A DNA stretch of 64,000 nt, from positions 1 to 64,000 of IMG/VR virus record IMGVR_UViG_3300044658_000017; one strand, 5' to 3'. Shown here piece by piece: positions 1 through 64,000 of this stretch. The translations under genes and the position numbers were made by a program. The notes beneath the pieces are model-generated. The model worked only from the letters and a program-made list of their open reading frames with translations. It was not told the DNA's origin and ran no database searches. Position 1 is the stretch's first letter, and each line of letters begins with the position of its first letter. Source of the DNA: a virus. Lineage: Duplodnaviria > Caudoviricetes.

Positions 1-146
1 AGTACTTCATCAAAGTTAGTGGTTTGTTTGAGATTATTATCTTTAGCATACTTAATGCCATCATAATAACTAAACGAGGCAATGTGTAATGAAGGACTTT
101 CTACATCCTTATCTACTGTAATTTCTTTAGGTATAAGAGTAGACAT
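1..146 (-). CDS. Hypothetical protein, partial (runs off window start); MSTLIPKEITVDKDVESPSLHIASFSYYDGIKYAKDNNLKQTTNFDEV...
   Basis: Manual translation from ATG at 146, open to position 1; same strand as neighbouring genes. Confidence 0.6.
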   Translation of the reverse strand, partial: MSTLIPKEITVDKDVESPSLHIASFSYYDGIKYAKDNNLKQTTNFDEV

Positions 147-165
147 ATATTTAAGGTTTAGTGAC

Positions 166-294
166 TTAATTGGAAAGAGTCAGCCATACTAGCTTGGACA
201 GGCACCCACTCATACCAAATGGGTAACTAATAGGCTGAACTCTTTCAGGAAATTGATTACTATGGTCATGACGTAGACAGTAATCAATAATCAT
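166..294 (-). CDS. Small hypothetical ORF, 42 aa (MIIDYCLRHDHSNQFPERVQPISYPFGMSGCLSKLVWLTLSN)
   Basis: Manual translation; fills a gap in the minus-strand cluster; below the ORF-track cutoff. Confidence 0.3.
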   Translation of the reverse strand: MIIDYCLRHDHSNQFPERVQPISYPFGMSGCLSKLVWLTLSN

Positions 295-446
295 AGAATA
301 ATATATAATAGTATATACAGACTTGACTGATGTTAGTACTATTACTATTTATTCTAATTAGTTATATGACCTTTCATATAGATCATTAATCTGTTCTTCT
401 GTTAAGGTAATAGTAAGGTTAATTGATAATAACATAATAATTGAAA

Positions 447-542
447 TTAATAACCTAACATTCCCCATAATATAGGTCTAATTATCCACGATAAGATAAA
501 TGCACCGTCTATTGCTTTTAGGCTTATTATTAAGTATTCCAT
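447..542 (-). CDS. Small hydrophobic peptide, 31 aa (MEYLIISLKAIDGAFILSWIIRPILWGMLGY)
   Basis: Manual translation; ATG follows an A/T-rich leader just after the stop of the 558 ORF. Confidence 0.45.
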   Translation of the reverse strand: MEYLIISLKAIDGAFILSWIIRPILWGMLGY

Positions 543-557
543 AGAATTAAAATTTAG

Positions 558-836
558 TTACCTTTCAATAACGCATTTCATTGTAGTGGTATCAATATCA
601 TCTATCTTATGAGTTTTGAGATTAACCCATACTGTATCATCATATGATAATGCACCTGCTTGTTGCATATCTAATGATACATAAGTAATGGTATTATTCT
701 CTAATACCCTTGCTCTTACAGTAGGGTATAATGAAACTGTTTGATCTGATATAGATACACGACCACATGAAAATAATGCAGCCATACCAAGAATTAATAA
801 CCAGATTAGAATCCAGTATTTTGTTGTTGATTTCAT
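558..836 (-). CDS. Putative lipoprotein
   Basis: ORF track gives 558..884; the ATG at 836 gives MKSTTKYWILIWLLILGMAALFS-C, a basic N-terminus, hydrophobic stretch and lipobox-like LFSC. Confidence 0.6.
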   Translation of the reverse strand: MKSTTKYWILIWLLILGMAALFSCGRVSISDQTVSLYPTVRARVLENNTITYVSLDMQQAGALSYDDTVWVNLKTHKIDDIDTTTMKCVIER

Positions 837-973
837 AAAGCAAAGAGTTTGATTAATTAGTTTGATTACAAGAATATTCTCCAATAATATCGGGGATATG
901 ATGTATATCGGAGACTAATGAATATTCTATCAAAGATTAGTGAGGGTTAATAGGATAGGTGACAGATAAATAA

Positions 974-1001
974 AAAGAAGTAGAAGTTAATCTACTTCTT
1001 T
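974..1001 (-). terminator. Intrinsic terminator hairpin
   Basis: AAAGAAGTAGA / TCTACTTCTTT 11-bp perfect stem, 6-nt loop, T-run on the minus strand. Confidence 0.7.
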
Positions 1002-1077
1002 AATAACCAATTAGGTGTGCTTTGTTCAGTATAATAAGAGCAATGAATACCATTGGGATTGATATAGATAAACTCAT
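1000..1077 (-). CDS. Small hydrophobic peptide, 25 aa (MSLSISIPMVFIALIILNKAHLIGY)
   Basis: Manual translation; single TM-like stretch; stop abuts the terminator. Confidence 0.4.
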   Translation of the reverse strand: MSLSISIPMVFIALIILNKAHLIGY

Positions 1078-1115
1078 TAATTATAAACTTACCTATAATA
1101 TACTGATATTTGAAT

Positions 1116-1367
1116 CTAACTACCATATTTAAAGCCTTCAAGTTCTTCCTGTAATGCAGGTCTAAGTTCAGATTTTAATACCCACCTTGCTTCACTAGTA
1201 TTATAATAACATGCTTCACTTGATACGTTATTAAATTTAGCTTCTGTACATTGATTGGCTATATAGTAATTAGAACTACCAAGCATATAACCCCATGCAT
1301 ATATGTAGGGATATTGTGAGAACAATTCATGTTCATTATTCGGTATTTTCATCTGTGTTGTATCCAT
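1116..1367 (-). CDS. Hypothetical protein, 83 aa
   Basis: ORF track; overlaps the 3' end of repL as in an operon. Confidence 0.7.
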   Translation of the reverse strand: MDTTQMKIPNNEHELFSQYPYIYAWGYMLGSSNYYIANQCTEAKFNNVSSEACYYNTSEARWVLKSELRPALQEELEGFKYGS

Positions 1368-1899
1368 AACCTATTTGTGTATTTTGATTTTGATTTTGAT
1401 TTGGAATGTATTCATCAACTGGTTTCTTATTAGTTATATGTACTAAACTTACTTTAGATGCATTCTCTAAATGCTTGGCTGTAGTACATATTACAGTCAT
1501 TAGGTCACCTCTACGAATATAGAAGGGATTAACTACATATATATTAGGTGTTTCAGTTTTACATATTATACCTTTCTTTATTAAGGCATTAATAGCTACT
1601 CTATTACTTGAATTACCTTTAATATTAGGGTCACAATGCCATAAACAATTGTATTCTTTAAGTTCACACATAATACGTCTAATAACCAACCATTCTTGAT
1701 TACTACATTCCTTGATGAACTCATTTTCTGCCATTACAATTGGCTGCATTATCTTATTGCTTTTAATATCAGACTTAATACGTCTAAAAGCACCATTCTC
1801 AATAGTACTTGAGTATGGACTTGATTCTTGTGTCATTTGGCTATATTTAAAAAACCAGTCCGTTAAATTGTAATAAGTAGCCGATCTTTCTAGCTTCAT
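1336..1899 (-). CDS. repL: RepL-like (plasmid-type, winged-HTH) replication initiator
   Basis: C-terminal part ..AINALIKKGII.KT..PNIYVVNPFYIRRG matches the RepL/Rep wHTH signature (L.KKG.I....G.Y.VNP.Y..RG); RepL genes are known in crAss-like phages. Confidence 0.65.
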   Translation of the reverse strand: MKLERSATYYNLTDWFFKYSQMTQESSPYSSTIENGAFRRIKSDIKSNKIMQPIVMAENEFIKECSNQEWLVIRRIMCELKEYNCLWHCDPNIKGNSSNRVAINALIKKGIICKTETPNIYVVNPFYIRRGDLMTVICTTAKHLENASKVSLVHITNKKPVDEYIPNQNQNQNTQIGYGYNTDENTE

Positions 1900-1930
1900 A
1901 TTGGTATTTTACCGAATTTACGAATTTTTC

Positions 1931-1975
1931 TGCCGTAATACGGCAATTATTAGGCTATTTTGCCGTGTGACGGCA
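1931..1975. promoter_or_regulatory. Two tandem palindromic operator-like sites TGCCGT-N3-ACGGCA (1931-1945, 1961-1975)
   Basis: Read directly: tgccgt-aat-acggca and tgccgt-gtg-acggca, starts exactly 30 bp apart, 32-76 bp upstream of the repL start. Confidence 0.7.
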
Positions 1976-2229
1976 ATGAATTTTTTATGAATCCTTATTG
2001 GTATTGAGTTTCAGAAATAACCTCTTATATAGAGGTATAGAAATTGCTGATGGGGTAGGAAATACACAAATTGGCTATTAATAATAAATGTGAGCTAAAT
2101 TTAGTGGATTATGATAGGTGATAAAAAGTGGGCTTGGGGGTAGGTCATCTTACCCTAAATCTTACATAACAACTCATATGAAAACTGCAAGTAAAGATAT
2201 TCTTCTGTCCATTCTGTGAACAATATAAA

Positions 2230-2260
2230 ACCCAATGCAATCATGTAGACTGCATTGGGT
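2230..2260 (-). terminator. Terminator-like hairpin downstream of the 2268..2564 gene
   Basis: ACCCAATGCA / TGCATTGGGT 10-bp perfect stem; T-run on the minus strand. Confidence 0.65.
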
Positions 2261-2267
2261 ATAATAA

Positions 2268-2564
2268 CTACAGAGAAAACTCAATACTCTTAGCATTAAT
2301 CAGTATATGATTATAGTAAGGTTGAGGATTCGGATTCTTCTCGGTAGCTTCAGGAACTTCTTCACTAGACTTGATAGCTAATGTAGTTAAGTTGCTATTC
2401 TCTTTGATAGCTTTAACTACATCTTCATGTACTACAACAGCTAATCTACGGTTATTATCCCAGTATCTAAGCCATTGTGTAGGTTGATTAGTCTTAGGGT
2501 CAATACCTCTTACGAGATCAAGAGATACAATGTCAAGCTGTTGTTTAATCTGTGTGATAGTCAT
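2268..2564 (-). CDS. Hypothetical protein, 98 aa
   Basis: ORF track; A-rich leader on the minus strand; followed by a terminator. Confidence 0.8.
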   Translation of the reverse strand: MTITQIKQQLDIVSLDLVRGIDPKTNQPTQWLRYWDNNRRLAVVVHEDVVKAIKENSNLTTLAIKSSEEVPEATEKNPNPQPYYNHILINAKSIEFSL

Positions 2565-2625
2565 GTTAAATGTAATTTGAGGTTAAGTAATAAATGAATG
2601 TCAATAATTAGATGGGGTTAATAGC

Positions 2626-2724
2626 CTAGATTAGATTGAATACAAATGCATTGTATGCAATACCAGAGATCAGGGCTATTACAGCAAATGCTGCTACGTA
2701 ATCATAGAGTTTGTAAGTTTTCAT
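2626..2724 (-). CDS. Small membrane peptide, 32 aa (MKTYKLYDYVAAFAVIALISGIAYNAFVFNLI); first gene of the leftward unit
   Basis: Manual translation; basic N-terminus plus one TM-like helix. Confidence 0.55.
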   Translation of the reverse strand: MKTYKLYDYVAAFAVIALISGIAYNAFVFNLI

Positions 2725-2770
2725 TTGAGTATGATTTATGAATGATTAAATATCAAGAATTAGATAGGGT

Positions 2771-2861
2771 TGACAGACATAATATATGGTGCGATTCTAG
2801 TACTTTCTCCGGCAGTTCCGCCCTAGACTTGGCCAGTGTACACCATATATTATATATGTCA
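2771..2861. repeat. 21-bp inverted repeat (2 mismatches) enclosing a GC-rich inner hairpin
   Basis: TGACAGACATAATATATGGTG (2771-2791) vs CACCATATATTATATATGTCA (2841-2861); inner TCTAG/CTAGA and CGG-cagtt-CCG. Confidence 0.8.
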
Positions 2862-3236
2862 GCCAAAGAAATTCACCCTGCATTGCCTTGCCGGGGGAGC
2901 TTTTTCTTCAAAGATGAGTGGGGGGTGATAGGGGAGGTGGTTCACGTTAACACTTTGATACTTAAATTTCTATATAACAAAATTTATAAAAAATAAAAAT
3001 CCTGACCAAGTTAATGATCAGGACTTTGGGGATGGCTAAATCCTACTTTGGCAAAAATTCAAGTGATATGTGAAATGGCAATATGAAGATAAGAAAAAGC
3101 CCCTACATAAAGATGCCGGGGCCACACGTTTAGTTATGTCAAACAGAAAGTGTGTTTGATCGTGATCTGAAAACAGGAGTAAAGATAGGTATAAAAATAT
3201 AAAGGTAGAATTTTTAGAATTGTTCAGATTGATTTG

Positions 3237-3244
3237 TACATTTG
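3237..3244 (+). promoter_or_regulatory. Bacteroidota sigma70-type -7 element (TAnnTTTG)
   Basis: TACATTTG, 33 nt before the ATG at 3277; first of eight such intergenic or gene-proximal sites. Confidence 0.6.
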
Positions 3245-3276
3245 TGAAGAGTAGAACTTATAATCCCGACATTATG

Positions 3277-3585
3277 GAACTAGAGATAGAAGTACTATGG
3301 CATACTGATGATACAAAAGCACTTGCCAAGTCAGGAGTAGATTACGACCCTAATGAACTTGAAAGAAGGACTATGACTTTTTATAATATAGATGCCATAA
3401 GTCCTCATATATGGGATGATAATGACTTCTGTAATATACATGCTGGTGGAGATGCTTGGATAGCAGCTTATAACTATGAAGAGGTGAAACAAATGATAGC
3501 AGAAGCTAGACATAAAGCTATGATAGATTCTCATGTTGAATTATATAAAGCAGCAGAGTTTCTAATAAAGGAACATAAGAGATAA
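3277..3585 (+). CDS. Hypothetical protein (first late-block gene)
   Basis: ORF track 3220..3585 starts at TTG upstream of the promoter; ATG 3277 (MELEIEVLWH..) lies downstream of the -7 element. Confidence 0.75.
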   Translation, partial: ELEIEVLWHTDDTKALAKSGVDYDPNELERRTMTFYNIDAISPHIWDDNDFCNIHAGGDAWIAAYNYEEVKQMIAEARHKAMIDSHVELYKAAEFLIKEHKR

Positions 3586-3596
3586 ACTTACAGAGA

Positions 3597-3950
3597 ATGA
3601 CACCAATACAAAAGGTATTGAGACTTACAAAGTATGATTATTATGAGAAACATTTGTCTCTGGTTAATCCTTTGTTACCAATACAGTTAACTCCAATGGA
3701 GATTAAAGTTCTTAGTAGATTTATGGCTTTGGAAGGTGACATTGCACAGTATAGGTTTGGTACTGGTGCCAGAAAGATTGTGAAGGATAACTTAGGGTTG
3801 AGCACTGCCGGCCTTTCAAACTATATGGGTTCTTTGACAGAGAAGGGATTTCTAGTAAAGAGAGGAGAAGATCAAATGGATATTCTACCTATATTGTTTC
3901 CTGATAAGAGTGAACAAACTTATATGTTTAAACTCATAAACGTAGGATAA
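3597..3950 (+). CDS. Winged helix-turn-helix DNA-binding protein (MarR-like fold)
   Basis: LTPMEIKVL...ARKIVKDNLGLSTAGLSNYMGSLTEKGFLVK is a typical wHTH pattern. Confidence 0.65.
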   Translation: MTPIQKVLRLTKYDYYEKHLSLVNPLLPIQLTPMEIKVLSRFMALEGDIAQYRFGTGARKIVKDNLGLSTAGLSNYMGSLTEKGFLVKRGEDQMDILPILFPDKSEQTYMFKLINVG

Positions 3951-4093
3951 TGGAACATGGTTATTGTCAAGAAAGAATATACTGTGGCAGACAGATAACA
4001 ACAGTATTTGTTGAGTTTAGCAGATCATTCATAGTATGGAACAATTGGGATATAGTGGCTAGATTTAAAGTTAAATACTATAAACCTCGATAA
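3950..4093 (+). CDS. Small hypothetical protein, 47 aa (MEHGYCQERIYCGRQITTVFVEFSRSFIVWNNWDIVARFKVKYYKPR)
   Basis: Manual translation; ATG overlaps the upstream stop (TAATG), implying translational coupling. Confidence 0.55.
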   Translation: MEHGYCQERIYCGRQITTVFVEFSRSFIVWNNWDIVARFKVKYYKPR

Positions 4094-4177
4094 ATGTTCT
4101 GGTTCATATTTTCGTTACTAGTAGTTATTGCAATATTTTTCAACGATAGTAACGATGATTACTTTACCTTTGATTAA
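4094..4177 (+). CDS. Small membrane peptide, 27 aa (MFWFIFSLLVVIAIFFNDSNDDYFTFD)
   Basis: Manual translation; ATG immediately follows the previous stop; TM helix plus acidic tail. Confidence 0.45.
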   Translation: MFWFIFSLLVVIAIFFNDSNDDYFTFD

Positions 4178-4193
4178 ATCTGATTTGTAGCTT

Positions 4194-4538
4194 ATGATTG
4201 ACGTTAAAGACCTGATTCAAGAGTACTTTGAAAAGGTGGGTGGTAAGTACAACATAAGTTTTGAAAGGTTTAATGCTATATGTAGAGCACCTTTCATGTT
4301 CTTTAGAAAGCAGATGGAGGCACCTGATTTTCCAACAATACATGTGAAGTATTTTGGAAAGTTTACTGTCTTTCCGGGGAGTGCTAAGAATATGCTTAGA
4401 TTCTTAGAGTACAAGAAGGGAAAAGGTGAACTTACAGAAGAACAATTTGATGAACGAACAGTAAACCTTAAAGCATATATACATGACTTGGAAAGACAAG
4501 TTCCTGCTAGTTCTGACAGGGAAAAGACCCCTAATTGA
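4194..4538 (+). CDS. IHF/HU-like DNA-binding protein
   Basis: Helical N-terminus then IHVKYFGKFTV, resembling the IHF/HU GFGxF motif; such genes flank crAss-like capsid modules. Confidence 0.6.
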   Translation: MIDVKDLIQEYFEKVGGKYNISFERFNAICRAPFMFFRKQMEAPDFPTIHVKYFGKFTVFPGSAKNMLRFLEYKKGKGELTEEQFDERTVNLKAYIHDLERQVPASSDREKTPN

Positions 4539-4836
4539 TGTGTGGTTTTACGTACAGGGAAATATCCGGTATCATCTATACTACTCAAAGTTTAGATGGC
4601 TCCTCAGAAAGCATATTATAGAGCAGTTTGAGTTTAGACTGGAAAGAATGAAGCCGGCATGTTACTCAAATGGTGCTTGTATAGTATGTGGGTGTGAAAC
4701 TACCAAGTTACAGATGGCCAACAAAGGTTGTGAAGGAAATTGTTATCCAGCTTTTGTTAAAGCCGGTACTTGGAAACTCATCAAACAGAGAGCAAGGGAA
4801 ATATGGCCCGAACAAAATACAGAACTAAAGAAATAA
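4483..4836 (+). CDS. Cys-rich putative Zn-binding protein
   Basis: CYSNGACIVCGC...CEGNC cysteine cluster. Confidence 0.6.
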   Translation: MTWKDKFLLVLTGKRPLIDVWFYVQGNIRYHLYYSKFRWLLRKHIIEQFEFRLERMKPACYSNGACIVCGCETTKLQMANKGCEGNCYPAFVKAGTWKLIKQRAREIWPEQNTELKK

Positions 4837-4840
4837 ACTT

Positions 4841-5164
4841 ATGTTTACTTACACTTCACTGATTTTAGAACCTATGTCTCCATATCAGGAAGCTAAGATA
4901 GAGTTTCCTTATACTGGAGATATACAGATCACAGACCTTACGGCAAGTTGTGGTTGTAGTGTACCAACAAATGATAAGGAAAAGAAAGTAGTTAGAGTTA
5001 ACTTTACTGCACAGGAAATACCTCGGCATCTGGCACAGCAAGGACAGACTCATTATACAGCAGTAAAGATCATAAAGGTTAAGTATCACTTTGGAAATCC
5101 ACATGATTCACATGAACAAACACTACAGTTTACAGTATTAGTGAAGATGCCGGAGAAGAAGTAA
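4841..5164 (+). CDS. DUF1573-like Ig-fold protein
   Basis: ITDLTASCGCSVP matches the DUF1573 signature (I..V..SCGCT.P); beta-rich sequence. Confidence 0.65.
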   Translation: MFTYTSLILEPMSPYQEAKIEFPYTGDIQITDLTASCGCSVPTNDKEKKVVRVNFTAQEIPRHLAQQGQTHYTAVKIIKVKYHFGNPHDSHEQTLQFTVLVKMPEKK

Positions 5165-5274
5165 GAGATAAGAAGAGATTTTTAGAGGAATATGGGGGTA
5201 AGCACTTCGTGCATTGCCTCAGTATTTCAAACTTGAAGAGTAACCGTAACTCGTCCCACTGAAAACATTTAACT

Positions 5275-5859
5275 ATGGTTAATAGGCAGAATTTGTATGG
5301 AGTAATTCGTCCATTACTCTTTAATAACTCTTTAAAGCAGTCTCAGGTTGATGGCATAGAAGCTATATTAAAGGCTTGGGAAGTCAGTACTTATACTGAT
5401 ATTCGATGGTTAGCCTATATGTTAGGTACTACATATCATGAAACTGCAAGAACAATGCAACCAATAGAGGAATATGGTAAGGGTAAAGGCTATAAATATG
5501 GTGAAAAGATCAAACGTTCTGGTATAGCTTATATTCTACCTAATCAAATCTATTATGGAAGAGGTTTCGTACAGTTAACATGGTATGAAAACTATGAATT
5601 AATGGGAAGACTGTTAGGTATTGACCTACTTAACCACCCTGAATTAGCACTTAATGTAGATGTTGCCAGTAAAATTATGTTTGAAGGCATGACAAAAGGT
5701 GCTTCATCCTTTGGTGACTTCACCGGGAAGTGTTTAGAAATGTACTTCAACGGGAAAACCGAGGATTGGGTTGGTGCAAGAAAGATTATTAATGGTACAG
5801 ATAAAGCTGAAGTTATTGCAAGCTACTCAAAGACCTTCTACAAGGCATTAGCAGCTTAA
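5275..5859 (+). CDS. Endolysin, glycoside hydrolase family 19 (lysozyme/chitinase-like)
   Basis: LAYMLGTTYHET (catalytic E), YYGRGFVQLTW.ENY, L..HPELAL and ARKIING are GH19 phage lysin motifs. Confidence 0.9.
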   Translation: MVNRQNLYGVIRPLLFNNSLKQSQVDGIEAILKAWEVSTYTDIRWLAYMLGTTYHETARTMQPIEEYGKGKGYKYGEKIKRSGIAYILPNQIYYGRGFVQLTWYENYELMGRLLGIDLLNHPELALNVDVASKIMFEGMTKGASSFGDFTGKCLEMYFNGKTEDWVGARKIINGTDKAEVIASYSKTFYKALAA

Positions 5860-5874
5860 AATAATCCATGTAAT

Positions 5875-5936
5875 AGCCGTTTATATATCAATATAGACGG
5901 CTTTTTTATTGCCTTAAAGTGTAAAGATTAACTTTG
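5875..5936 (+). terminator. Intrinsic terminator (5875-5907) followed by a -7 promoter element TAACTTTG (5929-5936)
   Basis: AGCCGT-T-TATAT / ATATA-G-ACGGCT stem plus T6; promoter 30 nt before the ATG at 5966. Confidence 0.7.
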
Positions 5937-5965
5937 AATCTACATTCAACTTAAACTGAACCCTA

Positions 5966-7714
5966 ATGGCAGATATAAACAAGACCTTGCAATCAATAAT
6001 CAACACTCTTCAATGCTTAAAGAATCAAATAGGTGGAGAAGATGCTGTTACAGCAGTTAACAATGGTCTTATGATAAGTAATACTGGTGTAGTCCAGCTT
6101 GGTCAAGGTGCAGGTGATGCAGGTGACCCTGCTAAACTACTCAGTAATAGAATCATTCCTATGAATGATTTCTCATTTGATATGGGAGGTGGTTCTGATA
6201 TTACTTTAAATGCACATCCAAGTACCGATGCTGATAATACAAGTGTAATCTTACAACTAAGTACTACTTTTCAGCAGGCATTACTTCAATATGGTAATGA
6301 TACTTTTGGTGCTGGCTCGATAACAATCCATCCTATATCTGGAAAGGGTATACAGATGGATATTCTTGCCAGTGGAGGTATGCTTTCCATATTGTCAAAT
6401 GATTATGGTACAGGTGGATTAGGGCTATTTAACTTTCAGCAGGGAGCTATCAAACTTCAAGGTGATACTGCTGACCCCGGTGCTGGAAAAGTAGCCGATA
6501 TATTTGGTGCAATGTACTTTAACACTGCATTAAATGCTATAAGATATAGAGGTCTGGATGGATGGCATACTTTAGGAGGAGGTACTTGGGATAGTACTAT
6601 GGCAGCAAGTGCTGATCTTAGTACTAGTTATGTCACTACTATTGCTGATGGTAATAACTGGACAATTACAAGTACTTCAGGTGGTCTTGCAGGAATAACT
6701 TTACAAGTAAATAATACAGCAGATGGTGGAGCTATAGCAGCTTCTGCACCTAGTGCTAATGCTATATATGGAGAGACACAAAATTCTGTTGGAGTAAAAG
6801 GTGTAGCATTAACTACTGGTACAGGTTTAGTTGGTTCATCTATAGATGGTAATGGTTTATTTACTCAAAGTTCTAATGCAATGGCTTTGAGTGCTGAAAT
6901 ACACCCTGCATCAACTAATACCTTAGCTGCTATTGCTAATTACAGTAGAAATACACAGAGTGCAGCAGCTAATGGAATAGGACAGTTACATACATATAGT
7001 TTACAAGATTCAAGTGGTCAAAATATAGCAGGTCAGTTCTCTGTTCAATTAGATAATGTAACTGCTGGAAGTCAATCTAGTAGTATGGCTTGGTGGTTAA
7101 GAACTGCCGGTAGTGCATTAGTTAAAAGATCAAATCTTGATGGTACTGGTATATTGACATTAAGTGGTGATGTTAATACTACTCATACTAATGGAGCTAT
7201 GTTATCTTTTGAAGATACCACTGATAATACTATTACTGCTTCTATAGGTGTAGAATATAATGATTATTCTCTTGTACTTAGATCATCAGGTGGTATTATA
7301 ATGAGAGATCGTACTCAAATGATGGCTGGTGGAGTATATATAGCTGATACCCCAACTAGTACATTCCAGACAGTATGGGTTAATCCTACTTGGAATAATG
7401 CTGCTATCAAGTTTTCAGCATTTAGTATAAATCCTAATAATACTGCTTCAGCAGCAAGAGCTTCATTGTTTGTTGCAGCATTAAGTGGTACTCCAAAATT
7501 TCAAGTAACTAAGGAAGCCTTTTGTGGTATTGGATTAGGTGTTGACCCTAACCACTTCTTAGAGATTGCTGCTGGTACAGCAACAGCAGCACCAATAAGA
7601 TTGAATCCTGCTGGTGTATTATTAACTACTCCTGTAAATGGAGCATTAGAAACTGATGGTACTAATTTATACTTTACAGTTGGTGGTGTAAGAAAAACAG
7701 TTACTTTAACATAG
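5966..7714 (+). CDS. Tail fibre / receptor-binding-like protein, 582 aa
   Basis: G/S/T/N-rich beta repeats, short N-terminal coiled coil, C-terminal GALETDGTNLYFT motif; shares a repeat with the 7985 ORF. Confidence 0.6.
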   Translation: MADINKTLQSIINTLQCLKNQIGGEDAVTAVNNGLMISNTGVVQLGQGAGDAGDPAKLLSNRIIPMNDFSFDMGGGSDITLNAHPSTDADNTSVILQLSTTFQQALLQYGNDTFGAGSITIHPISGKGIQMDILASGGMLSILSNDYGTGGLGLFNFQQGAIKLQGDTADPGAGKVADIFGAMYFNTALNAIRYRGLDGWHTLGGGTWDSTMAASADLSTSYVTTIADGNNWTITSTSGGLAGITLQVNNTADGGAIAASAPSANAIYGETQNSVGVKGVALTTGTGLVGSSIDGNGLFTQSSNAMALSAEIHPASTNTLAAIANYSRNTQSAAANGIGQLHTYSLQDSSGQNIAGQFSVQLDNVTAGSQSSSMAWWLRTAGSALVKRSNLDGTGILTLSGDVNTTHTNGAMLSFEDTTDNTITASIGVEYNDYSLVLRSSGGIIMRDRTQMMAGGVYIADTPTSTFQTVWVNPTWNNAAIKFSAFSINPNNTASAARASLFVAALSGTPKFQVTKEAFCGIGLGVDPNHFLEIAAGTATAAPIRLNPAGVLLTTPVNGALETDGTNLYFTVGGVRKTVTLT

Positions 7715-7747
7715 TATCTTAAAAACCTTAAATAATAACTAGAGATT

Positions 7748-7966
7748 ATGTCAGCACAACAACAGATTACAATCGACAAAGTGGAATTTACTTCAACAGA
7801 GCTTAGTCAATTAGATGCTATTTTACAGGAAATTCCTTACAAACATGCAGTAAAAGTATTCGATTTTGTGAATGCTAAACTGAGAAAGATTGGTGAGGAA
7901 AAACTTGCAGAGTTACAAGCAGCTAAAGAAGATGCTTTGAAGGCAGTTCCAGCAGTTGAGAACTAA
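7748..7966 (+). CDS. Small helical protein, possible tail-fibre chaperone
   Basis: 72 aa between two fibre genes; ILQEIPYKHA..VFDFVN helical pattern. Confidence 0.45.
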   Translation: MSAQQQITIDKVEFTSTELSQLDAILQEIPYKHAVKVFDFVNAKLRKIGEEKLAELQAAKEDALKAVPAVEN

Positions 7967-7984
7967 CCTTAAACAAACTTTAGG

Positions 7985-10855
7985 ATGGATGTAAATGAAA
8001 TGCTCTTATGCATGAAGCTGGATATATGCAAATTGCAGGAAGAGCTTGATGGAATTATTTCTTCAGGTACTGGTTGGAACTTATTAGGTAATCAGGCAAC
8101 TGTAAATAACTTCCTCGGTACTACTAATGCTATCGACTTCGTTCTAAAGACCAATAATATTGAAAGGTTAAGAGTAACATCAGGAGGGTTAATTGGTATA
8201 GGAACCAATAGCCCTTCTGCTGCTTTAGATATTGCAGGTCAACTTAGAATAAGAGGTGGTAGTCCGGGAGTCAACAAAGTATTAACTAGTGATGCTAATG
8301 GATTAGCAACATGGCAAGCTATTACTATACCTTCAGTGACTGCTGATAATGGTCTTGAAGTAAGTAATGGAACAATAGTGCTTGGTCAAAATGTAAGTGA
8401 AGCTAATGACCCTGCTAAATTATTATCTGATCGAGAGATACCGATGAATGGTTATGGTATTTACTTTAAAGGTTCCGGTATGACTGTTCAGGTATCAAGT
8501 ACAGGTGCTATATCTTCTACTAATTCCCACTCTGACCCATTAGGATTTGGAGGTAATGTTGCTGGTGTACTTACTGGTTTAAGAGTTACAAATAGTAGTA
8601 CTAATGTTCTTGGTGGTGCTTCTGTTACATTACAGAACTCGATGCTGGATGGTGGTCAATTGTATATGGGTGGTACTGGTAATTCTACAGTACCAAGAAC
8701 TTTAATGGTAAGGAATAATAGTGGAACTGGTGGTATATTAATCTCAGCAGATGCTGGTGATATATTGTTTAGTCAGACTAGCAGTATATTAGCCAGTAGT
8801 GCTTCTTTGCAGTACGGAAGGTTTGTATTTGCAACTAAGAATTTTATATTAGGTACAAATACTGATGGAGATTCAAAACTCTATATAGTAAACAGTGTTT
8901 TAGGAGCCAACTCATCCTCTAGTTTCTATGCAAATACTACATGGAATACTACTGGTACTCCCACAGGATTGAAACTAAATATAACTGATACTGCATCTAA
9001 TGCAGCTTCTTTATTGATGGATATTCAGTTAAGTGGAGCATCTAAGTTTAAAATAGGTAAAACTCTTGTCGATATTGCAAATCAAATTGCAATACGAGGA
9101 GGTTCACCAGCAGCAGGAAGAGTATTAACTTCTGATGTTAATGGAGTTGCTTCATGGCAAGACCCATCAGGTACTCTTACTACTGCTAATAAAGGATTAT
9201 CAGTCAATGGAAGTGCTGTTCAATTAGGTCAAACTCTTAATGCTGCTGGTAATCCTGCCCTGATAAGTGAGAATAGAGAAATACCTATGGCTACTGGTAC
9301 AGGAGCTATAGTGTTTACTATGCCGGGACAGCCTCAGGTATCACAAACATTTACTGGATTTTCACATAGCTTACAAGGAACTTCTACAGTACCTCCATTA
9401 CTACAAATGTTGATTAGTGATAAGGCAAAACTATTAACATTACAGTGGAATGATACTGCTTCAGGATTTGCTTTTAATGCTGCTGATAGAATAATCTTTG
9501 GTAATAATGTAGGTATAGGTACAGGAAATACTGTAACTTCTGCATTACTTCAATTAGGTGGTGGAAATGGAAGTCCCGGAACAGGAGCAATTAAATTCAC
9601 TCCTACAACTTTACTTGTCACTCCTGAAAATTATGTACTTGAAGTAGGTACTGATGGTCATTTATATTATACTCAGAGTACCGGAACAAGAGTCATGCTT
9701 GATAATGCTACAGTAGCTGGTATTGATTCAGTACTTGCAGTAGGACAGGGATTACAGGCAGCAAGAAGAATAAATATAAATGGTCAGAGCTTTGCTATTG
9801 GTCGAGGTAATGTGTCAGGACAAACTGAAACTTTTTATGTAGATTCTGGTGCCACTATAATAGGTGATGCTAATGGAGATATTAATGGTATGTCTGTTCA
9901 GGTATATCACTCTCTTCCTCATCCTCCGGGTGTAAGACAAATTATAATGGGTGATACAGGAGGAGTTGGAAATGGCTTTACTTTTATAATAGATGATGAT
10001 GCAGGAACTCTACAGATATATGGAGGGTCAGAAGTTAAACCTGTTTTCCAAGCTAGTGTACTTACTAATAGAGTAGCTGTTAATAACAATAATCCTGAAT
10101 ATTCTTTTGATGTAACTGGTCGTATTGCTACAAGAGGTGGAGGGCCAGAAGGAAGTGGTGGATTTATATGGATAGATAATACTACCAATGTAAAAACATG
10201 GAGTCAGTTTAGTGATAACTCTGACCTTCACTGGTATTATGATGATGGTAGTACCGATACTGAACAATTTAATTTCACCAATACTGGTGACTTTAATATG
10301 ATAAAGTATGGTGCTGGTACTAAAGGTGGTACTGCTGCATACTATTTAGGTGTAACTAGTGCAGGTAAAGTAATCGAAACACCTATACCCTCTGGTGGAA
10401 CTCCGGGTATTGATACTGTATTAGGAGTTGGTCAGGCACTTACTGCAAATAGAAATATAAGTGCAGCAGGGTTTTCTATTGGAATAGGGACTCTTGCAAG
10501 CAAGGCAAGCACTATAACTATAGCCTCAACAAGTGGAATTAATAGTTATGGTATAAGAACTGAAGGGGTTACTGTAAGTTCTGATGCTGACTTAGTAATT
10601 GATAACAGTTCTTCTATAATAGAGTTATATGCTAATTTGACTGCTGATAGAACTATAACTTTACCAGCAGCCTCTATTAATGGTAAAATTCTTACTATTA
10701 TATGTAGAGGAAATGCAGGTAGTTTTCATTATAATTTCTCAGCAGCAGTTACTGATATAACTACTGGAACAGGAGTTACTCAACTGGATTGGGGACATAC
10801 ATATGATTTATATGTGAACAGTTCTCTATCATGGATGATTATTCGTAAGTATTAG
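7985..10855 (+). CDS. Tail fibre / spike-like protein, 956 aa
   Basis: FLGTTNAIDFVLKTNNIERLRVTSGGLIGIGTNSPSAALDI and two IRGGSP..VLTSD.NG.A.WQ repeats, typical of Bacteroidota fibre proteins. Confidence 0.7.
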   Translation: MDVNEMLLCMKLDICKLQEELDGIISSGTGWNLLGNQATVNNFLGTTNAIDFVLKTNNIERLRVTSGGLIGIGTNSPSAALDIAGQLRIRGGSPGVNKVLTSDANGLATWQAITIPSVTADNGLEVSNGTIVLGQNVSEANDPAKLLSDREIPMNGYGIYFKGSGMTVQVSSTGAISSTNSHSDPLGFGGNVAGVLTGLRVTNSSTNVLGGASVTLQNSMLDGGQLYMGGTGNSTVPRTLMVRNNSGTGGILISADAGDILFSQTSSILASSASLQYGRFVFATKNFILGTNTDGDSKLYIVNSVLGANSSSSFYANTTWNTTGTPTGLKLNITDTASNAASLLMDIQLSGASKFKIGKTLVDIANQIAIRGGSPAAGRVLTSDVNGVASWQDPSGTLTTANKGLSVNGSAVQLGQTLNAAGNPALISENREIPMATGTGAIVFTMPGQPQVSQTFTGFSHSLQGTSTVPPLLQMLISDKAKLLTLQWNDTASGFAFNAADRIIFGNNVGIGTGNTVTSALLQLGGGNGSPGTGAIKFTPTTLLVTPENYVLEVGTDGHLYYTQSTGTRVMLDNATVAGIDSVLAVGQGLQAARRININGQSFAIGRGNVSGQTETFYVDSGATIIGDANGDINGMSVQVYHSLPHPPGVRQIIMGDTGGVGNGFTFIIDDDAGTLQIYGGSEVKPVFQASVLTNRVAVNNNNPEYSFDVTGRIATRGGGPEGSGGFIWIDNTTNVKTWSQFSDNSDLHWYYDDGSTDTEQFNFTNTGDFNMIKYGAGTKGGTAAYYLGVTSAGKVIETPIPSGGTPGIDTVLGVGQALTANRNISAAGFSIGIGTLASKASTITIASTSGINSYGIRTEGVTVSSDADLVIDNSSSIIELYANLTADRTITLPAASINGKILTIICRGNAGSFHYNFSAAVTDITTGTGVTQLDWGHTYDLYVNSSLSWMIIRKY

Positions 10856-10874
10856 TTAACAAACAAAACAATAT

Positions 10875-11846
10875 ATGAAACTTAGACTTTTATTAGGATT
10901 TTTATTTGCTACTTTAGTTGTAAAAGCTCAGGATACTATTACAGAATCTAAAAACTATAGACCCGGTATACTTCAAAATTTTGAAGATACTACTGAATTA
11001 GATCATGTAAATGGTGCAGTATTTTATACATTAAAAGATAGTTCTTTGGTGTACTCTACTAAATCATCTTTTCAAAATATCACTGTTCAGTTAAGGGAAA
11101 TCAATTCTCAATCTAAAAATTATTTACCTATAACTGGTGGTAATATTACAGGTAGAACTAACGTTCTAATTAATACAGATGGTTATAGACTTGGAATAAT
11201 GAAAAGTATAGCTACTTCACAATCTGGAAACACTACATTAGGTGCTCCTTCTACATATCTTCAACTAGGTGGTGGGGAATGGAATGTTAATAGTTATAGA
11301 ATGATAGGGTTTGGTTATCTAAGTAATCTTACTGATAATCCACCTGCTCAATTAGGTTATCAGGAAACTGTAAAGAGTGGTAGTACATATGGAGATTTAG
11401 TATTTGCTACAAGAAATGCAACAAGTAATACTGCACCAACTATAAGATTTAGAATTACAGCAGCAGGAAATGTAAAATCTTATGGGCCAGTTACAGCACC
11501 TGAAGATGTAGCTACTAAAGGTTATGTAGATACAGCTTATATACCAACTAAGGTAATTACATTTACTGGTACTTATAGTTTAAATGGTACTCCATCAAAT
11601 ACTTTTATAGCTAACAACTGTAGTGCAGATAATACTATAACCCTACCTACTGCAAAGAATGGTATTACTTATACTATATGGAAAATAGGCCCAAAGATAA
11701 TGACTTTAGCTGGTGCTATATCTGATGCAGGAAAAAATGGAAGTAAAGTAACCTCTGGAAGTGAAGCAGGTTCAAGTATAACAGTAGTTTGTATGAATAA
11801 TATTTGGGTTATAACAGCTAAAAATGGTACTTGGACAACTGAATAA
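10875..11846 (+). CDS. Fibre-like protein with an N-terminal Sec signal peptide
   Basis: MKLRLLLGFLFATLVVKA|Q signal; GDLVFATRN..RFRITAAGNV and DVATKGYVD fibre motifs. Confidence 0.65.
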   Translation: MKLRLLLGFLFATLVVKAQDTITESKNYRPGILQNFEDTTELDHVNGAVFYTLKDSSLVYSTKSSFQNITVQLREINSQSKNYLPITGGNITGRTNVLINTDGYRLGIMKSIATSQSGNTTLGAPSTYLQLGGGEWNVNSYRMIGFGYLSNLTDNPPAQLGYQETVKSGSTYGDLVFATRNATSNTAPTIRFRITAAGNVKSYGPVTAPEDVATKGYVDTAYIPTKVITFTGTYSLNGTPSNTFIANNCSADNTITLPTAKNGITYTIWKIGPKIMTLAGAISDAGKNGSKVTSGSEAGSSITVVCMNNIWVITAKNGTWTTE

Positions 11847-11876
11847 CTACATTAATAACAATTAAAATAATAACCC

Positions 11877-12173
11877 ATGAGTGGAACTAATAATTATTAT
11901 GTTGATGCTTATCCTGATTCTAAAGGTTCAGTGTATTTAATGAATCAGAGATTAAGAACAGTAGAAAAAGCAGCCCTTCCTTTGCAGAATACTGAAACTA
12001 TTGCAACTCTTGCAACAATTACTTCTGCATATTTAAATACTAAGTACCCTACTTTACCTATAGGTGCCGAAGTATTATTTTTAAATGTTACAGATCAGGC
12101 TGGTGCTTATATCTTAGTTAAAAGAATAACGGCTACTATATGGGCAAGTTTCAAACCCCTTAATCCACTATAA
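11877..12173 (+). CDS. Hypothetical (possible structural) protein, 98 aa
   Basis: ORF track; A-rich leader; followed by a hairpin. Confidence 0.7.
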   Translation: MSGTNNYYVDAYPDSKGSVYLMNQRLRTVEKAALPLQNTETIATLATITSAYLNTKYPTLPIGAEVLFLNVTDQAGAYILVKRITATIWASFKPLNPL

Positions 12174-12198
12174 ATAGTGGATACTCTTTGAGAAATAT

Positions 12199-12242
12199 AA
12201 ATATAAAGCATCTTGTTTTATCAATAAGATGCTTTATATTTG
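12199..12242 (+). promoter_or_regulatory. Long hairpin overlapping a -7 promoter element (TATATTTG, 12235-12242)
   Basis: AAATATAAAGCATCTT (12199-12214) pairs with AAGATGCTTTATATTT (12226-12241). Confidence 0.65.
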
Positions 12243-12261
12243 TTCAGATAAAACTTAACAG

Positions 12262-12813
12262 ATGGACTTATTTGTAGTGGATAATGGTAGAGCTTTTCCT
12301 TCAACTCATGCATTATTAATAGAACCTTTTAAAAGTATTTGGCATAATGATGAAAGCAAGGAAAAAGCTGAAGCTATTAGAGCATTAACATTTATAGAAC
12401 TTTGTTGCTCTCCGAAAAAGAGTAATCCTTACTTTGGTTATGATACTGATCAAAGATATGTTAAGCTCAAAGAAGAACTCTATGGAGATAGGTCATATAT
12501 GCTTCCCGGCTTAGTGATTGATGGAATAGAAAAGTATGAGAAACTCCTAGAAAATGCTTCACCCACTTATTCAATACTTAAGTCTGCCTTATCTGCTGCT
12601 GATCAATTAAAATCCTATCTAAATAATATTGATCTTGGTGCAAGAACAAACTCTGGTTCGGCAGTATATAAACCAAAAGATGTAACTTCTGCTCTTAAAG
12701 ACCTACCAGATGTAGCAAAGAATGTAGAAATACTTAGGTCAAGAGTACAGCAAGAATTAATCGAGGAAGGTAAAACTCGTAATAATCGAGAGGTTGGTTA
12801 CTTTGAAGAATAA
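12262..12813 (+). CDS. Conserved crAss-like protein upstream of TerL, putative terminase small subunit
   Basis: Position, size and helical C-terminus (..KPKDVTSALKDLPDVAKNVEILRSRVQQE..); TerS role is inferred. Confidence 0.45.
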   Translation: MDLFVVDNGRAFPSTHALLIEPFKSIWHNDESKEKAEAIRALTFIELCCSPKKSNPYFGYDTDQRYVKLKEELYGDRSYMLPGLVIDGIEKYEKLLENASPTYSILKSALSAADQLKSYLNNIDLGARTNSGSAVYKPKDVTSALKDLPDVAKNVEILRSRVQQELIEEGKTRNNREVGYFEE

Positions 12814-12816
12814 ATT

Positions 12817-13002
12817 ATGCAACAGAATTTCCCAAAGAAAGGTGTATTAGATCAGCTTAATAAACCTCAGAAGGTTATGCTAGATTTTACTTACAGAAAT
12901 ATATACAGAGAAATATATAAAGTTTTCTACGGCTCTTATCCTTCAGATGAAGAAGTAGATGAAGCTGTTAGAAAATACGAAGAGACAAAACTTACAGATT
13001 AA
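12817..13002 (+). CDS. Hypothetical protein, 61 aa
   Basis: ORF track; tightly packed in the operon. Confidence 0.6.
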   Translation: MQQNFPKKGVLDQLNKPQKVMLDFTYRNIYREIYKVFYGSYPSDEEVDEAVRKYEETKLTD

Positions 13003-13004
13003 TT

Positions 13005-13701
13005 AAGAATAAAACTTACAGTTATGTCAAACAAGTTCTTTAAAAAGGAAGATTGGGATGCCCTAATAATTAGTTTTAAACTATGGTTAGCTGGAATCCT
13101 CTTCAAGTTTCAAAAGAAGAGAAAAATTGATTTGCCGGCATCACCAAAAGACCTACCAACTACCAGTAATTCCGATACTGGTATCATTCTGGCTGATAAA
13201 GCTCTGGCTCAGGAAGTTAAAGAGCAACAATGGTTTGCTACGAAGAACAACTTAATGGATGGTCATTGGGAAGGGCCAGAAGTATATAATGTTGGAGAAG
13301 TCATTGATAGAAGAAGTGCTCTTAAAGCTGCTCATGCAGAAGAGGAAGTTTTTTCTGATGATGTTGAAATGGTTCAAGGTTTACTCAAAGCCCCTGACTA
13401 TACAGTAGCTAATGATGGTAAAGTTAACTTTAAAGACTTCATTAAACCCAAATTCTACTTTAAGAAACCTGAAGAGTGTACAAAAGAAGAACTAATAGAG
13501 TTCATAAAAAGTAGTAATGTACCATTCGATAGAGGAAGAGAGTTTGATAGATATGGTAAATTTAAGACCAGTAATGGATGGTCAAGATGGGAGTGGTACG
13601 AATCAATGTTTACTAATGCAACATTTGATACATTATATAACCTTTATCTTAAGCTAAACGTAACAGATTTTCAGATAAGAATAGAAGAATAAAACTTACA
13701 G
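13005..13701 (+). repeat. 17-bp direct repeat AAGAATAAAACTTACAG (13005-13021, 13685-13701); partial copy AAAACTTACAG at 12987
   Basis: Read directly; each full copy lies just before a start codon. Confidence 0.8.
13024..13692 (+). CDS. Hypothetical accessory protein, 222 aa
   Basis: ORF track; flanked by a 17-bp direct repeat. Confidence 0.75.
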   Translation: MSNKFFKKEDWDALIISFKLWLAGILFKFQKKRKIDLPASPKDLPTTSNSDTGIILADKALAQEVKEQQWFATKNNLMDGHWEGPEVYNVGEVIDRRSALKAAHAEEEVFSDDVEMVQGLLKAPDYTVANDGKVNFKDFIKPKFYFKKPEECTKEELIEFIKSSNVPFDRGREFDRYGKFKTSNGWSRWEWYESMFTNATFDTLYNLYLKLNVTDFQIRIEE

Positions 13702-13704
13702 ATT

Positions 13705-13944
13705 ATGCCAACAATAACAAATATGAGAAGGGTAATAGTGGTGAAAGATACAGAGGATAGCTTGTATATTATACCTATTGAACTTAAAGATAAGTTCTTT
13801 GAATTTGTAAATAAGAAAGTTGTGGATTCAACAGAGTTGAATGCCTTCTATGAAGAGTTTGGAGATTACAGAACCAACGATGATTTAAACACAACTGATT
13901 TGTACGTTAAGAACTCAGGAATTTATAGCACAAGAGGTAAATAA
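13705..13944 (+). CDS. Hypothetical protein, 79 aa
   Basis: ORF track. Confidence 0.65.
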   Translation: MPTITNMRRVIVVKDTEDSLYIIPIELKDKFFEFVNKKVVDSTELNAFYEEFGDYRTNDDLNTTDLYVKNSGIYSTRGK

Positions 13945-13968
13945 TTTTTGGTTAAGCCTGATTTGTAG

Positions 13969-16071
13969 ATGAGCATTACAGCACATAATGATTATGTCCG
14001 TAACCCTGAAGGTATATGGGTTAATACAAAACCATTTGTACAGGAAGGATTAAACTTCCTAAAGAATGGTTACTACTGTCCTGACCCTAAAGGTTCTCCG
14101 GCATACTTAGAGTATTGGGGAACACAACTTGAGAGGTGTGTTAACGGTTATAGTAGTGGTGGTGTCAGGATAACTGGCCACCACTATTTTTATTTAAACT
14201 TCTGTAAGATTGATGTAGTACAGGAAATATCAGGTAAAGTAGCAAAGAAGATAAGTAAGTTCCCTGATTTTTGGGATGGTGACTACAACTTCTTTTGGTG
14301 TAAACATATTGCCAGATATGGAGCAACAGAAGAAGAATATAAGAACTTAGGTCTTCATGTTTCTATACCAATAGCATATCTTGGTGGTGGTTATCACATG
14401 ATAGTAGGTAAGAGTAGACGTAAAGGTTATTCCTTTAAGAATGCTGCTATATGTGCAAATAACTATAATACTATAAGAGATAGTACATCATTAATAGGTG
14501 CTTATGATAGTAAGTACTTATATCCTGAAGGTACAATGGGTATGGCTTCTAGTTATCTTTCATTCCTGAATGATAACACAGCATGGAAGAAGGCAAGAGA
14601 GTATGTAGATAAACAGGAACATAAAAGAGCTTCATTTAAGAAAATGAAGGATGGAGTACCAGTAGAAGCTGGTTATCTTTCTCAGATCATGGCTATCTCA
14701 TTTAAGGATAACCCCGATGCTGCCCGTGGTAAAGACCCTATGGATGTTCTCTTCGAGGAAGCTGGTAAATTCCCTAATCTGATTGACTCTTATATGGCTA
14801 CTTACCCCGGTTTAACTGCTGGTAAGTATATCACAGGTCAGATTATGATTTTTGGTACTGGTGGTGATATGGAAGACGGTACAAAGGAATTTGCTCAGAT
14901 GTTCTATAATCCAATGGAGTACAGATTACTTCCATTTGTGAATATATGGGATAAAGAATCTACTAACTCATCATGTGGTTTCTTTCATCCTGTAACATGG
15001 AACATGGAAGGTTACTATGATAATAATGGTAACAGTGATATAGAAGGAGCTACTGCTGAAGAAGAACAAATGAGAGAAGAGATTAGAAAGAATAGCAGTA
15101 CTTCAAAGACTTTACAACAAAGACAACAAGAGTATCCTTTCAGTCCTTCAGAAGCATTTTTATTAGTAAGTCTTAATGACTTTCCTACTATAGAACTTAG
15201 GAATAGACTTAATATGATTCTCAGAGAAAACCTTCATCTAAAGAAGGGACAACCTGTAGAGTTATATAGATGCCCAATAAGAAAGAAAGTAGTTGCTGAC
15301 CCTATACTTGATATAACTAAATGTGACCCTATATGGAGGAGAGAGCATACAGGTAAAGACTTTAGTGGAGTACCTATAATATATGAATATCCAACAGGTA
15401 TACCACCTAAAGGTGCATACAAGATAGGCTTTGACCCATATAGACAAGCACAGGCACATGAAAGTCCTTCATTAGCATCAATATATGTCTATAAAACAGT
15501 AATAAAAGGACATACTACTAAGAATATAATAGTAGCTCAATATGTAGGTAGACCATATGACCCTGATGATGTAAACAAGATTGCTGAACTCTTTGCTGAG
15601 TTATACAATGCAGAGATCATGTATGAGAATGAAGTAACTCACGTTAAGAGTTACTTTGAAAAGAAGAAGAAATTACATTTATTAGCAGTTCAACCTGATG
15701 CAGTAATCTCTGCAAACATCAATAAATCTACTGTAGCCCGTGTATATGGTATACACATGGTAGAAAAACTTAAGGATGCCGGTGAAAAGTATATCAAAAA
15801 ATGGCTCCTCGAAGTAGTAGATTATGATGAAGATGGTCATCCTATAACTAATATAGACCTTATTTATGACCCCGGCCTACTTGAAGAGTTGATTTTATAC
15901 AATAGAAAAGGAAACTTTGACCGAGTAATGTCATTTATGATGCTAATGTTTCAACTTGAAGAGGACGGGTTAGAAAAAGAATATAATGACGATAAAAAGA
16001 ATCAAAACGTCGAAGATTTGTTAGCTTTGATGAACAACCAGTTCCAAAATAGGAACTCACAGTGGAATTAG
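13969..16071 (+). CDS. terL: Terminase large subunit
   Basis: ITGHHYFYLNF, Walker A-like GKSRRKGYS, Walker B VLFEEAG, IFGTGG coupling motif, nuclease IGFDPY and C-terminal NFDRVMS; crAss-type TerL. Confidence 0.95.
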   Translation: MSITAHNDYVRNPEGIWVNTKPFVQEGLNFLKNGYYCPDPKGSPAYLEYWGTQLERCVNGYSSGGVRITGHHYFYLNFCKIDVVQEISGKVAKKISKFPDFWDGDYNFFWCKHIARYGATEEEYKNLGLHVSIPIAYLGGGYHMIVGKSRRKGYSFKNAAICANNYNTIRDSTSLIGAYDSKYLYPEGTMGMASSYLSFLNDNTAWKKAREYVDKQEHKRASFKKMKDGVPVEAGYLSQIMAISFKDNPDAARGKDPMDVLFEEAGKFPNLIDSYMATYPGLTAGKYITGQIMIFGTGGDMEDGTKEFAQMFYNPMEYRLLPFVNIWDKESTNSSCGFFHPVTWNMEGYYDNNGNSDIEGATAEEEQMREEIRKNSSTSKTLQQRQQEYPFSPSEAFLLVSLNDFPTIELRNRLNMILRENLHLKKGQPVELYRCPIRKKVVADPILDITKCDPIWRREHTGKDFSGVPIIYEYPTGIPPKGAYKIGFDPYRQAQAHESPSLASIYVYKTVIKGHTTKNIIVAQYVGRPYDPDDVNKIAELFAELYNAEIMYENEVTHVKSYFEKKKKLHLLAVQPDAVISANINKSTVARVYGIHMVEKLKDAGEKYIKKWLLEVVDYDEDGHPITNIDLIYDPGLLEELILYNRKGNFDRVMSFMMLMFQLEEDGLEKEYNDDKKNQNVEDLLALMNNQFQNRNSQWN

Positions 16072-16108
16072 TTTAGATACCCTTTGTAAAAATAATACGG
16101 CCTGATTT

Positions 16109-18565
16109 ATGAGCAATGCAACTATCACTGCAATGAGAGACTTTGCTGAGGAAAGTACTCGGGAAGGTCTGCCTCACAGAGAGAGAGTTACACAAAAGGA
16201 AAGAAATGCCAATGATAAGCAATGGTATAAAGACAAGATTAATCTTGTTAGTGCTGCTGCTTATGGCTCTACCTTCTATTATGGATATGGAGGGGTAACC
16301 GACTGGAAAAGAAAGAAGGTTAACTATGATCTCTTCAATAATATCATCAATAAAGCAGACTTTGAATATGTCTGTCAACCATATGGTGCTCAAGTAGGTG
16401 ATTTACCTGCTCAAATGACTAATAGAGACATTGTATCTGGAAAGATCAAAGTCTTATTAGGAATGGAAATGAGTATGCCATTTAGTTGGAATGTAATAGC
16501 TACCAATGAACAAGCAACTACCAGAAAAGAACAGGAAGAATTTGGGAGAATTAGACAATTTGTTATTGATGAAATAATGTCTCCTATAGATGCTGCTCTA
16601 AAGAAACAAGAACAACAAGCTAAAACTGGCAGGAAACTCAGTCCTGAGGAAGAACAGAAATTAATTGAAGACTTACAAGCTCAGAGAGAATCCCAAACTC
16701 CTGACGAAGTAAGAAAGTACATGGTAAGGGAACATCAAGACCCTGCTGAAGTACAAGCTCAGGAAATTCTCAATTATCTTACACAGAAAGAGAAGTTAGC
16801 ACAGAAGTTCAACAAAGGTTTTAAGCACATGTGTTTATCTGGTACAGGTGTGTATCGGGTAGATATTATTAATGGTGAACCTTGTGTTGTAGTAGTCAAT
16901 CCTTTGTATTTTGACTATGATAAATCACCAGATTTGGACTACATAGAAGATGGTGAATGGGCAAGATGTGAGTATAGAATGACACCATCTGAAGTAGTAG
17001 CAAATTTTGGACATGAAATGACTGAAGATGAGATAGATAGAGTGTATAGATTCCAAGATAACTGGGCTTCTCCTACTTTGATAGATTACAACTTTACATT
17101 TGATGAGAATAGTAGTGCTAATACTGTTACAGTGATACATGTAACATGGAAATCACTAAGAAAAATTGGCTTTTTAACCTTTGTAGATGATAAAGGAGAA
17201 CTTCAGGAGAAGATAGTTGATGAAAACTATCAACTTACTAAGTCACAGGGTGATGTAGAGATAGAATGGGAGTGGATTCCTGAAGCACATGAAGGTTGGA
17301 AGATACTTGATGATATTTATGTCAATTGTAGACCAGTTCCGGGACAACATAAAGACCTTGATAACTTATATGAGTGTAAACTTCCTTATTATGGAGCTTC
17401 ATTTGATCATATAAACTCAAGAGTAACTGCTCCAATGGATAGAATGAAGTCATATCAATATTATTATGACATTATTCTATACAGAATTGAACTTTTAATG
17501 GCTTCAGACAAGGGTAAAATCCTTGCTGCAAACATTAATGCTATACCAAAGAGTGCTGGTATTGATGTAACTAAGTTCATGTACTTCATGGAGGCTAATA
17601 AAATTGCTTTCTTTAACCCAAATGAGGAAGGCAATAGAGGTCAGGGTGATGTTACAAACATGGTTAAGGAGATAGATATGAGTTTGGCATCTGATATATT
17701 CAAATATATACAGATGGCAGAGTTTATAGAGAAGAAATGTGGTCTTGCCATAGGTGTAACACCTCAAATGGAGGCTCAAATTGGCCCCGGTGATGCCGTA
17801 AGTAATACGAGACAGAACTTAGTACAGGCTTCTCATATAGTTAGACCTTACTTTGATATGCATAATAATGTTAAGGCTAATGTATTACAAGCCTTAATAG
17901 ACAAAGCTAAGGTTGCTTATGCTACTAAACAGCCTCGTAAGTTAAGTTATGTACTTGATGATATGTCTTATAGAATGCTTACAATAGACCCTGATATGCT
18001 GGATAACAGCACATTTGGAATCTTTGTAAGTAATAGTAGTAAAGCTGAGGATGCTAAACAGGCAGTAATCCAATTGGCACAGGCAGCACTTCAGAATCAA
18101 CAAGCTGACTTGGCTGATATTATTAAGATTATAAGATCAGAATCTATTAATGAGGCTGTTGAAGACCTCGAAGCTGCACAGGCTCGTAAACAAGTTGAGG
18201 CTAATGCTGCTAAAAGAGAAGAGCTTCAGGCTAATAAAGAGGCTCAGGCTCAACAAGAAAAGCTGAAAAGAGATGAGTGGGAGCATGAGAAAGAGATGAT
18301 TATTCTCAAGGAAGAAGAGAGAAGAAAAACAGAACTTCAAAAGCAGGCTATGTTAAGTATTGGTTTTGACCCAAATAAAGATGAAGATGAAGATCAGGTG
18401 CCAGATGTATTGGAAGTATACAAATTTGGGGTAGATGCTGATATAAAGAGGAAAAAATTAGAGCTTGATCAGGCTAAACTTGACCAGAAGACTACCCATG
18501 ATGCTGAAAAGCTCCGACTTGAAGAGAAAAAGATAAAAGAACAGGCCAAGAAAAAGGATAAATAA
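16109..18565 (+). CDS. Portal protein
   Basis: Directly after TerL; YDLFNNIIN..DFEYV, YFDYDKSPDLDYIEDGEW, MDRMKSYQYYYDII, C-terminal coiled coil and DxDxDQVPDVLE, as in crAss-like portals. Confidence 0.9.
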   Translation: MSNATITAMRDFAEESTREGLPHRERVTQKERNANDKQWYKDKINLVSAAAYGSTFYYGYGGVTDWKRKKVNYDLFNNIINKADFEYVCQPYGAQVGDLPAQMTNRDIVSGKIKVLLGMEMSMPFSWNVIATNEQATTRKEQEEFGRIRQFVIDEIMSPIDAALKKQEQQAKTGRKLSPEEEQKLIEDLQAQRESQTPDEVRKYMVREHQDPAEVQAQEILNYLTQKEKLAQKFNKGFKHMCLSGTGVYRVDIINGEPCVVVVNPLYFDYDKSPDLDYIEDGEWARCEYRMTPSEVVANFGHEMTEDEIDRVYRFQDNWASPTLIDYNFTFDENSSANTVTVIHVTWKSLRKIGFLTFVDDKGELQEKIVDENYQLTKSQGDVEIEWEWIPEAHEGWKILDDIYVNCRPVPGQHKDLDNLYECKLPYYGASFDHINSRVTAPMDRMKSYQYYYDIILYRIELLMASDKGKILAANINAIPKSAGIDVTKFMYFMEANKIAFFNPNEEGNRGQGDVTNMVKEIDMSLASDIFKYIQMAEFIEKKCGLAIGVTPQMEAQIGPGDAVSNTRQNLVQASHIVRPYFDMHNNVKANVLQALIDKAKVAYATKQPRKLSYVLDDMSYRMLTIDPDMLDNSTFGIFVSNSSKAEDAKQAVIQLAQAALQNQQADLADIIKIIRSESINEAVEDLEAAQARKQVEANAAKREELQANKEAQAQQEKLKRDEWEHEKEMIILKEEERRKTELQKQAMLSIGFDPNKDEDEDQVPDVLEVYKFGVDADIKRKKLELDQAKLDQKTTHDAEKLRLEEKKIKEQAKKKDK

Positions 18566-18650
18566 AATTAAGGCTATTACAAGGAACTTTATATAGTTCA
18601 GAATGAAACTTAACATTAATTCATTTTTAAAATTAAATTTGTAACAGATT

Positions 18651-20033
18651 ATGGCAAAAGAGAAACTTACAGAAGGTCAGGATAATAACTCATTAGAGAA
18701 CTTCAGTTGGGATTCAACCAGTGAAGACTTCTTTGGCATAAAAGGTACTGCCGTAGAGACTGAAAAAGTCCCTTCAGTTGATGAGGTTATTAAACAGGTT
18801 ACAGGAGATGATGAAGATGACGATTTTGAAAATGAAGAAGGTGTAACCAAGATAGAAGATGAGAAGAAAGACAAAAAGGATAAAAAGGCTGATAAGAAGC
18901 CTGCCAAAAAAGTAGCTTCTGAAGAGGAAGAAGGTGCAGAAGATGAAGATGCTGAAGAAGATGAATCTTTCTTTAATGTAGAAGAAGATGATGAGGAAGA
19001 AGAAGACGACGAAGAGAAAGAAGAAGAGAAGAAAGATAAAAAGAGAGAGGTTAAAGATAAGGTTAAGAAAGATGCAAAGGAAGAAGGAGAAGATAAGGAT
19101 AAAGGTAAGAATAAGAAAGCTGAAGAGCCTCAATCAGATAAAGAGTTCTTTTTAACACTGGCTTCTGAAATGAAAGAAAGAGGCATCTTACAGAATGTAG
19201 AGTTACCAGAAGATGCTAAAGAATTAAGTGAGGAAGATTTCTTTGCCTTACAAGATAAAGAGATTGAATCAAGAGTTGATGAAACTTTTGAATCATTCTT
19301 TGAAGAAATGGATGATGACGGTAAAGAGTTTTTGAAGTTCAAAAAGAATGGTGGTAGAAGCATAGACTTCATCAATGTATATGCTAATAGTCCTGTTCCT
19401 GATTTTGGAGAAGATTTTAACTCAGCCAATGAAAGTCACCGTCAGGAAGTAATTGAAACCTATCTTGCTCTTGTAGATAAGATGGATGCCGATGAGATCA
19501 AGGACAGAATGGATTGGCTAAAAGAACAAGGTAAAGACAAGGCTTATTCAGAGAAGTACTATAATAAGTTAGTTGAGATTGATGCTGCTCAGAAAAGAGC
19601 CTTACAGGAGACTCAGGCTAAAGCTGCAAAACTAAGAGAAGAAAGCATTAAGAATTTCAACAAGAAGTTGCTTAGTACTCTTGAAAAAACAGATAAAGTT
19701 GGTGTATTTAAGATCACCAAAGCAGATAAGAAAAAGCTCGGTGACTTAATAACCAAACCAACTGTTAAAGTAGGTAAGAACAAATATGTTCCAGCTTTTA
19801 ACAGTAAACTTGGTACAATACTCAAAGGTGAGACACCTGAAGATCAACAGAAGTTGATTCTTCTTGCTAAACTGATAGAAGATGATTTCAATGTCAGTGA
19901 TCTTGTACAGAAAGTACAAACAGAAGTTACAAGAACAGCAAAGTCAAAGTTGAGAGATGCCAAGAACGGAGTTAAGCCATCATCATCAGGTTCATATACA
20001 CGTAAATCATTATCAGATTATTTTAACGAATAA
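18651..20033 (+). CDS. Acidic/charged head-assembly (scaffold-like) protein
   Basis: Between portal and MCP; long D/E/K low-complexity tract; preceded by a -7 element TAAATTTG (18634-18641). Confidence 0.65.
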   Translation: MAKEKLTEGQDNNSLENFSWDSTSEDFFGIKGTAVETEKVPSVDEVIKQVTGDDEDDDFENEEGVTKIEDEKKDKKDKKADKKPAKKVASEEEEGAEDEDAEEDESFFNVEEDDEEEEDDEEKEEEKKDKKREVKDKVKKDAKEEGEDKDKGKNKKAEEPQSDKEFFLTLASEMKERGILQNVELPEDAKELSEEDFFALQDKEIESRVDETFESFFEEMDDDGKEFLKFKKNGGRSIDFINVYANSPVPDFGEDFNSANESHRQEVIETYLALVDKMDADEIKDRMDWLKEQGKDKAYSEKYYNKLVEIDAAQKRALQETQAKAAKLREESIKNFNKKLLSTLEKTDKVGVFKITKADKKKLGDLITKPTVKVGKNKYVPAFNSKLGTILKGETPEDQQKLILLAKLIEDDFNVSDLVQKVQTEVTRTAKSKLRDAKNGVKPSSSGSYTRKSLSDYFNE

Positions 20034-20038
20034 AAACT

Positions 20039-21490
20039 ATGGCAAGACTAATAAACAAGTTGGTGACCAAAGCAATGCCGTGGCATGCTAACATGACCGA
20101 GTTGAACCATTTAGGTGCAGCTTTGTTAGCAAAGCCCCATGTGTTTGAGTCAAGAATGACACAACTGTTTTCTGCCTCTCGATACTCTGACAACCCTCTC
20201 ACCTATATGCTGGCAGGTAAGTCTGAGAAGACCATTAACACATCTGCTTGGGAATGGGAAATGAGAGGTGCTATTACAAGACCACTTGTAGTAGTAGAAA
20301 ACGTAGAACCTGTAGGTAATACTACCCCCGGTAAATTTAAACAGTTATTCAAGATCAAACTTGATGAAGATTGGTATATGCCCGGTGATATTATCCACCC
20401 CGGAGCTTCTAACAAGAAATACCAATGTCGTATTCAAAGCCAGCCTTTCCGTCAAGGTAATGGTTGGATATATGAAGTAAGAGGTATGTGGGATGACCCT
20501 CAAATGTCCCTGCCTACCAAATACCTTGAAAGAGGTACACAATGGGCAAAGCTCTTTGCTCAATATGAAGAAGCTGCTGAACAATCAGGTTCTACTCAGT
20601 ATAGCTTACCTATTGCACTGCAAAACAGAATGTCTCGTTATAGAAAGACTTACCGTGTTACTGGTGATGCTGCTAATGAGGTATTAGCTGTTAAGATACC
20701 AGATAGCAAAGGTACTTACCATGATTCATGGATTAAGTATGCTGAAGTAGAATACTGGCAACAGTGGTATCGTGAACTGGAAAGAGGCTATTGGTATAGC
20801 CGTAGTACTGATACAGTACTTGGTGCCAATGGTAGACCTATTTATACCGGCCCCGGCATACAAGAAATGCTGGAAGAAAGCCATGTACATTACTACTCTG
20901 TGTTAACAGCAAGGTTAATAGAAGAATACCTGATGGATATTTTCTATAGCCGTGTTAAACCCGGAAGTGGTAGAAAGATTGCAGCTTTCACTGGTGAATA
21001 TGGTATGATTCAGTTCCATAGAGCTATCATGGAATGGCAGCAAAAGAAAGGCTTCATTCAGGTGGTAGATCAGATCATGATTCAGAAAGAAAAATCACCT
21101 TATACAGAAAATGGTTTAGTTGCCGGCTTCCAGTATGTAAGATACCGTATGGCCAATGGTGCTGAACTTGAGTTAATCCATAACCCTCTCTATGATGACA
21201 GAGAGATCAACTTTGAAATTGACCCTGTTACCGGCTTCCCTATGGAGTCTCAACGTTTCACTTTCCTTGATTTCTCAAAAGAAAGAGAAGGTAACATTGT
21301 TCTGATGAACAAAGCCAACTCTTTCAAACTTGGTTATGTTGCCGGTCTTCAAAGCCCTTATGGCCCGACTAACAACAAGATTATGTCTCATAGTGGTGAT
21401 TACTATGACATGCACGTACAGAAACAGTGTGGTGTTCACATCGAGGACATTACACGTTGTGGAGAATTAATCCTTGCCCGAGCAGCTTAA
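20039..21490 (+). CDS. Major capsid protein (crAss-like HK97 fold)
   Basis: Synteny (portal-scaffold-MCP), 483 aa, W..YAEVEYWQQW.RE.ER..WY..S and GPGIQEMLE motifs; strong downstream terminator. Confidence 0.9.
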   Translation: MARLINKLVTKAMPWHANMTELNHLGAALLAKPHVFESRMTQLFSASRYSDNPLTYMLAGKSEKTINTSAWEWEMRGAITRPLVVVENVEPVGNTTPGKFKQLFKIKLDEDWYMPGDIIHPGASNKKYQCRIQSQPFRQGNGWIYEVRGMWDDPQMSLPTKYLERGTQWAKLFAQYEEAAEQSGSTQYSLPIALQNRMSRYRKTYRVTGDAANEVLAVKIPDSKGTYHDSWIKYAEVEYWQQWYRELERGYWYSRSTDTVLGANGRPIYTGPGIQEMLEESHVHYYSVLTARLIEEYLMDIFYSRVKPGSGRKIAAFTGEYGMIQFHRAIMEWQQKKGFIQVVDQIMIQKEKSPYTENGLVAGFQYVRYRMANGAELELIHNPLYDDREINFEIDPVTGFPMESQRFTFLDFSKEREGNIVLMNKANSFKLGYVAGLQSPYGPTNNKIMSHSGDYYDMHVQKQCGVHIEDITRCGELILARAA

Positions 21491-21513
21491 TCATAATACC
21501 TACGAAGAACACA

Positions 21514-21545
21514 TAAAGGGGGAGCAGATAGTTACTCTCCCTTTA
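21514..21545 (+). terminator. Intrinsic terminator after the MCP gene
   Basis: TAAAGGGGGAG / CTCTCCCTTTA stem. Confidence 0.7.
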
Positions 21546-21594
21546 TTCTAACTAAGAGAATAAGGATATTACTTAACAGATAAATGTAAAACTT

Positions 21595-22395
21595 ATGGCT
21601 ATTGTCGAAGTAAGACCACTTAATAAAAAGAAGTGGCATGGTAAATCAGATAAAGAATCTTTTACCAGACCAACAGTAATACAAGTTCTTTATGATCACA
21701 ATACTGGTAAATATGCTACTGGTTTGACTGATGAAGAGATGGAAAGATTTAGTAGGGAACTTGGTTTGAGAATTGATGACAAGTTTAATCCAGCAGAAGA
21801 ACACCCTTATTGGAGTTCAAAAGCTGCCCAAATTAAGTTGGAGAATCATACAATGTTCTTCAATACTGATAAAGCCTCAGACTATATTAAAGTTAAGAAC
21901 ATGAAGGCTCAACAGTGCCAGTTCGTAGCAAATAGTTTGAGAGAATGGGAAGAAAACAAATGGCCTGAAGCTACTCATGTTATCTTCGATGAAAGTGAAG
22001 AAGCTACTATTAAGGCCAGCAAAATCGAACAGAAGAAAAAGGCATACAAGCTCTCTGAAAAAATGACTGTAGCTGAAAAGGCTGCAATGGTACTTATCTT
22101 AACAGGTAAATATGTTAAGAATAAGAGTGCCAACTACATTGAAGTAGCACTAGATGAGGCTATTGAAGAAAACATGGAAGATTTTCTTACTTATGCCTCA
22201 ATGGATGCAATAGACTTCTCAATCAGAGGTCAGATACTTGAAGGTTTACACCGTCAGATACTGACAAAAGAAGGTGGTGCTATTTACTATATGGGTGAAA
22301 GGTTAGGCTTTGACATTAATGATGCCATAGACTACTTTAAAGACCCCAACAATCAAAAAATCAAAGTTGCAATACTTGAAAAACTGACTGGATAA
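21595..22395 (+). CDS. Conserved crAss-like post-MCP protein
   Basis: Synteny; GKYATGLT.EE, HPYW..KA.QIKLEN motifs. Confidence 0.7.
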   Translation: MAIVEVRPLNKKKWHGKSDKESFTRPTVIQVLYDHNTGKYATGLTDEEMERFSRELGLRIDDKFNPAEEHPYWSSKAAQIKLENHTMFFNTDKASDYIKVKNMKAQQCQFVANSLREWEENKWPEATHVIFDESEEATIKASKIEQKKKAYKLSEKMTVAEKAAMVLILTGKYVKNKSANYIEVALDEAIEENMEDFLTYASMDAIDFSIRGQILEGLHRQILTKEGGAIYYMGERLGFDINDAIDYFKDPNNQKIKVAILEKLTG

Positions 22396-23120
22396 TGAAT
22401 GCAAGGGAGATGCACTATGACTTTAAACAGAAACTCAATAAGATAGATAGTCAGAAGTATAGGAACTTATATGTACCTGAAATAGACTGGAAACTTAATG
22501 AGGCACAGGATGTTTTTGTCAAGATGATAGCAGAACCCCGGTATGCAAAACTTATAGGATTTGAATCTAGTCAGAGAACTATTGAAGATATAATAACAAT
22601 AGTTGAAGATCAAAATCAAACAAGTGGCACTTGCATAACTCCCACTATATATGACACAAATCGTTACTTGGCAACTATACCTGATGATTATTGGTTCCAT
22701 GTACGATCTAAGGTCATAGCCTCGAAAGGAAGCTGTACTAATGTGTTATTGGATACTCATCAAAGACAGCATGATGATCTACATGAAAGATCACCTTTTG
22801 ATAGAAGCTCTTTTGAATGGAGGTACATTAATATGGAGTATAATAGTGATGGCTTTGTACTCTTTACAGATGGTACCTTTCAGGTTAATAAGTTCTGTCT
22901 GAGTTACATCAGATTTCCTAGATTTATCCATAATGCACAGGATTATCAAGGGGGAACTTATACATCACTTTCAGGACAGGTTCTAACAGGTTCTCAGAGT
23001 TGTGAGTTACCACCAAAGACCCACAGAGAGATAGTGGATATTGCAGTGTTGATAACAACAGGTGATTTACAAATACCTGACTATGCTATAAAGGCAAACA
23101 AATTAACTTTAACTAATTAA
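22395..23120 (+). CDS. Head-tail adaptor / ring protein (crAss-like)
   Basis: EIDWKLNEAQ..FVK and CELP..THREIVDIAV motifs; synteny. Confidence 0.7.
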   Translation: MNAREMHYDFKQKLNKIDSQKYRNLYVPEIDWKLNEAQDVFVKMIAEPRYAKLIGFESSQRTIEDIITIVEDQNQTSGTCITPTIYDTNRYLATIPDDYWFHVRSKVIASKGSCTNVLLDTHQRQHDDLHERSPFDRSSFEWRYINMEYNSDGFVLFTDGTFQVNKFCLSYIRFPRFIHNAQDYQGGTYTSLSGQVLTGSQSCELPPKTHREIVDIAVLITTGDLQIPDYAIKANKLTLTN

Positions 23121-23133
23121 ATTTTGAAAGTAA

Positions 23134-24324
23134 ATGTCAACAACTAATCCCATATGGCAGGTACTTGTAACTAAAGGAAACTTAGCTCCTTTGGCTGCTG
23201 GTAACCCCATAACTTCCTTAGCACCGGGGCAAGTTGGTGTCTTCAATTATCACACTGGTTTATCACTGGGTACAGCTTCTGCTGCTGCTGACTGTCAGGA
23301 TTTCTTTCTGGCTGTTGGTTTGAATAGAAGTGGTGCAGGTGGTGGTGCTACACTTGAGGACATTAATAAAAGTGCCGGACAAGTTATTCAAGCTGCAAGA
23401 GTAAGTAGCTATGGTAACAGATGTTACACTGCTCCTGCTTCTAAGATTGTAGATATTACAGACTTCACTGTAAAGTGTAACCATGAGTATCTGGTAAAGA
23501 TAGAGTTCCGTAATCAACACATCTACTCTCAGTATGGTTACAATCAGTTTACTAAAACCTTTCAAGAGGTTTCAGGATGCTGTGATGATGCTTGCACTGA
23601 TTGCGCAACTGGTGATTGCAATACTCTTGCATTGAACTTCGTAAATGATATTAACCTCGACCCTGATCAACTGGTTAAGGCTGATTTATTGGATTATACT
23701 ACTACTCCCGGAACTCCTGTTGTAGTACCTGTATCTGGTTTTGCTGCATGGGTAGCAGCTAATGCCGGTAAATGTTTAGGTATTCGTTTGACCTCTATCA
23801 CAGAGAATATCAGAAAATACTGTGACATTAACCTGCAATATTACAATCCTAGAGGTACTCAAATCATTGTATCAGCATTGGATGGTTTCTTGTGCAATAG
23901 CACTGTAACCACTTCTCAGGAACTTACCTATGAAGAAGGTGCTGGCTATGATATTAAATGGTTAGAGTATGAAGCTGGTGGTTGGAATGGTAAACCCGGC
24001 CCCTACAGAGTATCAGCTTTGACTGGTACTGCCAGAACAGGGTTTGAATATTGGGCTGATGATACTGTAAAATATAGCTTAACTACTTTAAGCTATGATG
24101 TACGTAGCCAATCAAACTTCCTGAAATATGACGGAAACACTCAGACGGATATTGCTATCCCTTGTGCTGATACCACAACCCTTACAGGTCTGATTGCAAT
24201 TCTTGATCATATATTAACTCAATTCTCTGCCAATGCCGGCAATGCTGCTCTTTGTGATTGCACTGGTGCAAATCATACAGGTGGTTATGCTGTAGCTAAT
24301 AATGGTGTCAAATCTTTGACATAA
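23134..24324 (+). CDS. Cys-rich structural protein (putative auxiliary capsid protein)
   Basis: Synteny with the crAss capsid module; CCDDACTDCATGDC, GAGYDIKWLEYEAGGW; followed by a terminator. Confidence 0.6.
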   Translation: MSTTNPIWQVLVTKGNLAPLAAGNPITSLAPGQVGVFNYHTGLSLGTASAAADCQDFFLAVGLNRSGAGGGATLEDINKSAGQVIQAARVSSYGNRCYTAPASKIVDITDFTVKCNHEYLVKIEFRNQHIYSQYGYNQFTKTFQEVSGCCDDACTDCATGDCNTLALNFVNDINLDPDQLVKADLLDYTTTPGTPVVVPVSGFAAWVAANAGKCLGIRLTSITENIRKYCDINLQYYNPRGTQIIVSALDGFLCNSTVTTSQELTYEEGAGYDIKWLEYEAGGWNGKPGPYRVSALTGTARTGFEYWADDTVKYSLTTLSYDVRSQSNFLKYDGNTQTDIAIPCADTTTLTGLIAILDHILTQFSANAGNAALCDCTGANHTGGYAVANNGVKSLT

Positions 24325-24343
24325 TCTGTAAGTTTTATTCTTA

Positions 24344-24379
24344 GGGGGCATTTCTATGCCCCTTTCTTTTATATATTTG
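24344..24379 (+). terminator. Terminator hairpin immediately followed by a -7 element TATATTTG (24372-24379)
   Basis: GGGGCAT-ttct-ATGCCCC plus TTTCTTTT. Confidence 0.7.
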
Positions 24380-24398
24380 TGCCTATAAAAACTACTCA

Positions 24399-24944
24399 AT
24401 GCTGACTATAACATATATGGATAATGGCAGTATTCTTCTATCTTCCCCTAAGATAGCAGCATTAGTGGCCAATCCTTCCGGTTATTTACAATTCAAAATT
24501 GAAGCAACTATAAATTGTTGCCCTGAATTATTTTCTCACACTTTTGCTATTCCTCTTGTTGATACTACTCTTGCCGTCTTTAATGGCAATAGCATTGAAG
24601 TAAAACCACTCTTCTTCAATGTTATCATTCCCAACCTAATCAGAGATGGAATCTACTGGTTTAGGGTTAAAATATTTACTGATGCTAATAACTACACTTA
24701 TGAAGAGGATTGTGCCTTTATGGACGTTACCTATAAGTGTAAAGTAGCTGGTTATATAGATAATCTTAATGATACTATAGTAACTGAAGATAAGCAAATC
24801 AGTACCAATGTACATTTATTACACTATGCTCTTACAAATGGTTCCAACTGTGGTTGTAACTGTACATCATTATGTGATGTATTTACAGAGCTAACAAAAC
24901 TTATTACACCAATAACACCTCAACAAAGAAGCTGTGGCTGTTAA
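24399..24944 (+). CDS. Cys-rich structural protein, 181 aa
   Basis: ORF track; SNCGCNCTSLC and terminal SCGC. Confidence 0.7.
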   Translation: MLTITYMDNGSILLSSPKIAALVANPSGYLQFKIEATINCCPELFSHTFAIPLVDTTLAVFNGNSIEVKPLFFNVIIPNLIRDGIYWFRVKIFTDANNYTYEEDCAFMDVTYKCKVAGYIDNLNDTIVTEDKQISTNVHLLHYALTNGSNCGCNCTSLCDVFTELTKLITPITPQQRSCGC

Positions 24945-25443
24945 ATGTAACATACCTACATTGGCCTTGCAACAATTGCAACAAATGTATTTTGGATTTA
25001 CTTGTCAGGATTTTACTACCAAGATAGTCCAGAATTACATGGAGTTTCTGCATTGTCCTACTGTAGATTATTATATATGTGATGATTTTCCTTGTGCAGA
25101 TGTTGAGGGAACTGTATTCTGTTCAGTAGATTCAGTTAATCTTACTGTAAGTAATATAACCGTAGCTGGTGCTACTGTAAGTTTCACTCCACCGACTCAA
25201 CCTTATGTAGTTAACTTAATACTTAATGGTACTATAGTCGATACTAAGGTTAACCCTACTTCACCTATATTGTATCAAAATCTAGGTGATGATTTAACAT
25301 ATACTGTACAGTTAACTATAAGCTGTCCTGCTGGTGAAAGTAAAACAACAAGTACCAATTTTCATACATCACCGATCTGTGTAGTAACTAATAATTTTGA
25401 GGCTACTACGGCTGATGTTTGTGATTATCCAATTTGTAACTAA
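24934..25443 (+). CDS. FN3-like domain protein
   Basis: NLTVSNIT..GATVSFT....LYQNL...LTYTVQLTISC..GES.T.S.NF.T fits the fibronectin type III pattern. Confidence 0.6.
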   Translation: MAVKCNIPTLALQQLQQMYFGFTCQDFTTKIVQNYMEFLHCPTVDYYICDDFPCADVEGTVFCSVDSVNLTVSNITVAGATVSFTPPTQPYVVNLILNGTIVDTKVNPTSPILYQNLGDDLTYTVQLTISCPAGESKTTSTNFHTSPICVVTNNFEATTADVCDYPICN

Positions 25444-26510
25444 TGAAGATTACATTAACTAAAATAGATTTAGGAGAAGCTACCTCACAAAATCAGGTAA
25501 TACATCTTTTTTGGAAGAAAGATGGAGAAGCTGATACTGCCTATAGAGCATTACCTGATGCTACTACAGATGTGAATGGTAACATTATAAGCCCTACTCC
25601 TTATCAGTTTACTACAGAAGGAACTGTTAATGTTCCTATATGGGTATTAGCAGTTAATGCTTGTGATGGTACAAAAAGAGTTACTCATAAGTTTGATGGC
25701 CTTGCTTTGTGTTGTCCCGGTGGATATACTTTGTCTCCTGATGGATTACAATGCTCTCAGACTATTATACAAACACCTACGGTTACACAAGCAGGAGTAT
25801 GTGTAGCATGTAGTAGATTATCTCCTGAATATGGTCAGGCTACAAGATTCTGGTCAGGATTTAACTATGCTCCTGATTTAAGTGATAATAATTATCAACT
25901 ATTAAATACTCCTTACTGGTCAGGTAACCCTGCCGGTTCTGGTTCTACAGCAGCTTGTGGTGATACAAGTCCTGTATCTGGTTTTCCTATATCACCTGTT
26001 AATAGACAAGGTGTATGGGTAGATACAAACTGTGATGGTACAAAGAATGCATTAACTGCTGGTGCTCAATTACAATTTACATGGGTTATTAATAGTCCTA
26101 CACCTAAAGTAGTATATGTAGGACTAGCTGGTGACAATAACTTTGTACTAACATTAAATGGTACTCAGATAGCTGCCAGAACAAATAACTCAGACCCTAC
26201 GAACTTTTATTTCCTATGGCTATTTCCAATACAATTAATATCTGGTACTAACTATATAGGAGCTTCATTTACTGGAGATGGTTCAGTAAGTGATATGGGT
26301 TGTATGATTATTATAGATAATGACCCATCTACAATACCGGGTATTACTGATGATAGTCAAATACAATACTTATTTCAGACTTCTCAAATGATAGGAAGTC
26401 AACCAATAGATATAGCAACTTGTAATCCGGGCTTTACCTTAGACACATCAGGAGGTTCGGGTAATTATAGATGTGTACAAGTAAATACAGTACCTTCATC
26501 ACCCTGTTAA
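25443..26510 (+). CDS. Cys-rich virion-type protein with EGF-like motifs and a PA14-like beta-sandwich
   Basis: CCPGGYTLSPDGLQC and CNPGFTLD...YRC; central YVGLAGDNNFVLTLNG resembles the PA14 xDDxxxLxxNG pattern. Confidence 0.55.
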   Translation: MKITLTKIDLGEATSQNQVIHLFWKKDGEADTAYRALPDATTDVNGNIISPTPYQFTTEGTVNVPIWVLAVNACDGTKRVTHKFDGLALCCPGGYTLSPDGLQCSQTIIQTPTVTQAGVCVACSRLSPEYGQATRFWSGFNYAPDLSDNNYQLLNTPYWSGNPAGSGSTAACGDTSPVSGFPISPVNRQGVWVDTNCDGTKNALTAGAQLQFTWVINSPTPKVVYVGLAGDNNFVLTLNGTQIAARTNNSDPTNFYFLWLFPIQLISGTNYIGASFTGDGSVSDMGCMIIIDNDPSTIPGITDDSQIQYLFQTSQMIGSQPIDIATCNPGFTLDTSGGSGNYRCVQVNTVPSSPC

Positions 26511-26522
26511 TAAAGAAGTAGT

Positions 26523-26837
26523 ATGTCAGCAAAGATAACATTAACACATGCAGATTTTGATAGGGTTCCCGGTGTCAATCAGATTTGTACTGTAAAATAT
26601 AAAGTACAAGGACAACCTGATTCATCCTTTATCACTGTGACTACTACTGCTGTAGTTGATATGGGTACAGGGAACTTCACTCCTTCTGTAGTTATATCAG
26701 GACTACTTAATGGAGTAACATATATTGTCAGGGTTTCTGATAATTGTAATAATATACCAGTTGACAAGCCCTTTACAACACCTCTTAGTATATGTGTTGC
26801 CTTAACAGATGTTGAAGGTACCACTGCTGTAGAGTAA
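26523..26837 (+). CDS. FN3/Ig-like small protein
   Basis: TVKYKVQG...VVISGLLNGVTYIVRVSDNC (ISGL..G.TY.VRV, FN3-like). Confidence 0.55.
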   Translation: MSAKITLTHADFDRVPGVNQICTVKYKVQGQPDSSFITVTTTAVVDMGTGNFTPSVVISGLLNGVTYIVRVSDNCNNIPVDKPFTTPLSICVALTDVEGTTAVE

Positions 26838-26909
26838 ACTATGAAAAACGATGATGACTATAGCAACAATCCGAATCCTATTTGTTAACCCGTTTAATCC
26901 CCCGTAAAG

Positions 26910-27296
26910 ATGATGACTATTTTGGACTGGCTTTCAAACATTGCTTGGAAGAAGCCACGGACTCTGGCAATTATTATTCTAGTAGCTGGCACTATTATTT
27001 TAACAAGAGTTATAGTGTACCAACAAAATAGAATAGTAGACCTTGAAACCACAAATCGGAACATTACCAAAGAGGCAAATCAAAGAATTGATAGCTTGAC
27101 TTTGGCCTTTTCTTTGAAAGAAGAAAGAATGAATGCTGAAACTAAGGCCACTCTTAACTCAGTAATTGAGGACTATAAATCTCAATTAAAAGAGCAAAGA
27201 GACATAACTAGAAGAGTAAACAACTCTATTATAGAGGCTAACAGAACTCTTAAGGATAACGAAGAAAAATTAAAACAGTTAAGCAATGTCAACTAA
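26910..27296 (+). CDS. Membrane-anchored coiled-coil protein (holin/spanin-like)
   Basis: One N-terminal TM (TLAIIILVAGTIILTRVIV) plus long coiled coil. Confidence 0.5.
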   Translation: MMTILDWLSNIAWKKPRTLAIIILVAGTIILTRVIVYQQNRIVDLETTNRNITKEANQRIDSLTLAFSLKEERMNAETKATLNSVIEDYKSQLKEQRDITRRVNNSIIEANRTLKDNEEKLKQLSNVN

Positions 27297-27600
27297 GATT
27301 ATGGCAGTTTTAATGGTGCTACTCATACTGGTAGCTGCCTTTGTAGGCTTCAGTGGAAGTCCTACGGATTCATTAAGCCATAGCTATCAATTACCCGTGG
27401 CTTCTCGTAGTCATGCTACAAAAGAGGTCATTGATAGTGTGAAGACTGTTAGAGATCAGTTTGTTGCTCAAAAGGAAGACCTGAAGACGAAAATTCAGAT
27501 TCTACAGGAGCAACAGAGAAAGATTAAGGACAGTCAAAAACAAATTGATAGCTTAACCGGCAATATTGTAGTTCAGCAGGTAATGTCTGCTACTAATTAA
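27286..27600 (+). CDS. Membrane-anchored or secreted coiled-coil protein
   Basis: N-terminal hydrophobic helix then coiled coil; overlaps the previous gene. Confidence 0.5.
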   Translation: MSTKIMAVLMVLLILVAAFVGFSGSPTDSLSHSYQLPVASRSHATKEVIDSVKTVRDQFVAQKEDLKTKIQILQEQQRKIKDSQKQIDSLTGNIVVQQVMSATN

Positions 27601-27624
27601 TGTCTCGGAGAAAGAGATAAAGTT

Positions 27625-27678
27625 AAGATTGAGTGTTACTATTAATTAACACTCAATCTTTATTTTTACTTACATTTG
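27625..27678 (+). terminator. 14-bp hairpin terminator followed by a -7 element TACATTTG (27671-27678)
   Basis: AAGATTGAGTGTTA / TAACACTCAATCTT plus TATTTTT. Confidence 0.7.
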
Positions 27679-27694
27679 TATTAAACCCTCATAG

Positions 27695-28453
27695 ATGATA
27701 CAGAAGATCAGAGAGAGTTTATTAGAGATGTTTTCGGACATAAGGTTTGATGAAAGCCGGCACCTTTACTTTATAAATGGTGATAATTATCCTTCTGTAT
27801 CTAAAAAGCTGGAATTACACTACGAAAAGTTTAATAAGGAGGTGTTACTTCCGAGGTGTGCAGCCAAAGAAGGCATCAGTATTTCAGAACTTGAAGAGAA
27901 GTGGAATCAGAAGAGAGATATAGCTTGTGATATGGGGCATGATACCCATTACTTCCTCGAAACATATAGACCTGGGCTTGAATACTTGGCTGATATTCCT
28001 CAGAAAAAAGCTGGTATCAAATTCTTCCGGGACTTTATATACACCTCTAAGCCAAGATATTTTATTATTACGCAGGAGCTTAGAATGGTTCAAAGGATTT
28101 TCCGGTACTGTGGTACTACAGACTTATTATTGTGGGATTCATGGGAGGAAAAGATTGTTATTGCAGACTGGAAAACTAATGAAGACCTCTTTAAGACTTA
28201 TGGCTATCTTAAGCCCCCTTTTGATTATTTTGAATCAAATCCTTTTAATAAATATCAATTACAATTCAACTATTATCAACTTTGTATAGAACAAGGTAAA
28301 TATAAAGTAGGAGATAGATGGCTTATCTACTTAGATAATCAAGAGAATTATACTATACATAAAGTGCAGGATTTGACTAAACAACTTAGAGAGTTCTTAA
28401 CTAACCCAAATCAATTTGAAAAAGTTCCTGCCGGATATGGTCTGGTATGGTAA
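27695..28453 (+). CDS. PD-(D/E)xK (RecB-like) nuclease
   Basis: FDESRHLY..YPSVS, GHDTHYFLE, YCGTTDLL, IADWKT, KYQLQFNYY motifs. Confidence 0.85.
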   Translation: MIQKIRESLLEMFSDIRFDESRHLYFINGDNYPSVSKKLELHYEKFNKEVLLPRCAAKEGISISELEEKWNQKRDIACDMGHDTHYFLETYRPGLEYLADIPQKKAGIKFFRDFIYTSKPRYFIITQELRMVQRIFRYCGTTDLLLWDSWEEKIVIADWKTNEDLFKTYGYLKPPFDYFESNPFNKYQLQFNYYQLCIEQGKYKVGDRWLIYLDNQENYTIHKVQDLTKQLREFLTNPNQFEKVPAGYGLVW

Positions 28454-28462
28454 ATCAAGGAT

Positions 28463-29194
28463 ATGTTAGTATCAGAAGCAATACAAGCAGTTCAATCATT
28501 ATATTCAAGAGGTGTACAATCTCAGGATAGTAGACTTATGCCTAAGCATATATGGAATAAATTGCTTAGAGCAAGATCAAGTATCTTAATTCAAATGCTG
28601 AATAAGAAACAATTCTTATCTCAGTTTATTTATCAGACTATTCCTTGTGTTGAACTTATTCAGTCTAATGCCTATGAATGTCCTTGTGTAGTTCCAGCAG
28701 GATGTATGTTACTCAGAAGTAAGTTTCCAATACCTAAACCAGTAGCAAATATAGGTCAACATGCTATACAAAGTGTTACCTCATTAGATGGTAGCTTAGT
28801 AATAGATGGGGTAGATTTTGCTACTAATAAATACACTCCGGGTAATAAGTATACAAGTAAGAAACCACAGTGGTTCATATATAATAACTATCTGTATGTC
28901 ACAATTATTAAGTATCTAAAAGTAGTACAGATAACTATGATTGCTGACAATCCTGAAGAAGTGTGGGCTTATCCTTCATTCTGTGATGCTGAATGTACTG
29001 ATTGTTGTTTATCTCCATTGGATAGAGAATTTCCAGCAGATCAAAATGTAACAGATACTGTTATACAGATGGCAAGTAATGAATTAGTTAATCTGTTTAC
29101 ACAGATGAGACAAGATAAGTGGAATAATGCTGATGACGATACTTTAAATGCTAATATAGTACATCAACCCCAACAACCATTACCCGGACAATGA
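28463..29194 (+). CDS. Tail ring/adaptor-like structural protein
   Basis: IPCVELI......CPC, QSVTSLDGS, KYTGNKYT-like segment, LDREFP motif; position before tail genes. Confidence 0.6.
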   Translation: MLVSEAIQAVQSLYSRGVQSQDSRLMPKHIWNKLLRARSSILIQMLNKKQFLSQFIYQTIPCVELIQSNAYECPCVVPAGCMLLRSKFPIPKPVANIGQHAIQSVTSLDGSLVIDGVDFATNKYTPGNKYTSKKPQWFIYNNYLYVTIIKYLKVVQITMIADNPEEVWAYPSFCDAECTDCCLSPLDREFPADQNVTDTVIQMASNELVNLFTQMRQDKWNNADDDTLNANIVHQPQQPLPGQ

Positions 29195-29661
29195 GAACAG
29201 TAAACCTAAGACAATCTTACAGATTTTATCAAAAGCACGTAGAAGAACCAGTAGATATTAAAATATACTTAGAGATCGTTCATGGTTTTCTTAAGTTTAT
29301 AATGCAGAAGATATTTGATGGTAAAGATGTAAAATTACCTTGTGAACTTGGAGCTATAGGAGTAAGAGGTAAAAAGATAAAGCCTTACATCGGAACAGAT
29401 GGAGAAATTAAGGGCTTATCTCCAAATTGGAGAAAGACCAAAGAGTTATGGGATAAAGATGAAAAGGCCAAGTTAGAGAAGAAAATAGTGTTTGATTTTA
29501 ATGAGCATACATCAGGATTTAGATATAAAATTATATGGTGGAAGAAAAGAATGAAGTTTAAGAATAAAATGGTGTATTCATTAAGGTTTAGCCGACCAAA
29601 CAAAAGAGCATTACATAAATTAATCAAACAAGGGAGAGAATATCCCGAATACCAAGCATAG
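29191..29661 (+). CDS. IHF-like protein of the crAss tail region
   Basis: FIMQKIFDGKDVKLPCELGAIGVRGKK fits the IHF/HU fold; basic composition. Confidence 0.65.
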   Translation: MRTVNLRQSYRFYQKHVEEPVDIKIYLEIVHGFLKFIMQKIFDGKDVKLPCELGAIGVRGKKIKPYIGTDGEIKGLSPNWRKTKELWDKDEKAKLEKKIVFDFNEHTSGFRYKIIWWKKRMKFKNKMVYSLRFSRPNKRALHKLIKQGREYPEYQA

Positions 29662-29664
29662 GTT

Positions 29665-29949
29665 ATGGCCACAGAAACATCTATAAGAAAAGTATCTAAA
29701 GCAGAAAATAAACAGATACCTGCTGGTGCTAAGATACTAAGTAAAGAAAATCGTGTAACAGTTGAAGAAATAGAAAATGGTTTTCTTATATGTAAGTCAA
29801 CTGATGTACGATATACTCTTGGTACAGGTAAGGATGCTCACACTGAGTATGCCTATATTACTAAGAGATGGTTTAGTAAGGAAGACCCATTGGAAATTAA
29901 GTTAAACAATAAGGATAAGTCTTTAGCTGATGCCTTTAATGATGACTAA
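29665..29949 (+). CDS. Hypothetical protein, 94 aa
   Basis: ORF track; VEEIENGFLI beta motif. Confidence 0.65.
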   Translation: MATETSIRKVSKAENKQIPAGAKILSKENRVTVEEIENGFLICKSTDVRYTLGTGKDAHTEYAYITKRWFSKEDPLEIKLNNKDKSLADAFNDD

Positions 29950-29951
29950 CT

Positions 29952-31010
29952 ATGTCAACTAATCCTAAATATGATCTTGTACCCATTGTATCTATCTTTG
30001 CAAAACTAACCAGAGACTTAGGACTTCAGACAGTAGATGAAGCTGATGTAATAGAGTGGACGGGTGAAGCTCTTCAGGCTATAGGTTCAGTACCAATGTA
30101 TGAAGATGCAGTGGCTTTTATGGAGGTAAGAAACCATCAGGTATACTTACCTAATGGAGCTTTAATGGTAGATCAGATTGCCCGAAATAAATGTTGGGCT
30201 GGCCCTGAAGCTAACCCTCTTTGTCCGGCTGATTTACTAAATGATATTAATAGCACTATCAATGTACAGGAATGTCTTGATGCTAATAACCCCTGTAAAA
30301 ACCCATTACCGATTCCTTTGGATTGTAAGGGCCAACCACTCAATGATTATAGTATAGCCTATTACCGGCCATATTATGATCTCCTGAGTGAATACTATGG
30401 TTGGAGTTGGAATGCTTCAAGATTAAATCAGGAATGTTTTATACCTGTAAGACTTACCACTAATACTTTTTTCTTAGCTCAACAGGATTACCAGCATAAT
30501 CACGGTTTAAATAACCAACAGATATATCACCCCGGAGCTTCTTGGCAGGATGAATATATTATTAACCGAAAACTTGGTATTATCCGATTTAGCTTTAAAA
30601 CTGGTCAGGTAGCTATAGCTTATAAAAGACAAGCTGTAGACCCGGAAACAGGTTATCCTCTTATACCTGATACTTATGCTCATAGAACTGCTATCACCAA
30701 GTATATTACTATGATGATGCAATCAAGAGAGTTTTATCAAGGTAGAGAAGGAGCTAAAGGTAGATTAGATAAAGCAGAACAGGATTGGCATTGGTACTGT
30801 AAACAAGCTGGTAACTTAGATTTAATGCCGTGGGGTATTGATGAACATCAAAACCTCTATGATCAAAGAACAAGACTTTTACCGAATAATAAACAATATT
30901 TCAGCTTCTTTGGAAAGATGAATGTTCCTGAAGGTAGAAAGTGGGATGACCCCGACCATAGAAACTATGCAGTGAACTTCTTCAGAGGAGCTAAAGGATA
31001 TGCATTCTGA
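29952..31010 (+). CDS. Tail tubular/ring protein
   Basis: DVIEWTGEALQAIG, V.NHQ..LP, GYPLIPD..AHRTAITKYI, W.WYCKQAG motifs; precedes the muzzle gene. Confidence 0.7.
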   Translation: MSTNPKYDLVPIVSIFAKLTRDLGLQTVDEADVIEWTGEALQAIGSVPMYEDAVAFMEVRNHQVYLPNGALMVDQIARNKCWAGPEANPLCPADLLNDINSTINVQECLDANNPCKNPLPIPLDCKGQPLNDYSIAYYRPYYDLLSEYYGWSWNASRLNQECFIPVRLTTNTFFLAQQDYQHNHGLNNQQIYHPGASWQDEYIINRKLGIIRFSFKTGQVAIAYKRQAVDPETGYPLIPDTYAHRTAITKYITMMMQSREFYQGREGAKGRLDKAEQDWHWYCKQAGNLDLMPWGIDEHQNLYDQRTRLLPNNKQYFSFFGKMNVPEGRKWDDPDHRNYAVNFFRGAKGYAF

Positions 31011-31024
31011 TACTGATTTGTAGC

Positions 31025-34000
31025 ATGGCAAAAGCAACACAAGATCAATCACAGTACAAGGCCAATGTAACTAAGGTTTACACTGGCCTTCATAATGACA
31101 ATAACCCTATAGATCAACCTAAGGGAACACATAGATTTGCACTTAATGCAGTTAATGAGGCCAATGATGGTCAACAGATGAATTTATCTAATGAAAGAGG
31201 TACTGCTATATCTGCAAATTTACCCGATGGGTTTTATATACTTGGTGATAGATATTTCGAGAATGGAGAAGGAGTATTAATACTTAAAAATCCTATTACT
31301 GGTAAAGAAGAAATAGGATTAGTTGATAGATCAGATAAGTACACTACAGTAGTAAATACTGCTACTTTAGGACTTAAAATGAATCATCAATGTGATATTG
31401 TATTCAGAATACGTAGAGGTAGAGAGAGAGTTATCTATTGGGTTGATGGCTATAATAAAGCAAGAACTTTCAACTTTGAAAGACAATATGAGTATTATAG
31501 TAATGATTATGCTAACTATCTTGCCGGTGGTGGTGACCCTAATACTTATATAGGAGAAAAATGGGATGGTAGTGCATTCAACTTAATTAAGGTTGCAAAG
31601 AGTATTCCTTTCTTTACTGATGTGTCAGTAATTGATGTAGGTTCCATTACTCCGGGTTCTTATAATTTTGCTATTCAATATGTAGATAGTGATCTTAATC
31701 CTACAGATTGGCTAACTACTAGCATGACTGTTAATATCTTTAATGACAGTCTTGATAATGCCTATTATCAAATTAGAGGTAGTAGAAACAGTCAAACAGC
31801 AGTACAATCTTTTGACCCTGCTAATAAAAGTATTAAACTTACTATTACTAATCTGGATGATAATTTTCCTTTTTATAGAGTTGCTATTATACAAGCTGAT
31901 GGCTTAACAGGTCAACCTGTATCTGTATATGCTTCAGATGTACAATCAACAAGCAATAGTATATTCACTTTCTCTGGTAATACAGCTTCACTTACTAAGA
32001 TAAGTCTTGAAGATATTCTTATTCAGAATGAAGTATTGTTTTCACCTAATCATATAGAGCAAATAGAGAATAGACTTATACTTGCTGATACAAGAGGAAA
32101 AGGAGTTAATTATTGTGACTTTCAAAAATTTGCCTCCAAGATTAGCAGTGATCTTGTTACTAAGGATATTATTCTAAATTCTACTGCTAGTGACCCTAAC
32201 TTTAAGAATGCAAAAAGTACGTTCCTATATCGGGGGTATATGCCGGGAGAAGTACATTCTTTTGGTATAGTATATGTTTTTGATGATGGCACTTTAAGTC
32301 CGGTATTTCATATACCGGGGGTATCATCAAGTAATATCAATACTTCAATGGTTCCTTATGAGGTACAGAATACAATCTATGAATCTATACATAACTGTGC
32401 TAAGAATAACTATTGGGGTGTAGATAGTGAGGGAAACTCATTGGTTGGTCATAATGTAAGACACCATAGATTTCCTTTTAGAAAAGATGTAGGGCTTCCC
32501 TTATTTAGTCGTAATGGAGACACTGTTACTATCCAAAAGTTTCGACTCCTCTTCAAAGTTTCATTGGCCACGGGGCAAACATGGCCAACTAATAGTGACG
32601 GCTCAGATAAGGTTATTACTTATAAAATAATTTATAAAGTAGGTAGTACAGGTTCGGTAGTAACTCTTACTAAGACTTTAATTAAGGGTGATCTTGACAG
32701 TGACATTGTTATTTATGATAATACTGATGCTTTAGGTGATGTATCAGGAACTGCTGGTACTATGCCTATTAGTGGTACAGTACAGGAAGTATTACAAATA
32801 GAAACAGGTACTTTATCTGATTATGTTACTTCAGGAGTATTTACTCTTAGTGGCAGTTATACCCCATATAATGCTGCTAGTGTATATAATACTGATACCT
32901 CAAAGATATTTGGTATTCAATTTTCAAATATAGAAAGACCAGCAGATAATGTAATAGGCTTCTATATTGTGAGAAATGAAAGAAGAGAGGATGATAAGTT
33001 AATAATCGACAATGCCATCTTTGGCCCAATGACTGAGAATAGTCAGTATAAATCATTTGGGTTACTAATGCCTAAACAATATTATCCTGTTACAAAACCT
33101 TGTGGTGGATTAATACCAGTAAGAAATTCAGGTAAGACTGTATCTTATTATAAAAGAGGAGTTTGGTTCTTTAATCCAGAATATCAATTCTTTGCTAAGA
33201 AGACAAACTTCAATGGAGTTAATATACAAGGTATGTATCTGGAAACAGGTGTTAATCTACCTACCAGAAAAGAAGAGTATAACGGAGGATTGTGTAGTGA
33301 CTTTAGAGGAGTATATATCGAAGATGTACAACCCGGAACTTCTTATAATTCAAGTGTAAATAAAGGTTCTGATAGTGATGGATTTGATATGATTGTAGGG
33401 TATAGAAATACCAATGTAAATTATCAAAACTATACTCTTACATTTCCTACATTTCAAAATACATTTTACTTAAATGCTGCTACTTATCAGAATCATAACG
33501 GTGATGTATTATACAATGTGTCCTGTGATAATAAGATTGGGGTAATGTATTTTAACTCTGATATTAACACAGACAATTTTTATAATCCTACTACTAAGAG
33601 AAACTATTTAATGTATGGAGCATTAACTAAGAACAATCCTAGTGCTTATGCTAACTTTATGAGTAGACCTTACTATAAAGAGCATAATAATCCTTTCTTA
33701 TTTGGTGATTCCAGTATATTAAATGGAGTAGCAGTATATAATGGAGATGCCTATATAAGTCCTATCACTCTTAGTAGTACTACTTTTTATGACACTTTAG
33801 TAGCTGAAAGAAAAAAGAAAAGTAGGGTATGGCAAATAGTAGTGGGAGCTATTCTTACTATTGCAGGAGTAGCATCATTAGTATTAACTGCTGGTGCCAG
33901 TTCTGCATTGAGTATTGCAGCTATTAGTTATGGAGTCTCTCTTGCAGTAGCTGGCTTTAAGTTTGAGCAGTTTAAAAATATGATGGATGTAGACTACTCA

Positions 34001-35839
34001 AAAGGGCTTAAAGATTGTGTTACCGATGGGGCAGTATTTGAGTGTATAGGAGATGATGTAGCCAGAGGAGATGATACTATCAGATGGTTTGGTGATAGAG
34101 TAAACTCACTCTATATAGAAAGCTCTGTACCTTTTGCTCTTCGTGACGGTATAACTTCAGGTGTGGTAGACTTTATTGATAGTCCTAATCAATTTGATGA
34201 GGATGGATATAGAAGTTATTTAACAGAGAAACTTACAACCATTGATAGAGATCAGGGTTCAGGTAGATTATATAAAGGCTATGCTTCAGCAGAGTTTTAT
34301 AGTATGAATCCTGACTATCAAAGATTCAATAAAGAAGAAGTATTTAGTCATCTGGATATAAGTTATGATTGTTGTAATGACCCTAAAGAAGACTTTTCTA
34401 CAAGAGTATGGTGGTCAGAGCAATCATTTCAGGAAGAAACTGTAGACAACTATAGAGTATTTCTACCTAATAACTTTAAGGATATTGAAGGAGAACATGG
34501 AAGTATTACCGATCTATTTAGAATGGGTAATGCTTTATTTGTTCATTGTAAAGAAGTACTCTGGCAATTACCTCAAAATATTCAGGAGAGAGTTACTACT
34601 GAAGTAGTATCATTCATTGGTACAGGAGACTTCTTTAGTATACCTCCACGTAAAGTACTTGATGATAATCTTGGTAGTGGTGGAACACAACATAAATGGG
34701 CTAGTGTTAAAACAAAGTATGGTTTCATCTTTGTCAATGAAGTTGAAAATAAAGTCTATCTATTAGGTGATAAACTAAGAGAAATAAGTAATGAAGGAGT
34801 AAGAAACTGGTTTGAATTAAACCTAAGATCATTCCTCAGTCAACAGTTTTATGTAGCACTAGGAGTTCCTTATCCAAATGATAATAATCCAGCTAATCCT
34901 TCTGGTACAGGTTATCTGGCAGCTTTTGATACAAGACATAATAGATATATCTTAACTAAGAAGGATTATATTTACTTAGGAGATTTTTCAAAGATTGTTA
35001 CTGATTTCGACCCTTCAAATAATTATCCTGTAGGCACAGTAATAATTGATGATGGAGGATTTGAAGAGATAACAAATATAGACTTTGCTTCTCCTGTAAC
35101 TGTTGATACATCTGATTGGGTTAAAGATACAGTAGGTAATATTAGTCCTTCATTGGGTATACCTGCTACTCCTGATAATCCAATACAACTGAACTATGGT
35201 AAGGTATACATGCAAAATGGTCAACTTATTTACGAAGCAAAGTCATTTGAAGATATAAACTTTAATGGTAATGATCATGTGAGTGACTTTATAAATGTAT
35301 TTTTAAATTCATGCTCTGCTGAACAAGTAGAAGTTGATATACCAAACATACCATCTAAGAGGTGTCCTAACTTCTTCTCTGCCGGTGGTAGTGTTGCATA
35401 TCAGGAGACTAAAATAGTGTTAGGATTAAAACCGGGACAAGTTAAGTTCTTACTAAGTACTTATACTATACCTGATGCATTTAAAATATATTATGGAGAA
35501 CCTTCTAATAATATCTTATTATGGAGTACTTGTTCACTGCCTTCTTCAGACCCAAGTACGTGCATGGTGTCTACAGATGGTTTAGCTGGTAATCCACATT
35601 ATCAACCTTGTTCTACTGACCCTCAGGATAGTAATGTAAGTGGGCCTTATCAGGTAGCAATATTCTTTGACTATCCAGCTACTAATCCTGATGTTCAGCA
35701 TGTAACTTTAGTTACTCAAGCTCCTTTATCTGGAACAGCATGGTCTTATAATATGGGGTGTCCTTGTCAGGGTGGTTTACCAACAGACCCTTCTGATATG
35801 ACAACATGGAATTATTGTGAAGATTGTTCTACACCTTAA
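31025..35839 (+). CDS. Tail stabilization / muzzle protein (P22 gp10-like), N-terminal part, 1604 aa
   Basis: RFALNAVNE, RVIYWVDGYNKARTFN, RGYMPGEVHSFGIVYVF.DGTLSPVFHIPG, WWSEQSFQEE..DNYRVFLPNNFKDI, RYILTKKDY. Confidence 0.8.
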   Translation: MAKATQDQSQYKANVTKVYTGLHNDNNPIDQPKGTHRFALNAVNEANDGQQMNLSNERGTAISANLPDGFYILGDRYFENGEGVLILKNPITGKEEIGLVDRSDKYTTVVNTATLGLKMNHQCDIVFRIRRGRERVIYWVDGYNKARTFNFERQYEYYSNDYANYLAGGGDPNTYIGEKWDGSAFNLIKVAKSIPFFTDVSVIDVGSITPGSYNFAIQYVDSDLNPTDWLTTSMTVNIFNDSLDNAYYQIRGSRNSQTAVQSFDPANKSIKLTITNLDDNFPFYRVAIIQADGLTGQPVSVYASDVQSTSNSIFTFSGNTASLTKISLEDILIQNEVLFSPNHIEQIENRLILADTRGKGVNYCDFQKFASKISSDLVTKDIILNSTASDPNFKNAKSTFLYRGYMPGEVHSFGIVYVFDDGTLSPVFHIPGVSSSNINTSMVPYEVQNTIYESIHNCAKNNYWGVDSEGNSLVGHNVRHHRFPFRKDVGLPLFSRNGDTVTIQKFRLLFKVSLATGQTWPTNSDGSDKVITYKIIYKVGSTGSVVTLTKTLIKGDLDSDIVIYDNTDALGDVSGTAGTMPISGTVQEVLQIETGTLSDYVTSGVFTLSGSYTPYNAASVYNTDTSKIFGIQFSNIERPADNVIGFYIVRNERREDDKLIIDNAIFGPMTENSQYKSFGLLMPKQYYPVTKPCGGLIPVRNSGKTVSYYKRGVWFFNPEYQFFAKKTNFNGVNIQGMYLETGVNLPTRKEEYNGGLCSDFRGVYIEDVQPGTSYNSSVNKGSDSDGFDMIVGYRNTNVNYQNYTLTFPTFQNTFYLNAATYQNHNGDVLYNVSCDNKIGVMYFNSDINTDNFYNPTTKRNYLMYGALTKNNPSAYANFMSRPYYKEHNNPFLFGDSSILNGVAVYNGDAYISPITLSSTTFYDTLVAERKKKSRVWQIVVGAILTIAGVASLVLTAGASSALSIAAISYGVSLAVAGFKFEQFKNMMDVDYSKGLKDCVTDGAVFECIGDDVARGDDTIRWFGDRVNSLYIESSVPFALRDGITSGVVDFIDSPNQFDEDGYRSYLTEKLTTIDRDQGSGRLYKGYASAEFYSMNPDYQRFNKEEVFSHLDISYDCCNDPKEDFSTRVWWSEQSFQEETVDNYRVFLPNNFKDIEGEHGSITDLFRMGNALFVHCKEVLWQLPQNIQERVTTEVVSFIGTGDFFSIPPRKVLDDNLGSGGTQHKWASVKTKYGFIFVNEVENKVYLLGDKLREISNEGVRNWFELNLRSFLSQQFYVALGVPYPNDNNPANPSGTGYLAAFDTRHNRYILTKKDYIYLGDFSKIVTDFDPSNNYPVGTVIIDDGGFEEITNIDFASPVTVDTSDWVKDTVGNISPSLGIPATPDNPIQLNYGKVYMQNGQLIYEAKSFEDINFNGNDHVSDFINVFLNSCSAEQVEVDIPNIPSKRCPNFFSAGGSVAYQETKIVLGLKPGQVKFLLSTYTIPDAFKIYYGEPSNNILLWSTCSLPSSDPSTCMVSTDGLAGNPHYQPCSTDPQDSNVSGPYQVAIFFDYPATNPDVQHVTLVTQAPLSGTAWSYNMGCPCQGGLPTDPSDMTTWNYCEDCSTP

Positions 35840-35848
35840 ACTTAGAGA

Positions 35849-36976
35849 ATGTCGATAATAATGCAAGTAAATGTGTTTGCTGGATATACGAAGCAAATCA
35901 CAGTTCCCGGTCTGGTACTTCAGGATAGTTGGAATGTAACTTCCAGCTATCTTGCTCATGTACAAAATGTAAAAAGTACAGTACATAAGAAGATATCTTC
36001 ATTAAAATTAAATACCGTATATAGAATTACTTATGAAGTATTTGATTATGTTAGCTGTTCAGTGTATTTAAAAGTGGGTACTCAAGAAGGCCCAGTAAGA
36101 ACTGCTCCGGGCATATATACTGAGTATTATACAATCAACACTGATGCTGATAGAACTCTCACTTTTGTAAGTGATGGAATATTAAAGATTAGAGGTATCA
36201 CTTATGAAGAAAAACAATTTACTACTACTAATATTCCATTTACAGATACAACTAAGTTTGAGAATAAATCGTGGACTTTAAGTTATAGTTTTTATAGTAA
36301 TTCATGGATTAGTTGGCATAGTTATATGCCATTGTATTATATTCACAATCAGGATAACTTCTATTCTTTTATAGGAGATAGTAGGATTCATAAACACAAT
36401 ATTGAGGGTGTCTTCCATAAATATTATGGTATTAGTCATCCTTATATTATAGAATATGTTCCTCAGGCTTCCTTACAAACTAAGACATGGGAAGACCTTA
36501 CCTTCTTAACTAAAGCAAGAAGATGGGATACTACAAAGAAGCAATATAATGATGAAAGGTTTATTACCTTTAATAAGATATTAGCTTATACAGATAGAGG
36601 GGCTACAGGTGAACAAAATATGATAGTTAAGGATATAATGGGACAACCTCAAGACTGGCTATTTCATCAATTAACTAATACTGCTGGCACTGTACTTTTG
36701 ACAAGGAAAGAAAGGGATTGGAACATGAATGAACTTAGAGATTATGTGGCTGACCCCTCATTACCGATATTTAGTAGTGCTTGGGCTGATACTCAAAACT
36801 TCTACTTCATAGATAAAGTATTAAATCAATCTAATATAGACTTGATGAAACAATGGGATAATGTAGAAATGTTAAGGGATAAATTCATTGTTATTAGATT
36901 AAAATTTGATAGTTTTGATAATGTAAACCTTATCTTCAATTATTCAATCGAAACTGAACTGACCTCAAGTAGATAA
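35849..36976 (+). CDS. Muzzle protein C-terminal part, encoded separately
   Basis: FENKSWTLSYS....WISWHSY.P, FNKILAYT, RKERDWNMNELRD, LRDKFIVIRLKFD motifs. Confidence 0.7.
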   Translation: MSIIMQVNVFAGYTKQITVPGLVLQDSWNVTSSYLAHVQNVKSTVHKKISSLKLNTVYRITYEVFDYVSCSVYLKVGTQEGPVRTAPGIYTEYYTINTDADRTLTFVSDGILKIRGITYEEKQFTTTNIPFTDTTKFENKSWTLSYSFYSNSWISWHSYMPLYYIHNQDNFYSFIGDSRIHKHNIEGVFHKYYGISHPYIIEYVPQASLQTKTWEDLTFLTKARRWDTTKKQYNDERFITFNKILAYTDRGATGEQNMIVKDIMGQPQDWLFHQLTNTAGTVLLTRKERDWNMNELRDYVADPSLPIFSSAWADTQNFYFIDKVLNQSNIDLMKQWDNVEMLRDKFIVIRLKFDSFDNVNLIFNYSIETELTSSR

Positions 36977-39900
36977 TGTACACTGGCAAGAAATATAAGA
37001 AATATGCTTTAGGGGGAGAGGGAGATAACAACCCTCCCTTAAAACTATATAAGCCAAAGGACACTATCAAGTATGTTCAAATTGATGATAAGAGAAAGAT
37101 AAATCCAGCTACAGGAAAACCTTTTAAAAAGATAGGTTCAAAGAGTGTTAAGGTAGGCCCACAGGAGATTCAAAATATAATTGGTCAGGCTAAAGCTCAG
37201 GGAGTAAATCCATTGACTGCATTGGCTGTAGCTTTACAGGAAACTAATTTAGGACAGTCTGATGATAACTTAGGTCATGTTATAGGTAAAGATAACTGGA
37301 AAAATTTACCTAAAGGATTACCAGAAGACCAAGAGGCAGCATTCATGTTAGTTTCAACTTTAAAGAATAAGCTGGCATTAGCAAAAAGGTTAGGTTATGA
37401 TAAGAAAGGAGAAGACTTTGCTTTACAAGCCTATAATGGATACGGAAATTTGTATCCTTCTACAGAAGCTGACTATCATGGTGGTAATCAACCTTCTTTT
37501 TATGAAATACCAGTAAGTAAGAAGAAACCACTTAAGTTAAGTGAAAATCCTGCTTATGGTAAAACTATCATTTCATTAAGAGATGAGCTACTTAAAAACA
37601 ATGATACAATAAACGAATTAATAGAAAATACTCCTGCTTATAAAACTCAATATGCTATGGGTGGATTAACTTCAAATAAAGCTAAGGAAATACTTAGAGA
37701 TGGTACTACCAATGGTAAACCTCTTACATTAAAACAAAAGAAGTATTTTGGTTATATAGCAGGAGGAGGAACACCTAAATATCCGACTGGTGGAGAAGTA
37801 GGAGAACCTAATCCCACTACTACTTCTACCACTCAAAAGTTAGACTCTAAAGCATTAAAGAAAAAATATGCTTCTAATCCTTATTTAGTGGGTGATACCA
37901 ATAGATATTATTGGGCAACTCAACTTGATAGAGAATTTCCACTAACAGAAGGTAAAGTAAGAGATGCAGTTTATTCAGCAGCTAAAGCTAATAAAATAGA
38001 CCCTGCCTTGTTATATGGTTCTGCTATGGAAGAGGGTATGTCAGGAGCTATTGACGATAAGAATTGGGAGAATGCTTCAGAGGCTTATGTACAATGGTCA
38101 AATAAAAATAAGAGCAAGGCAGAACAATATCCTGTAGATAGTTTCTACAACTATGGATTAGATCAATTTGCTGGTATGGCTCCGGCTCTTGTTAAGAAAG
38201 GATATTTACCTAAAGATTTTCAGAACAACTTCACAACCTTTGATGCTATGAATGAGAAGGACGAGAAGATAAAAGGTTCTGCTTTCAATACAGATGCTAA
38301 TGCTCTCATGGCAAAAAGTGCTATGATGAGATTAGCTCAAGATCAACTAGAAGATTACTTAGGTAAAACAGGAACTAAACTTAGTGATAAACAAAAGCAA
38401 TTCTTTCTTCTTGCTAATTATAATGGTGGAGAAGGCAATATGCAAAAAATGCTTAATAGTTATAAACAAAAAGGCTATCTGAAAGATGATAAATTTCTTG
38501 ACCCTACCTTTAAGCCAGATGCTTATGGTGGAATTTATAAAAATGTAATGGCAAGAATGCAAGCAGCTAAAATGCTAAGAGATGAAGGAGTAATGAATGA
38601 CTATTACAACCCTCCAGCACAACAACAGAAAATGGCTACTGGTGGTGAAGCTGATGGAAGTGATACTGGTGGTCAGGGTTATGCAATGATGGGACAATTA
38701 TTACCACAAATAGGTAATCTACTTACTACTCTTTTAGATAAGCCTAGTTATAGTAATCAACCTTACGTAAACTCTCAAACAGCAAAAAATATGACTTCTC
38801 CTTATGCTATGGGTGGAGAACTTGATGATGTTGATGATAATCAATATCAGGAGTGGCTTCAGGCTATGTTTATGAATCAGCTTATGAGTGATCAGGGACA
38901 GGGTGATCAGGAAGATGAAACCCTCAATGAAGGTGTAGCTGAGGATGATGATAATCTTGAAGAGGAAGGGAATGAAGAATTTGCTATGGGTGGTAAAGCA
39001 AAGAAAGGTAAGATTTATATTAAGCCTTCTAAAAGAGGAACCTTTACTGCTGCTGCAAATAAACATGGTAAATCAGTGCAGGCTTTTGCTTCGGAAGTAC
39101 TGGCCAATAAATCTAAGTTTTCACCAGCAATGGTAAAGAAAGCAAACTTTGCCAGAAATGCTGCTAAATGGCATCATGCTATGGGTGGTGAAGCTGAATA
39201 TGCTTATGGTGGTATACATATTAATCCTGCTAATAAAGGTAAGTTTACTGCTACTAAAAAGAAGACAGGTAAGACTACTGAAGAATTAACTCATAGTAAG
39301 AATCCTCTTACTCGTAAGAGAGCAATCTTTGCACAGAATGCAAAGAAATGGCACCATAAAGCTATGGGGGATGAGATAGGTCAGAGTGGTTTAGTTCATC
39401 CTATGTTAGCAGCTATGGGTTACTATGCTGATGGTGGTGATGTACCTATTGAAGTAGAAGGTAATGAGATAGTACAAACACCTGATGGTCAAATGCAGAA
39501 AATGCAAGGGCCATCACATGAAGAAGGTGGTATTCAAATGCAGGTTCCTGAGGGTACTAAGATATTTTCTGATAGACTTCAGATTGAAGGTAAAACCATG
39601 CAGCAAAGAAAAATGAGTAGAGAGAGGAGATTAAAGAGTGCTCAAAAGTACCTTGAGAGCAATCCTACTGATCAGTTAACAAAAAATAGCTTTGATAGAA
39701 CTAAAGAAATAGTTGCAAGAGAGGAAGCTCAGGATATGGCTTTACAAAAGGCAGCTAATAAGATATATTCTGCTCCACAGAAAGCTGCTTATGGTGATGA
39801 AGTAGAAGCTGGTGGAACTGACCCGTGGAATGAATATATTAACTCCTTAACTCCGGGTATACAAGCACAGATTCCCTTTAAGCTCGGTGAGAGTGGAGTA

Positions 39901-40698
39901 AATCTTCAAGGCTCGAAATTACCCTCTTCGGCTTATGCTGATGCCAATCCGATAAACACAGGTAGAATCCCTGTAAAAGCTCAAACCGGCTCAAATTTGA
40001 GTAATCCGGGATATGAAGATGCTAAAAATGCTCAGGAGCATAGTGAAGGTTTTACAAGCCCCGGTGGTCTTACTACTGGTGATTATATTGGCTTAGGTGC
40101 TAATTTATTTAATGCAGTAGCTCCTATCATTAATACCAAGAATGCAAGAAATGCTACCAAACCTCAAATGAACCGATTTGAAGGTTTTGGACATGAAGCA
40201 ATGGAAGCTAATGCTAAAGCTCAAGGATTTGCTGGTATTCAAGCAGCTAATGCTAAGAGAGATATAGATAGTGCTACTAACTCAGCTATTCTAAGAAATA
40301 GAATGGGTGCAAGAAGTGTCAATACTCAAAGAGCATTAGATACTGTAGCTGATATTAACAGAAATAAAGCTATAGGTGATATAAATGCAGGTTATGCACA
40401 TGAAATGGAAGGGTTATTAGGACAGCAGGCTCAACTTGCAAATCAGAGAGATCAAGTAGTAATGACAGGTAGGACTATGAGAGATGAAAGGCAAGCTCAG
40501 GACACTGATAACTATTATAGTAACATGGCTCAGAACTTAACTAACTTTGGAACTAATATTGGCAATATTGGCAGAGAGTTGAATATGTCTCAGGCCAATA
40601 AAGATAATGCTTCATTGTTATCAGCAATGTCTGAGTACTTTGATTTCGGTAGAGATAAAAATGGTAGATTGGTACTTAAAAATAAAAGCAAAAGTTAA
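36976..40698 (+). CDS. Virion cargo/ejection protein with two lysozyme-like (SLT) domains and repeated [YFHM]AxGG linkers
   Basis: GVNPLTALAVALQET..AYNGYG; IDPALLYGSAMEE..ANYNGGEG; GPSHEEGG; two I.I.P...G.FTA....A.FA.NA.KWHH repeats. Confidence 0.7.
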   Translation: MYTGKKYKKYALGGEGDNNPPLKLYKPKDTIKYVQIDDKRKINPATGKPFKKIGSKSVKVGPQEIQNIIGQAKAQGVNPLTALAVALQETNLGQSDDNLGHVIGKDNWKNLPKGLPEDQEAAFMLVSTLKNKLALAKRLGYDKKGEDFALQAYNGYGNLYPSTEADYHGGNQPSFYEIPVSKKKPLKLSENPAYGKTIISLRDELLKNNDTINELIENTPAYKTQYAMGGLTSNKAKEILRDGTTNGKPLTLKQKKYFGYIAGGGTPKYPTGGEVGEPNPTTTSTTQKLDSKALKKKYASNPYLVGDTNRYYWATQLDREFPLTEGKVRDAVYSAAKANKIDPALLYGSAMEEGMSGAIDDKNWENASEAYVQWSNKNKSKAEQYPVDSFYNYGLDQFAGMAPALVKKGYLPKDFQNNFTTFDAMNEKDEKIKGSAFNTDANALMAKSAMMRLAQDQLEDYLGKTGTKLSDKQKQFFLLANYNGGEGNMQKMLNSYKQKGYLKDDKFLDPTFKPDAYGGIYKNVMARMQAAKMLRDEGVMNDYYNPPAQQQKMATGGEADGSDTGGQGYAMMGQLLPQIGNLLTTLLDKPSYSNQPYVNSQTAKNMTSPYAMGGELDDVDDNQYQEWLQAMFMNQLMSDQGQGDQEDETLNEGVAEDDDNLEEEGNEEFAMGGKAKKGKIYIKPSKRGTFTAAANKHGKSVQAFASEVLANKSKFSPAMVKKANFARNAAKWHHAMGGEAEYAYGGIHINPANKGKFTATKKKTGKTTEELTHSKNPLTRKRAIFAQNAKKWHHKAMGDEIGQSGLVHPMLAAMGYYADGGDVPIEVEGNEIVQTPDGQMQKMQGPSHEEGGIQMQVPEGTKIFSDRLQIEGKTMQQRKMSRERRLKSAQKYLESNPTDQLTKNSFDRTKEIVAREEAQDMALQKAANKIYSAPQKAAYGDEVEAGGTDPWNEYINSLTPGIQAQIPFKLGESGVNLQGSKLPSSAYADANPINTGRIPVKAQTGSNLSNPGYEDAKNAQEHSEGFTSPGGLTTGDYIGLGANLFNAVAPIINTKNARNATKPQMNRFEGFGHEAMEANAKAQGFAGIQAANAKRDIDSATNSAILRNRMGARSVNTQRALDTVADINRNKAIGDINAGYAHEMEGLLGQQAQLANQRDQVVMTGRTMRDERQAQDTDNYYSNMAQNLTNFGTNIGNIGRELNMSQANKDNASLLSAMSEYFDFGRDKNGRLVLKNKSKS

Positions 40699-43301
40699 TG
40701 GGAAGGTTCTATAAGACAGCAAATGCTAATCCTATGGATTATATGTATCAGTTGAATCTACCACTGATGCAGAATGTGCTTGCAGCTAATGAAGCTGGTT
40801 TAAATAATGAACTTAATCAAGCAGATCAAATAGGTTCTCTTGCTGAAAAGTTTAATTATCTTACTCCTGATTCTGATAGAGCTAAACAGATAATGGATAG
40901 TTATAATAAGCAGGTAGATGACTTAAGTAGGTCTATACAGACAGACCCTTTAAGTTGGAGAAAGAAAAAGGGAGAATTAAAAGCTCTTGGTAGGAAATTA
41001 GAGACTGATTATCGAGCAGGTGAAATTAGCAAGATAGCAGGTAACTATGCTCGATACAAAGAACTTGATGACTACATTACTAAAAGGGAGGAAGCAGGTA
41101 AACTTTCTCCATACGAAGGACAAGTATTTCGTCAAAAGGCTCTTGAAAGTCTTAAAGAAGGAACAAGTTATAACCCTCAAACAGGGCAATATAATTTGCT
41201 TAATGCCGTCAAGCCAATGGATACTATTGATATTCGTGAAAGATTATCTAAATTCATTGACAACATGAAGGCTAATGAGGGATTAGAGTGGGATACTCAG
41301 GCAGGTCAGTACTTTAAGAAGACTACTAAAGGAAAGGAGTATATATCACCAGAAAGAATTATAGAGACTGCTATGAGTGGTCTTATGGGTGATAATGAAC
41401 TTCAACAGTATCTTAAGCAAAGAACTGATTTTGGATTAATGAAGGGAGTATATGACAAAGAAGGTAAGTTTATTAGTCCATATAACTACGTGATGAATCC
41501 TGCTAATGAGATTGAGAAGCAACAAATAGCTACACTTCAAAATCAAATTAATCAGGCAAGGAAAACTAATCCTACTGTAGCTGATCAACTTCAGCAAGAA
41601 CTTGATGCCAAAGTTCAAGGATTAAGTTCGAGAACTAAACTTCAGGCAAATAGAGAGAGTTCTTTAATGCCTATTATTGCATCACTTGCTGGTGAATACA
41701 GTTATGAAAAAGTAAAAGAAGGAATAGACTTAAAAAATAATAGTCTTTATAATCTTGGAATCAATCTTGATTTTCAAGGTAAACAAAAGGCTTTGGACAG
41801 AGCACAAAAAGAAGACTTCTTCAATGCAAGACAAAAGCAGGCAGAACAATTCCATAAAGATGTTATGGAACTTGGCTGGTATAAGGCTATGAATCCACCA
41901 CAAAGAGGAACGGGTTCAAAAGCTACTGCTAAAGCTGGAAGTAAAACAAAAGTTGAAGAAACTCCTACACCAACAAGTGTGGGTGCTCAGGATGCTACAC
42001 CGTGGTTTGGAGATAAGTTCTATACTAATGCTGGCTTAAGTGAAACTCTTGATCAGGGTAAGAAGGATATGGATAGTTTAAGCAATAAGATTAAGGGTTA
42101 TCAAACTGAACTAATAAATACTCTTAGAGGTAGAAGTATTGATCAACTTACTCCACAGGAAAGAGCACAAGTTGATAAACTTAATATGGGTTTACAGAAT
42201 GCTCAAAATCAATTGCAGGATAGAGCTTCTACTACAGATCAAGCAAGACAGTGGTATAATCAATCAGTAGATTATGCTTTAAGAAGTCCTGATGCTAGTA
42301 AGAGATTTAATATTTCAGATAAAGATAGAGAACTTTATGCACAATTTGGTAGTGATAGAATGGCTCAAAAGCTGAAAGAAGATATTGATAGAAGTGCAGA
42401 AAGTCAATATGTATTCCCCGGTGCTCACAAAGGAACAGTGGGTTGGTTTGGTAGAAACATAACTGAAGATGACCCTGAACTCTTACAAAAAAGACAACTA
42501 TTAACTGACTATCTTTCTGCTAAAGAAAGAATTGATAAGGCAAGAGATTTCTATTTACAAAAAGCAAGAGAAACTACTAATCAGGCACCTACTATTGAAT
42601 TTGGTAGTGAAGATAAGAAGGCTATTGGAGCTTTACTAAACAATAAAACACATGGCCTTCAATTATTCGACTCTAAAGGTAACGAAGGTGCCGGTATGGA
42701 TTTAGGTAATGAATCAGCTACCTTTAGAGATGGTTCATTGCAAAAATATATACAGTCACATAATGGAGAAATAGAATGGCTTGGTGTGTCTCCTTCTTTG
42801 GGCTTTGATGAAGGTAAAACTGGTGCTGTAGTAAGAATACGTGTAAAAAACAAAGATAAATCCAAAAATTCTGTAGGTGATATTCCTTCTGATAAAGACT
42901 TATATGTAACTTTAGACCCTGACAGTCAGCAAGCTATTGGTCTTAAATATGCCACTGATAAAAACCCTGAAATTGCTTCATTAGGACAGAAGTTACTTAA
43001 TGCAAGAGATCAGCAGATTAGGAATAAGTTCATGGATATAAGAAATGGCATTAATCCACAGACAGGAGAATATGGCCCTGCTAAAACAGTTCAAATACCA
43101 GTACCGGGGGGTAGTGTTCCAGTAACTGTTCGTAGTTTCTACAGAGGAGATGGAGAGTATGATTACTATGTTACACTGAAAAAATCCGATGGTACAGAAG
43201 TTCCTATGAAATCCAGTGGTTCAACAAATGGCTTTTTTGATAGTATAGACCAGTTTATACAGGACTTTAACCAGAATTACCAGAACAAAACATTCGATTA
43301 A
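40698..43301 (+). CDS. Virion cargo/ejection protein, 867 aa
   Basis: Helical, Q/K/D-rich; position just before the vRNAP gene. Confidence 0.6.
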   Translation: MGRFYKTANANPMDYMYQLNLPLMQNVLAANEAGLNNELNQADQIGSLAEKFNYLTPDSDRAKQIMDSYNKQVDDLSRSIQTDPLSWRKKKGELKALGRKLETDYRAGEISKIAGNYARYKELDDYITKREEAGKLSPYEGQVFRQKALESLKEGTSYNPQTGQYNLLNAVKPMDTIDIRERLSKFIDNMKANEGLEWDTQAGQYFKKTTKGKEYISPERIIETAMSGLMGDNELQQYLKQRTDFGLMKGVYDKEGKFISPYNYVMNPANEIEKQQIATLQNQINQARKTNPTVADQLQQELDAKVQGLSSRTKLQANRESSLMPIIASLAGEYSYEKVKEGIDLKNNSLYNLGINLDFQGKQKALDRAQKEDFFNARQKQAEQFHKDVMELGWYKAMNPPQRGTGSKATAKAGSKTKVEETPTPTSVGAQDATPWFGDKFYTNAGLSETLDQGKKDMDSLSNKIKGYQTELINTLRGRSIDQLTPQERAQVDKLNMGLQNAQNQLQDRASTTDQARQWYNQSVDYALRSPDASKRFNISDKDRELYAQFGSDRMAQKLKEDIDRSAESQYVFPGAHKGTVGWFGRNITEDDPELLQKRQLLTDYLSAKERIDKARDFYLQKARETTNQAPTIEFGSEDKKAIGALLNNKTHGLQLFDSKGNEGAGMDLGNESATFRDGSLQKYIQSHNGEIEWLGVSPSLGFDEGKTGAVVRIRVKNKDKSKNSVGDIPSDKDLYVTLDPDSQQAIGLKYATDKNPEIASLGQKLLNARDQQIRNKFMDIRNGINPQTGEYGPAKTVQIPVPGGSVPVTVRSFYRGDGEYDYYVTLKKSDGTEVPMKSSGSTNGFFDSIDQFIQDFNQNYQNKTFD

Positions 43302-43304
43302 GAT

Positions 43305-46300
43305 ATGTCTAAATCAGTAAGACCAGCAGGCTCTAATGGTAGTGAGAAAGCTCCTTTAGAGCCTTCTGACTTTTTAAAGGAATATGGCTTTACCCCTAAT
43401 CCTTATGCCGGAGTAGATGCACAGGAAACACTAAAGCAAACTCATTTCAACCCTGATCAATACGAATATATAACTAATCCTTCTTCACTTGATAAAGGTT
43501 CTGCTGAATCATTGCAGGCAGCAAGACAACCAGCCATTGATGTTTTAAAGAGATCAATAAAACAATTTGGTGCTAATGTAGCTGGTGCTATTGCTACAGG
43601 AGCATTAAATACTGCTGATGTTAAAGGAACATTTGATATTCTTACTAATAAAGAAACAGACTTTAATAGTAAAATATTTGGAGTATCTGCACAGGATATA
43701 ATGAACTGGTCTAATGAAGTTCAGCAAAAGAATCAGATATATGAAAAGAATCCCGGTAGCTTTTCACCCGGTAAACTTTCGTGGTGGGGTAAACAATTTG
43801 CAAGTTCAGGTACTGGTGTAGGTATGGGGCTTGAAGCATTAGGTGAAACTCTTGCTGTAGGTGCTGCTACAGAAGGATTAGGGGCTATACCTGAACTGGG
43901 TAATGCTATAAGCAAATTCCCAAAACTATTAAGAACTATTAAAGCAGCTAAAACAGTAGAAGAAGCTGCTGAGATTGCCAATGTTGCAAGTAGATTAAAA
44001 AAGACTGCTACTACATATGCTATTCTCAATAGATTAAATGAATCTAAGAGTGAAGCTCAACAAACATTTCAGGATGCTTATGAAGAATTAATTAATCAAA
44101 AGAATCCTGATGGTACTAATAAATACACTGAAGAGCAGGCAAGAAGTGCTGCTGCTGCTGGTGCCAGAAGAGATTTTTTATGGAATATGCCTCTTATGGC
44201 ATTAGATATTCTTACTTATAGGACTATGGTGTTTAATCCCTTTTCAGGAACTGGTACTGGTTTAATCGAGAAGGGATTAGAACATGCTGCAACCAAGTTG
44301 GCATCTAAAGGAGTAGTAGGTAAAGCTGTAGGATGGGCATTACCTCATATAGTAGGTGCAGCTTCTGAAGGTTCTGAAGAAGGATTACAGTTTATAGGTT
44401 CTGAGGAAGGTAAACATTATGCCAGAGTATTAGCAGGTCTGGATGACGATAGTAGTTTCTTTCAGAGACTAGGTAAAGATGTTACCAGTGCAGAGTTCTG
44501 GAATAACTTTGCTGGTGGTGTTATAGGTTCTCCTATTATTGGTGGTGTTATGAAGTTATTCAATTCTGCTATGAATGGCCGGCAGCAGAAAAGATTAGCA
44601 GATATGCACAAGGATTTTGTTGCCAATGTAGGTAAGATGGATGATCATATATCCAATCTTATACGAGAGTATGAAGCACAGGGTAATGTAGAAACTGCTA
44701 ATGTGCTCCGTAGAAACTTTGGTGCAATGAAAGTTTTAAGTGCTCTTCAGTTAGATGCATTAAAAGATAGTGATGTAGCTTTTGATTCATATAAAAACTT
44801 CCTTAGACAAACTCTTGATGAAGTAAACAATGGTAAAACTGATAGTCTTAATGACTTAGGTTTTAATAATGTTACAAAAGAGCAAGTAGATCAAATCAAA
44901 GCACACTTTGGTACTTACTTACAGGATGCTGAAAGAATGAAGAAGATATTCGATCAGGTATCTAATCAACATGAAAAACAGTTTGTACCAGAAATTGCTA
45001 TGCAAATGTTTTCTGTCGAGACAAGAAGAGAGAAACAAGTTGAATTAGCTCAGGATATTTCAAACTTGAAGAATAGTGTCTTCGGTTATTCTTCTTTGTC
45101 CGATAATGGGAAGAAGATACATGATTTAGAGTATCAAATGTTAGCTCATAAGAATGAGTTAAAAAGATTACAGAAAATTAAACAGGAGTACAAGAATCCT
45201 GCTGAACAAAAGAATGTAGATGCTGTAATTGCAATAACTGAGAATAAACTCAACAATCTTAATGAGCAATTAAAGGATATTAATAAAGATGAATCTTATA
45301 CACAGGAACAAAGAGATTCTGATGCTAGTCTATTAGCAACTCCTGTAAAAGATCAAAAATACTATCAGGCTATAAGGGATAATGTAGCTAATGCTTCTCA
45401 AATTGATATTGAAAGTAGAAATCTGGCATTGTGGAATGATCAACAGTTTAAGAACGAACAAGCTATTCATGGAATTATTAATTCCAGAAATAAAGAACAA
45501 CTTGATCAACTCGAACAAGACTTAACTAAGAATGGAAAACTTACTGACCCTATCAAAGAAGCTATTGCTGATAGAAGAAAGAAACTAGCAGCAAAACAGG
45601 CTATAGATAATCAGAATGCCAAAAACGATGATGTAGCTAACCCTGTAGCTAATGACCCCACTATTGAAAATAAACAGACTACAGTAGCAAATCCCACTGT
45701 TACTACTGAAGTACAAGTACAACAGCAGGCTGAAGCTCAAGAAGCTGAAAGTAAAGATAATGGTAGTGTATTACCACAAGGAGATATACAAAGTGCTGTA
45801 GCTACTGCACCTGAGATGAATTTTAAGAACTTCGATATGTTCAGTGAACAGATGGCTGAAATTGCTCAGATAGCTAATGAACAGTCTGCTTCAACAGAAG
45901 ATGATGCTCATGCAGCAGTATTAGAAGCAGTTTCAAAAACTGAAATCACTAATATTGAAGATATTCTTAATGAAGATGCTGGAAGACTTGATATTATCTA
46001 TGATGGTAATCCTGTATTATTTAAAGCCTTCGATGTATTTTTAAACACTGATAATTTTACTCTTCAACTAATAGGATTAAAATACGGTAAAGCCAACGAT
46101 ATTGAAGCAGTTATATCAGCTATTAAGTTAGGACAAGAACTAAATAAGAGAGGTATAACCTTTACAAGTGAAGGTATCGAAGTTAAAGGAGGAGAGATAA
46201 ATACTCTATGGGATAACTTAGTTGAGCTTGGATTTGCAATCAAGAAAGAAAAGGGATATGTATTTAAGAGAGATATAATACCAGCAGCAGAAGAATATGC

Positions 46301-49300
46301 TGGCCCTGTAGAGGTATCATTAGCTCCGGTAGAGCTTAGTGATAATATGACAGGAGAACAAAAGGAGAGATTAAAATCAGCAGTAGCCATATTACTTCAG
46401 GGTTTTGAACATCCTACTTTTGAAGATTTAGTAAGAGCAGCTATTAAACAATCTAATATAGATACTGCTGATAAGACTTTTAATCTTTTAACTAGGGGTT
46501 GGGAATTGAATGGTTATTCAAGAGTAGATTATCGACAAGTTTATACTAAGATATTTCAAGACCCTATAGGAACTCTTAATAGCTTATTAGGTGAATTAGC
46601 TACTGTTAATGACCCTACTACTGAAATAAAATCTTCTGTTATTACTGAAGGAACGGAAGCTGCTATACAAGATACTATTGCAGAACAAACAAAGCCAAAT
46701 GACTTTGATAATAATGGTCAGCCTATATATAATTATACAGGAGTAGTTACAAATGAGGTGGAAATGAAGTTTGCTTTTTTAAGTGTTCCTTATGATCTTA
46801 TTCTTACTACAGAAGAAGATGGTAGTGTTACAGTTAAAAAACAAACAAGAGAAGGTCAAATTAATGCTGGTGAAGATGTAGATAGTTTAAAATTGCTTGA
46901 CCCTAATAAGTATCAGGAAGGAACCGAGTTGCATGTAATGATTCCTTCAAACTTCATGGATATTAAAATAGGTACATGGAATGCTGATGGTACACCGGGG
47001 CCAGCAATGTCATTCGGACAATATGTAGCACAGAATAACCTAAGTCCTGAAGATCAGGAATATAAGGATAAAATACCAATGATTATCTATGATAAAGGCA
47101 AAACCAATGAAAGAGGAATTGCCTTTATACATGATACTCAGTGGTATAATCCTATTAATTTTAACCAGTCTAAGCCGGGACAAATGGAACAGGCTATTAA
47201 GTCTGTTAGAGAAATGAGGCAGGCTATATTAGATGCTAAAGGGAAGCCTGTTAGCATTACTGTAACTGGTAAACGAGAAACCACTTTTGATTCTCTTAAA
47301 TTACCACAGGGTAATCAAATAACTTTAAAAGAGGCAAATCCTGATACTACTATTGCAGTAGCTATAAATATTAATCAACTTACTAAAGACGGTAAGAATA
47401 TAGTATTTGAAGGTCAGTTAAATAATACTAAGCCATTTAGTGAAAATATGGCTTATGATGTAAGACAAACAGGTATGAAGGATGGTAAACCTACTTATAC
47501 TGCATTTCCTGTAAGTCAACCTCCATTAAGTGATTTAACAAAATCATCTATCTTAATGGCTTTAAAAGTATTTGTTAATGCTAAGAACCAGAATCTTCAG
47601 GCAGGTGATAAATCAGTTTTTGATAATGTACATGCACAGATACTAGCATCTTCTGGTATTGATATAAGAAGTGTGAATGGTATTACTCAATATCTTTCTC
47701 AGTTTATGCATGTAGCTAACCTTGAGAATGCAAATAGTGTTGCTGAAGCTGAAGCTCAATTAAAAGGTAAAGGGAAAAAAGAAGGTTATAAATACTTAAC
47801 TATAAATAGCTCTGGTGGAATTGTATGTGGTACTGTAGGAAAACCTATGACACCAAAGAACAATGGATTCTTCATTAATCCCAACCCCGGTAAGGATATG
47901 GAGACTTCATTTAAGTTAGCTAATGCATTCTTAGATAATATTATTAAAACTAACTTCTTAGAAGGCTATCAACAACATGTACATTTTGGTTCTTTAAATA
48001 GAAATAAACCAGTAGTGCAATTCAATATGAAAGGAGAGCCTACCACTACTGGTAGTTACAATGATTACTTAATGAGTAATCTTAAGACCAATATCAGAAG
48101 TATAAACATCGGCACTAAAGAGAATCCTAATTATGTAACAAGTGTTCAACCTATAATTACATATCAATTAACATCAAAAATCAAACAAGATGAAAAAATC
48201 AGCCCCGAAAAAATCAGAGAAGAAATCATCGAGCAAAGAAGAGAAGAGAGCAGAACAGATGGGCAGCAAGTTTCCTCCGAAGAAGGAAAAGGGCAGCAAG
48301 AAAAAATAGCTGAATTAAGAAAGGAACAAGAAGACCTTATTAAACAAGCTAAAGAAGAGTTAGGCTTTGATTTCTTAAATGATTTATCAGAAGAAGACTT
48401 AGCTCCCGTAGAGCTAACTGATTCTCAAAGGGAATCCATAGAGCAATCAGTTCAGAGTATTGCAGGTTTAAATCCTCAACAACAATCTGAACTGATTGAC
48501 TTTATGTATAATCAGGTTGCAGCACAAATAGATTTAGATAATAAAGAGGGTATAAGTAAGGAAAAGGTATATGCTGAAGTGAAGAAAAACTTTGAAGCTA
48601 TTATTAAACCCTTAAGAAAAACCTATGCAGATAAGGTTAAACAGATTCAAAAATTAATTGATGCTGACCCTGAAACTCCTCATCTTCAAGATTTGAAATT
48701 AGCCATTGCTTCATACAATAAATCCATTCAGAGGATAAATGATATTCAGGCTAATTATAAGTTAATGGAGGCTGAGACTGAGTTAAAAGTAAGTAAGTAT
48801 ACTAATATTCAAAAGGGTAAACTCAAAGAAAATCAGGAGACAGATGATGATAGTGAAACAGATGAAGATCGTCCTTTTGATGAAGGTGATGGTAGTACAG
48901 AAAGAGCAAAAGAATTTGGTACTGATAGTTTAAGTGAGAACCCGGATAATAAGTTGACCTATGCAATGAGAAGATTCTTAGGTCAAATAAGAAAAGTAGA
49001 TAAGGATGGAAAACCTATGACTGGTTTTCTTAAATTACCTACTTATGTAGGAAGTGATACAGTGGCTAATACTGTAAGAGATTTATTGGCTGATGTACCT
49101 TCTGACTTTAGTACTATGATGGCTAAACTGGAAAGGTCAGTTCCGGGTTATCCGTGGTTAAGAGAACTAATTGATAGATTGCAGGCTAGTACTAAAGAAA
49201 GACAGAATCAATTTGTAACTGTATTCAGTAATCATAGATTAAGTATGAAATTTTCTATGATTAGCTATGATAATAAAAATAAAACATGGCACTCTAAAGT

Positions 49301-52300
49301 ATATGATACTTTTCAAAGTGGCCTTGCTGCACAACTGGCATTAACATGGTACAATAATTTTATTGATAGTGATCTTGTACATATGGTTAATGAAGTGTAT
49401 TCTCTTAATACAGACGAGGCACAAAAATTAGTGGATGAATATGATTCATGGATAGGAACCAATGTACCAGTACTTAAGTCTGATATAAAGAATATAGTAG
49501 CTACTATAAGCATGATAACTGGTAAAAAGCCAGAAGTTACTATCATGCCTACTGGTGAACTGAAAACTGAACTAGATGCTTTAAAAGAAGGAGAGAAAAA
49601 AAGATTTAAGTTTAGAAATATTGAGTATCAAATTCAGAAGAATGGTAATCAATTTAAGGCATCTTTCTTTAATAAAGCTCAATCAGTTAATCCTGAGAAT
49701 GTAAGACAATGGTTAGAGAAAATAGGTATCAGGATGAGTGATGCCGGCTTTCAGGAGCTTATGAGCAATGGCTTATATCATAATTTTGAGAAGATTAAAG
49801 GTGATGGCTTATATACAAATCCAAATGGATTGTTCAGAATATTAGCTACTGCACTTAGAACTGGTATAGCAAGTCCTAATAAAGACTTAGTTACTGGTGA
49901 AGGCAATCCTTTATTTCAATCAGTAGTTAAATCTTTAGCTAACCTAGAGTCAAACTTTAATACTTCTGTTAACTCTCCTAATGGTAGAGATAATGGTAAA
50001 TCAATATTTGGTTTTACAGCACCTAAGTTTATTACTGATAGAACAAGAGACTTAAAAACCAAAGATGGTAAAGTTATTCAAGAGCTTAGTACCATTTCCT
50101 TTTCCAAAAAGTCCTTGTGGCTTGATTTGTTAGTAAACTCTGAGAAATTCAGAGATCAGTTTGAAGTTAGTCATATTGGATTAACTGCTCTGAAAGAGAT
50201 GGGTAAGAAGATTTATCGTGATAATGGTATCACTAAGTTGTCAGATGTAGACCATGAACTTACTAAGTTGGTAATGTTTTGGGATACTAAACAAGGAGAA
50301 GTTGTATATAATAATCAACTTAATACTGCTAGTGATACTACTATATCAATGAGGATGGCAACTATGTTTGCTCCTACTATGTCAGATAAATCCAATATGA
50401 TGCTGTTAAAGACAGCAGTGCTTAATTTGGAAGATAAACACTTTGTGCTTGATTCAAATGGTAATCCAACTTTAGGTAAGGAAGGAGTTAAGATATTATA
50501 TGAGCAGGCTGTAAGACCTGAATTAATGAGAATGGTTAAACATGCTCAGTTAGGAGGTAAAACAAATATCAGTGCTTATGATAAGGGAGCTAAGATGTTC
50601 CTTTTAATTCCTGAATTAAACTATGTTAAGTTTAATGAAGATTTACTTTTAATAGATGCTATTGCTAATGGAGTACAGGAATTTAATCTTGAGTATATTG
50701 AAAGTAGACCTGAATTGATGAATCAGATAGCTGATGTATTAAAGTCTACTTTAGATCAATTAGTGAAAGAAAAAATATCTGCATGGGATAAGTATGGTTT
50801 CTTAACTAAAACTCAGAATGGTGACATTACCGGAATAGAGTTTATGGATAAGAAATACTCCGATAAATTTAATGGTACCTCTAAAGAAAAAGTATATAAA
50901 GCAGCTATTGATTTTGAATTAAACTCAATGATAGCTACAGCTAATAGCTTTATGTTATATGCTGGTGACCCTGCTATGTACTATAAATCTAAGGCTAAAG
51001 ATTATATTACTATAGCTAGAGATACCTTTGTTAACGTAGGTAAAAGATTGGCTAATCAAATAGCTCCGGGTACTACTATTGCTAATAGTGAGAATGAAAG
51101 ATATGTACAGTTATTTCTTGAAGATAGAAAAAGTATAGCTGAAGTACCTTTCTTGAAGTTTGCTACTAGAGTAAATGATGGTAAAGAAATCACTGATAAA
51201 GAAATTGAGAAACTCTTAAATGGTACTAAAGAAGAAAAAGAGAAGATTGCAGAGAAATATCCTAAATCTGCTGGTTATTTTAATATAGAAGGCTCTGATG
51301 CTCAAGAATACACTACATGGAAAGAACATCTTTCTTTACTTGAGAAATTAGGTAAAACTTCAGATAGTATATTTGAAGTAACTCCTGATGAAATTCAGGA
51401 AGCAAAAGAGTTATTTTCTTCATGGGAAAATGGTAAGAAAGCACCTTTAACTAAACGTCAGGAAAAGTTAATAGGTAAAGTTCTCCAACCAATGAAGCCG
51501 GTATATACAGGTCAAATATATGACCCTACTCAAGATGCAATGAGAGTAGTGTATATCAAGTCTTCTTCATTTCCCTTAATACCACAACTCACTGCTGGTT
51601 TAGAAATAGACAAACTCCGTAAAAAAATGGAGGATATTGAGGCTAGAGAAAAGAAAACTGTAAGAGCTTCCTATCAAACAGCTAATAAGGTAGGTTCAGT
51701 TAACAATCCGGCAGTACTTTGGAAAGAGGGTAGTATAATGGATGATGAAACATTAAACAATCTTGAAAAGAGTTCTCTTATCTTAGATAGAAAGAACTTT
51801 AGAATACAACAAGATGTACCCTTTAAGTCAGGAAAAAGACTTGAAGATAAAATTACATTAGGTACTCAGTTAATGAAAGTACTTTTTGGTAATGGAGTTA
51901 TTGATGCTGATGACTTTGAGTTGGATGGTAAGAAATATAATGGCAAAGTCCTACATAAATTTTATAATGATGCATTTAATGATCTTATAAGAAATAAAAA
52001 AGCTCAATTATATGATGAATTAGGACTTGATGAAAGTGGACATTCTAAGGATTTAAAACATACATATAATAAGCTACAAAAACTTCTTAAAGATGAAGCT
52101 ATCAACAGAGGATACCCTATTCAGGATATTGAAGGTCTTAATCTTGATGACAATGGTAATTTTATCACTCCTTTGTGGAGTTCTGCTAATAGTAACAGAT
52201 ACGAGGCTATGCTCAATGCTATCGTTTCTAATAGACTAATCAAGATTAAATTCCCCGGTAACTCTTATGTAGTAGGTTCAGAAGAAGGCTTTAGATTTCA

Positions 52301-55300
52301 GGATAATTTAGAAGGGGTAGATCAATCAAAAATTATTTGGACTTCTAAATGGAATGGTAAAGGTCTTCAAGGTTCATTTAAGAAAAATGGTAGTATCGAA
52401 AAAGCTCAGGTACTAGTAGCATCTAAATTCAGAGATAATGATGGTAATCTTATAGACCTCTTTACTAAGAAAGATGGTCAGTACATATATGTAACAAAGA
52501 GTGAAGATGGTAAATGGATGCTTAAGGAAGATATGATTGATAGTAAGCTGCTATCACTTACTTCTTTTCGTATTCCTACATCTGGTCACGTTTCTGCTGC
52601 ACAAGTAGAAATAGTTGGTATTTTACCAGCACAGAGTGCTGACTTAATGATAGTTCCTCGAAACTTCACTAAGCAGATGGGTCTTGACTTTGATATTGAT
52701 AAACAATATACTTATCAGTTATGGCATCATATGACTGAGGATGGCAAGTTTGTTGAGCTTGATGAAAAAATCAAAGAAGATATACTCAATAATGCTAAAG
52801 GTACATTAAAAGATGGTACTAAAGCTGGTAAATTGATGCAGGCTATTTTTGGTGATGAATTACCTTCATTCACTGAGGAAGAAATAAAGAGTGATAGTCA
52901 GCTTCGTGCTCTCAATTCTAAACTTGAAGAGAAGATTTTACAAAATAGAATCATAAAGATTCATAGTGCAGTATTAACCAATCCTGATGATAATATACAA
53001 TCTAAAATCAATGGTATATTATCTACAGATTATGCTGAAGAGCAGGCTGATATGATTGAGCAGTTAAGTAACAAAGCTGAACAATCTAAAGTATTTACAC
53101 CATTGAGTAGTGAATACCAGAAAATGAAAATGGGATTAGGTGCTGCTGGTAAAATTGGTACTGGTGCTTATTCACTTGACGTAACTTTTCACTCATTAGT
53201 ACAGCAAATAGCTGCATTAGGTAAGCCTTTACAACTTACATATCCTGTAGTTGATGAAGAAGGAAATGTAACTATAGAAGAAAAAGAGTTTAGATTTGGT
53301 AATCAGGTAAGTGATGGTAGATTGGGTAACGAAAGAACTATAGATGGAAATAGAACTATTGCTGAAGTACTTGCAGAATTACAAAATATAGCTTTGGATA
53401 ATGAGAAACTTCAAGTAATGGGTAGAGTAGGTCTTAATGATCTTACTATTGATGTATCTAAAGCCTTTGCATTACTTGGTTTTGATAAAGGAGAAGATGA
53501 GGGTAAATCTTCAGTACAATTCTTGTTCTTATCACAACCAATTGTAAAAGAGTTTGTAGAAAGAATGAAAAATGCAAACTCTAACATGGCTGAGTTTAGT
53601 CAGGATAAAGAACAATTAGTAGTAACTCAACTATTAAGAAAATATGTAGGAGATAAAGATAATTGGGACAGACTTAATAATGATTCCGAATATCAAAATC
53701 TTATGAGTAGAAGGATGAGTACTACTGAGATGCTGGCAGCTTTAAAAACTACTTCTCCTGATGGAGCTTTACAAGAGGCTATCTTACATAGATTCCTTGA
53801 AATGAGGGATTATGGTGTAAAGATTAGAAGTATTCAAACTGGTATTAATGCTGATGCTAAAGGATTAGGTAAATCTTTTTACGATGTAATAGCAAGAAGA
53901 GAAGCCTTAAATAAGATTGGTGATAATAATGCCTTTATTAGAGGAGCTAGTAATTTAATTGGAGATTATTCTATTACTCAAGAAACTCCTAGTCATGTAT
54001 ATATAGGAAACTATTGGGTTAAGCCTACAAGTCTTACAGGTAGTTTTAACATTCATGCAGTTTCTACAGCCTATAATATGTGGAGTAATTACTTACCATA
54101 TGATGCTCCTATAATGAATCAAGTATATGACGAAATAATGTCCTCGATTAGTATGGGGGATAATACTAGTTTAATAGATAACAAAGGAATTATTATCAAA
54201 CAGGAAATCTTTAAGGCTTTTAAAAAGTATCTATCGGCTAATACTCAAAATGGTATTATTAACTATACTGATGATATAGTTGAGGAAAGAAAAAGGTTAT
54301 ATATAGATAGTGATACTAACACCTCTTTAGCTAAGTATATTAAAACTCTGAGAGATACTATTGGTAATAAAATCATTGATAACTATATTAAAACTAATAA
54401 GCTAATAAATAGGTTTGAATTTAATATTCAAAAAGATGGTCAACCTTCACTTATAAAGTTCAATAATGCAGTTGGAGAAGAGTTTGATGAACAATATTTA
54501 TACAATTCACTTTCTTATCTGCTTGCAGCAAATAAGAAATTACCCGACTTCAATGGGAAGTCTTATACTACTACCAAATTAGCACAAGATTTAATTGCAT
54601 ATACTTACTTAGGTAATGCCACTCAGGAAGCTATTCAGTTTACAAAGTATATACCTGTAACGTATACTAATATGGTAGGCTATGGAGACTTTATGAGAAA
54701 AGTAGGAATAAGATTAAGCAATGATCTTAGTGTAGTAGGTGCTAAAATGAAAGAGGAAGAATCGAGTATAGATAGTAACTTTACTATACAGTTTATGCAG
54801 CATAATCCTGAAAGAGTTAAAAATAAAATACCTGCTAATCAGGTAGATAAAATGACTCATAGTAGGAATGCAGATTATAAATCAAGTGATCTTAATACTC
54901 TTCAATCATTCTCTTTGGTTCAAGAAGAGGGACAAACACCACCTAAATATATTTCTATCTATAATAGAGGTATGGTTAAAGGAGAAAAGAAGTTCCAGTT
55001 ATATATGAATCAGGGGGATGGTACATTTAAGAGAATACCAGTATTAGGAACTTTTGGTATGGATGAATATGATGCTAGTCAGAGTGTAGGACAATCTTTA
55101 GTAAATGGTAAACCAAAAGCTATAGTAGTACCTAGTAATATAAATAAAACTGCACCAGTACCAACTCATAGTGATACTTTTGGTATTAACACTGGTAATG
55201 CTAAAACGGTACTTGAAAATATATCGAGAGCCGGAATAAGTGGACTCTCTGCTTTAGCCGGTGAACTAGCACCTTATTCAAGTAATATAAGTATTTCTTA

Positions 55301-56105
55301 TGCTGATATAGTAAGTGATGGTAGAGCTTTAGATAACTCTATACAAATAAGAAGTAATCTTGGAGAAAAAGGAGACTATCATGTAGCTATGACCATTCTT
55401 CATGAAGTTATACATGGTCTTACTGTAAAACAAATTAGTCCTTATCTACAAGAAGTAAAAGGTAGTTATCAGGTAGTAGATAAAGCTCCGGCTTATGTAA
55501 GCAAATTAGTTCAATTATATAATGTTGCCAGAGGAGCTATAGGAGATCAGAATATTGAAAGACTAAGAGAAAAAATAGCTCTTCAAACAAAGCTCAATAA
55601 TGAATTACAAGCTGCTGCTACTGATGAAGAAAGATCAGCTATAAGAAGTAGAATATCTGATATAGCCTTAACTCCTGAAGAAAAGAGAGTTCAATATGGA
55701 GCTTATAATATCAAAGAGTTTATGGCTATGGCCATGACTCAGCCGGAGTTTCAAAAAGAAATGGCTAAATATGAATACAAAAATACTGGCCAAAGCCTGC
55801 TGGAAAGATTTAAAGAAGTACTTAATCAAATATTAAAGGCCATAGGGCTTGATTATTCAGAAAAATCTGTAACAGCACAGGCTATAAATAGTATATTTGA
55901 GCTTATTACAGATAAAAATGAAAAATTCTCAACTCCAAATACAGAAAAGTTTAATGCTATAGCTGAAGGTGCTTTTGGAGATTCTGAAGAGGATGAGTTT
56001 AGAAAATGGCTTGAAGTAAACAAGTGGGAGGGAGATACTGAGGAAAGTCTGAGTATTGCTGAATTACCATCGGTTCAAAGTATAAACGAAAATAACTGTT
56101 ATTGA
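43305..56105 (+). CDS. Giant virion-packaged DNA-dependent RNA polymerase (single-chain, crAss-type) with C-terminal zincin protease domain, 4266 aa
   Basis: FRIPTSGHVS...IVPRNFTKQMGLDFDIDK (DFDID at 52686-52700); KRLANQIAPG, GSDAQEY, LKPVYTG-like and KSSSFPL motifs; HEVIH at 55401-55415 with downstream NIKEFMA. Confidence 0.92.
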   Translation: MSKSVRPAGSNGSEKAPLEPSDFLKEYGFTPNPYAGVDAQETLKQTHFNPDQYEYITNPSSLDKGSAESLQAARQPAIDVLKRSIKQFGANVAGAIATGALNTADVKGTFDILTNKETDFNSKIFGVSAQDIMNWSNEVQQKNQIYEKNPGSFSPGKLSWWGKQFASSGTGVGMGLEALGETLAVGAATEGLGAIPELGNAISKFPKLLRTIKAAKTVEEAAEIANVASRLKKTATTYAILNRLNESKSEAQQTFQDAYEELINQKNPDGTNKYTEEQARSAAAAGARRDFLWNMPLMALDILTYRTMVFNPFSGTGTGLIEKGLEHAATKLASKGVVGKAVGWALPHIVGAASEGSEEGLQFIGSEEGKHYARVLAGLDDDSSFFQRLGKDVTSAEFWNNFAGGVIGSPIIGGVMKLFNSAMNGRQQKRLADMHKDFVANVGKMDDHISNLIREYEAQGNVETANVLRRNFGAMKVLSALQLDALKDSDVAFDSYKNFLRQTLDEVNNGKTDSLNDLGFNNVTKEQVDQIKAHFGTYLQDAERMKKIFDQVSNQHEKQFVPEIAMQMFSVETRREKQVELAQDISNLKNSVFGYSSLSDNGKKIHDLEYQMLAHKNELKRLQKIKQEYKNPAEQKNVDAVIAITENKLNNLNEQLKDINKDESYTQEQRDSDASLLATPVKDQKYYQAIRDNVANASQIDIESRNLALWNDQQFKNEQAIHGIINSRNKEQLDQLEQDLTKNGKLTDPIKEAIADRRKKLAAKQAIDNQNAKNDDVANPVANDPTIENKQTTVANPTVTTEVQVQQQAEAQEAESKDNGSVLPQGDIQSAVATAPEMNFKNFDMFSEQMAEIAQIANEQSASTEDDAHAAVLEAVSKTEITNIEDILNEDAGRLDIIYDGNPVLFKAFDVFLNTDNFTLQLIGLKYGKANDIEAVISAIKLGQELNKRGITFTSEGIEVKGGEINTLWDNLVELGFAIKKEKGYVFKRDIIPAAEEYAGPVEVSLAPVELSDNMTGEQKERLKSAVAILLQGFEHPTFEDLVRAAIKQSNIDTADKTFNLLTRGWELNGYSRVDYRQVYTKIFQDPIGTLNSLLGELATVNDPTTEIKSSVITEGTEAAIQDTIAEQTKPNDFDNNGQPIYNYTGVVTNEVEMKFAFLSVPYDLILTTEEDGSVTVKKQTREGQINAGEDVDSLKLLDPNKYQEGTELHVMIPSNFMDIKIGTWNADGTPGPAMSFGQYVAQNNLSPEDQEYKDKIPMIIYDKGKTNERGIAFIHDTQWYNPINFNQSKPGQMEQAIKSVREMRQAILDAKGKPVSITVTGKRETTFDSLKLPQGNQITLKEANPDTTIAVAININQLTKDGKNIVFEGQLNNTKPFSENMAYDVRQTGMKDGKPTYTAFPVSQPPLSDLTKSSILMALKVFVNAKNQNLQAGDKSVFDNVHAQILASSGIDIRSVNGITQYLSQFMHVANLENANSVAEAEAQLKGKGKKEGYKYLTINSSGGIVCGTVGKPMTPKNNGFFINPNPGKDMETSFKLANAFLDNIIKTNFLEGYQQHVHFGSLNRNKPVVQFNMKGEPTTTGSYNDYLMSNLKTNIRSINIGTKENPNYVTSVQPIITYQLTSKIKQDEKISPEKIREEIIEQRREESRTDGQQVSSEEGKGQQEKIAELRKEQEDLIKQAKEELGFDFLNDLSEEDLAPVELTDSQRESIEQSVQSIAGLNPQQQSELIDFMYNQVAAQIDLDNKEGISKEKVYAEVKKNFEAIIKPLRKTYADKVKQIQKLIDADPETPHLQDLKLAIASYNKSIQRINDIQANYKLMEAETELKVSKYTNIQKGKLKENQETDDDSETDEDRPFDEGDGSTERAKEFGTDSLSENPDNKLTYAMRRFLGQIRKVDKDGKPMTGFLKLPTYVGSDTVANTVRDLLADVPSDFSTMMAKLERSVPGYPWLRELIDRLQASTKERQNQFVTVFSNHRLSMKFSMISYDNKNKTWHSKVYDTFQSGLAAQLALTWYNNFIDSDLVHMVNEVYSLNTDEAQKLVDEYDSWIGTNVPVLKSDIKNIVATISMITGKKPEVTIMPTGELKTELDALKEGEKKRFKFRNIEYQIQKNGNQFKASFFNKAQSVNPENVRQWLEKIGIRMSDAGFQELMSNGLYHNFEKIKGDGLYTNPNGLFRILATALRTGIASPNKDLVTGEGNPLFQSVVKSLANLESNFNTSVNSPNGRDNGKSIFGFTAPKFITDRTRDLKTKDGKVIQELSTISFSKKSLWLDLLVNSEKFRDQFEVSHIGLTALKEMGKKIYRDNGITKLSDVDHELTKLVMFWDTKQGEVVYNNQLNTASDTTISMRMATMFAPTMSDKSNMMLLKTAVLNLEDKHFVLDSNGNPTLGKEGVKILYEQAVRPELMRMVKHAQLGGKTNISAYDKGAKMFLLIPELNYVKFNEDLLLIDAIANGVQEFNLEYIESRPELMNQIADVLKSTLDQLVKEKISAWDKYGFLTKTQNGDITGIEFMDKKYSDKFNGTSKEKVYKAAIDFELNSMIATANSFMLYAGDPAMYYKSKAKDYITIARDTFVNVGKRLANQIAPGTTIANSENERYVQLFLEDRKSIAEVPFLKFATRVNDGKEITDKEIEKLLNGTKEEKEKIAEKYPKSAGYFNIEGSDAQEYTTWKEHLSLLEKLGKTSDSIFEVTPDEIQEAKELFSSWENGKKAPLTKRQEKLIGKVLQPMKPVYTGQIYDPTQDAMRVVYIKSSSFPLIPQLTAGLEIDKLRKKMEDIEAREKKTVRASYQTANKVGSVNNPAVLWKEGSIMDDETLNNLEKSSLILDRKNFRIQQDVPFKSGKRLEDKITLGTQLMKVLFGNGVIDADDFELDGKKYNGKVLHKFYNDAFNDLIRNKKAQLYDELGLDESGHSKDLKHTYNKLQKLLKDEAINRGYPIQDIEGLNLDDNGNFITPLWSSANSNRYEAMLNAIVSNRLIKIKFPGNSYVVGSEEGFRFQDNLEGVDQSKIIWTSKWNGKGLQGSFKKNGSIEKAQVLVASKFRDNDGNLIDLFTKKDGQYIYVTKSEDGKWMLKEDMIDSKLLSLTSFRIPTSGHVSAAQVEIVGILPAQSADLMIVPRNFTKQMGLDFDIDKQYTYQLWHHMTEDGKFVELDEKIKEDILNNAKGTLKDGTKAGKLMQAIFGDELPSFTEEEIKSDSQLRALNSKLEEKILQNRIIKIHSAVLTNPDDNIQSKINGILSTDYAEEQADMIEQLSNKAEQSKVFTPLSSEYQKMKMGLGAAGKIGTGAYSLDVTFHSLVQQIAALGKPLQLTYPVVDEEGNVTIEEKEFRFGNQVSDGRLGNERTIDGNRTIAEVLAELQNIALDNEKLQVMGRVGLNDLTIDVSKAFALLGFDKGEDEGKSSVQFLFLSQPIVKEFVERMKNANSNMAEFSQDKEQLVVTQLLRKYVGDKDNWDRLNNDSEYQNLMSRRMSTTEMLAALKTTSPDGALQEAILHRFLEMRDYGVKIRSIQTGINADAKGLGKSFYDVIARREALNKIGDNNAFIRGASNLIGDYSITQETPSHVYIGNYWVKPTSLTGSFNIHAVSTAYNMWSNYLPYDAPIMNQVYDEIMSSISMGDNTSLIDNKGIIIKQEIFKAFKKYLSANTQNGIINYTDDIVEERKRLYIDSDTNTSLAKYIKTLRDTIGNKIIDNYIKTNKLINRFEFNIQKDGQPSLIKFNNAVGEEFDEQYLYNSLSYLLAANKKLPDFNGKSYTTTKLAQDLIAYTYLGNATQEAIQFTKYIPVTYTNMVGYGDFMRKVGIRLSNDLSVVGAKMKEEESSIDSNFTIQFMQHNPERVKNKIPANQVDKMTHSRNADYKSSDLNTLQSFSLVQEEGQTPPKYISIYNRGMVKGEKKFQLYMNQGDGTFKRIPVLGTFGMDEYDASQSVGQSLVNGKPKAIVVPSNINKTAPVPTHSDTFGINTGNAKTVLENISRAGISGLSALAGELAPYSSNISISYADIVSDGRALDNSIQIRSNLGEKGDYHVAMTILHEVIHGLTVKQISPYLQEVKGSYQVVDKAPAYVSKLVQLYNVARGAIGDQNIERLREKIALQTKLNNELQAAATDEERSAIRSRISDIALTPEEKRVQYGAYNIKEFMAMAMTQPEFQKEMAKYEYKNTGQSLLERFKEVLNQILKAIGLDYSEKSVTAQAINSIFELITDKNEKFSTPNTEKFNAIAEGAFGDSEEDEFRKWLEVNKWEGDTEESLSIAELPSVQSINENNCY

Positions 56106-56106
56106 T

Positions 56107-59100
56107 ATGAAGTGCATTCAAGATGTTAAGTTTGACATTATAGATAAGATAAGAGAAGACCTCATTAAAGGAGGTCTTTTCTCTACCGGCCCTACTATTG
56201 ATAATGTAATAGCTAAGGTAAGTAAGGAGGAAGTTGAACCAGTAGTGAAGGAGTTAAATCATATGTATAAGGAGAGCTTGGTAACTCTTCAAGTTTCAAA
56301 TGACCAGATAAGTCTGGCTATAAATCCCTCAGATGAACTTGCTCAAAAGTATCTGAATCAGTATAAGCAAATAAAGATTGACCCTGAAAATGTTCCATTT
56401 AGTGAAGAACAAACTGAAAGAGGTTATATACTCGATAATACTGGCCCTAATACTGCTCAAAACTTATCTCCTCTTGAGGAAGAAGAAACAGTAGGAGTAT
56501 TTGAACAGTTTATAAGACATAAGCAGAGACTACAGACTTTTCTTGAGCAAAGATTAGCTGATATACAAAAGGAGTTAAAAAATCCCAAGACAACTCAGGC
56601 TCGAAGAGTGGAACTAAACAATCTTCGATTAAGTATTAAGCATAAATTAGAAGGTGACTCGGCTAAAGGTATAACCGGCTTAATAGGGGAAATTTCAGAC
56701 TTGAAGAAGAATGCAAACATTGATGCAGTAGGTTATTATGTAGAGAAAGACTTAGCAAGGTTAAAGGAACTTACTAAATCAAATAATCCTTTAGATATTA
56801 AAGAAGCTAGAACTATTATAGACTTCTATGATGCTGCCGGTACTTTTCAAAGTGATAGGGAAAATCCCTTCTTTCCACAGAATCAAATGTTCTTCTTTGA
56901 TGAGAACGATAAGCAAACTCCTGATTACAAATTAGGAGAGGAAACTATGAATCAATTTAAGCAATGGAGGGATATTGCAATGGGTTTTGCTCCTGCTATT
57001 GATTTAAAGGCTAAAGAAGTTACAGTAAGTAATTTTAATTCCAATAAAGGAGTACAATCTGTATATGAAGGAAAGGAATTTAATTTTGATGAAATAGTTC
57101 ATACCAAAGAGGGATTAAAAGATGTGGATTGGGTATCAGCTTGGGCAATGGATGTAACACAATCTATTTTTTCTAAGTCGGCACAGTTGGCACAAGTAAT
57201 GCATAGCATCCTCGTTGATGCTATTGAGAAGCATGAAAACTTTTCCCGTGACTATGCTAAAAGAATAGAAGAAATTACTCCTAAAGTAAATAAAGTATTA
57301 GCAGAAATTAGCAATGGTAAGTATAAACTTAAGGCTTTTGGTATACTTGGTATTAACGGAGTTACTTATGATCTATTCTTAGATACTACTAAAAATGGAA
57401 TGCAGACTGGTACTTTGGTTCAAAGATTTACTAAGGAATTTGTAGATAGTCAGGTAGATCAAAGTAATCAGATGAAGCAGGATTTTGAACATGCAAGAAC
57501 TTCTGATGATACTGTAAAGGCTAATTTATATAATACTGCTTTTGAAAAGAATAAACAGTGGAAAAGAGCCAATACCATAATGATGAACCCTGCCCTTATT
57601 GATGAAATTATAAGTGACCCCGAATATGCAGAGTTCAAAAAAGATGGAGTTACTGAAGACCAGAAGAAAGAACATAAAGAACAACTTGTTAAGTTACTTG
57701 GAGAGAGAGGCTACAAAGAAGAAATACAGAGACAGAAGGAACTGCTTACAAGATTTTTGGCTGATAGAGCTTCTTATACTAATGCACAAATGGTAGCCGA
57801 AGGTGTAAATAGTGAAGATAAACTATCTGCACATAGTAAGTTTATTATTAAACAATGGAATTTACAGCATAATCCTACTTATGGTGTTCAGGATTATTTT
57901 GCTGCTGGTGGTTTATTTGTAGATAATAGGAAGGTTAATACCTATATGGATTATAACAACACTATCCCTAGAGCAAATAAAACCAAAATAACTGCTGTAA
58001 ATGGTCAACTTCAATTTGAAGATACAAATCAATCTACAGGGTATTACAATGATAAGTTTAAAACTATTGATTCCGATGAAACTCTCAGAGAGTTTTATGA
58101 TCTTGTAAAAGAAGGTATAGAAAAGATAATAGAATCTGCTCCCTATGAATTACAAAAGTCATTACCTGCAATGACACTTCCAACCCTTATGAAATCCACT
58201 ACTGAGTTCTTGATGGACAACCATAATGGAACTCTAAAGATGTTATCATCTGCTTGGAGAAGATTATGGGATAGAATCAGACTCAGCTTTGGTTTAATAC
58301 AACAAAGTGAAGTCTCTTATGCAGTTAAAGACCCGATTACTGGAAAATACAATTACAAGGTTAATGACAGTTTCTTACAAGGTAACCAAAGGGCTGTCAA
58401 GGAGAGATCAATTATTGAAAAAAGTAAGTTTATTCAGGCTTATAATTTGGGTAGAACTAAAGGTAGGCTGGAATCTATTAATAGATTTTCTATCGTACCT
58501 CTGAATGAAATGAATCCTTCTGCACTAGCACATCTTGCACAACTACTTCATGTAGATATAAGTATGAGTGAAATACAAGCTGGTAAGATTGACAAGATAA
58601 GAAATATAATTGGTGAGAGTGTTTCAATAGGTAAAATTATCAGAGATTATTCTGTACACTCCGTAGTGCAATCTCAGAGTTTTGACTTACCTAAACTAAT
58701 GAAACACTTCACTAATCTTGCAGCAGCTTATGCAGCTAGAACTGAGACTCTACCTATGATGGAGATAATGAAGGCACATTATGAAGGAATTAAAAACCCA
58801 AAGACTACTAATATAGGAAAGCCTATATTAAATATGGTTGAAAATGCAATAGCTTCTGAAGGTGATAGAAAGAGGGCCATACAACAAATGGAAGACTGGT
58901 TCCAAAGAGTAATGCTTAATAACTATGGTCTTAAGCATGCAGGAGTATTTGGTTTTAAAACTAAAACAGAGAAGGATGATAATACCGGCAAAGTAAGTAC
59001 TAAAATACCTCTTATTGGTGAACATATTTATAGTAATGAAGAGAAACAAAAGATTAAAGAGATAGATGAATTATTAAGTAAGGGAGGTTTAAGTGATGCA

Positions 59101-60840
59101 GAAGCTGGAAAACTTCAGGACATTAAAAAGGGATTTGGTAAGGTAAGAACAGCTACTGCATTTGTAACTAATTTCCTTAATCTTATCAGGGGACTTAGAC
59201 TTGGATGGAACTTATCTTCAGGTATAACAAACTTTGCTGAAGGTTATACATCTAATATGATACTAGCTGCTGGAGGAGAGTATTTCAATCCTGAAGAGAT
59301 ATATTATGCATACTCTGTAATAAGAGGTTCATGGGTAAAGAATCTTACATTTGGTAAACGTGTAAGCCGTGCTGCAAATAAGGCTAGAATACTTATGGAT
59401 AGATTTAATGTACTTATGGATTCAAAAAATGAATTACAGAAGGCTACATTAAAGACTAATCTATCTAAACTTGAAGCACTTAATCCATATGAAATTAATG
59501 CAAGAGTTGAGTATCTTAACCAAGCTCCTGTAATGATTGCTATGCTTAGGAGTACTATAATTAAGGATAAGAATGGTAAAGAGGCTTCAGTATGGAATGC
59601 TTTAGGTGATGATGGTAATTTGATAGAAGACTTCAGAACAGAAGAGAACATCAACAACTGGGAAAAACTCATCAATAAAGATTACCTAGCCTTCAAAAAT
59701 AAACTAAATCAGGCTATTGTAGTAGGTCATGGTAACTATGATGATCTCCGGGGTATGATGGCAAAATCCGGTTTAACCGGCAAAGCTCTGATGATGTTTA
59801 AGACCTGGCTTCCTATGCAAATTTATTGGAGGTTTGGAGAAGAACAGGTAAATCTGAAAACCGGCAAAACGGTTAAAGGAAGATATAGGAGCTTTACCCC
59901 CGGCAGTGCAGCTACTTTTGCTGCTGGTGTTGGTTTTGCTGCTTTTGGGCCTGTAGGGATAGCTTTAGGAGGTTTGGGATATGCTGCCGGCAAATTCTTT
60001 GGAGTAGAAACAGAACTTGGAGCTTTACGGGAACTGGTTACAGTTAATAAGTTATTATTTAAGAAGGCCATAGGGATGCCAGTAAATATACTTGCAGGAA
60101 GAAACTTAGTTAAGAGCAATGATGACTTCTCTGATTGGGTTGGTAAGGGTAAGTTTACAGCATTAGATGCTCGTAATCTAAGGGGTAATATGGCTGAGTT
60201 ATCTATAATGATGACTACATTAGCATTAACTCTACTTATTAAATCCTTATTCTGGCATGATGACGATGATAAAGATAGTGCTGAAAGACAGTTTCATAAT
60301 GTAGCAGTTAACAAACTTATGCAGTTAAGTTCTCAAGCTATGATGTATGTCAATCCTTCTGAGACATGGAAGAATGTATTTGGTGACATTGGAGTACTTA
60401 AGTTTCTTACTGATTGTGGTACTGAACTTAAACATCTTGAAGAATTAATGACTGGAACTGACCCCGGTGGTACTAAAACATGGAGGCAAACAAAGAAACT
60501 GTTTCTTCCGGGCCTATTTAAAGACCTTAATTTAAAGTTAGGCTTTGGTACACAAATGGAAAAGCAATTTACTCCTTCACCTTTCGATGACTGGTTTAAG
60601 TCTGAAGAAGTAGTAACTGCTAAGAAAGAAAAACTTGAGAGACAAAACCTCAATGAAAAGCTAAAGGAAATGGGGTATAAAGATCAAAAACAAAGATTGC
60701 AAATTATTAACATGGAAATGCCTACTACAAAGCAACTTAATAAGAAAGGTTATACAAGAGAAGAATGGGAGGAAGAAAACAGAGATTGGGAAAGACCAGA
60801 ACCATTAGTACCTGAAGCTGAAGAGCAAGAACAACAATAG
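56107..60840 (+). CDS. Large virion cargo/ejection protein, 1577 aa
   Basis: Follows vRNAP; helical; C-terminal Gly-rich hydrophobic segments (AAGVGFAAFGPVGIALGGLGYAAG; LSIMMTTLALTLLIKSLF). Confidence 0.65.
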   Translation: MKCIQDVKFDIIDKIREDLIKGGLFSTGPTIDNVIAKVSKEEVEPVVKELNHMYKESLVTLQVSNDQISLAINPSDELAQKYLNQYKQIKIDPENVPFSEEQTERGYILDNTGPNTAQNLSPLEEEETVGVFEQFIRHKQRLQTFLEQRLADIQKELKNPKTTQARRVELNNLRLSIKHKLEGDSAKGITGLIGEISDLKKNANIDAVGYYVEKDLARLKELTKSNNPLDIKEARTIIDFYDAAGTFQSDRENPFFPQNQMFFFDENDKQTPDYKLGEETMNQFKQWRDIAMGFAPAIDLKAKEVTVSNFNSNKGVQSVYEGKEFNFDEIVHTKEGLKDVDWVSAWAMDVTQSIFSKSAQLAQVMHSILVDAIEKHENFSRDYAKRIEEITPKVNKVLAEISNGKYKLKAFGILGINGVTYDLFLDTTKNGMQTGTLVQRFTKEFVDSQVDQSNQMKQDFEHARTSDDTVKANLYNTAFEKNKQWKRANTIMMNPALIDEIISDPEYAEFKKDGVTEDQKKEHKEQLVKLLGERGYKEEIQRQKELLTRFLADRASYTNAQMVAEGVNSEDKLSAHSKFIIKQWNLQHNPTYGVQDYFAAGGLFVDNRKVNTYMDYNNTIPRANKTKITAVNGQLQFEDTNQSTGYYNDKFKTIDSDETLREFYDLVKEGIEKIIESAPYELQKSLPAMTLPTLMKSTTEFLMDNHNGTLKMLSSAWRRLWDRIRLSFGLIQQSEVSYAVKDPITGKYNYKVNDSFLQGNQRAVKERSIIEKSKFIQAYNLGRTKGRLESINRFSIVPLNEMNPSALAHLAQLLHVDISMSEIQAGKIDKIRNIIGESVSIGKIIRDYSVHSVVQSQSFDLPKLMKHFTNLAAAYAARTETLPMMEIMKAHYEGIKNPKTTNIGKPILNMVENAIASEGDRKRAIQQMEDWFQRVMLNNYGLKHAGVFGFKTKTEKDDNTGKVSTKIPLIGEHIYSNEEKQKIKEIDELLSKGGLSDAEAGKLQDIKKGFGKVRTATAFVTNFLNLIRGLRLGWNLSSGITNFAEGYTSNMILAAGGEYFNPEEIYYAYSVIRGSWVKNLTFGKRVSRAANKARILMDRFNVLMDSKNELQKATLKTNLSKLEALNPYEINARVEYLNQAPVMIAMLRSTIIKDKNGKEASVWNALGDDGNLIEDFRTEENINNWEKLINKDYLAFKNKLNQAIVVGHGNYDDLRGMMAKSGLTGKALMMFKTWLPMQIYWRFGEEQVNLKTGKTVKGRYRSFTPGSAATFAAGVGFAAFGPVGIALGGLGYAAGKFFGVETELGALRELVTVNKLLFKKAIGMPVNILAGRNLVKSNDDFSDWVGKGKFTALDARNLRGNMAELSIMMTTLALTLLIKSLFWHDDDDKDSAERQFHNVAVNKLMQLSSQAMMYVNPSETWKNVFGDIGVLKFLTDCGTELKHLEELMTGTDPGGTKTWRQTKKLFLPGLFKDLNLKLGFGTQMEKQFTPSPFDDWFKSEEVVTAKKEKLERQNLNEKLKEMGYKDQKQRLQIINMEMPTTKQLNKKGYTREEWEEENRDWERPEPLVPEAEEQEQQ

Positions 60841-60857
60841 TATAAATACGGTACGTT

Positions 60858-60900
60858 AAAAAGGGGAGTAAGCCGGGGTTGATTCCAGCTTCTCCCCTTT
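60858..60900. terminator. Bidirectional terminator between convergent gene blocks
   Basis: AAAGGGGAG..AAGC...GCTT.CTCCCCTTT; A-run on the left and T-run on the right. Confidence 0.8.
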
Positions 60901-60909
60901 CATTTTTAA

Positions 60910-61272
60910 TTACGGGTAAACAAAGACTACAGTATAAGATTGTACTCCATAAGCTAGTGGCTGGCTCATATCAGGTGTCATATAATATGCCTGTTGCCAT
61001 CCCGGATTAAAGTCAAATAGTATTGTGTGGAATGTGTTGGTACTAAACCCATAGGGGTCTGTGTAATAAGTAATATCAATGTAGTACTGAGTTTCTTCAG
61101 TTACTGCACTCTGTAAGGTCATCAAAAATCCTGCATACTTTCCTCCTACATTGTGGGGAACAATAGAACTGATTCCGGGGCCGAAAGTAACAGTTTTTGA
61201 TCTTTGTGTACTAGCATCTGTCATTGATACTGTAATCAATGCCAGTAGCAAACTAAGGATTAACCTTTTCAT
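60910..61272 (-). CDS. Secreted/periplasmic protein with signal peptide, 120 aa
   Basis: MKRLILSLLLALITVSMTDA signal; beta-rich mature part. Confidence 0.7.
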   Translation of the reverse strand: MKRLILSLLLALITVSMTDASTQRSKTVTFGPGISSIVPHNVGGKYAGFLMTLQSAVTEETQYYIDITYYTDPYGFSTNTFHTILFDFNPGWQQAYYMTPDMSQPLAYGVQSYTVVFVYP

Positions 61273-61304
61273 TTGTTTTGATTTTATGGTTTGATAATGA
61301 TTAA

Positions 61305-61694
61305 CTATTCTTCATCCCACGGAGCAGATTCTTCTGATTGAAACTGATCTTTTCTTACTACCTCTGTATCTTCATCAGGGTTAAGATAACTCTTCAAGTT
61401 TCTAAACTGATTGTTATTTCCTTTATCCCAAACAGTACCACATTGAGGACATTGCCAAACTCCTGTAGATATTTGGCCATGTATTATATCAACACTATTC
61501 AGTTTAGTGAAATGAAGTTGATTAGTAGGAGTATAACCATAGTTTTCCTGAGCTATGGCAAGTAATTCTTTTTGACTCTTACCTTTAAATACATCAAGTG
61601 TAGATAGTTTTTCAAGAACATCACCATCATCCCATCCCATTTCACACACAGGACATTGACCGTATCTGTTTAATGTCTTCGTAGACTCTGACAT
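61305..61694 (-). CDS. Zn-finger protein
   Basis: CPVC...WDDGD and WQCPQC pairs. Confidence 0.7.
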   Translation of the reverse strand: MSESTKTLNRYGQCPVCEMGWDDGDVLEKLSTLDVFKGKSQKELLAIAQENYGYTPTNQLHFTKLNSVDIIHGQISTGVWQCPQCGTVWDKGNNNQFRNLKSYLNPDEDTEVVRKDQFQSEESAPWDEE

Positions 61695-62079
61695 AATCCA
61701 TTGTTTTATTATTTTTGAAGTAATAGCTGGCTATCTTTTTAAAAATTTTAGATTCTGATTTGTATATATCTAAGTTTCTACTAAAGACAGCATCATTATA
61801 AACAATGTAGTCTCTGATCTTTTCTCTCATGGAGACTGCACTTGTATGATCTCTCAACATTGCTGCTGCTATCCTTCTGACACCAGCATGTTTTCTTGGA
61901 AGAAATATGGTGATATAAGCAAAGATTTCACGACACTGAGTAAGATTTCTTGATTTACTCTTAGACAGTATCTCGGTTGGCTTTACTTTGAATATCATAC
62001 ATATTTCATCTAATATATCATCCAAAGGAATAAGTAGTTCTTGTTCCAGCTTAATCCTTCTATCTCTTATTCTAGCCAT
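61642..62079 (-). CDS. Stand-alone DnaA C-terminal (domain IV)-like HTH protein
   Basis: I..IC..F.V....ILSKSKSRNL..CR.IF.Y....RIAAAM.RDHTSA....KI parallels the Bac_DnaA_C signature (R..I...R...MYL...IG..F.RDHTTV). Confidence 0.75.
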   Translation of the reverse strand: MARIRDRRIKLEQELLIPLDDILDEICMIFKVKPTEILSKSKSRNLTQCREIFAYITIFLPRKHAGVRRIAAAMLRDHTSAVSMREKIRDYIVYNDAVFSRNLDIYKSESKIFKKIASYYFKNNKTMDYVRVYEDIKQIRSMSCV

Positions 62080-62090
62080 AGAAATAGGTT

Positions 62091-62396
62091 TTAATTCAGA
62101 ATAGGGTTTCCCTGAAAATGAAGATTAAATATCTTCACTTGAAAGTCTTTTATGAATCGTTGGTTTTCACCTTCTGAATACCAATAGGTATAACCATCTT
62201 TTCTATTCTCCCAATAATAGACAAGAAGTGAATTTGGCCTTAACTGTTTATCAATCTCTATGCTAATTAGAACTTCTTCGATAAGTTCAGGTAAAGTTTT
62301 TCCTATTTCAAAACCCATTTGAATATGTTCTATTGAAATAAAGAAAGTTCCTGTTACATATTGTCTATCTCCTCCTTGTCGTCTTCTTGGAAACAT
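62091..62396 (-). CDS. Hypothetical protein, 101 aa
   Basis: ORF track. Confidence 0.65.
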   Translation of the reverse strand: MFPRRRQGGDRQYVTGTFFISIEHIQMGFEIGKTLPELIEEVLISIEIDKQLRPNSLLVYYWENRKDGYTYWYSEGENQRFIKDFQVKIFNLHFQGNPILN

Positions 62397-62407
62397 AGTA
62401 TTTATTT

Positions 62408-63151
62408 TTAGAACAAGGAGAGTAGCTTATAACCTATGCCTATACCGGCTTGAGGTGTAAACTGTACTGTACCTTGAAGTGGTATACCATAACCACCATA
62501 TAGAAAAAGACAAACTCTTTTCTGTCTTTCTTTAGGTACATCTACTTTATATACTCTCATTGCTGTAGTGGAAGAATAGGGATTATGATTAATTACATCT
62601 GCAAACCATGTTTTATCTTTAGGGTCTTTTCCTATAATCACATCGTAACTGTTAATTACTTTAAGATTAAAGAAAGTGGAATCTTTATTCATCTTTAGGT
62701 TAGCAGTAAACCACTTATTAGTGATTAGTTTTTTATAAGTAGGATATACGATAACAGAACCACTATCAACATGATTAGGTATATACACCTGATCTGTCTT
62801 ACTTGAATCTGCTATTTTAGTTTCTCCTTTGACTACAGTAACAGAACCACCAGTTTTTAATTGTTTTTCATACTTCTTTACTACATTCTGTAGTGCAGTA
62901 ATGGCTGAATCATTACTTTTCATAATCAAAATATCCTCCACCTTTTCGGACATTAATATATCAATTTGAGCTAATTGACTACTATCATTTAGCTTAAATG
63001 TATGCAGACTGTCTGTAAGAGCTTGAATAAGGTTTGTTTGATTAGATATTGTGTCATCTTTTCTCTTGTTGCTACAGCCTAAGCAATATAGCAAAATAGC
63101 TACTACTAAAATCAGGATTGCCGATAACCTTGTAAGGAACTGATTACTCAT
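62408..63151 (-). CDS. Putative lipoprotein / envelope protein (spanin-like candidate)
   Basis: TM plus lipobox-like CLG-C, coiled coil, C-terminal amphipathic beta strands ending in Phe. Confidence 0.55.
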   Translation of the reverse strand: MSNQFLTRLSAILILVVAILLYCLGCSNKRKDDTISNQTNLIQALTDSLHTFKLNDSSQLAQIDILMSEKVEDILIMKSNDSAITALQNVVKKYEKQLKTGGSVTVVKGETKIADSSKTDQVYIPNHVDSGSVIVYPTYKKLITNKWFTANLKMNKDSTFFNLKVINSYDVIIGKDPKDKTWFADVINHNPYSSTTAMRVYKVDVPKERQKRVCLFLYGGYGIPLQGTVQFTPQAGIGIGYKLLSLF

Positions 63152-63396
63152 ACTTGATAGTTTGTAAGGGTTTTAGAATAATAGTCTACTTGTTTTTCAT
63201 AATAATAACGGATATTTTTCTCGTAGTAATCCTTAGGCATAAACTGTGTTATATGATCTGGTAAAGGTTCACTACTATTAACAAATGTACGTAGAATTTC
63301 TGGTGTAAAGTCCCTCCTCAAGTTACAAAACAGAGTATAAGTATCAGCTAAGGCTAGTTCTGATGATACTTTAGTTACATCTACTGTAATGATCAT
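63148..63396 (-). CDS. Hypothetical protein, 82 aa
   Basis: ORF track; 4-bp overlap with the next gene. Confidence 0.65.
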   Translation of the reverse strand: MIITVDVTKVSSELALADTYTLFCNLRRDFTPEILRTFVNSSEPLPDHITQFMPKDYYEKNIRYYYEKQVDYYSKTLTNYQV

Positions 63397-63399
63397 GGT

Positions 63400-63711
63400 T
63401 TAGTTAGTGGTTTTATCGTTTAGGATTGCTATTGCATAAGGTACAATATTTCTTATTTCCTGTCTACGTGGGCCAGCAATTCTTCCTAAAAGTTCGACTC
63501 TTGTTGTAAAGATGGGTAATTTATAAACAACTCTTGTTGTTTTACCATAGTATCTATCATTAATTTCTACTTCTTTTCTTGTAACATAACAAGCTACATA
63601 ATCATTACTATTAACATGAGTAGCTATTATTTTATCATTTTCCCACACTTCATATAGATACTTACCTCTCTTTATATTTATCTCTCTTTTAGTCATTTTC
63701 AATTCTAACAT
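63400..63711 (-). CDS. Hypothetical protein, 103 aa
   Basis: ORF track. Confidence 0.65.
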   Translation of the reverse strand: MLELKMTKREINIKRGKYLYEVWENDKIIATHVNSNDYVACYVTRKEVEINDRYYGKTTRVVYKLPIFTTRVELLGRIAGPRRQEIRNIVPYAIAILNDKTTN

Positions 63712-63724
63712 AAGAAAGATTTAA

Positions 63725-63744
63725 AAGAGGGGTTTCCCCCTCTT
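63725..63744 (-). terminator. Intrinsic terminator hairpin
   Basis: AAGAGGGG-tttc-CCCCTCTT with T-run on the minus strand. Confidence 0.7.
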
Positions 63745-63745
63745 A

Positions 63746-64000
63746 TTAATGGTAATGGAAACAATGCTCACTATAGATTTCGATAACTAAAAACTTACCG
63801 GGAATAACATCAGTATCCACTGTTTTATTTGTTACTCTCCATGTTGGAATGTTGGTATACTCAGATTCTGTATTAACTGGTACATCTTTAGGTACAGCCC
63901 AGTTATATACCTCGATAATATCAGTCATCTCTTCACCATCTTCTAACCAAGCACACTCTTCAGAGATTACACCTATTACTTTAATAACCTCAGTAATATC
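63746..64000 (-). CDS. Hypothetical protein, 5'-truncated by the window end
   Basis: The frame of the 60-aa ORF stays open to 64000 (..DITEVIKVIGVISEECAWLEDGEE-MTDIIEV..). Confidence 0.6.
   Translation of the reverse strand, partial: DITEVIKVIGVISEECAWLEDGEEMTDIIEVYNWAVPKDVPVNTESEYTNIPTWRVTNKTVDTDVIPGKFLVIEIYSEHCFHYH

Follow-up and report, generated by a model that had tools for sequence, protein, structure and literature searches.

Gene content of the phage genome

The window analysed here comprises 64,000 nt (positions 1..64000) of the record IMGVR_UViG_3300044658_000017, the whole of which is 88,638 bp long. It contains the genes for the terminase large subunit (13969..16071, + strand), the major head protein (20039..21490, + strand), which served as the query for relatives (60-81% identity), and a homologue of the crAss muzzle protein (31025..35839, + strand; PF25731, E 9e-42), which marks the genome as crAss-like. 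The terminase is 52% identical to that of Flavobacterium phage Fpv1/Fpv2 and about 51.5% identical to that of FpV4, and the crAss-type terminase, portal, and major head protein match PHROGs 6681, 6547, and 11589 with E values of 1e-169 to 1e-179. The nearest cultured relatives are flavophages of the FpV4 group. These protein matches identify the phage as a crAss-like relative of Flavobacterium phage FpV4. No match in a phage collection was found by megablast with a 4.8-kb gene as the query. A soil or rhizosphere habitat is indicated by two sequencing runs that contain the full genome and are possibly the source sample; runs with small shares were left out of account. A search of genome contigs with the capsid profile, aimed at the host, retrieved nothing but contigs of crAss-like phages that had been mis-binned into MAGs of Nanoarchaeota, Lachnospiraceae, and Nitrososphaerota. 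The host is probably a relative of Flavobacterium.

Neither a tyrosine nor a serine recombinase was found in six frames, an absence that is not absolute since the record is 93% complete, and the phage appears to be a non-temperate dsDNA phage. Six-frame searches with PF00145, PF01555, PF02086, PF02384, and PF05869 revealed no DNA methyltransferase, and Pfam/PHROG scans of 44 ORFs detected neither a methyltransferase nor a base-modification pathway. The genome does encode a dNMP kinase, a NUDIX protein, and a MazG-like protein, none of which is specific to modification. As the record is 93% complete, the remainder of the genome could encode a methyltransferase, which weighs against the idea that the phage avoids restriction sites without modifying its DNA. 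The phage DNA is most likely unmodified; alternatively, it may be hypermodified by an unrecognised enzyme.

Elimination of short words from the genome

An earlier note on this DNA had reported, from a scan by eye, neither GGATC nor GATCC among about 100 GATC sites, no GGWCC, only two CCWGG (27971 and 59804), and no CTGCAG despite about 40 CTGCA, and had suspected a depletion of AAGCTT. Exact counting bore out each of these statements, although the estimates for GATC and CTGCA had been a little too low. The window contains 113 GATC, 0 GGATC, 0 GATCC, 0 GGWCC, 2 CCWGG, and 0 AAGCTT, and it has 50 CTGCA and 85 TGCAG yet 0 CTGCAG. The Markov expectations for the window are 37.8 for GGATC/GATCC, 28.9 for GGWCC, 68.5 for CCWGG, 17.9 for CTGCAG, and 32.5 for AAGCTT. 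Two nulls were used, a maximal-order Markov model and 400 synonymous-codon shuffles in which all proteins and the codon usage of each gene are preserved. In the whole 88,638-bp genome, GGATC is absent against 57 copies expected from the Markov model and 107 from the shuffles (minimum 83), as are GGWCC (40 and 36, minimum 26), AAGCTT (46 and 38, minimum 21), and CTGCAG (22 and 26, minimum 14), and CCWGG occurs twice against 96 and about 80 (minimum 62). Zero copies were also counted for AGATCT (26 Markov, 31 shuffle), CAGCTG (17 and 24), GAATTC (20 and 22), GGTCTC (20 and 11), CCWWGG (29 in the shuffles), TCTAGA, TTCGAA, ATCGAT, ACCGGT, CCCGGG, and GAGCTC, while GATATC occurs twice against 27 and 23. 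The counts of the words named earlier are thus far below both expectations, and the scan by eye had missed no site that changes the claims. It had, however, overlooked GCG/CGC, which is the largest signal of all, and some 20 other words: in the window (1..64000), about 28 short words are purged from both strands, and the purge is genome-wide, the other 24.6 kb of the record being affected as well.

According to the criterion of Rusinov et al. 2018 (PMC6286503), a word is eliminated when observed/expected is <0.1 with an expectation >15. Thirteen words are eliminated here by this criterion. Words far below expectation, on which the shuffle null concurs, are GCG/CGC, CCWGG, GGATC, GGWCC, AAGCTT, AGATCT, CAGCTC, CAGCTG, CTGCAG, GAATTC, GACATC, GAGACC/GGTCTC, GATATC, and CCATGG. 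The purged words are mostly classic restriction-enzyme sites.

A few sites survive. Both CCTGG copies are located in AGACCTGG; the first (27971..27975, + strand) is a CCT-GGG Pro-Gly pair in the ORF 27695-28453, and the second (59804..59808, + strand), 31.8 kb from the first, is an ACC-TGG Thr-Trp pair in the ORF 56107-60840. The two GATATC sites are at 35992..35997 and, outside the window, at 75077. GGTACC survives in three copies (22872..22877, 26817, and 50874), each a GGT-ACC Gly-Thr codon pair.

The phage could also lack these words because its own site-specific endonucleases, used for the degradation of host DNA, recognise them, especially GCG. Many of its ORFs have no known function and might encode such enzymes. 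Nevertheless, the phage ORFs showed no match to a restriction-endonuclease or HNH family, the sole nuclease match being an exonuclease VIII-like protein, and about 28 specificities are far beyond the gene content of one phage. Such self-avoidance is therefore very unlikely.

Word-specificity and codon choice

As many as 33 of the 64 six-base palindromes are absent, compared with 8.0 ± 1.5 (maximum 13) in the shuffles, and the other palindromes are at expectation. Palindromes are over-represented among the purged hexamers with an odds ratio of 16.6 (p 4e-7; Fisher p 4e-7 to 3e-9) and make up 10 of the 15 unexplained ones. Interrupted palindromes are purged as well, namely GCTNAGC (0 vs 10.3 expected), CCANNNNNTGG (0 vs 13.5), and CCTNNNNNAGG (1 vs 16.1), whereas the control interrupted words GAANNNNTTC (44 vs 36), GATNNNNATC (44 vs 40), and CAGNNNCTG (27 vs 27) are normal. 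The avoided words, as short or interrupted palindromes, thus resemble Type II recognition sites. Four non-palindromic hexamer pairs (GACATC, CAGCTC, CTGGAG, and CCCAGA/CCCAGC) are also purged, which fits restriction-site avoidance less well, given that in the 2018 survey it was mainly orthodox Type II sites that were avoided, and Type IIG sites were not (PMC6286503).

The loss concerns particular words rather than their cores. AGCT is at expectation overall (451 vs 447), yet AAGCTT, CAGCTG, CAGCTC, and GAGCTC are all at 0; the cores TGCA, GTAC, and CATG are at expectation too, with only particular flanked versions missing. AGTACT (53 vs 43 expected), TGTACA (29 vs 32), and TGATCA (29 vs 31) are untouched palindromes. 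Selection on GATC itself was considered and rejected: the loss of GGATC, AGATCT, and CGATCG fully accounts for the halving of GATC, and AGATCA (118 vs 76) and TGATCA are normal.

The codon pairs singled out in the earlier note behave as it had described. Asp-Pro is written GAC-CCN in 70 of 70 cases, though GAC makes up 20% of Asp codons. Gly-Pro uses GGC or GGG in 29/29 cases (14% genome-wide), and Pro-Gly uses CCC or CCG in 67/68 (19% genome-wide). Pro-Trp is CCG-TGG in all eight cases, because CCC-TGG, CCT-TGG, and CCA-TGG each make a purged word. At amino-acid-conserved positions, none of the 39 sites present in the relative G001 is found here (0/39), whereas neutral-word sites are kept in 18 of 47 cases, indicating that the avoidance sits at synonymous positions.

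These data also bear on whether a compositional cause unrelated to defence, such as general avoidance of palindromes, mutation bias, or DNA mechanics including CpG-dependent bendability, could produce the same pattern. CTAG, A-tracts, and AATT are depleted here as in many genomes, CpG is low clade-wide, and CpG depletion has been tied to DNA bendability in bacteria (PMC11282364). Causes of this kind are hard to reconcile with the all-or-none loss of certain words beside sister palindromes that share their core and stay at expectation, with codon pairs bent word by word, and with sets that differ between close relatives, and we regard them as extremely unlikely.

Purge of GCG/CGC

The strongest signal of the purge is GCG/CGC, which occurs 7 times in the genome against 242 (Markov) and 285 ± 15 (shuffle). 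A purge of this word was found in no other genome among 66 relatives. The sense strand avoids GCG as well as CGC, which indicates that double-stranded DNA is being read. The surviving words are at 572 (CGC, 572..574), 2791, 2819, 23603, 23604, and 28071 in the window and at 82686 outside it. Those at 2791 and 2819 lie at or inside the loop of a long hairpin or inverted repeat (2768..2864; DNA fold -15.6 kcal/mol, z -3.3) at a switch of divergent transcription; one GCG and one CGC share the sole TGCGCA/GCGC of the genome (23602..23607); and the CGC at 28071..28073 is within its sole CGCAG.

To our knowledge, this asymmetric 3-bp word fits no known restriction specificity, and no described restriction system has a bare 3-bp word in double-stranded DNA as its target, which is a difficulty for restriction-site avoidance as the explanation of its strongest signal. 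To clear every GCG by way of 4-bp sites would take at least four specificities, two of which correspond to no restriction site known to us. The size of the deficit, the avoidance of both strands' forms, its restriction to the present genome, and this number of specificities favour a reader other than a classical restriction enzyme, for which an unknown defence with a 3-bp target, a phosphorothioate-type modification-dependent system with a short motif, or a CRISPR PAM are candidates. On the other hand, GCG/CGC is contained in each of the known Flavobacterium sites CGCG, GCSGC, and CGCAG, and some of the loss may be due to several ordinary restriction-modification (R-M) systems that acted on an ancestor already poor in CpG. 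The one Flavobacterium Cas9 PAM checked is NNAAAG (PMC10309648), not GCG. A non-classical reader of GCG is thus conceivable but rather unlikely.

CpG is low across the whole clade. The idea that the remaining CpGs are all forced by the other purges was rejected, as only 83/632 are forced, mainly at Pro-Gly and Pro-Trp. There is a small chance that a host defence or a phage nuclease recognising a bare 3-bp word in dsDNA has left the GCG/CGC loss as its footprint; a 2-bp footprint of this kind may perhaps be seen in the clade-wide loss of CpG. Restriction-site avoidance being already known as a kind, the GCG purge is possibly the sole new part of the present results.

Purged sets of the relatives

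Each of about 60 relatives purges a different set of words, so that the avoidance is lineage-specific. The closest fragment (81% capsid identity) contains CCWGG and GGWCC, no GATC, and 1 CG in 4.25 kb. The purged sets thus turn over faster than the capsid protein diverges.

The cultured phage FpV4 (Fipvunavirus), which is like the present phage in genome size and layout, served as a positive control, and it lacks 7 of the 9 published R-M sites of its host F. psychrophilum. It shows the same habit, with GATC at 0 vs 214 expected, CTAG at 7 vs 192, a CpG observed/expected of 0.06, and about 15 hexamers purged. Its set differs, however: FpV4 retains CCWGG (58) and GGWCC (25), whereas the present genome retains CCGG (159) and CTGAAG (122), both of which FpV4 lacks. 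Literature searches found no report of site avoidance in FpV4 and no paper on restriction-site avoidance in crAss-like phages.

The view that the missing words are a fingerprint of the R-M systems of the host gains support from the FpV4 control, although the set is too large for one ordinary strain. In F. psychrophilum, 55 methyltransferase genes are distributed across 17 strains, about 10 per strain (PMC11837570), and 9-15 R-M systems per strain have been reported, with 12 in CSF259-93 and 15 in NCIMB 1947. Such numbers show that many systems can reside in one Flavobacterium strain, as would be needed if one current strain possessed the R-M systems for all purged words. This is nonetheless improbable, since about 28 words exceed the counts per strain and the fast turnover of the set between relatives fits a shifting pool better. 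The fingerprint is therefore probably that of a host population.

Restriction-site avoidance as the likely cause

The conclusion of the earlier note that sites are purged rather than modified is supported, because the loss is word-specific, palindrome-enriched, synonymous, and different between relatives, and no methyltransferase was found. It is likely that a non-temperate crAss-like phage of soil or rhizosphere Bacteroidota escapes R-M by lacking the sites and that the purged set reflects the R-M repertoire of the host population. The role of restriction endonucleases as the source of the selection, and the identity of these enzymes, are inferred. Unmodified phage DNA would evade R-M systems by carrying none of their recognition sites, and newly arisen copies would be removed by selection, nearly always through a synonymous codon change, so that the proteins stay untouched while about 28 words vanish from both strands. 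The purged set would most likely represent R-M systems that are horizontally mobile and pooled across the host population through which the lineage passed; turnover faster than capsid divergence fits exposure to such a shifting pool.

The virulent dsDNA phages surveyed by Rusinov et al. 2018 (PMC6286503) follow the same strategy, in which DNA without a site is not cut, and avoidance there, as here, concerns mainly orthodox Type II palindromes in non-temperate dsDNA phages. Unlike in that survey (PMC6286503), about 28 words including a 3-bp word are eliminated together in the present genome, and crAss-like flavophages are a group that it does not mention. The phenomenon is most likely restriction-site avoidance of a known type in an unusually extreme form. 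The coliphages T7 and T3 have no sites for many six-base cutters, and their EcoRII sites (CCWGG) are so few and widely spaced that the DNA resists EcoRII, an enzyme that needs two sites. Similarly, many hexamer sites are missing at once here and CCWGG is reduced to two copies, which at their distance of 31.8 kb would be harmless to an EcoRII-type enzyme. In contrast to T7, which encodes the anti-restriction protein Ocr, no such gene was recognised here, and the host phylum differs.

From the purged list one can predict, in testable form, the defence repertoire of an uncultured host population of soil Bacteroidota and the DNA words that a vector or phage must avoid to enter it. The crAss-like flavophages as a group appear to rely on site avoidance with quickly changing sets, and because of this fast turnover, word profiles might help to link uncultured phages to their hosts. 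The GCG purge, together with the clade-wide loss of CpG, may point to undescribed DNA readers with very short targets.

Depletion of restriction-type words

An earlier reading by eye had claimed avoidance of GGATC, GGWCC, CCWGG and CTGCAG and suspected depletion of AAGCTT (W, A/T; S, C/G; N, any base), and exact counts confirmed all five. Neither GGATC nor GATCC occurs in the 64-kb window despite 113 GATC sites (37.8 GGATC expected under a maximal-order Markov model), and GGWCC, CTGCAG and AAGCTT are absent as well (28.9, 17.9 and 32.5 expected by the same model). CCWGG is found only at 27971 and 59804, against 68.5 expected. Both copies lie, in different reading frames, within the 8-mer AGACCTGG, which is shared at window positions 27965-27975 and 59798-59808 in two different genes; this common 8-mer may reflect chance or a tolerated context. 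Counts of the purged words did not rise over the full 88,638-bp virus record (G000), which is rated 93% complete and whose first 64 kb form the window.

To obtain a conservative null, synonymous codons were shuffled 400 times within each of 84 called ORFs (93% of the genome), preserving the proteins and per-gene codon usage. Genome-wide, 107 GGATC (minimum 83), 81 CCWGG (minimum 62), 36 GGWCC (minimum 26), 38 AAGCTT and 26 CTGCAG were expected, and thus the depletion was upheld by both nulls. Codon-pair tables revealed the synonymous route, including the choices described in the earlier note: Asp-Pro is written GAC-CCN in 70/70 cases, Gly-Pro uses GGC or GGG in 29/29, and Pro-Gly uses CCC or CCG in 67/68. 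Pro-Trp is CCG-TGG in 8/8, because the other three proline codons yield CCTGG, CCTTGG or CCATGG. The pairs AAG-CTT, CTG-CAG, GAA-TTC, AGA-TCT, GAT-ATC, CAG-CTG, CAG-CTC, GAG-CTC and GAG-CTG are never used.

Range and specificity of the purge

When every word of 3 to 6 bases was screened without preselection, 22 words reached p < 2e-4 with no more than 20% of their expected count: GCG/CGC (7 vs 242), CCWGG, GGATC, GGWCC, AAGCTT, AGATCT, CTGCAG, CAGCTG, CAGCTC, GAGCTC, GAATTC, GATATC (2 copies), GGTACC (3), CCATGG, CCAAGG, TCATGA (4), ACCGGT, CCCGGG, ATCGAT, GACATC, GGTCTC and CTGGAG (4). The shuffle null added TCTAGA (0 vs 23), TTCGAA (0 vs 18) and CCCAGA/CCCAGC, and a scan of 3+N+3 words added GCTNAGC (0 vs 10.3 expected), CCANNNNNTGG (0 vs 13.5) and CCTNNNNNAGG (1 vs 16.1), the remaining interrupted palindromes being at expectation. 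The genome lacks 33 of the 64 six-base palindromes, against 8.0 ± 1.5 (maximum 13) in shuffles. Taken together, the words resemble a collection of Type II prototype sites: AlwI, AvaII, EcoRII, PstI, HindIII, BglII/BstYI, PvuII, SacI, EcoRI, EcoRV, KpnI, StyI/NcoI, BspHI, AgeI, SmaI, ClaI, BstBI, XbaI, BsaI, BpmI, BlpI, PflMI and EcoNI.

The AGCT core occurs 451 times (447 expected), while AAGCTT, CAGCTG, CAGCTC and GAGCTC are at zero and AAGCTA, AAGCTC and AAGCTG exceed expectation. GATC is halved because GGATC, AGATCT and CGATCG are lost and nothing else; AGATCA and TGATCA are at normal levels. Palindromes left intact include AGTACT, TGTACA, TTGCAA, CTTAAG, GTTAAC, ATGCAT, GTATAC and TGGCCA. 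Of the hexamers averaging 12 or more copies in shuffles, 8/35 palindromes are missing, compared with 27/1,543 of the non-palindromic ones (odds ratio 16.6, p 4e-7). Given the flank-specific loss, the intact sister palindromes and this enrichment test, neither avoidance of palindromes in general nor base composition can be the cause. Because CCWGG is avoided, CCGG and CCSGG occur more often than expected. A-tracts and AATT are also strongly depleted relative to codon shuffles (AAAA, 1534 vs 2143; AATT, 569 vs 872; AAAAAA, 67 vs 228).

The GCG/CGC purge

The strongest and least ordinary signal is that of GCG/CGC, of which the 7 genomic survivors (GCG at 2791 and 23603; CGC at 572, 2819, 23604, 28071 and 82686) compare with ~242 (Markov) and 285 ± 15 (shuffle). 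Neither word is used as a codon, and out-of-frame copies on the sense strand are avoided too, which indicates that the word is read in double-stranded DNA. CpG survives in its other contexts (ACG 198, TCG 220, CCG 275), and only 83/632 coding CpGs are imposed by the purging of other words. None of 66 relatives shows a comparable context effect (here 6 vs 221, p 1e-103). Since the known Flavobacterium sites CGCG, GCSGC and CGCAG all include GCG/CGC, several ordinary systems may contribute. Removal of all GCG through 4-bp sites would take four or more specificities, including two not known as restriction sites. It is rather unlikely that the purge is the footprint of a reader with a 3-bp target, and the purge is in part unexplained. 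A long imperfect inverted repeat or hairpin (2768-2864; DNA fold -15.6 kcal/mol, z -3.3) lies at a switch between leftward and rightward genes, and its loop region holds 2/7 survivors.

Turnover of purge sets among relatives

We compared the cultured Flavobacterium psychrophilum phage FpV4 (NC_041872.1), two near-complete and three partial IMG/VR relatives, 30 viral loci and 80 metagenome loci. Each relative examined has its own purge set. The IMG/VR relative G001 (78% capsid identity) lacks GATC, ATGCAT, CAATTG, GTATAC, GAATTC and GGTACC, and G002 lacks GGCC and CCGG. FpV4 has purged GATC (0 vs 214 expected), CTAG (7 vs 192), almost all CTNAG and ~15 hexamers, and retains CCWGG (58) and GGWCC (25); we found no mention of this purge in the literature. 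CCWGG, GGWCC and GGATC-only purges recur in scattered lineages (L092, L118, L056-58, L078, L081, L101, L130, L131). In the closest fragment (4.25 kb, capsid 81% identical) there are 6 CCWGG, 3 GGWCC, 0 GATC and 1 CG. At amino-acid-conserved positions, 0/39 G001 sites of words purged in G000 are kept in G000, versus 18/47 sites of neutral words. Purge sets have therefore been replaced more quickly than the capsid protein has changed, a pattern that mobile restriction-modification (R-M) systems would be expected to produce as selecting agents.

CpG is strongly depleted in every relative of this clade, whether its assembly came from soil, freshwater, marine or wastewater samples (observed/expected 0.01-0.40; FpV4, 0.06), and one 6.4-kb contig has zero CG. 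Three crAss-like flavophage contigs (L052-L054; capsid genes 64-70% identical) were binned in Nanoarchaeota, Lachnospiraceae and Nitrososphaerota MAGs, almost certainly by mis-binning.

Nature of the phage and a putative host fingerprint

Hits to crAss-type PHROGs (E 1e-169 to 1e-179) came from the terminase, portal and major head protein, and the ORF at 31025-35839 encodes a homologue of the crAss muzzle protein. Among cultured phages, the FpV4 group (88-92 kb; host F. psychrophilum; terminase 51-52% identical) is nearest. Metagenome runs from soil and rhizosphere contain the DNA in full and may be the samples it came from. Searches of the 93%-complete record found no DNA methyltransferase (five Pfam families in six frames; 44 ORFs scanned by Pfam or PHROGs), integrase or resolvase, and thus G000 is most probably a virulent phage whose DNA is unmodified. 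Such phages showed the strongest site avoidance in a 2018 survey (PMC6286503). The proposal that the phage purged restriction sites rather than modifying its DNA is supported by a purge that is word-specific, synonymous and different among relatives, with no methyltransferase detected. Outside the window, the replication arm encodes a ThiF/E1-family protein (PF00899, E 6e-16; 69815-70960, minus strand), whose FpV4 homologue is annotated as a thiamine biosynthesis protein. A dNMP kinase (64632-65537), a NUDIX hydrolase (66298-66804) and a MazG-like pyrophosphatase (86696-87151) are likewise encoded outside the window; no thymidylate synthase homologue was seen in G000, in contrast to FpV4.

FpV4 served as a positive control. 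Seventeen F. psychrophilum strains carry 55 methyltransferase genes, 50 paired with an endonuclease, at ~10 per strain, and strain CSF259-93 has the sites CCGG, CCNGG, GCSGC, GATC, CGCG, CTGAAG, GTATNAC and CGCAG (2025 study, PMC11837570). With CCNGG split into CCWGG and CCSGG, nine words were scored. FpV4 has 0 CCGG, 0 CCSGG, 1 GCSGC, 0 GATC, 0 CGCG, 3 CGCAG and 6 CTGAAG (21-37 expected), and keeps CCWGG and GTATNAC. The fingerprint idea thus holds, imperfectly, for 7/9 host-species words. A Flavobacterium-type host population could plausibly impose dozens of specificities. In G000, CCGG (159) and CTGAAG (122) are in excess, which indicates that the R-M repertoire of its host differs from that of F. 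psychrophilum.

Restriction-site avoidance is a long-known phenomenon, of which G000 is a new and extreme case: its purge extends well past the words first noticed, to GCG/CGC, further hexamers and interrupted palindromes missed by eye. The purged list is plausibly usable as a putative host fingerprint, which is probably a population-level record.
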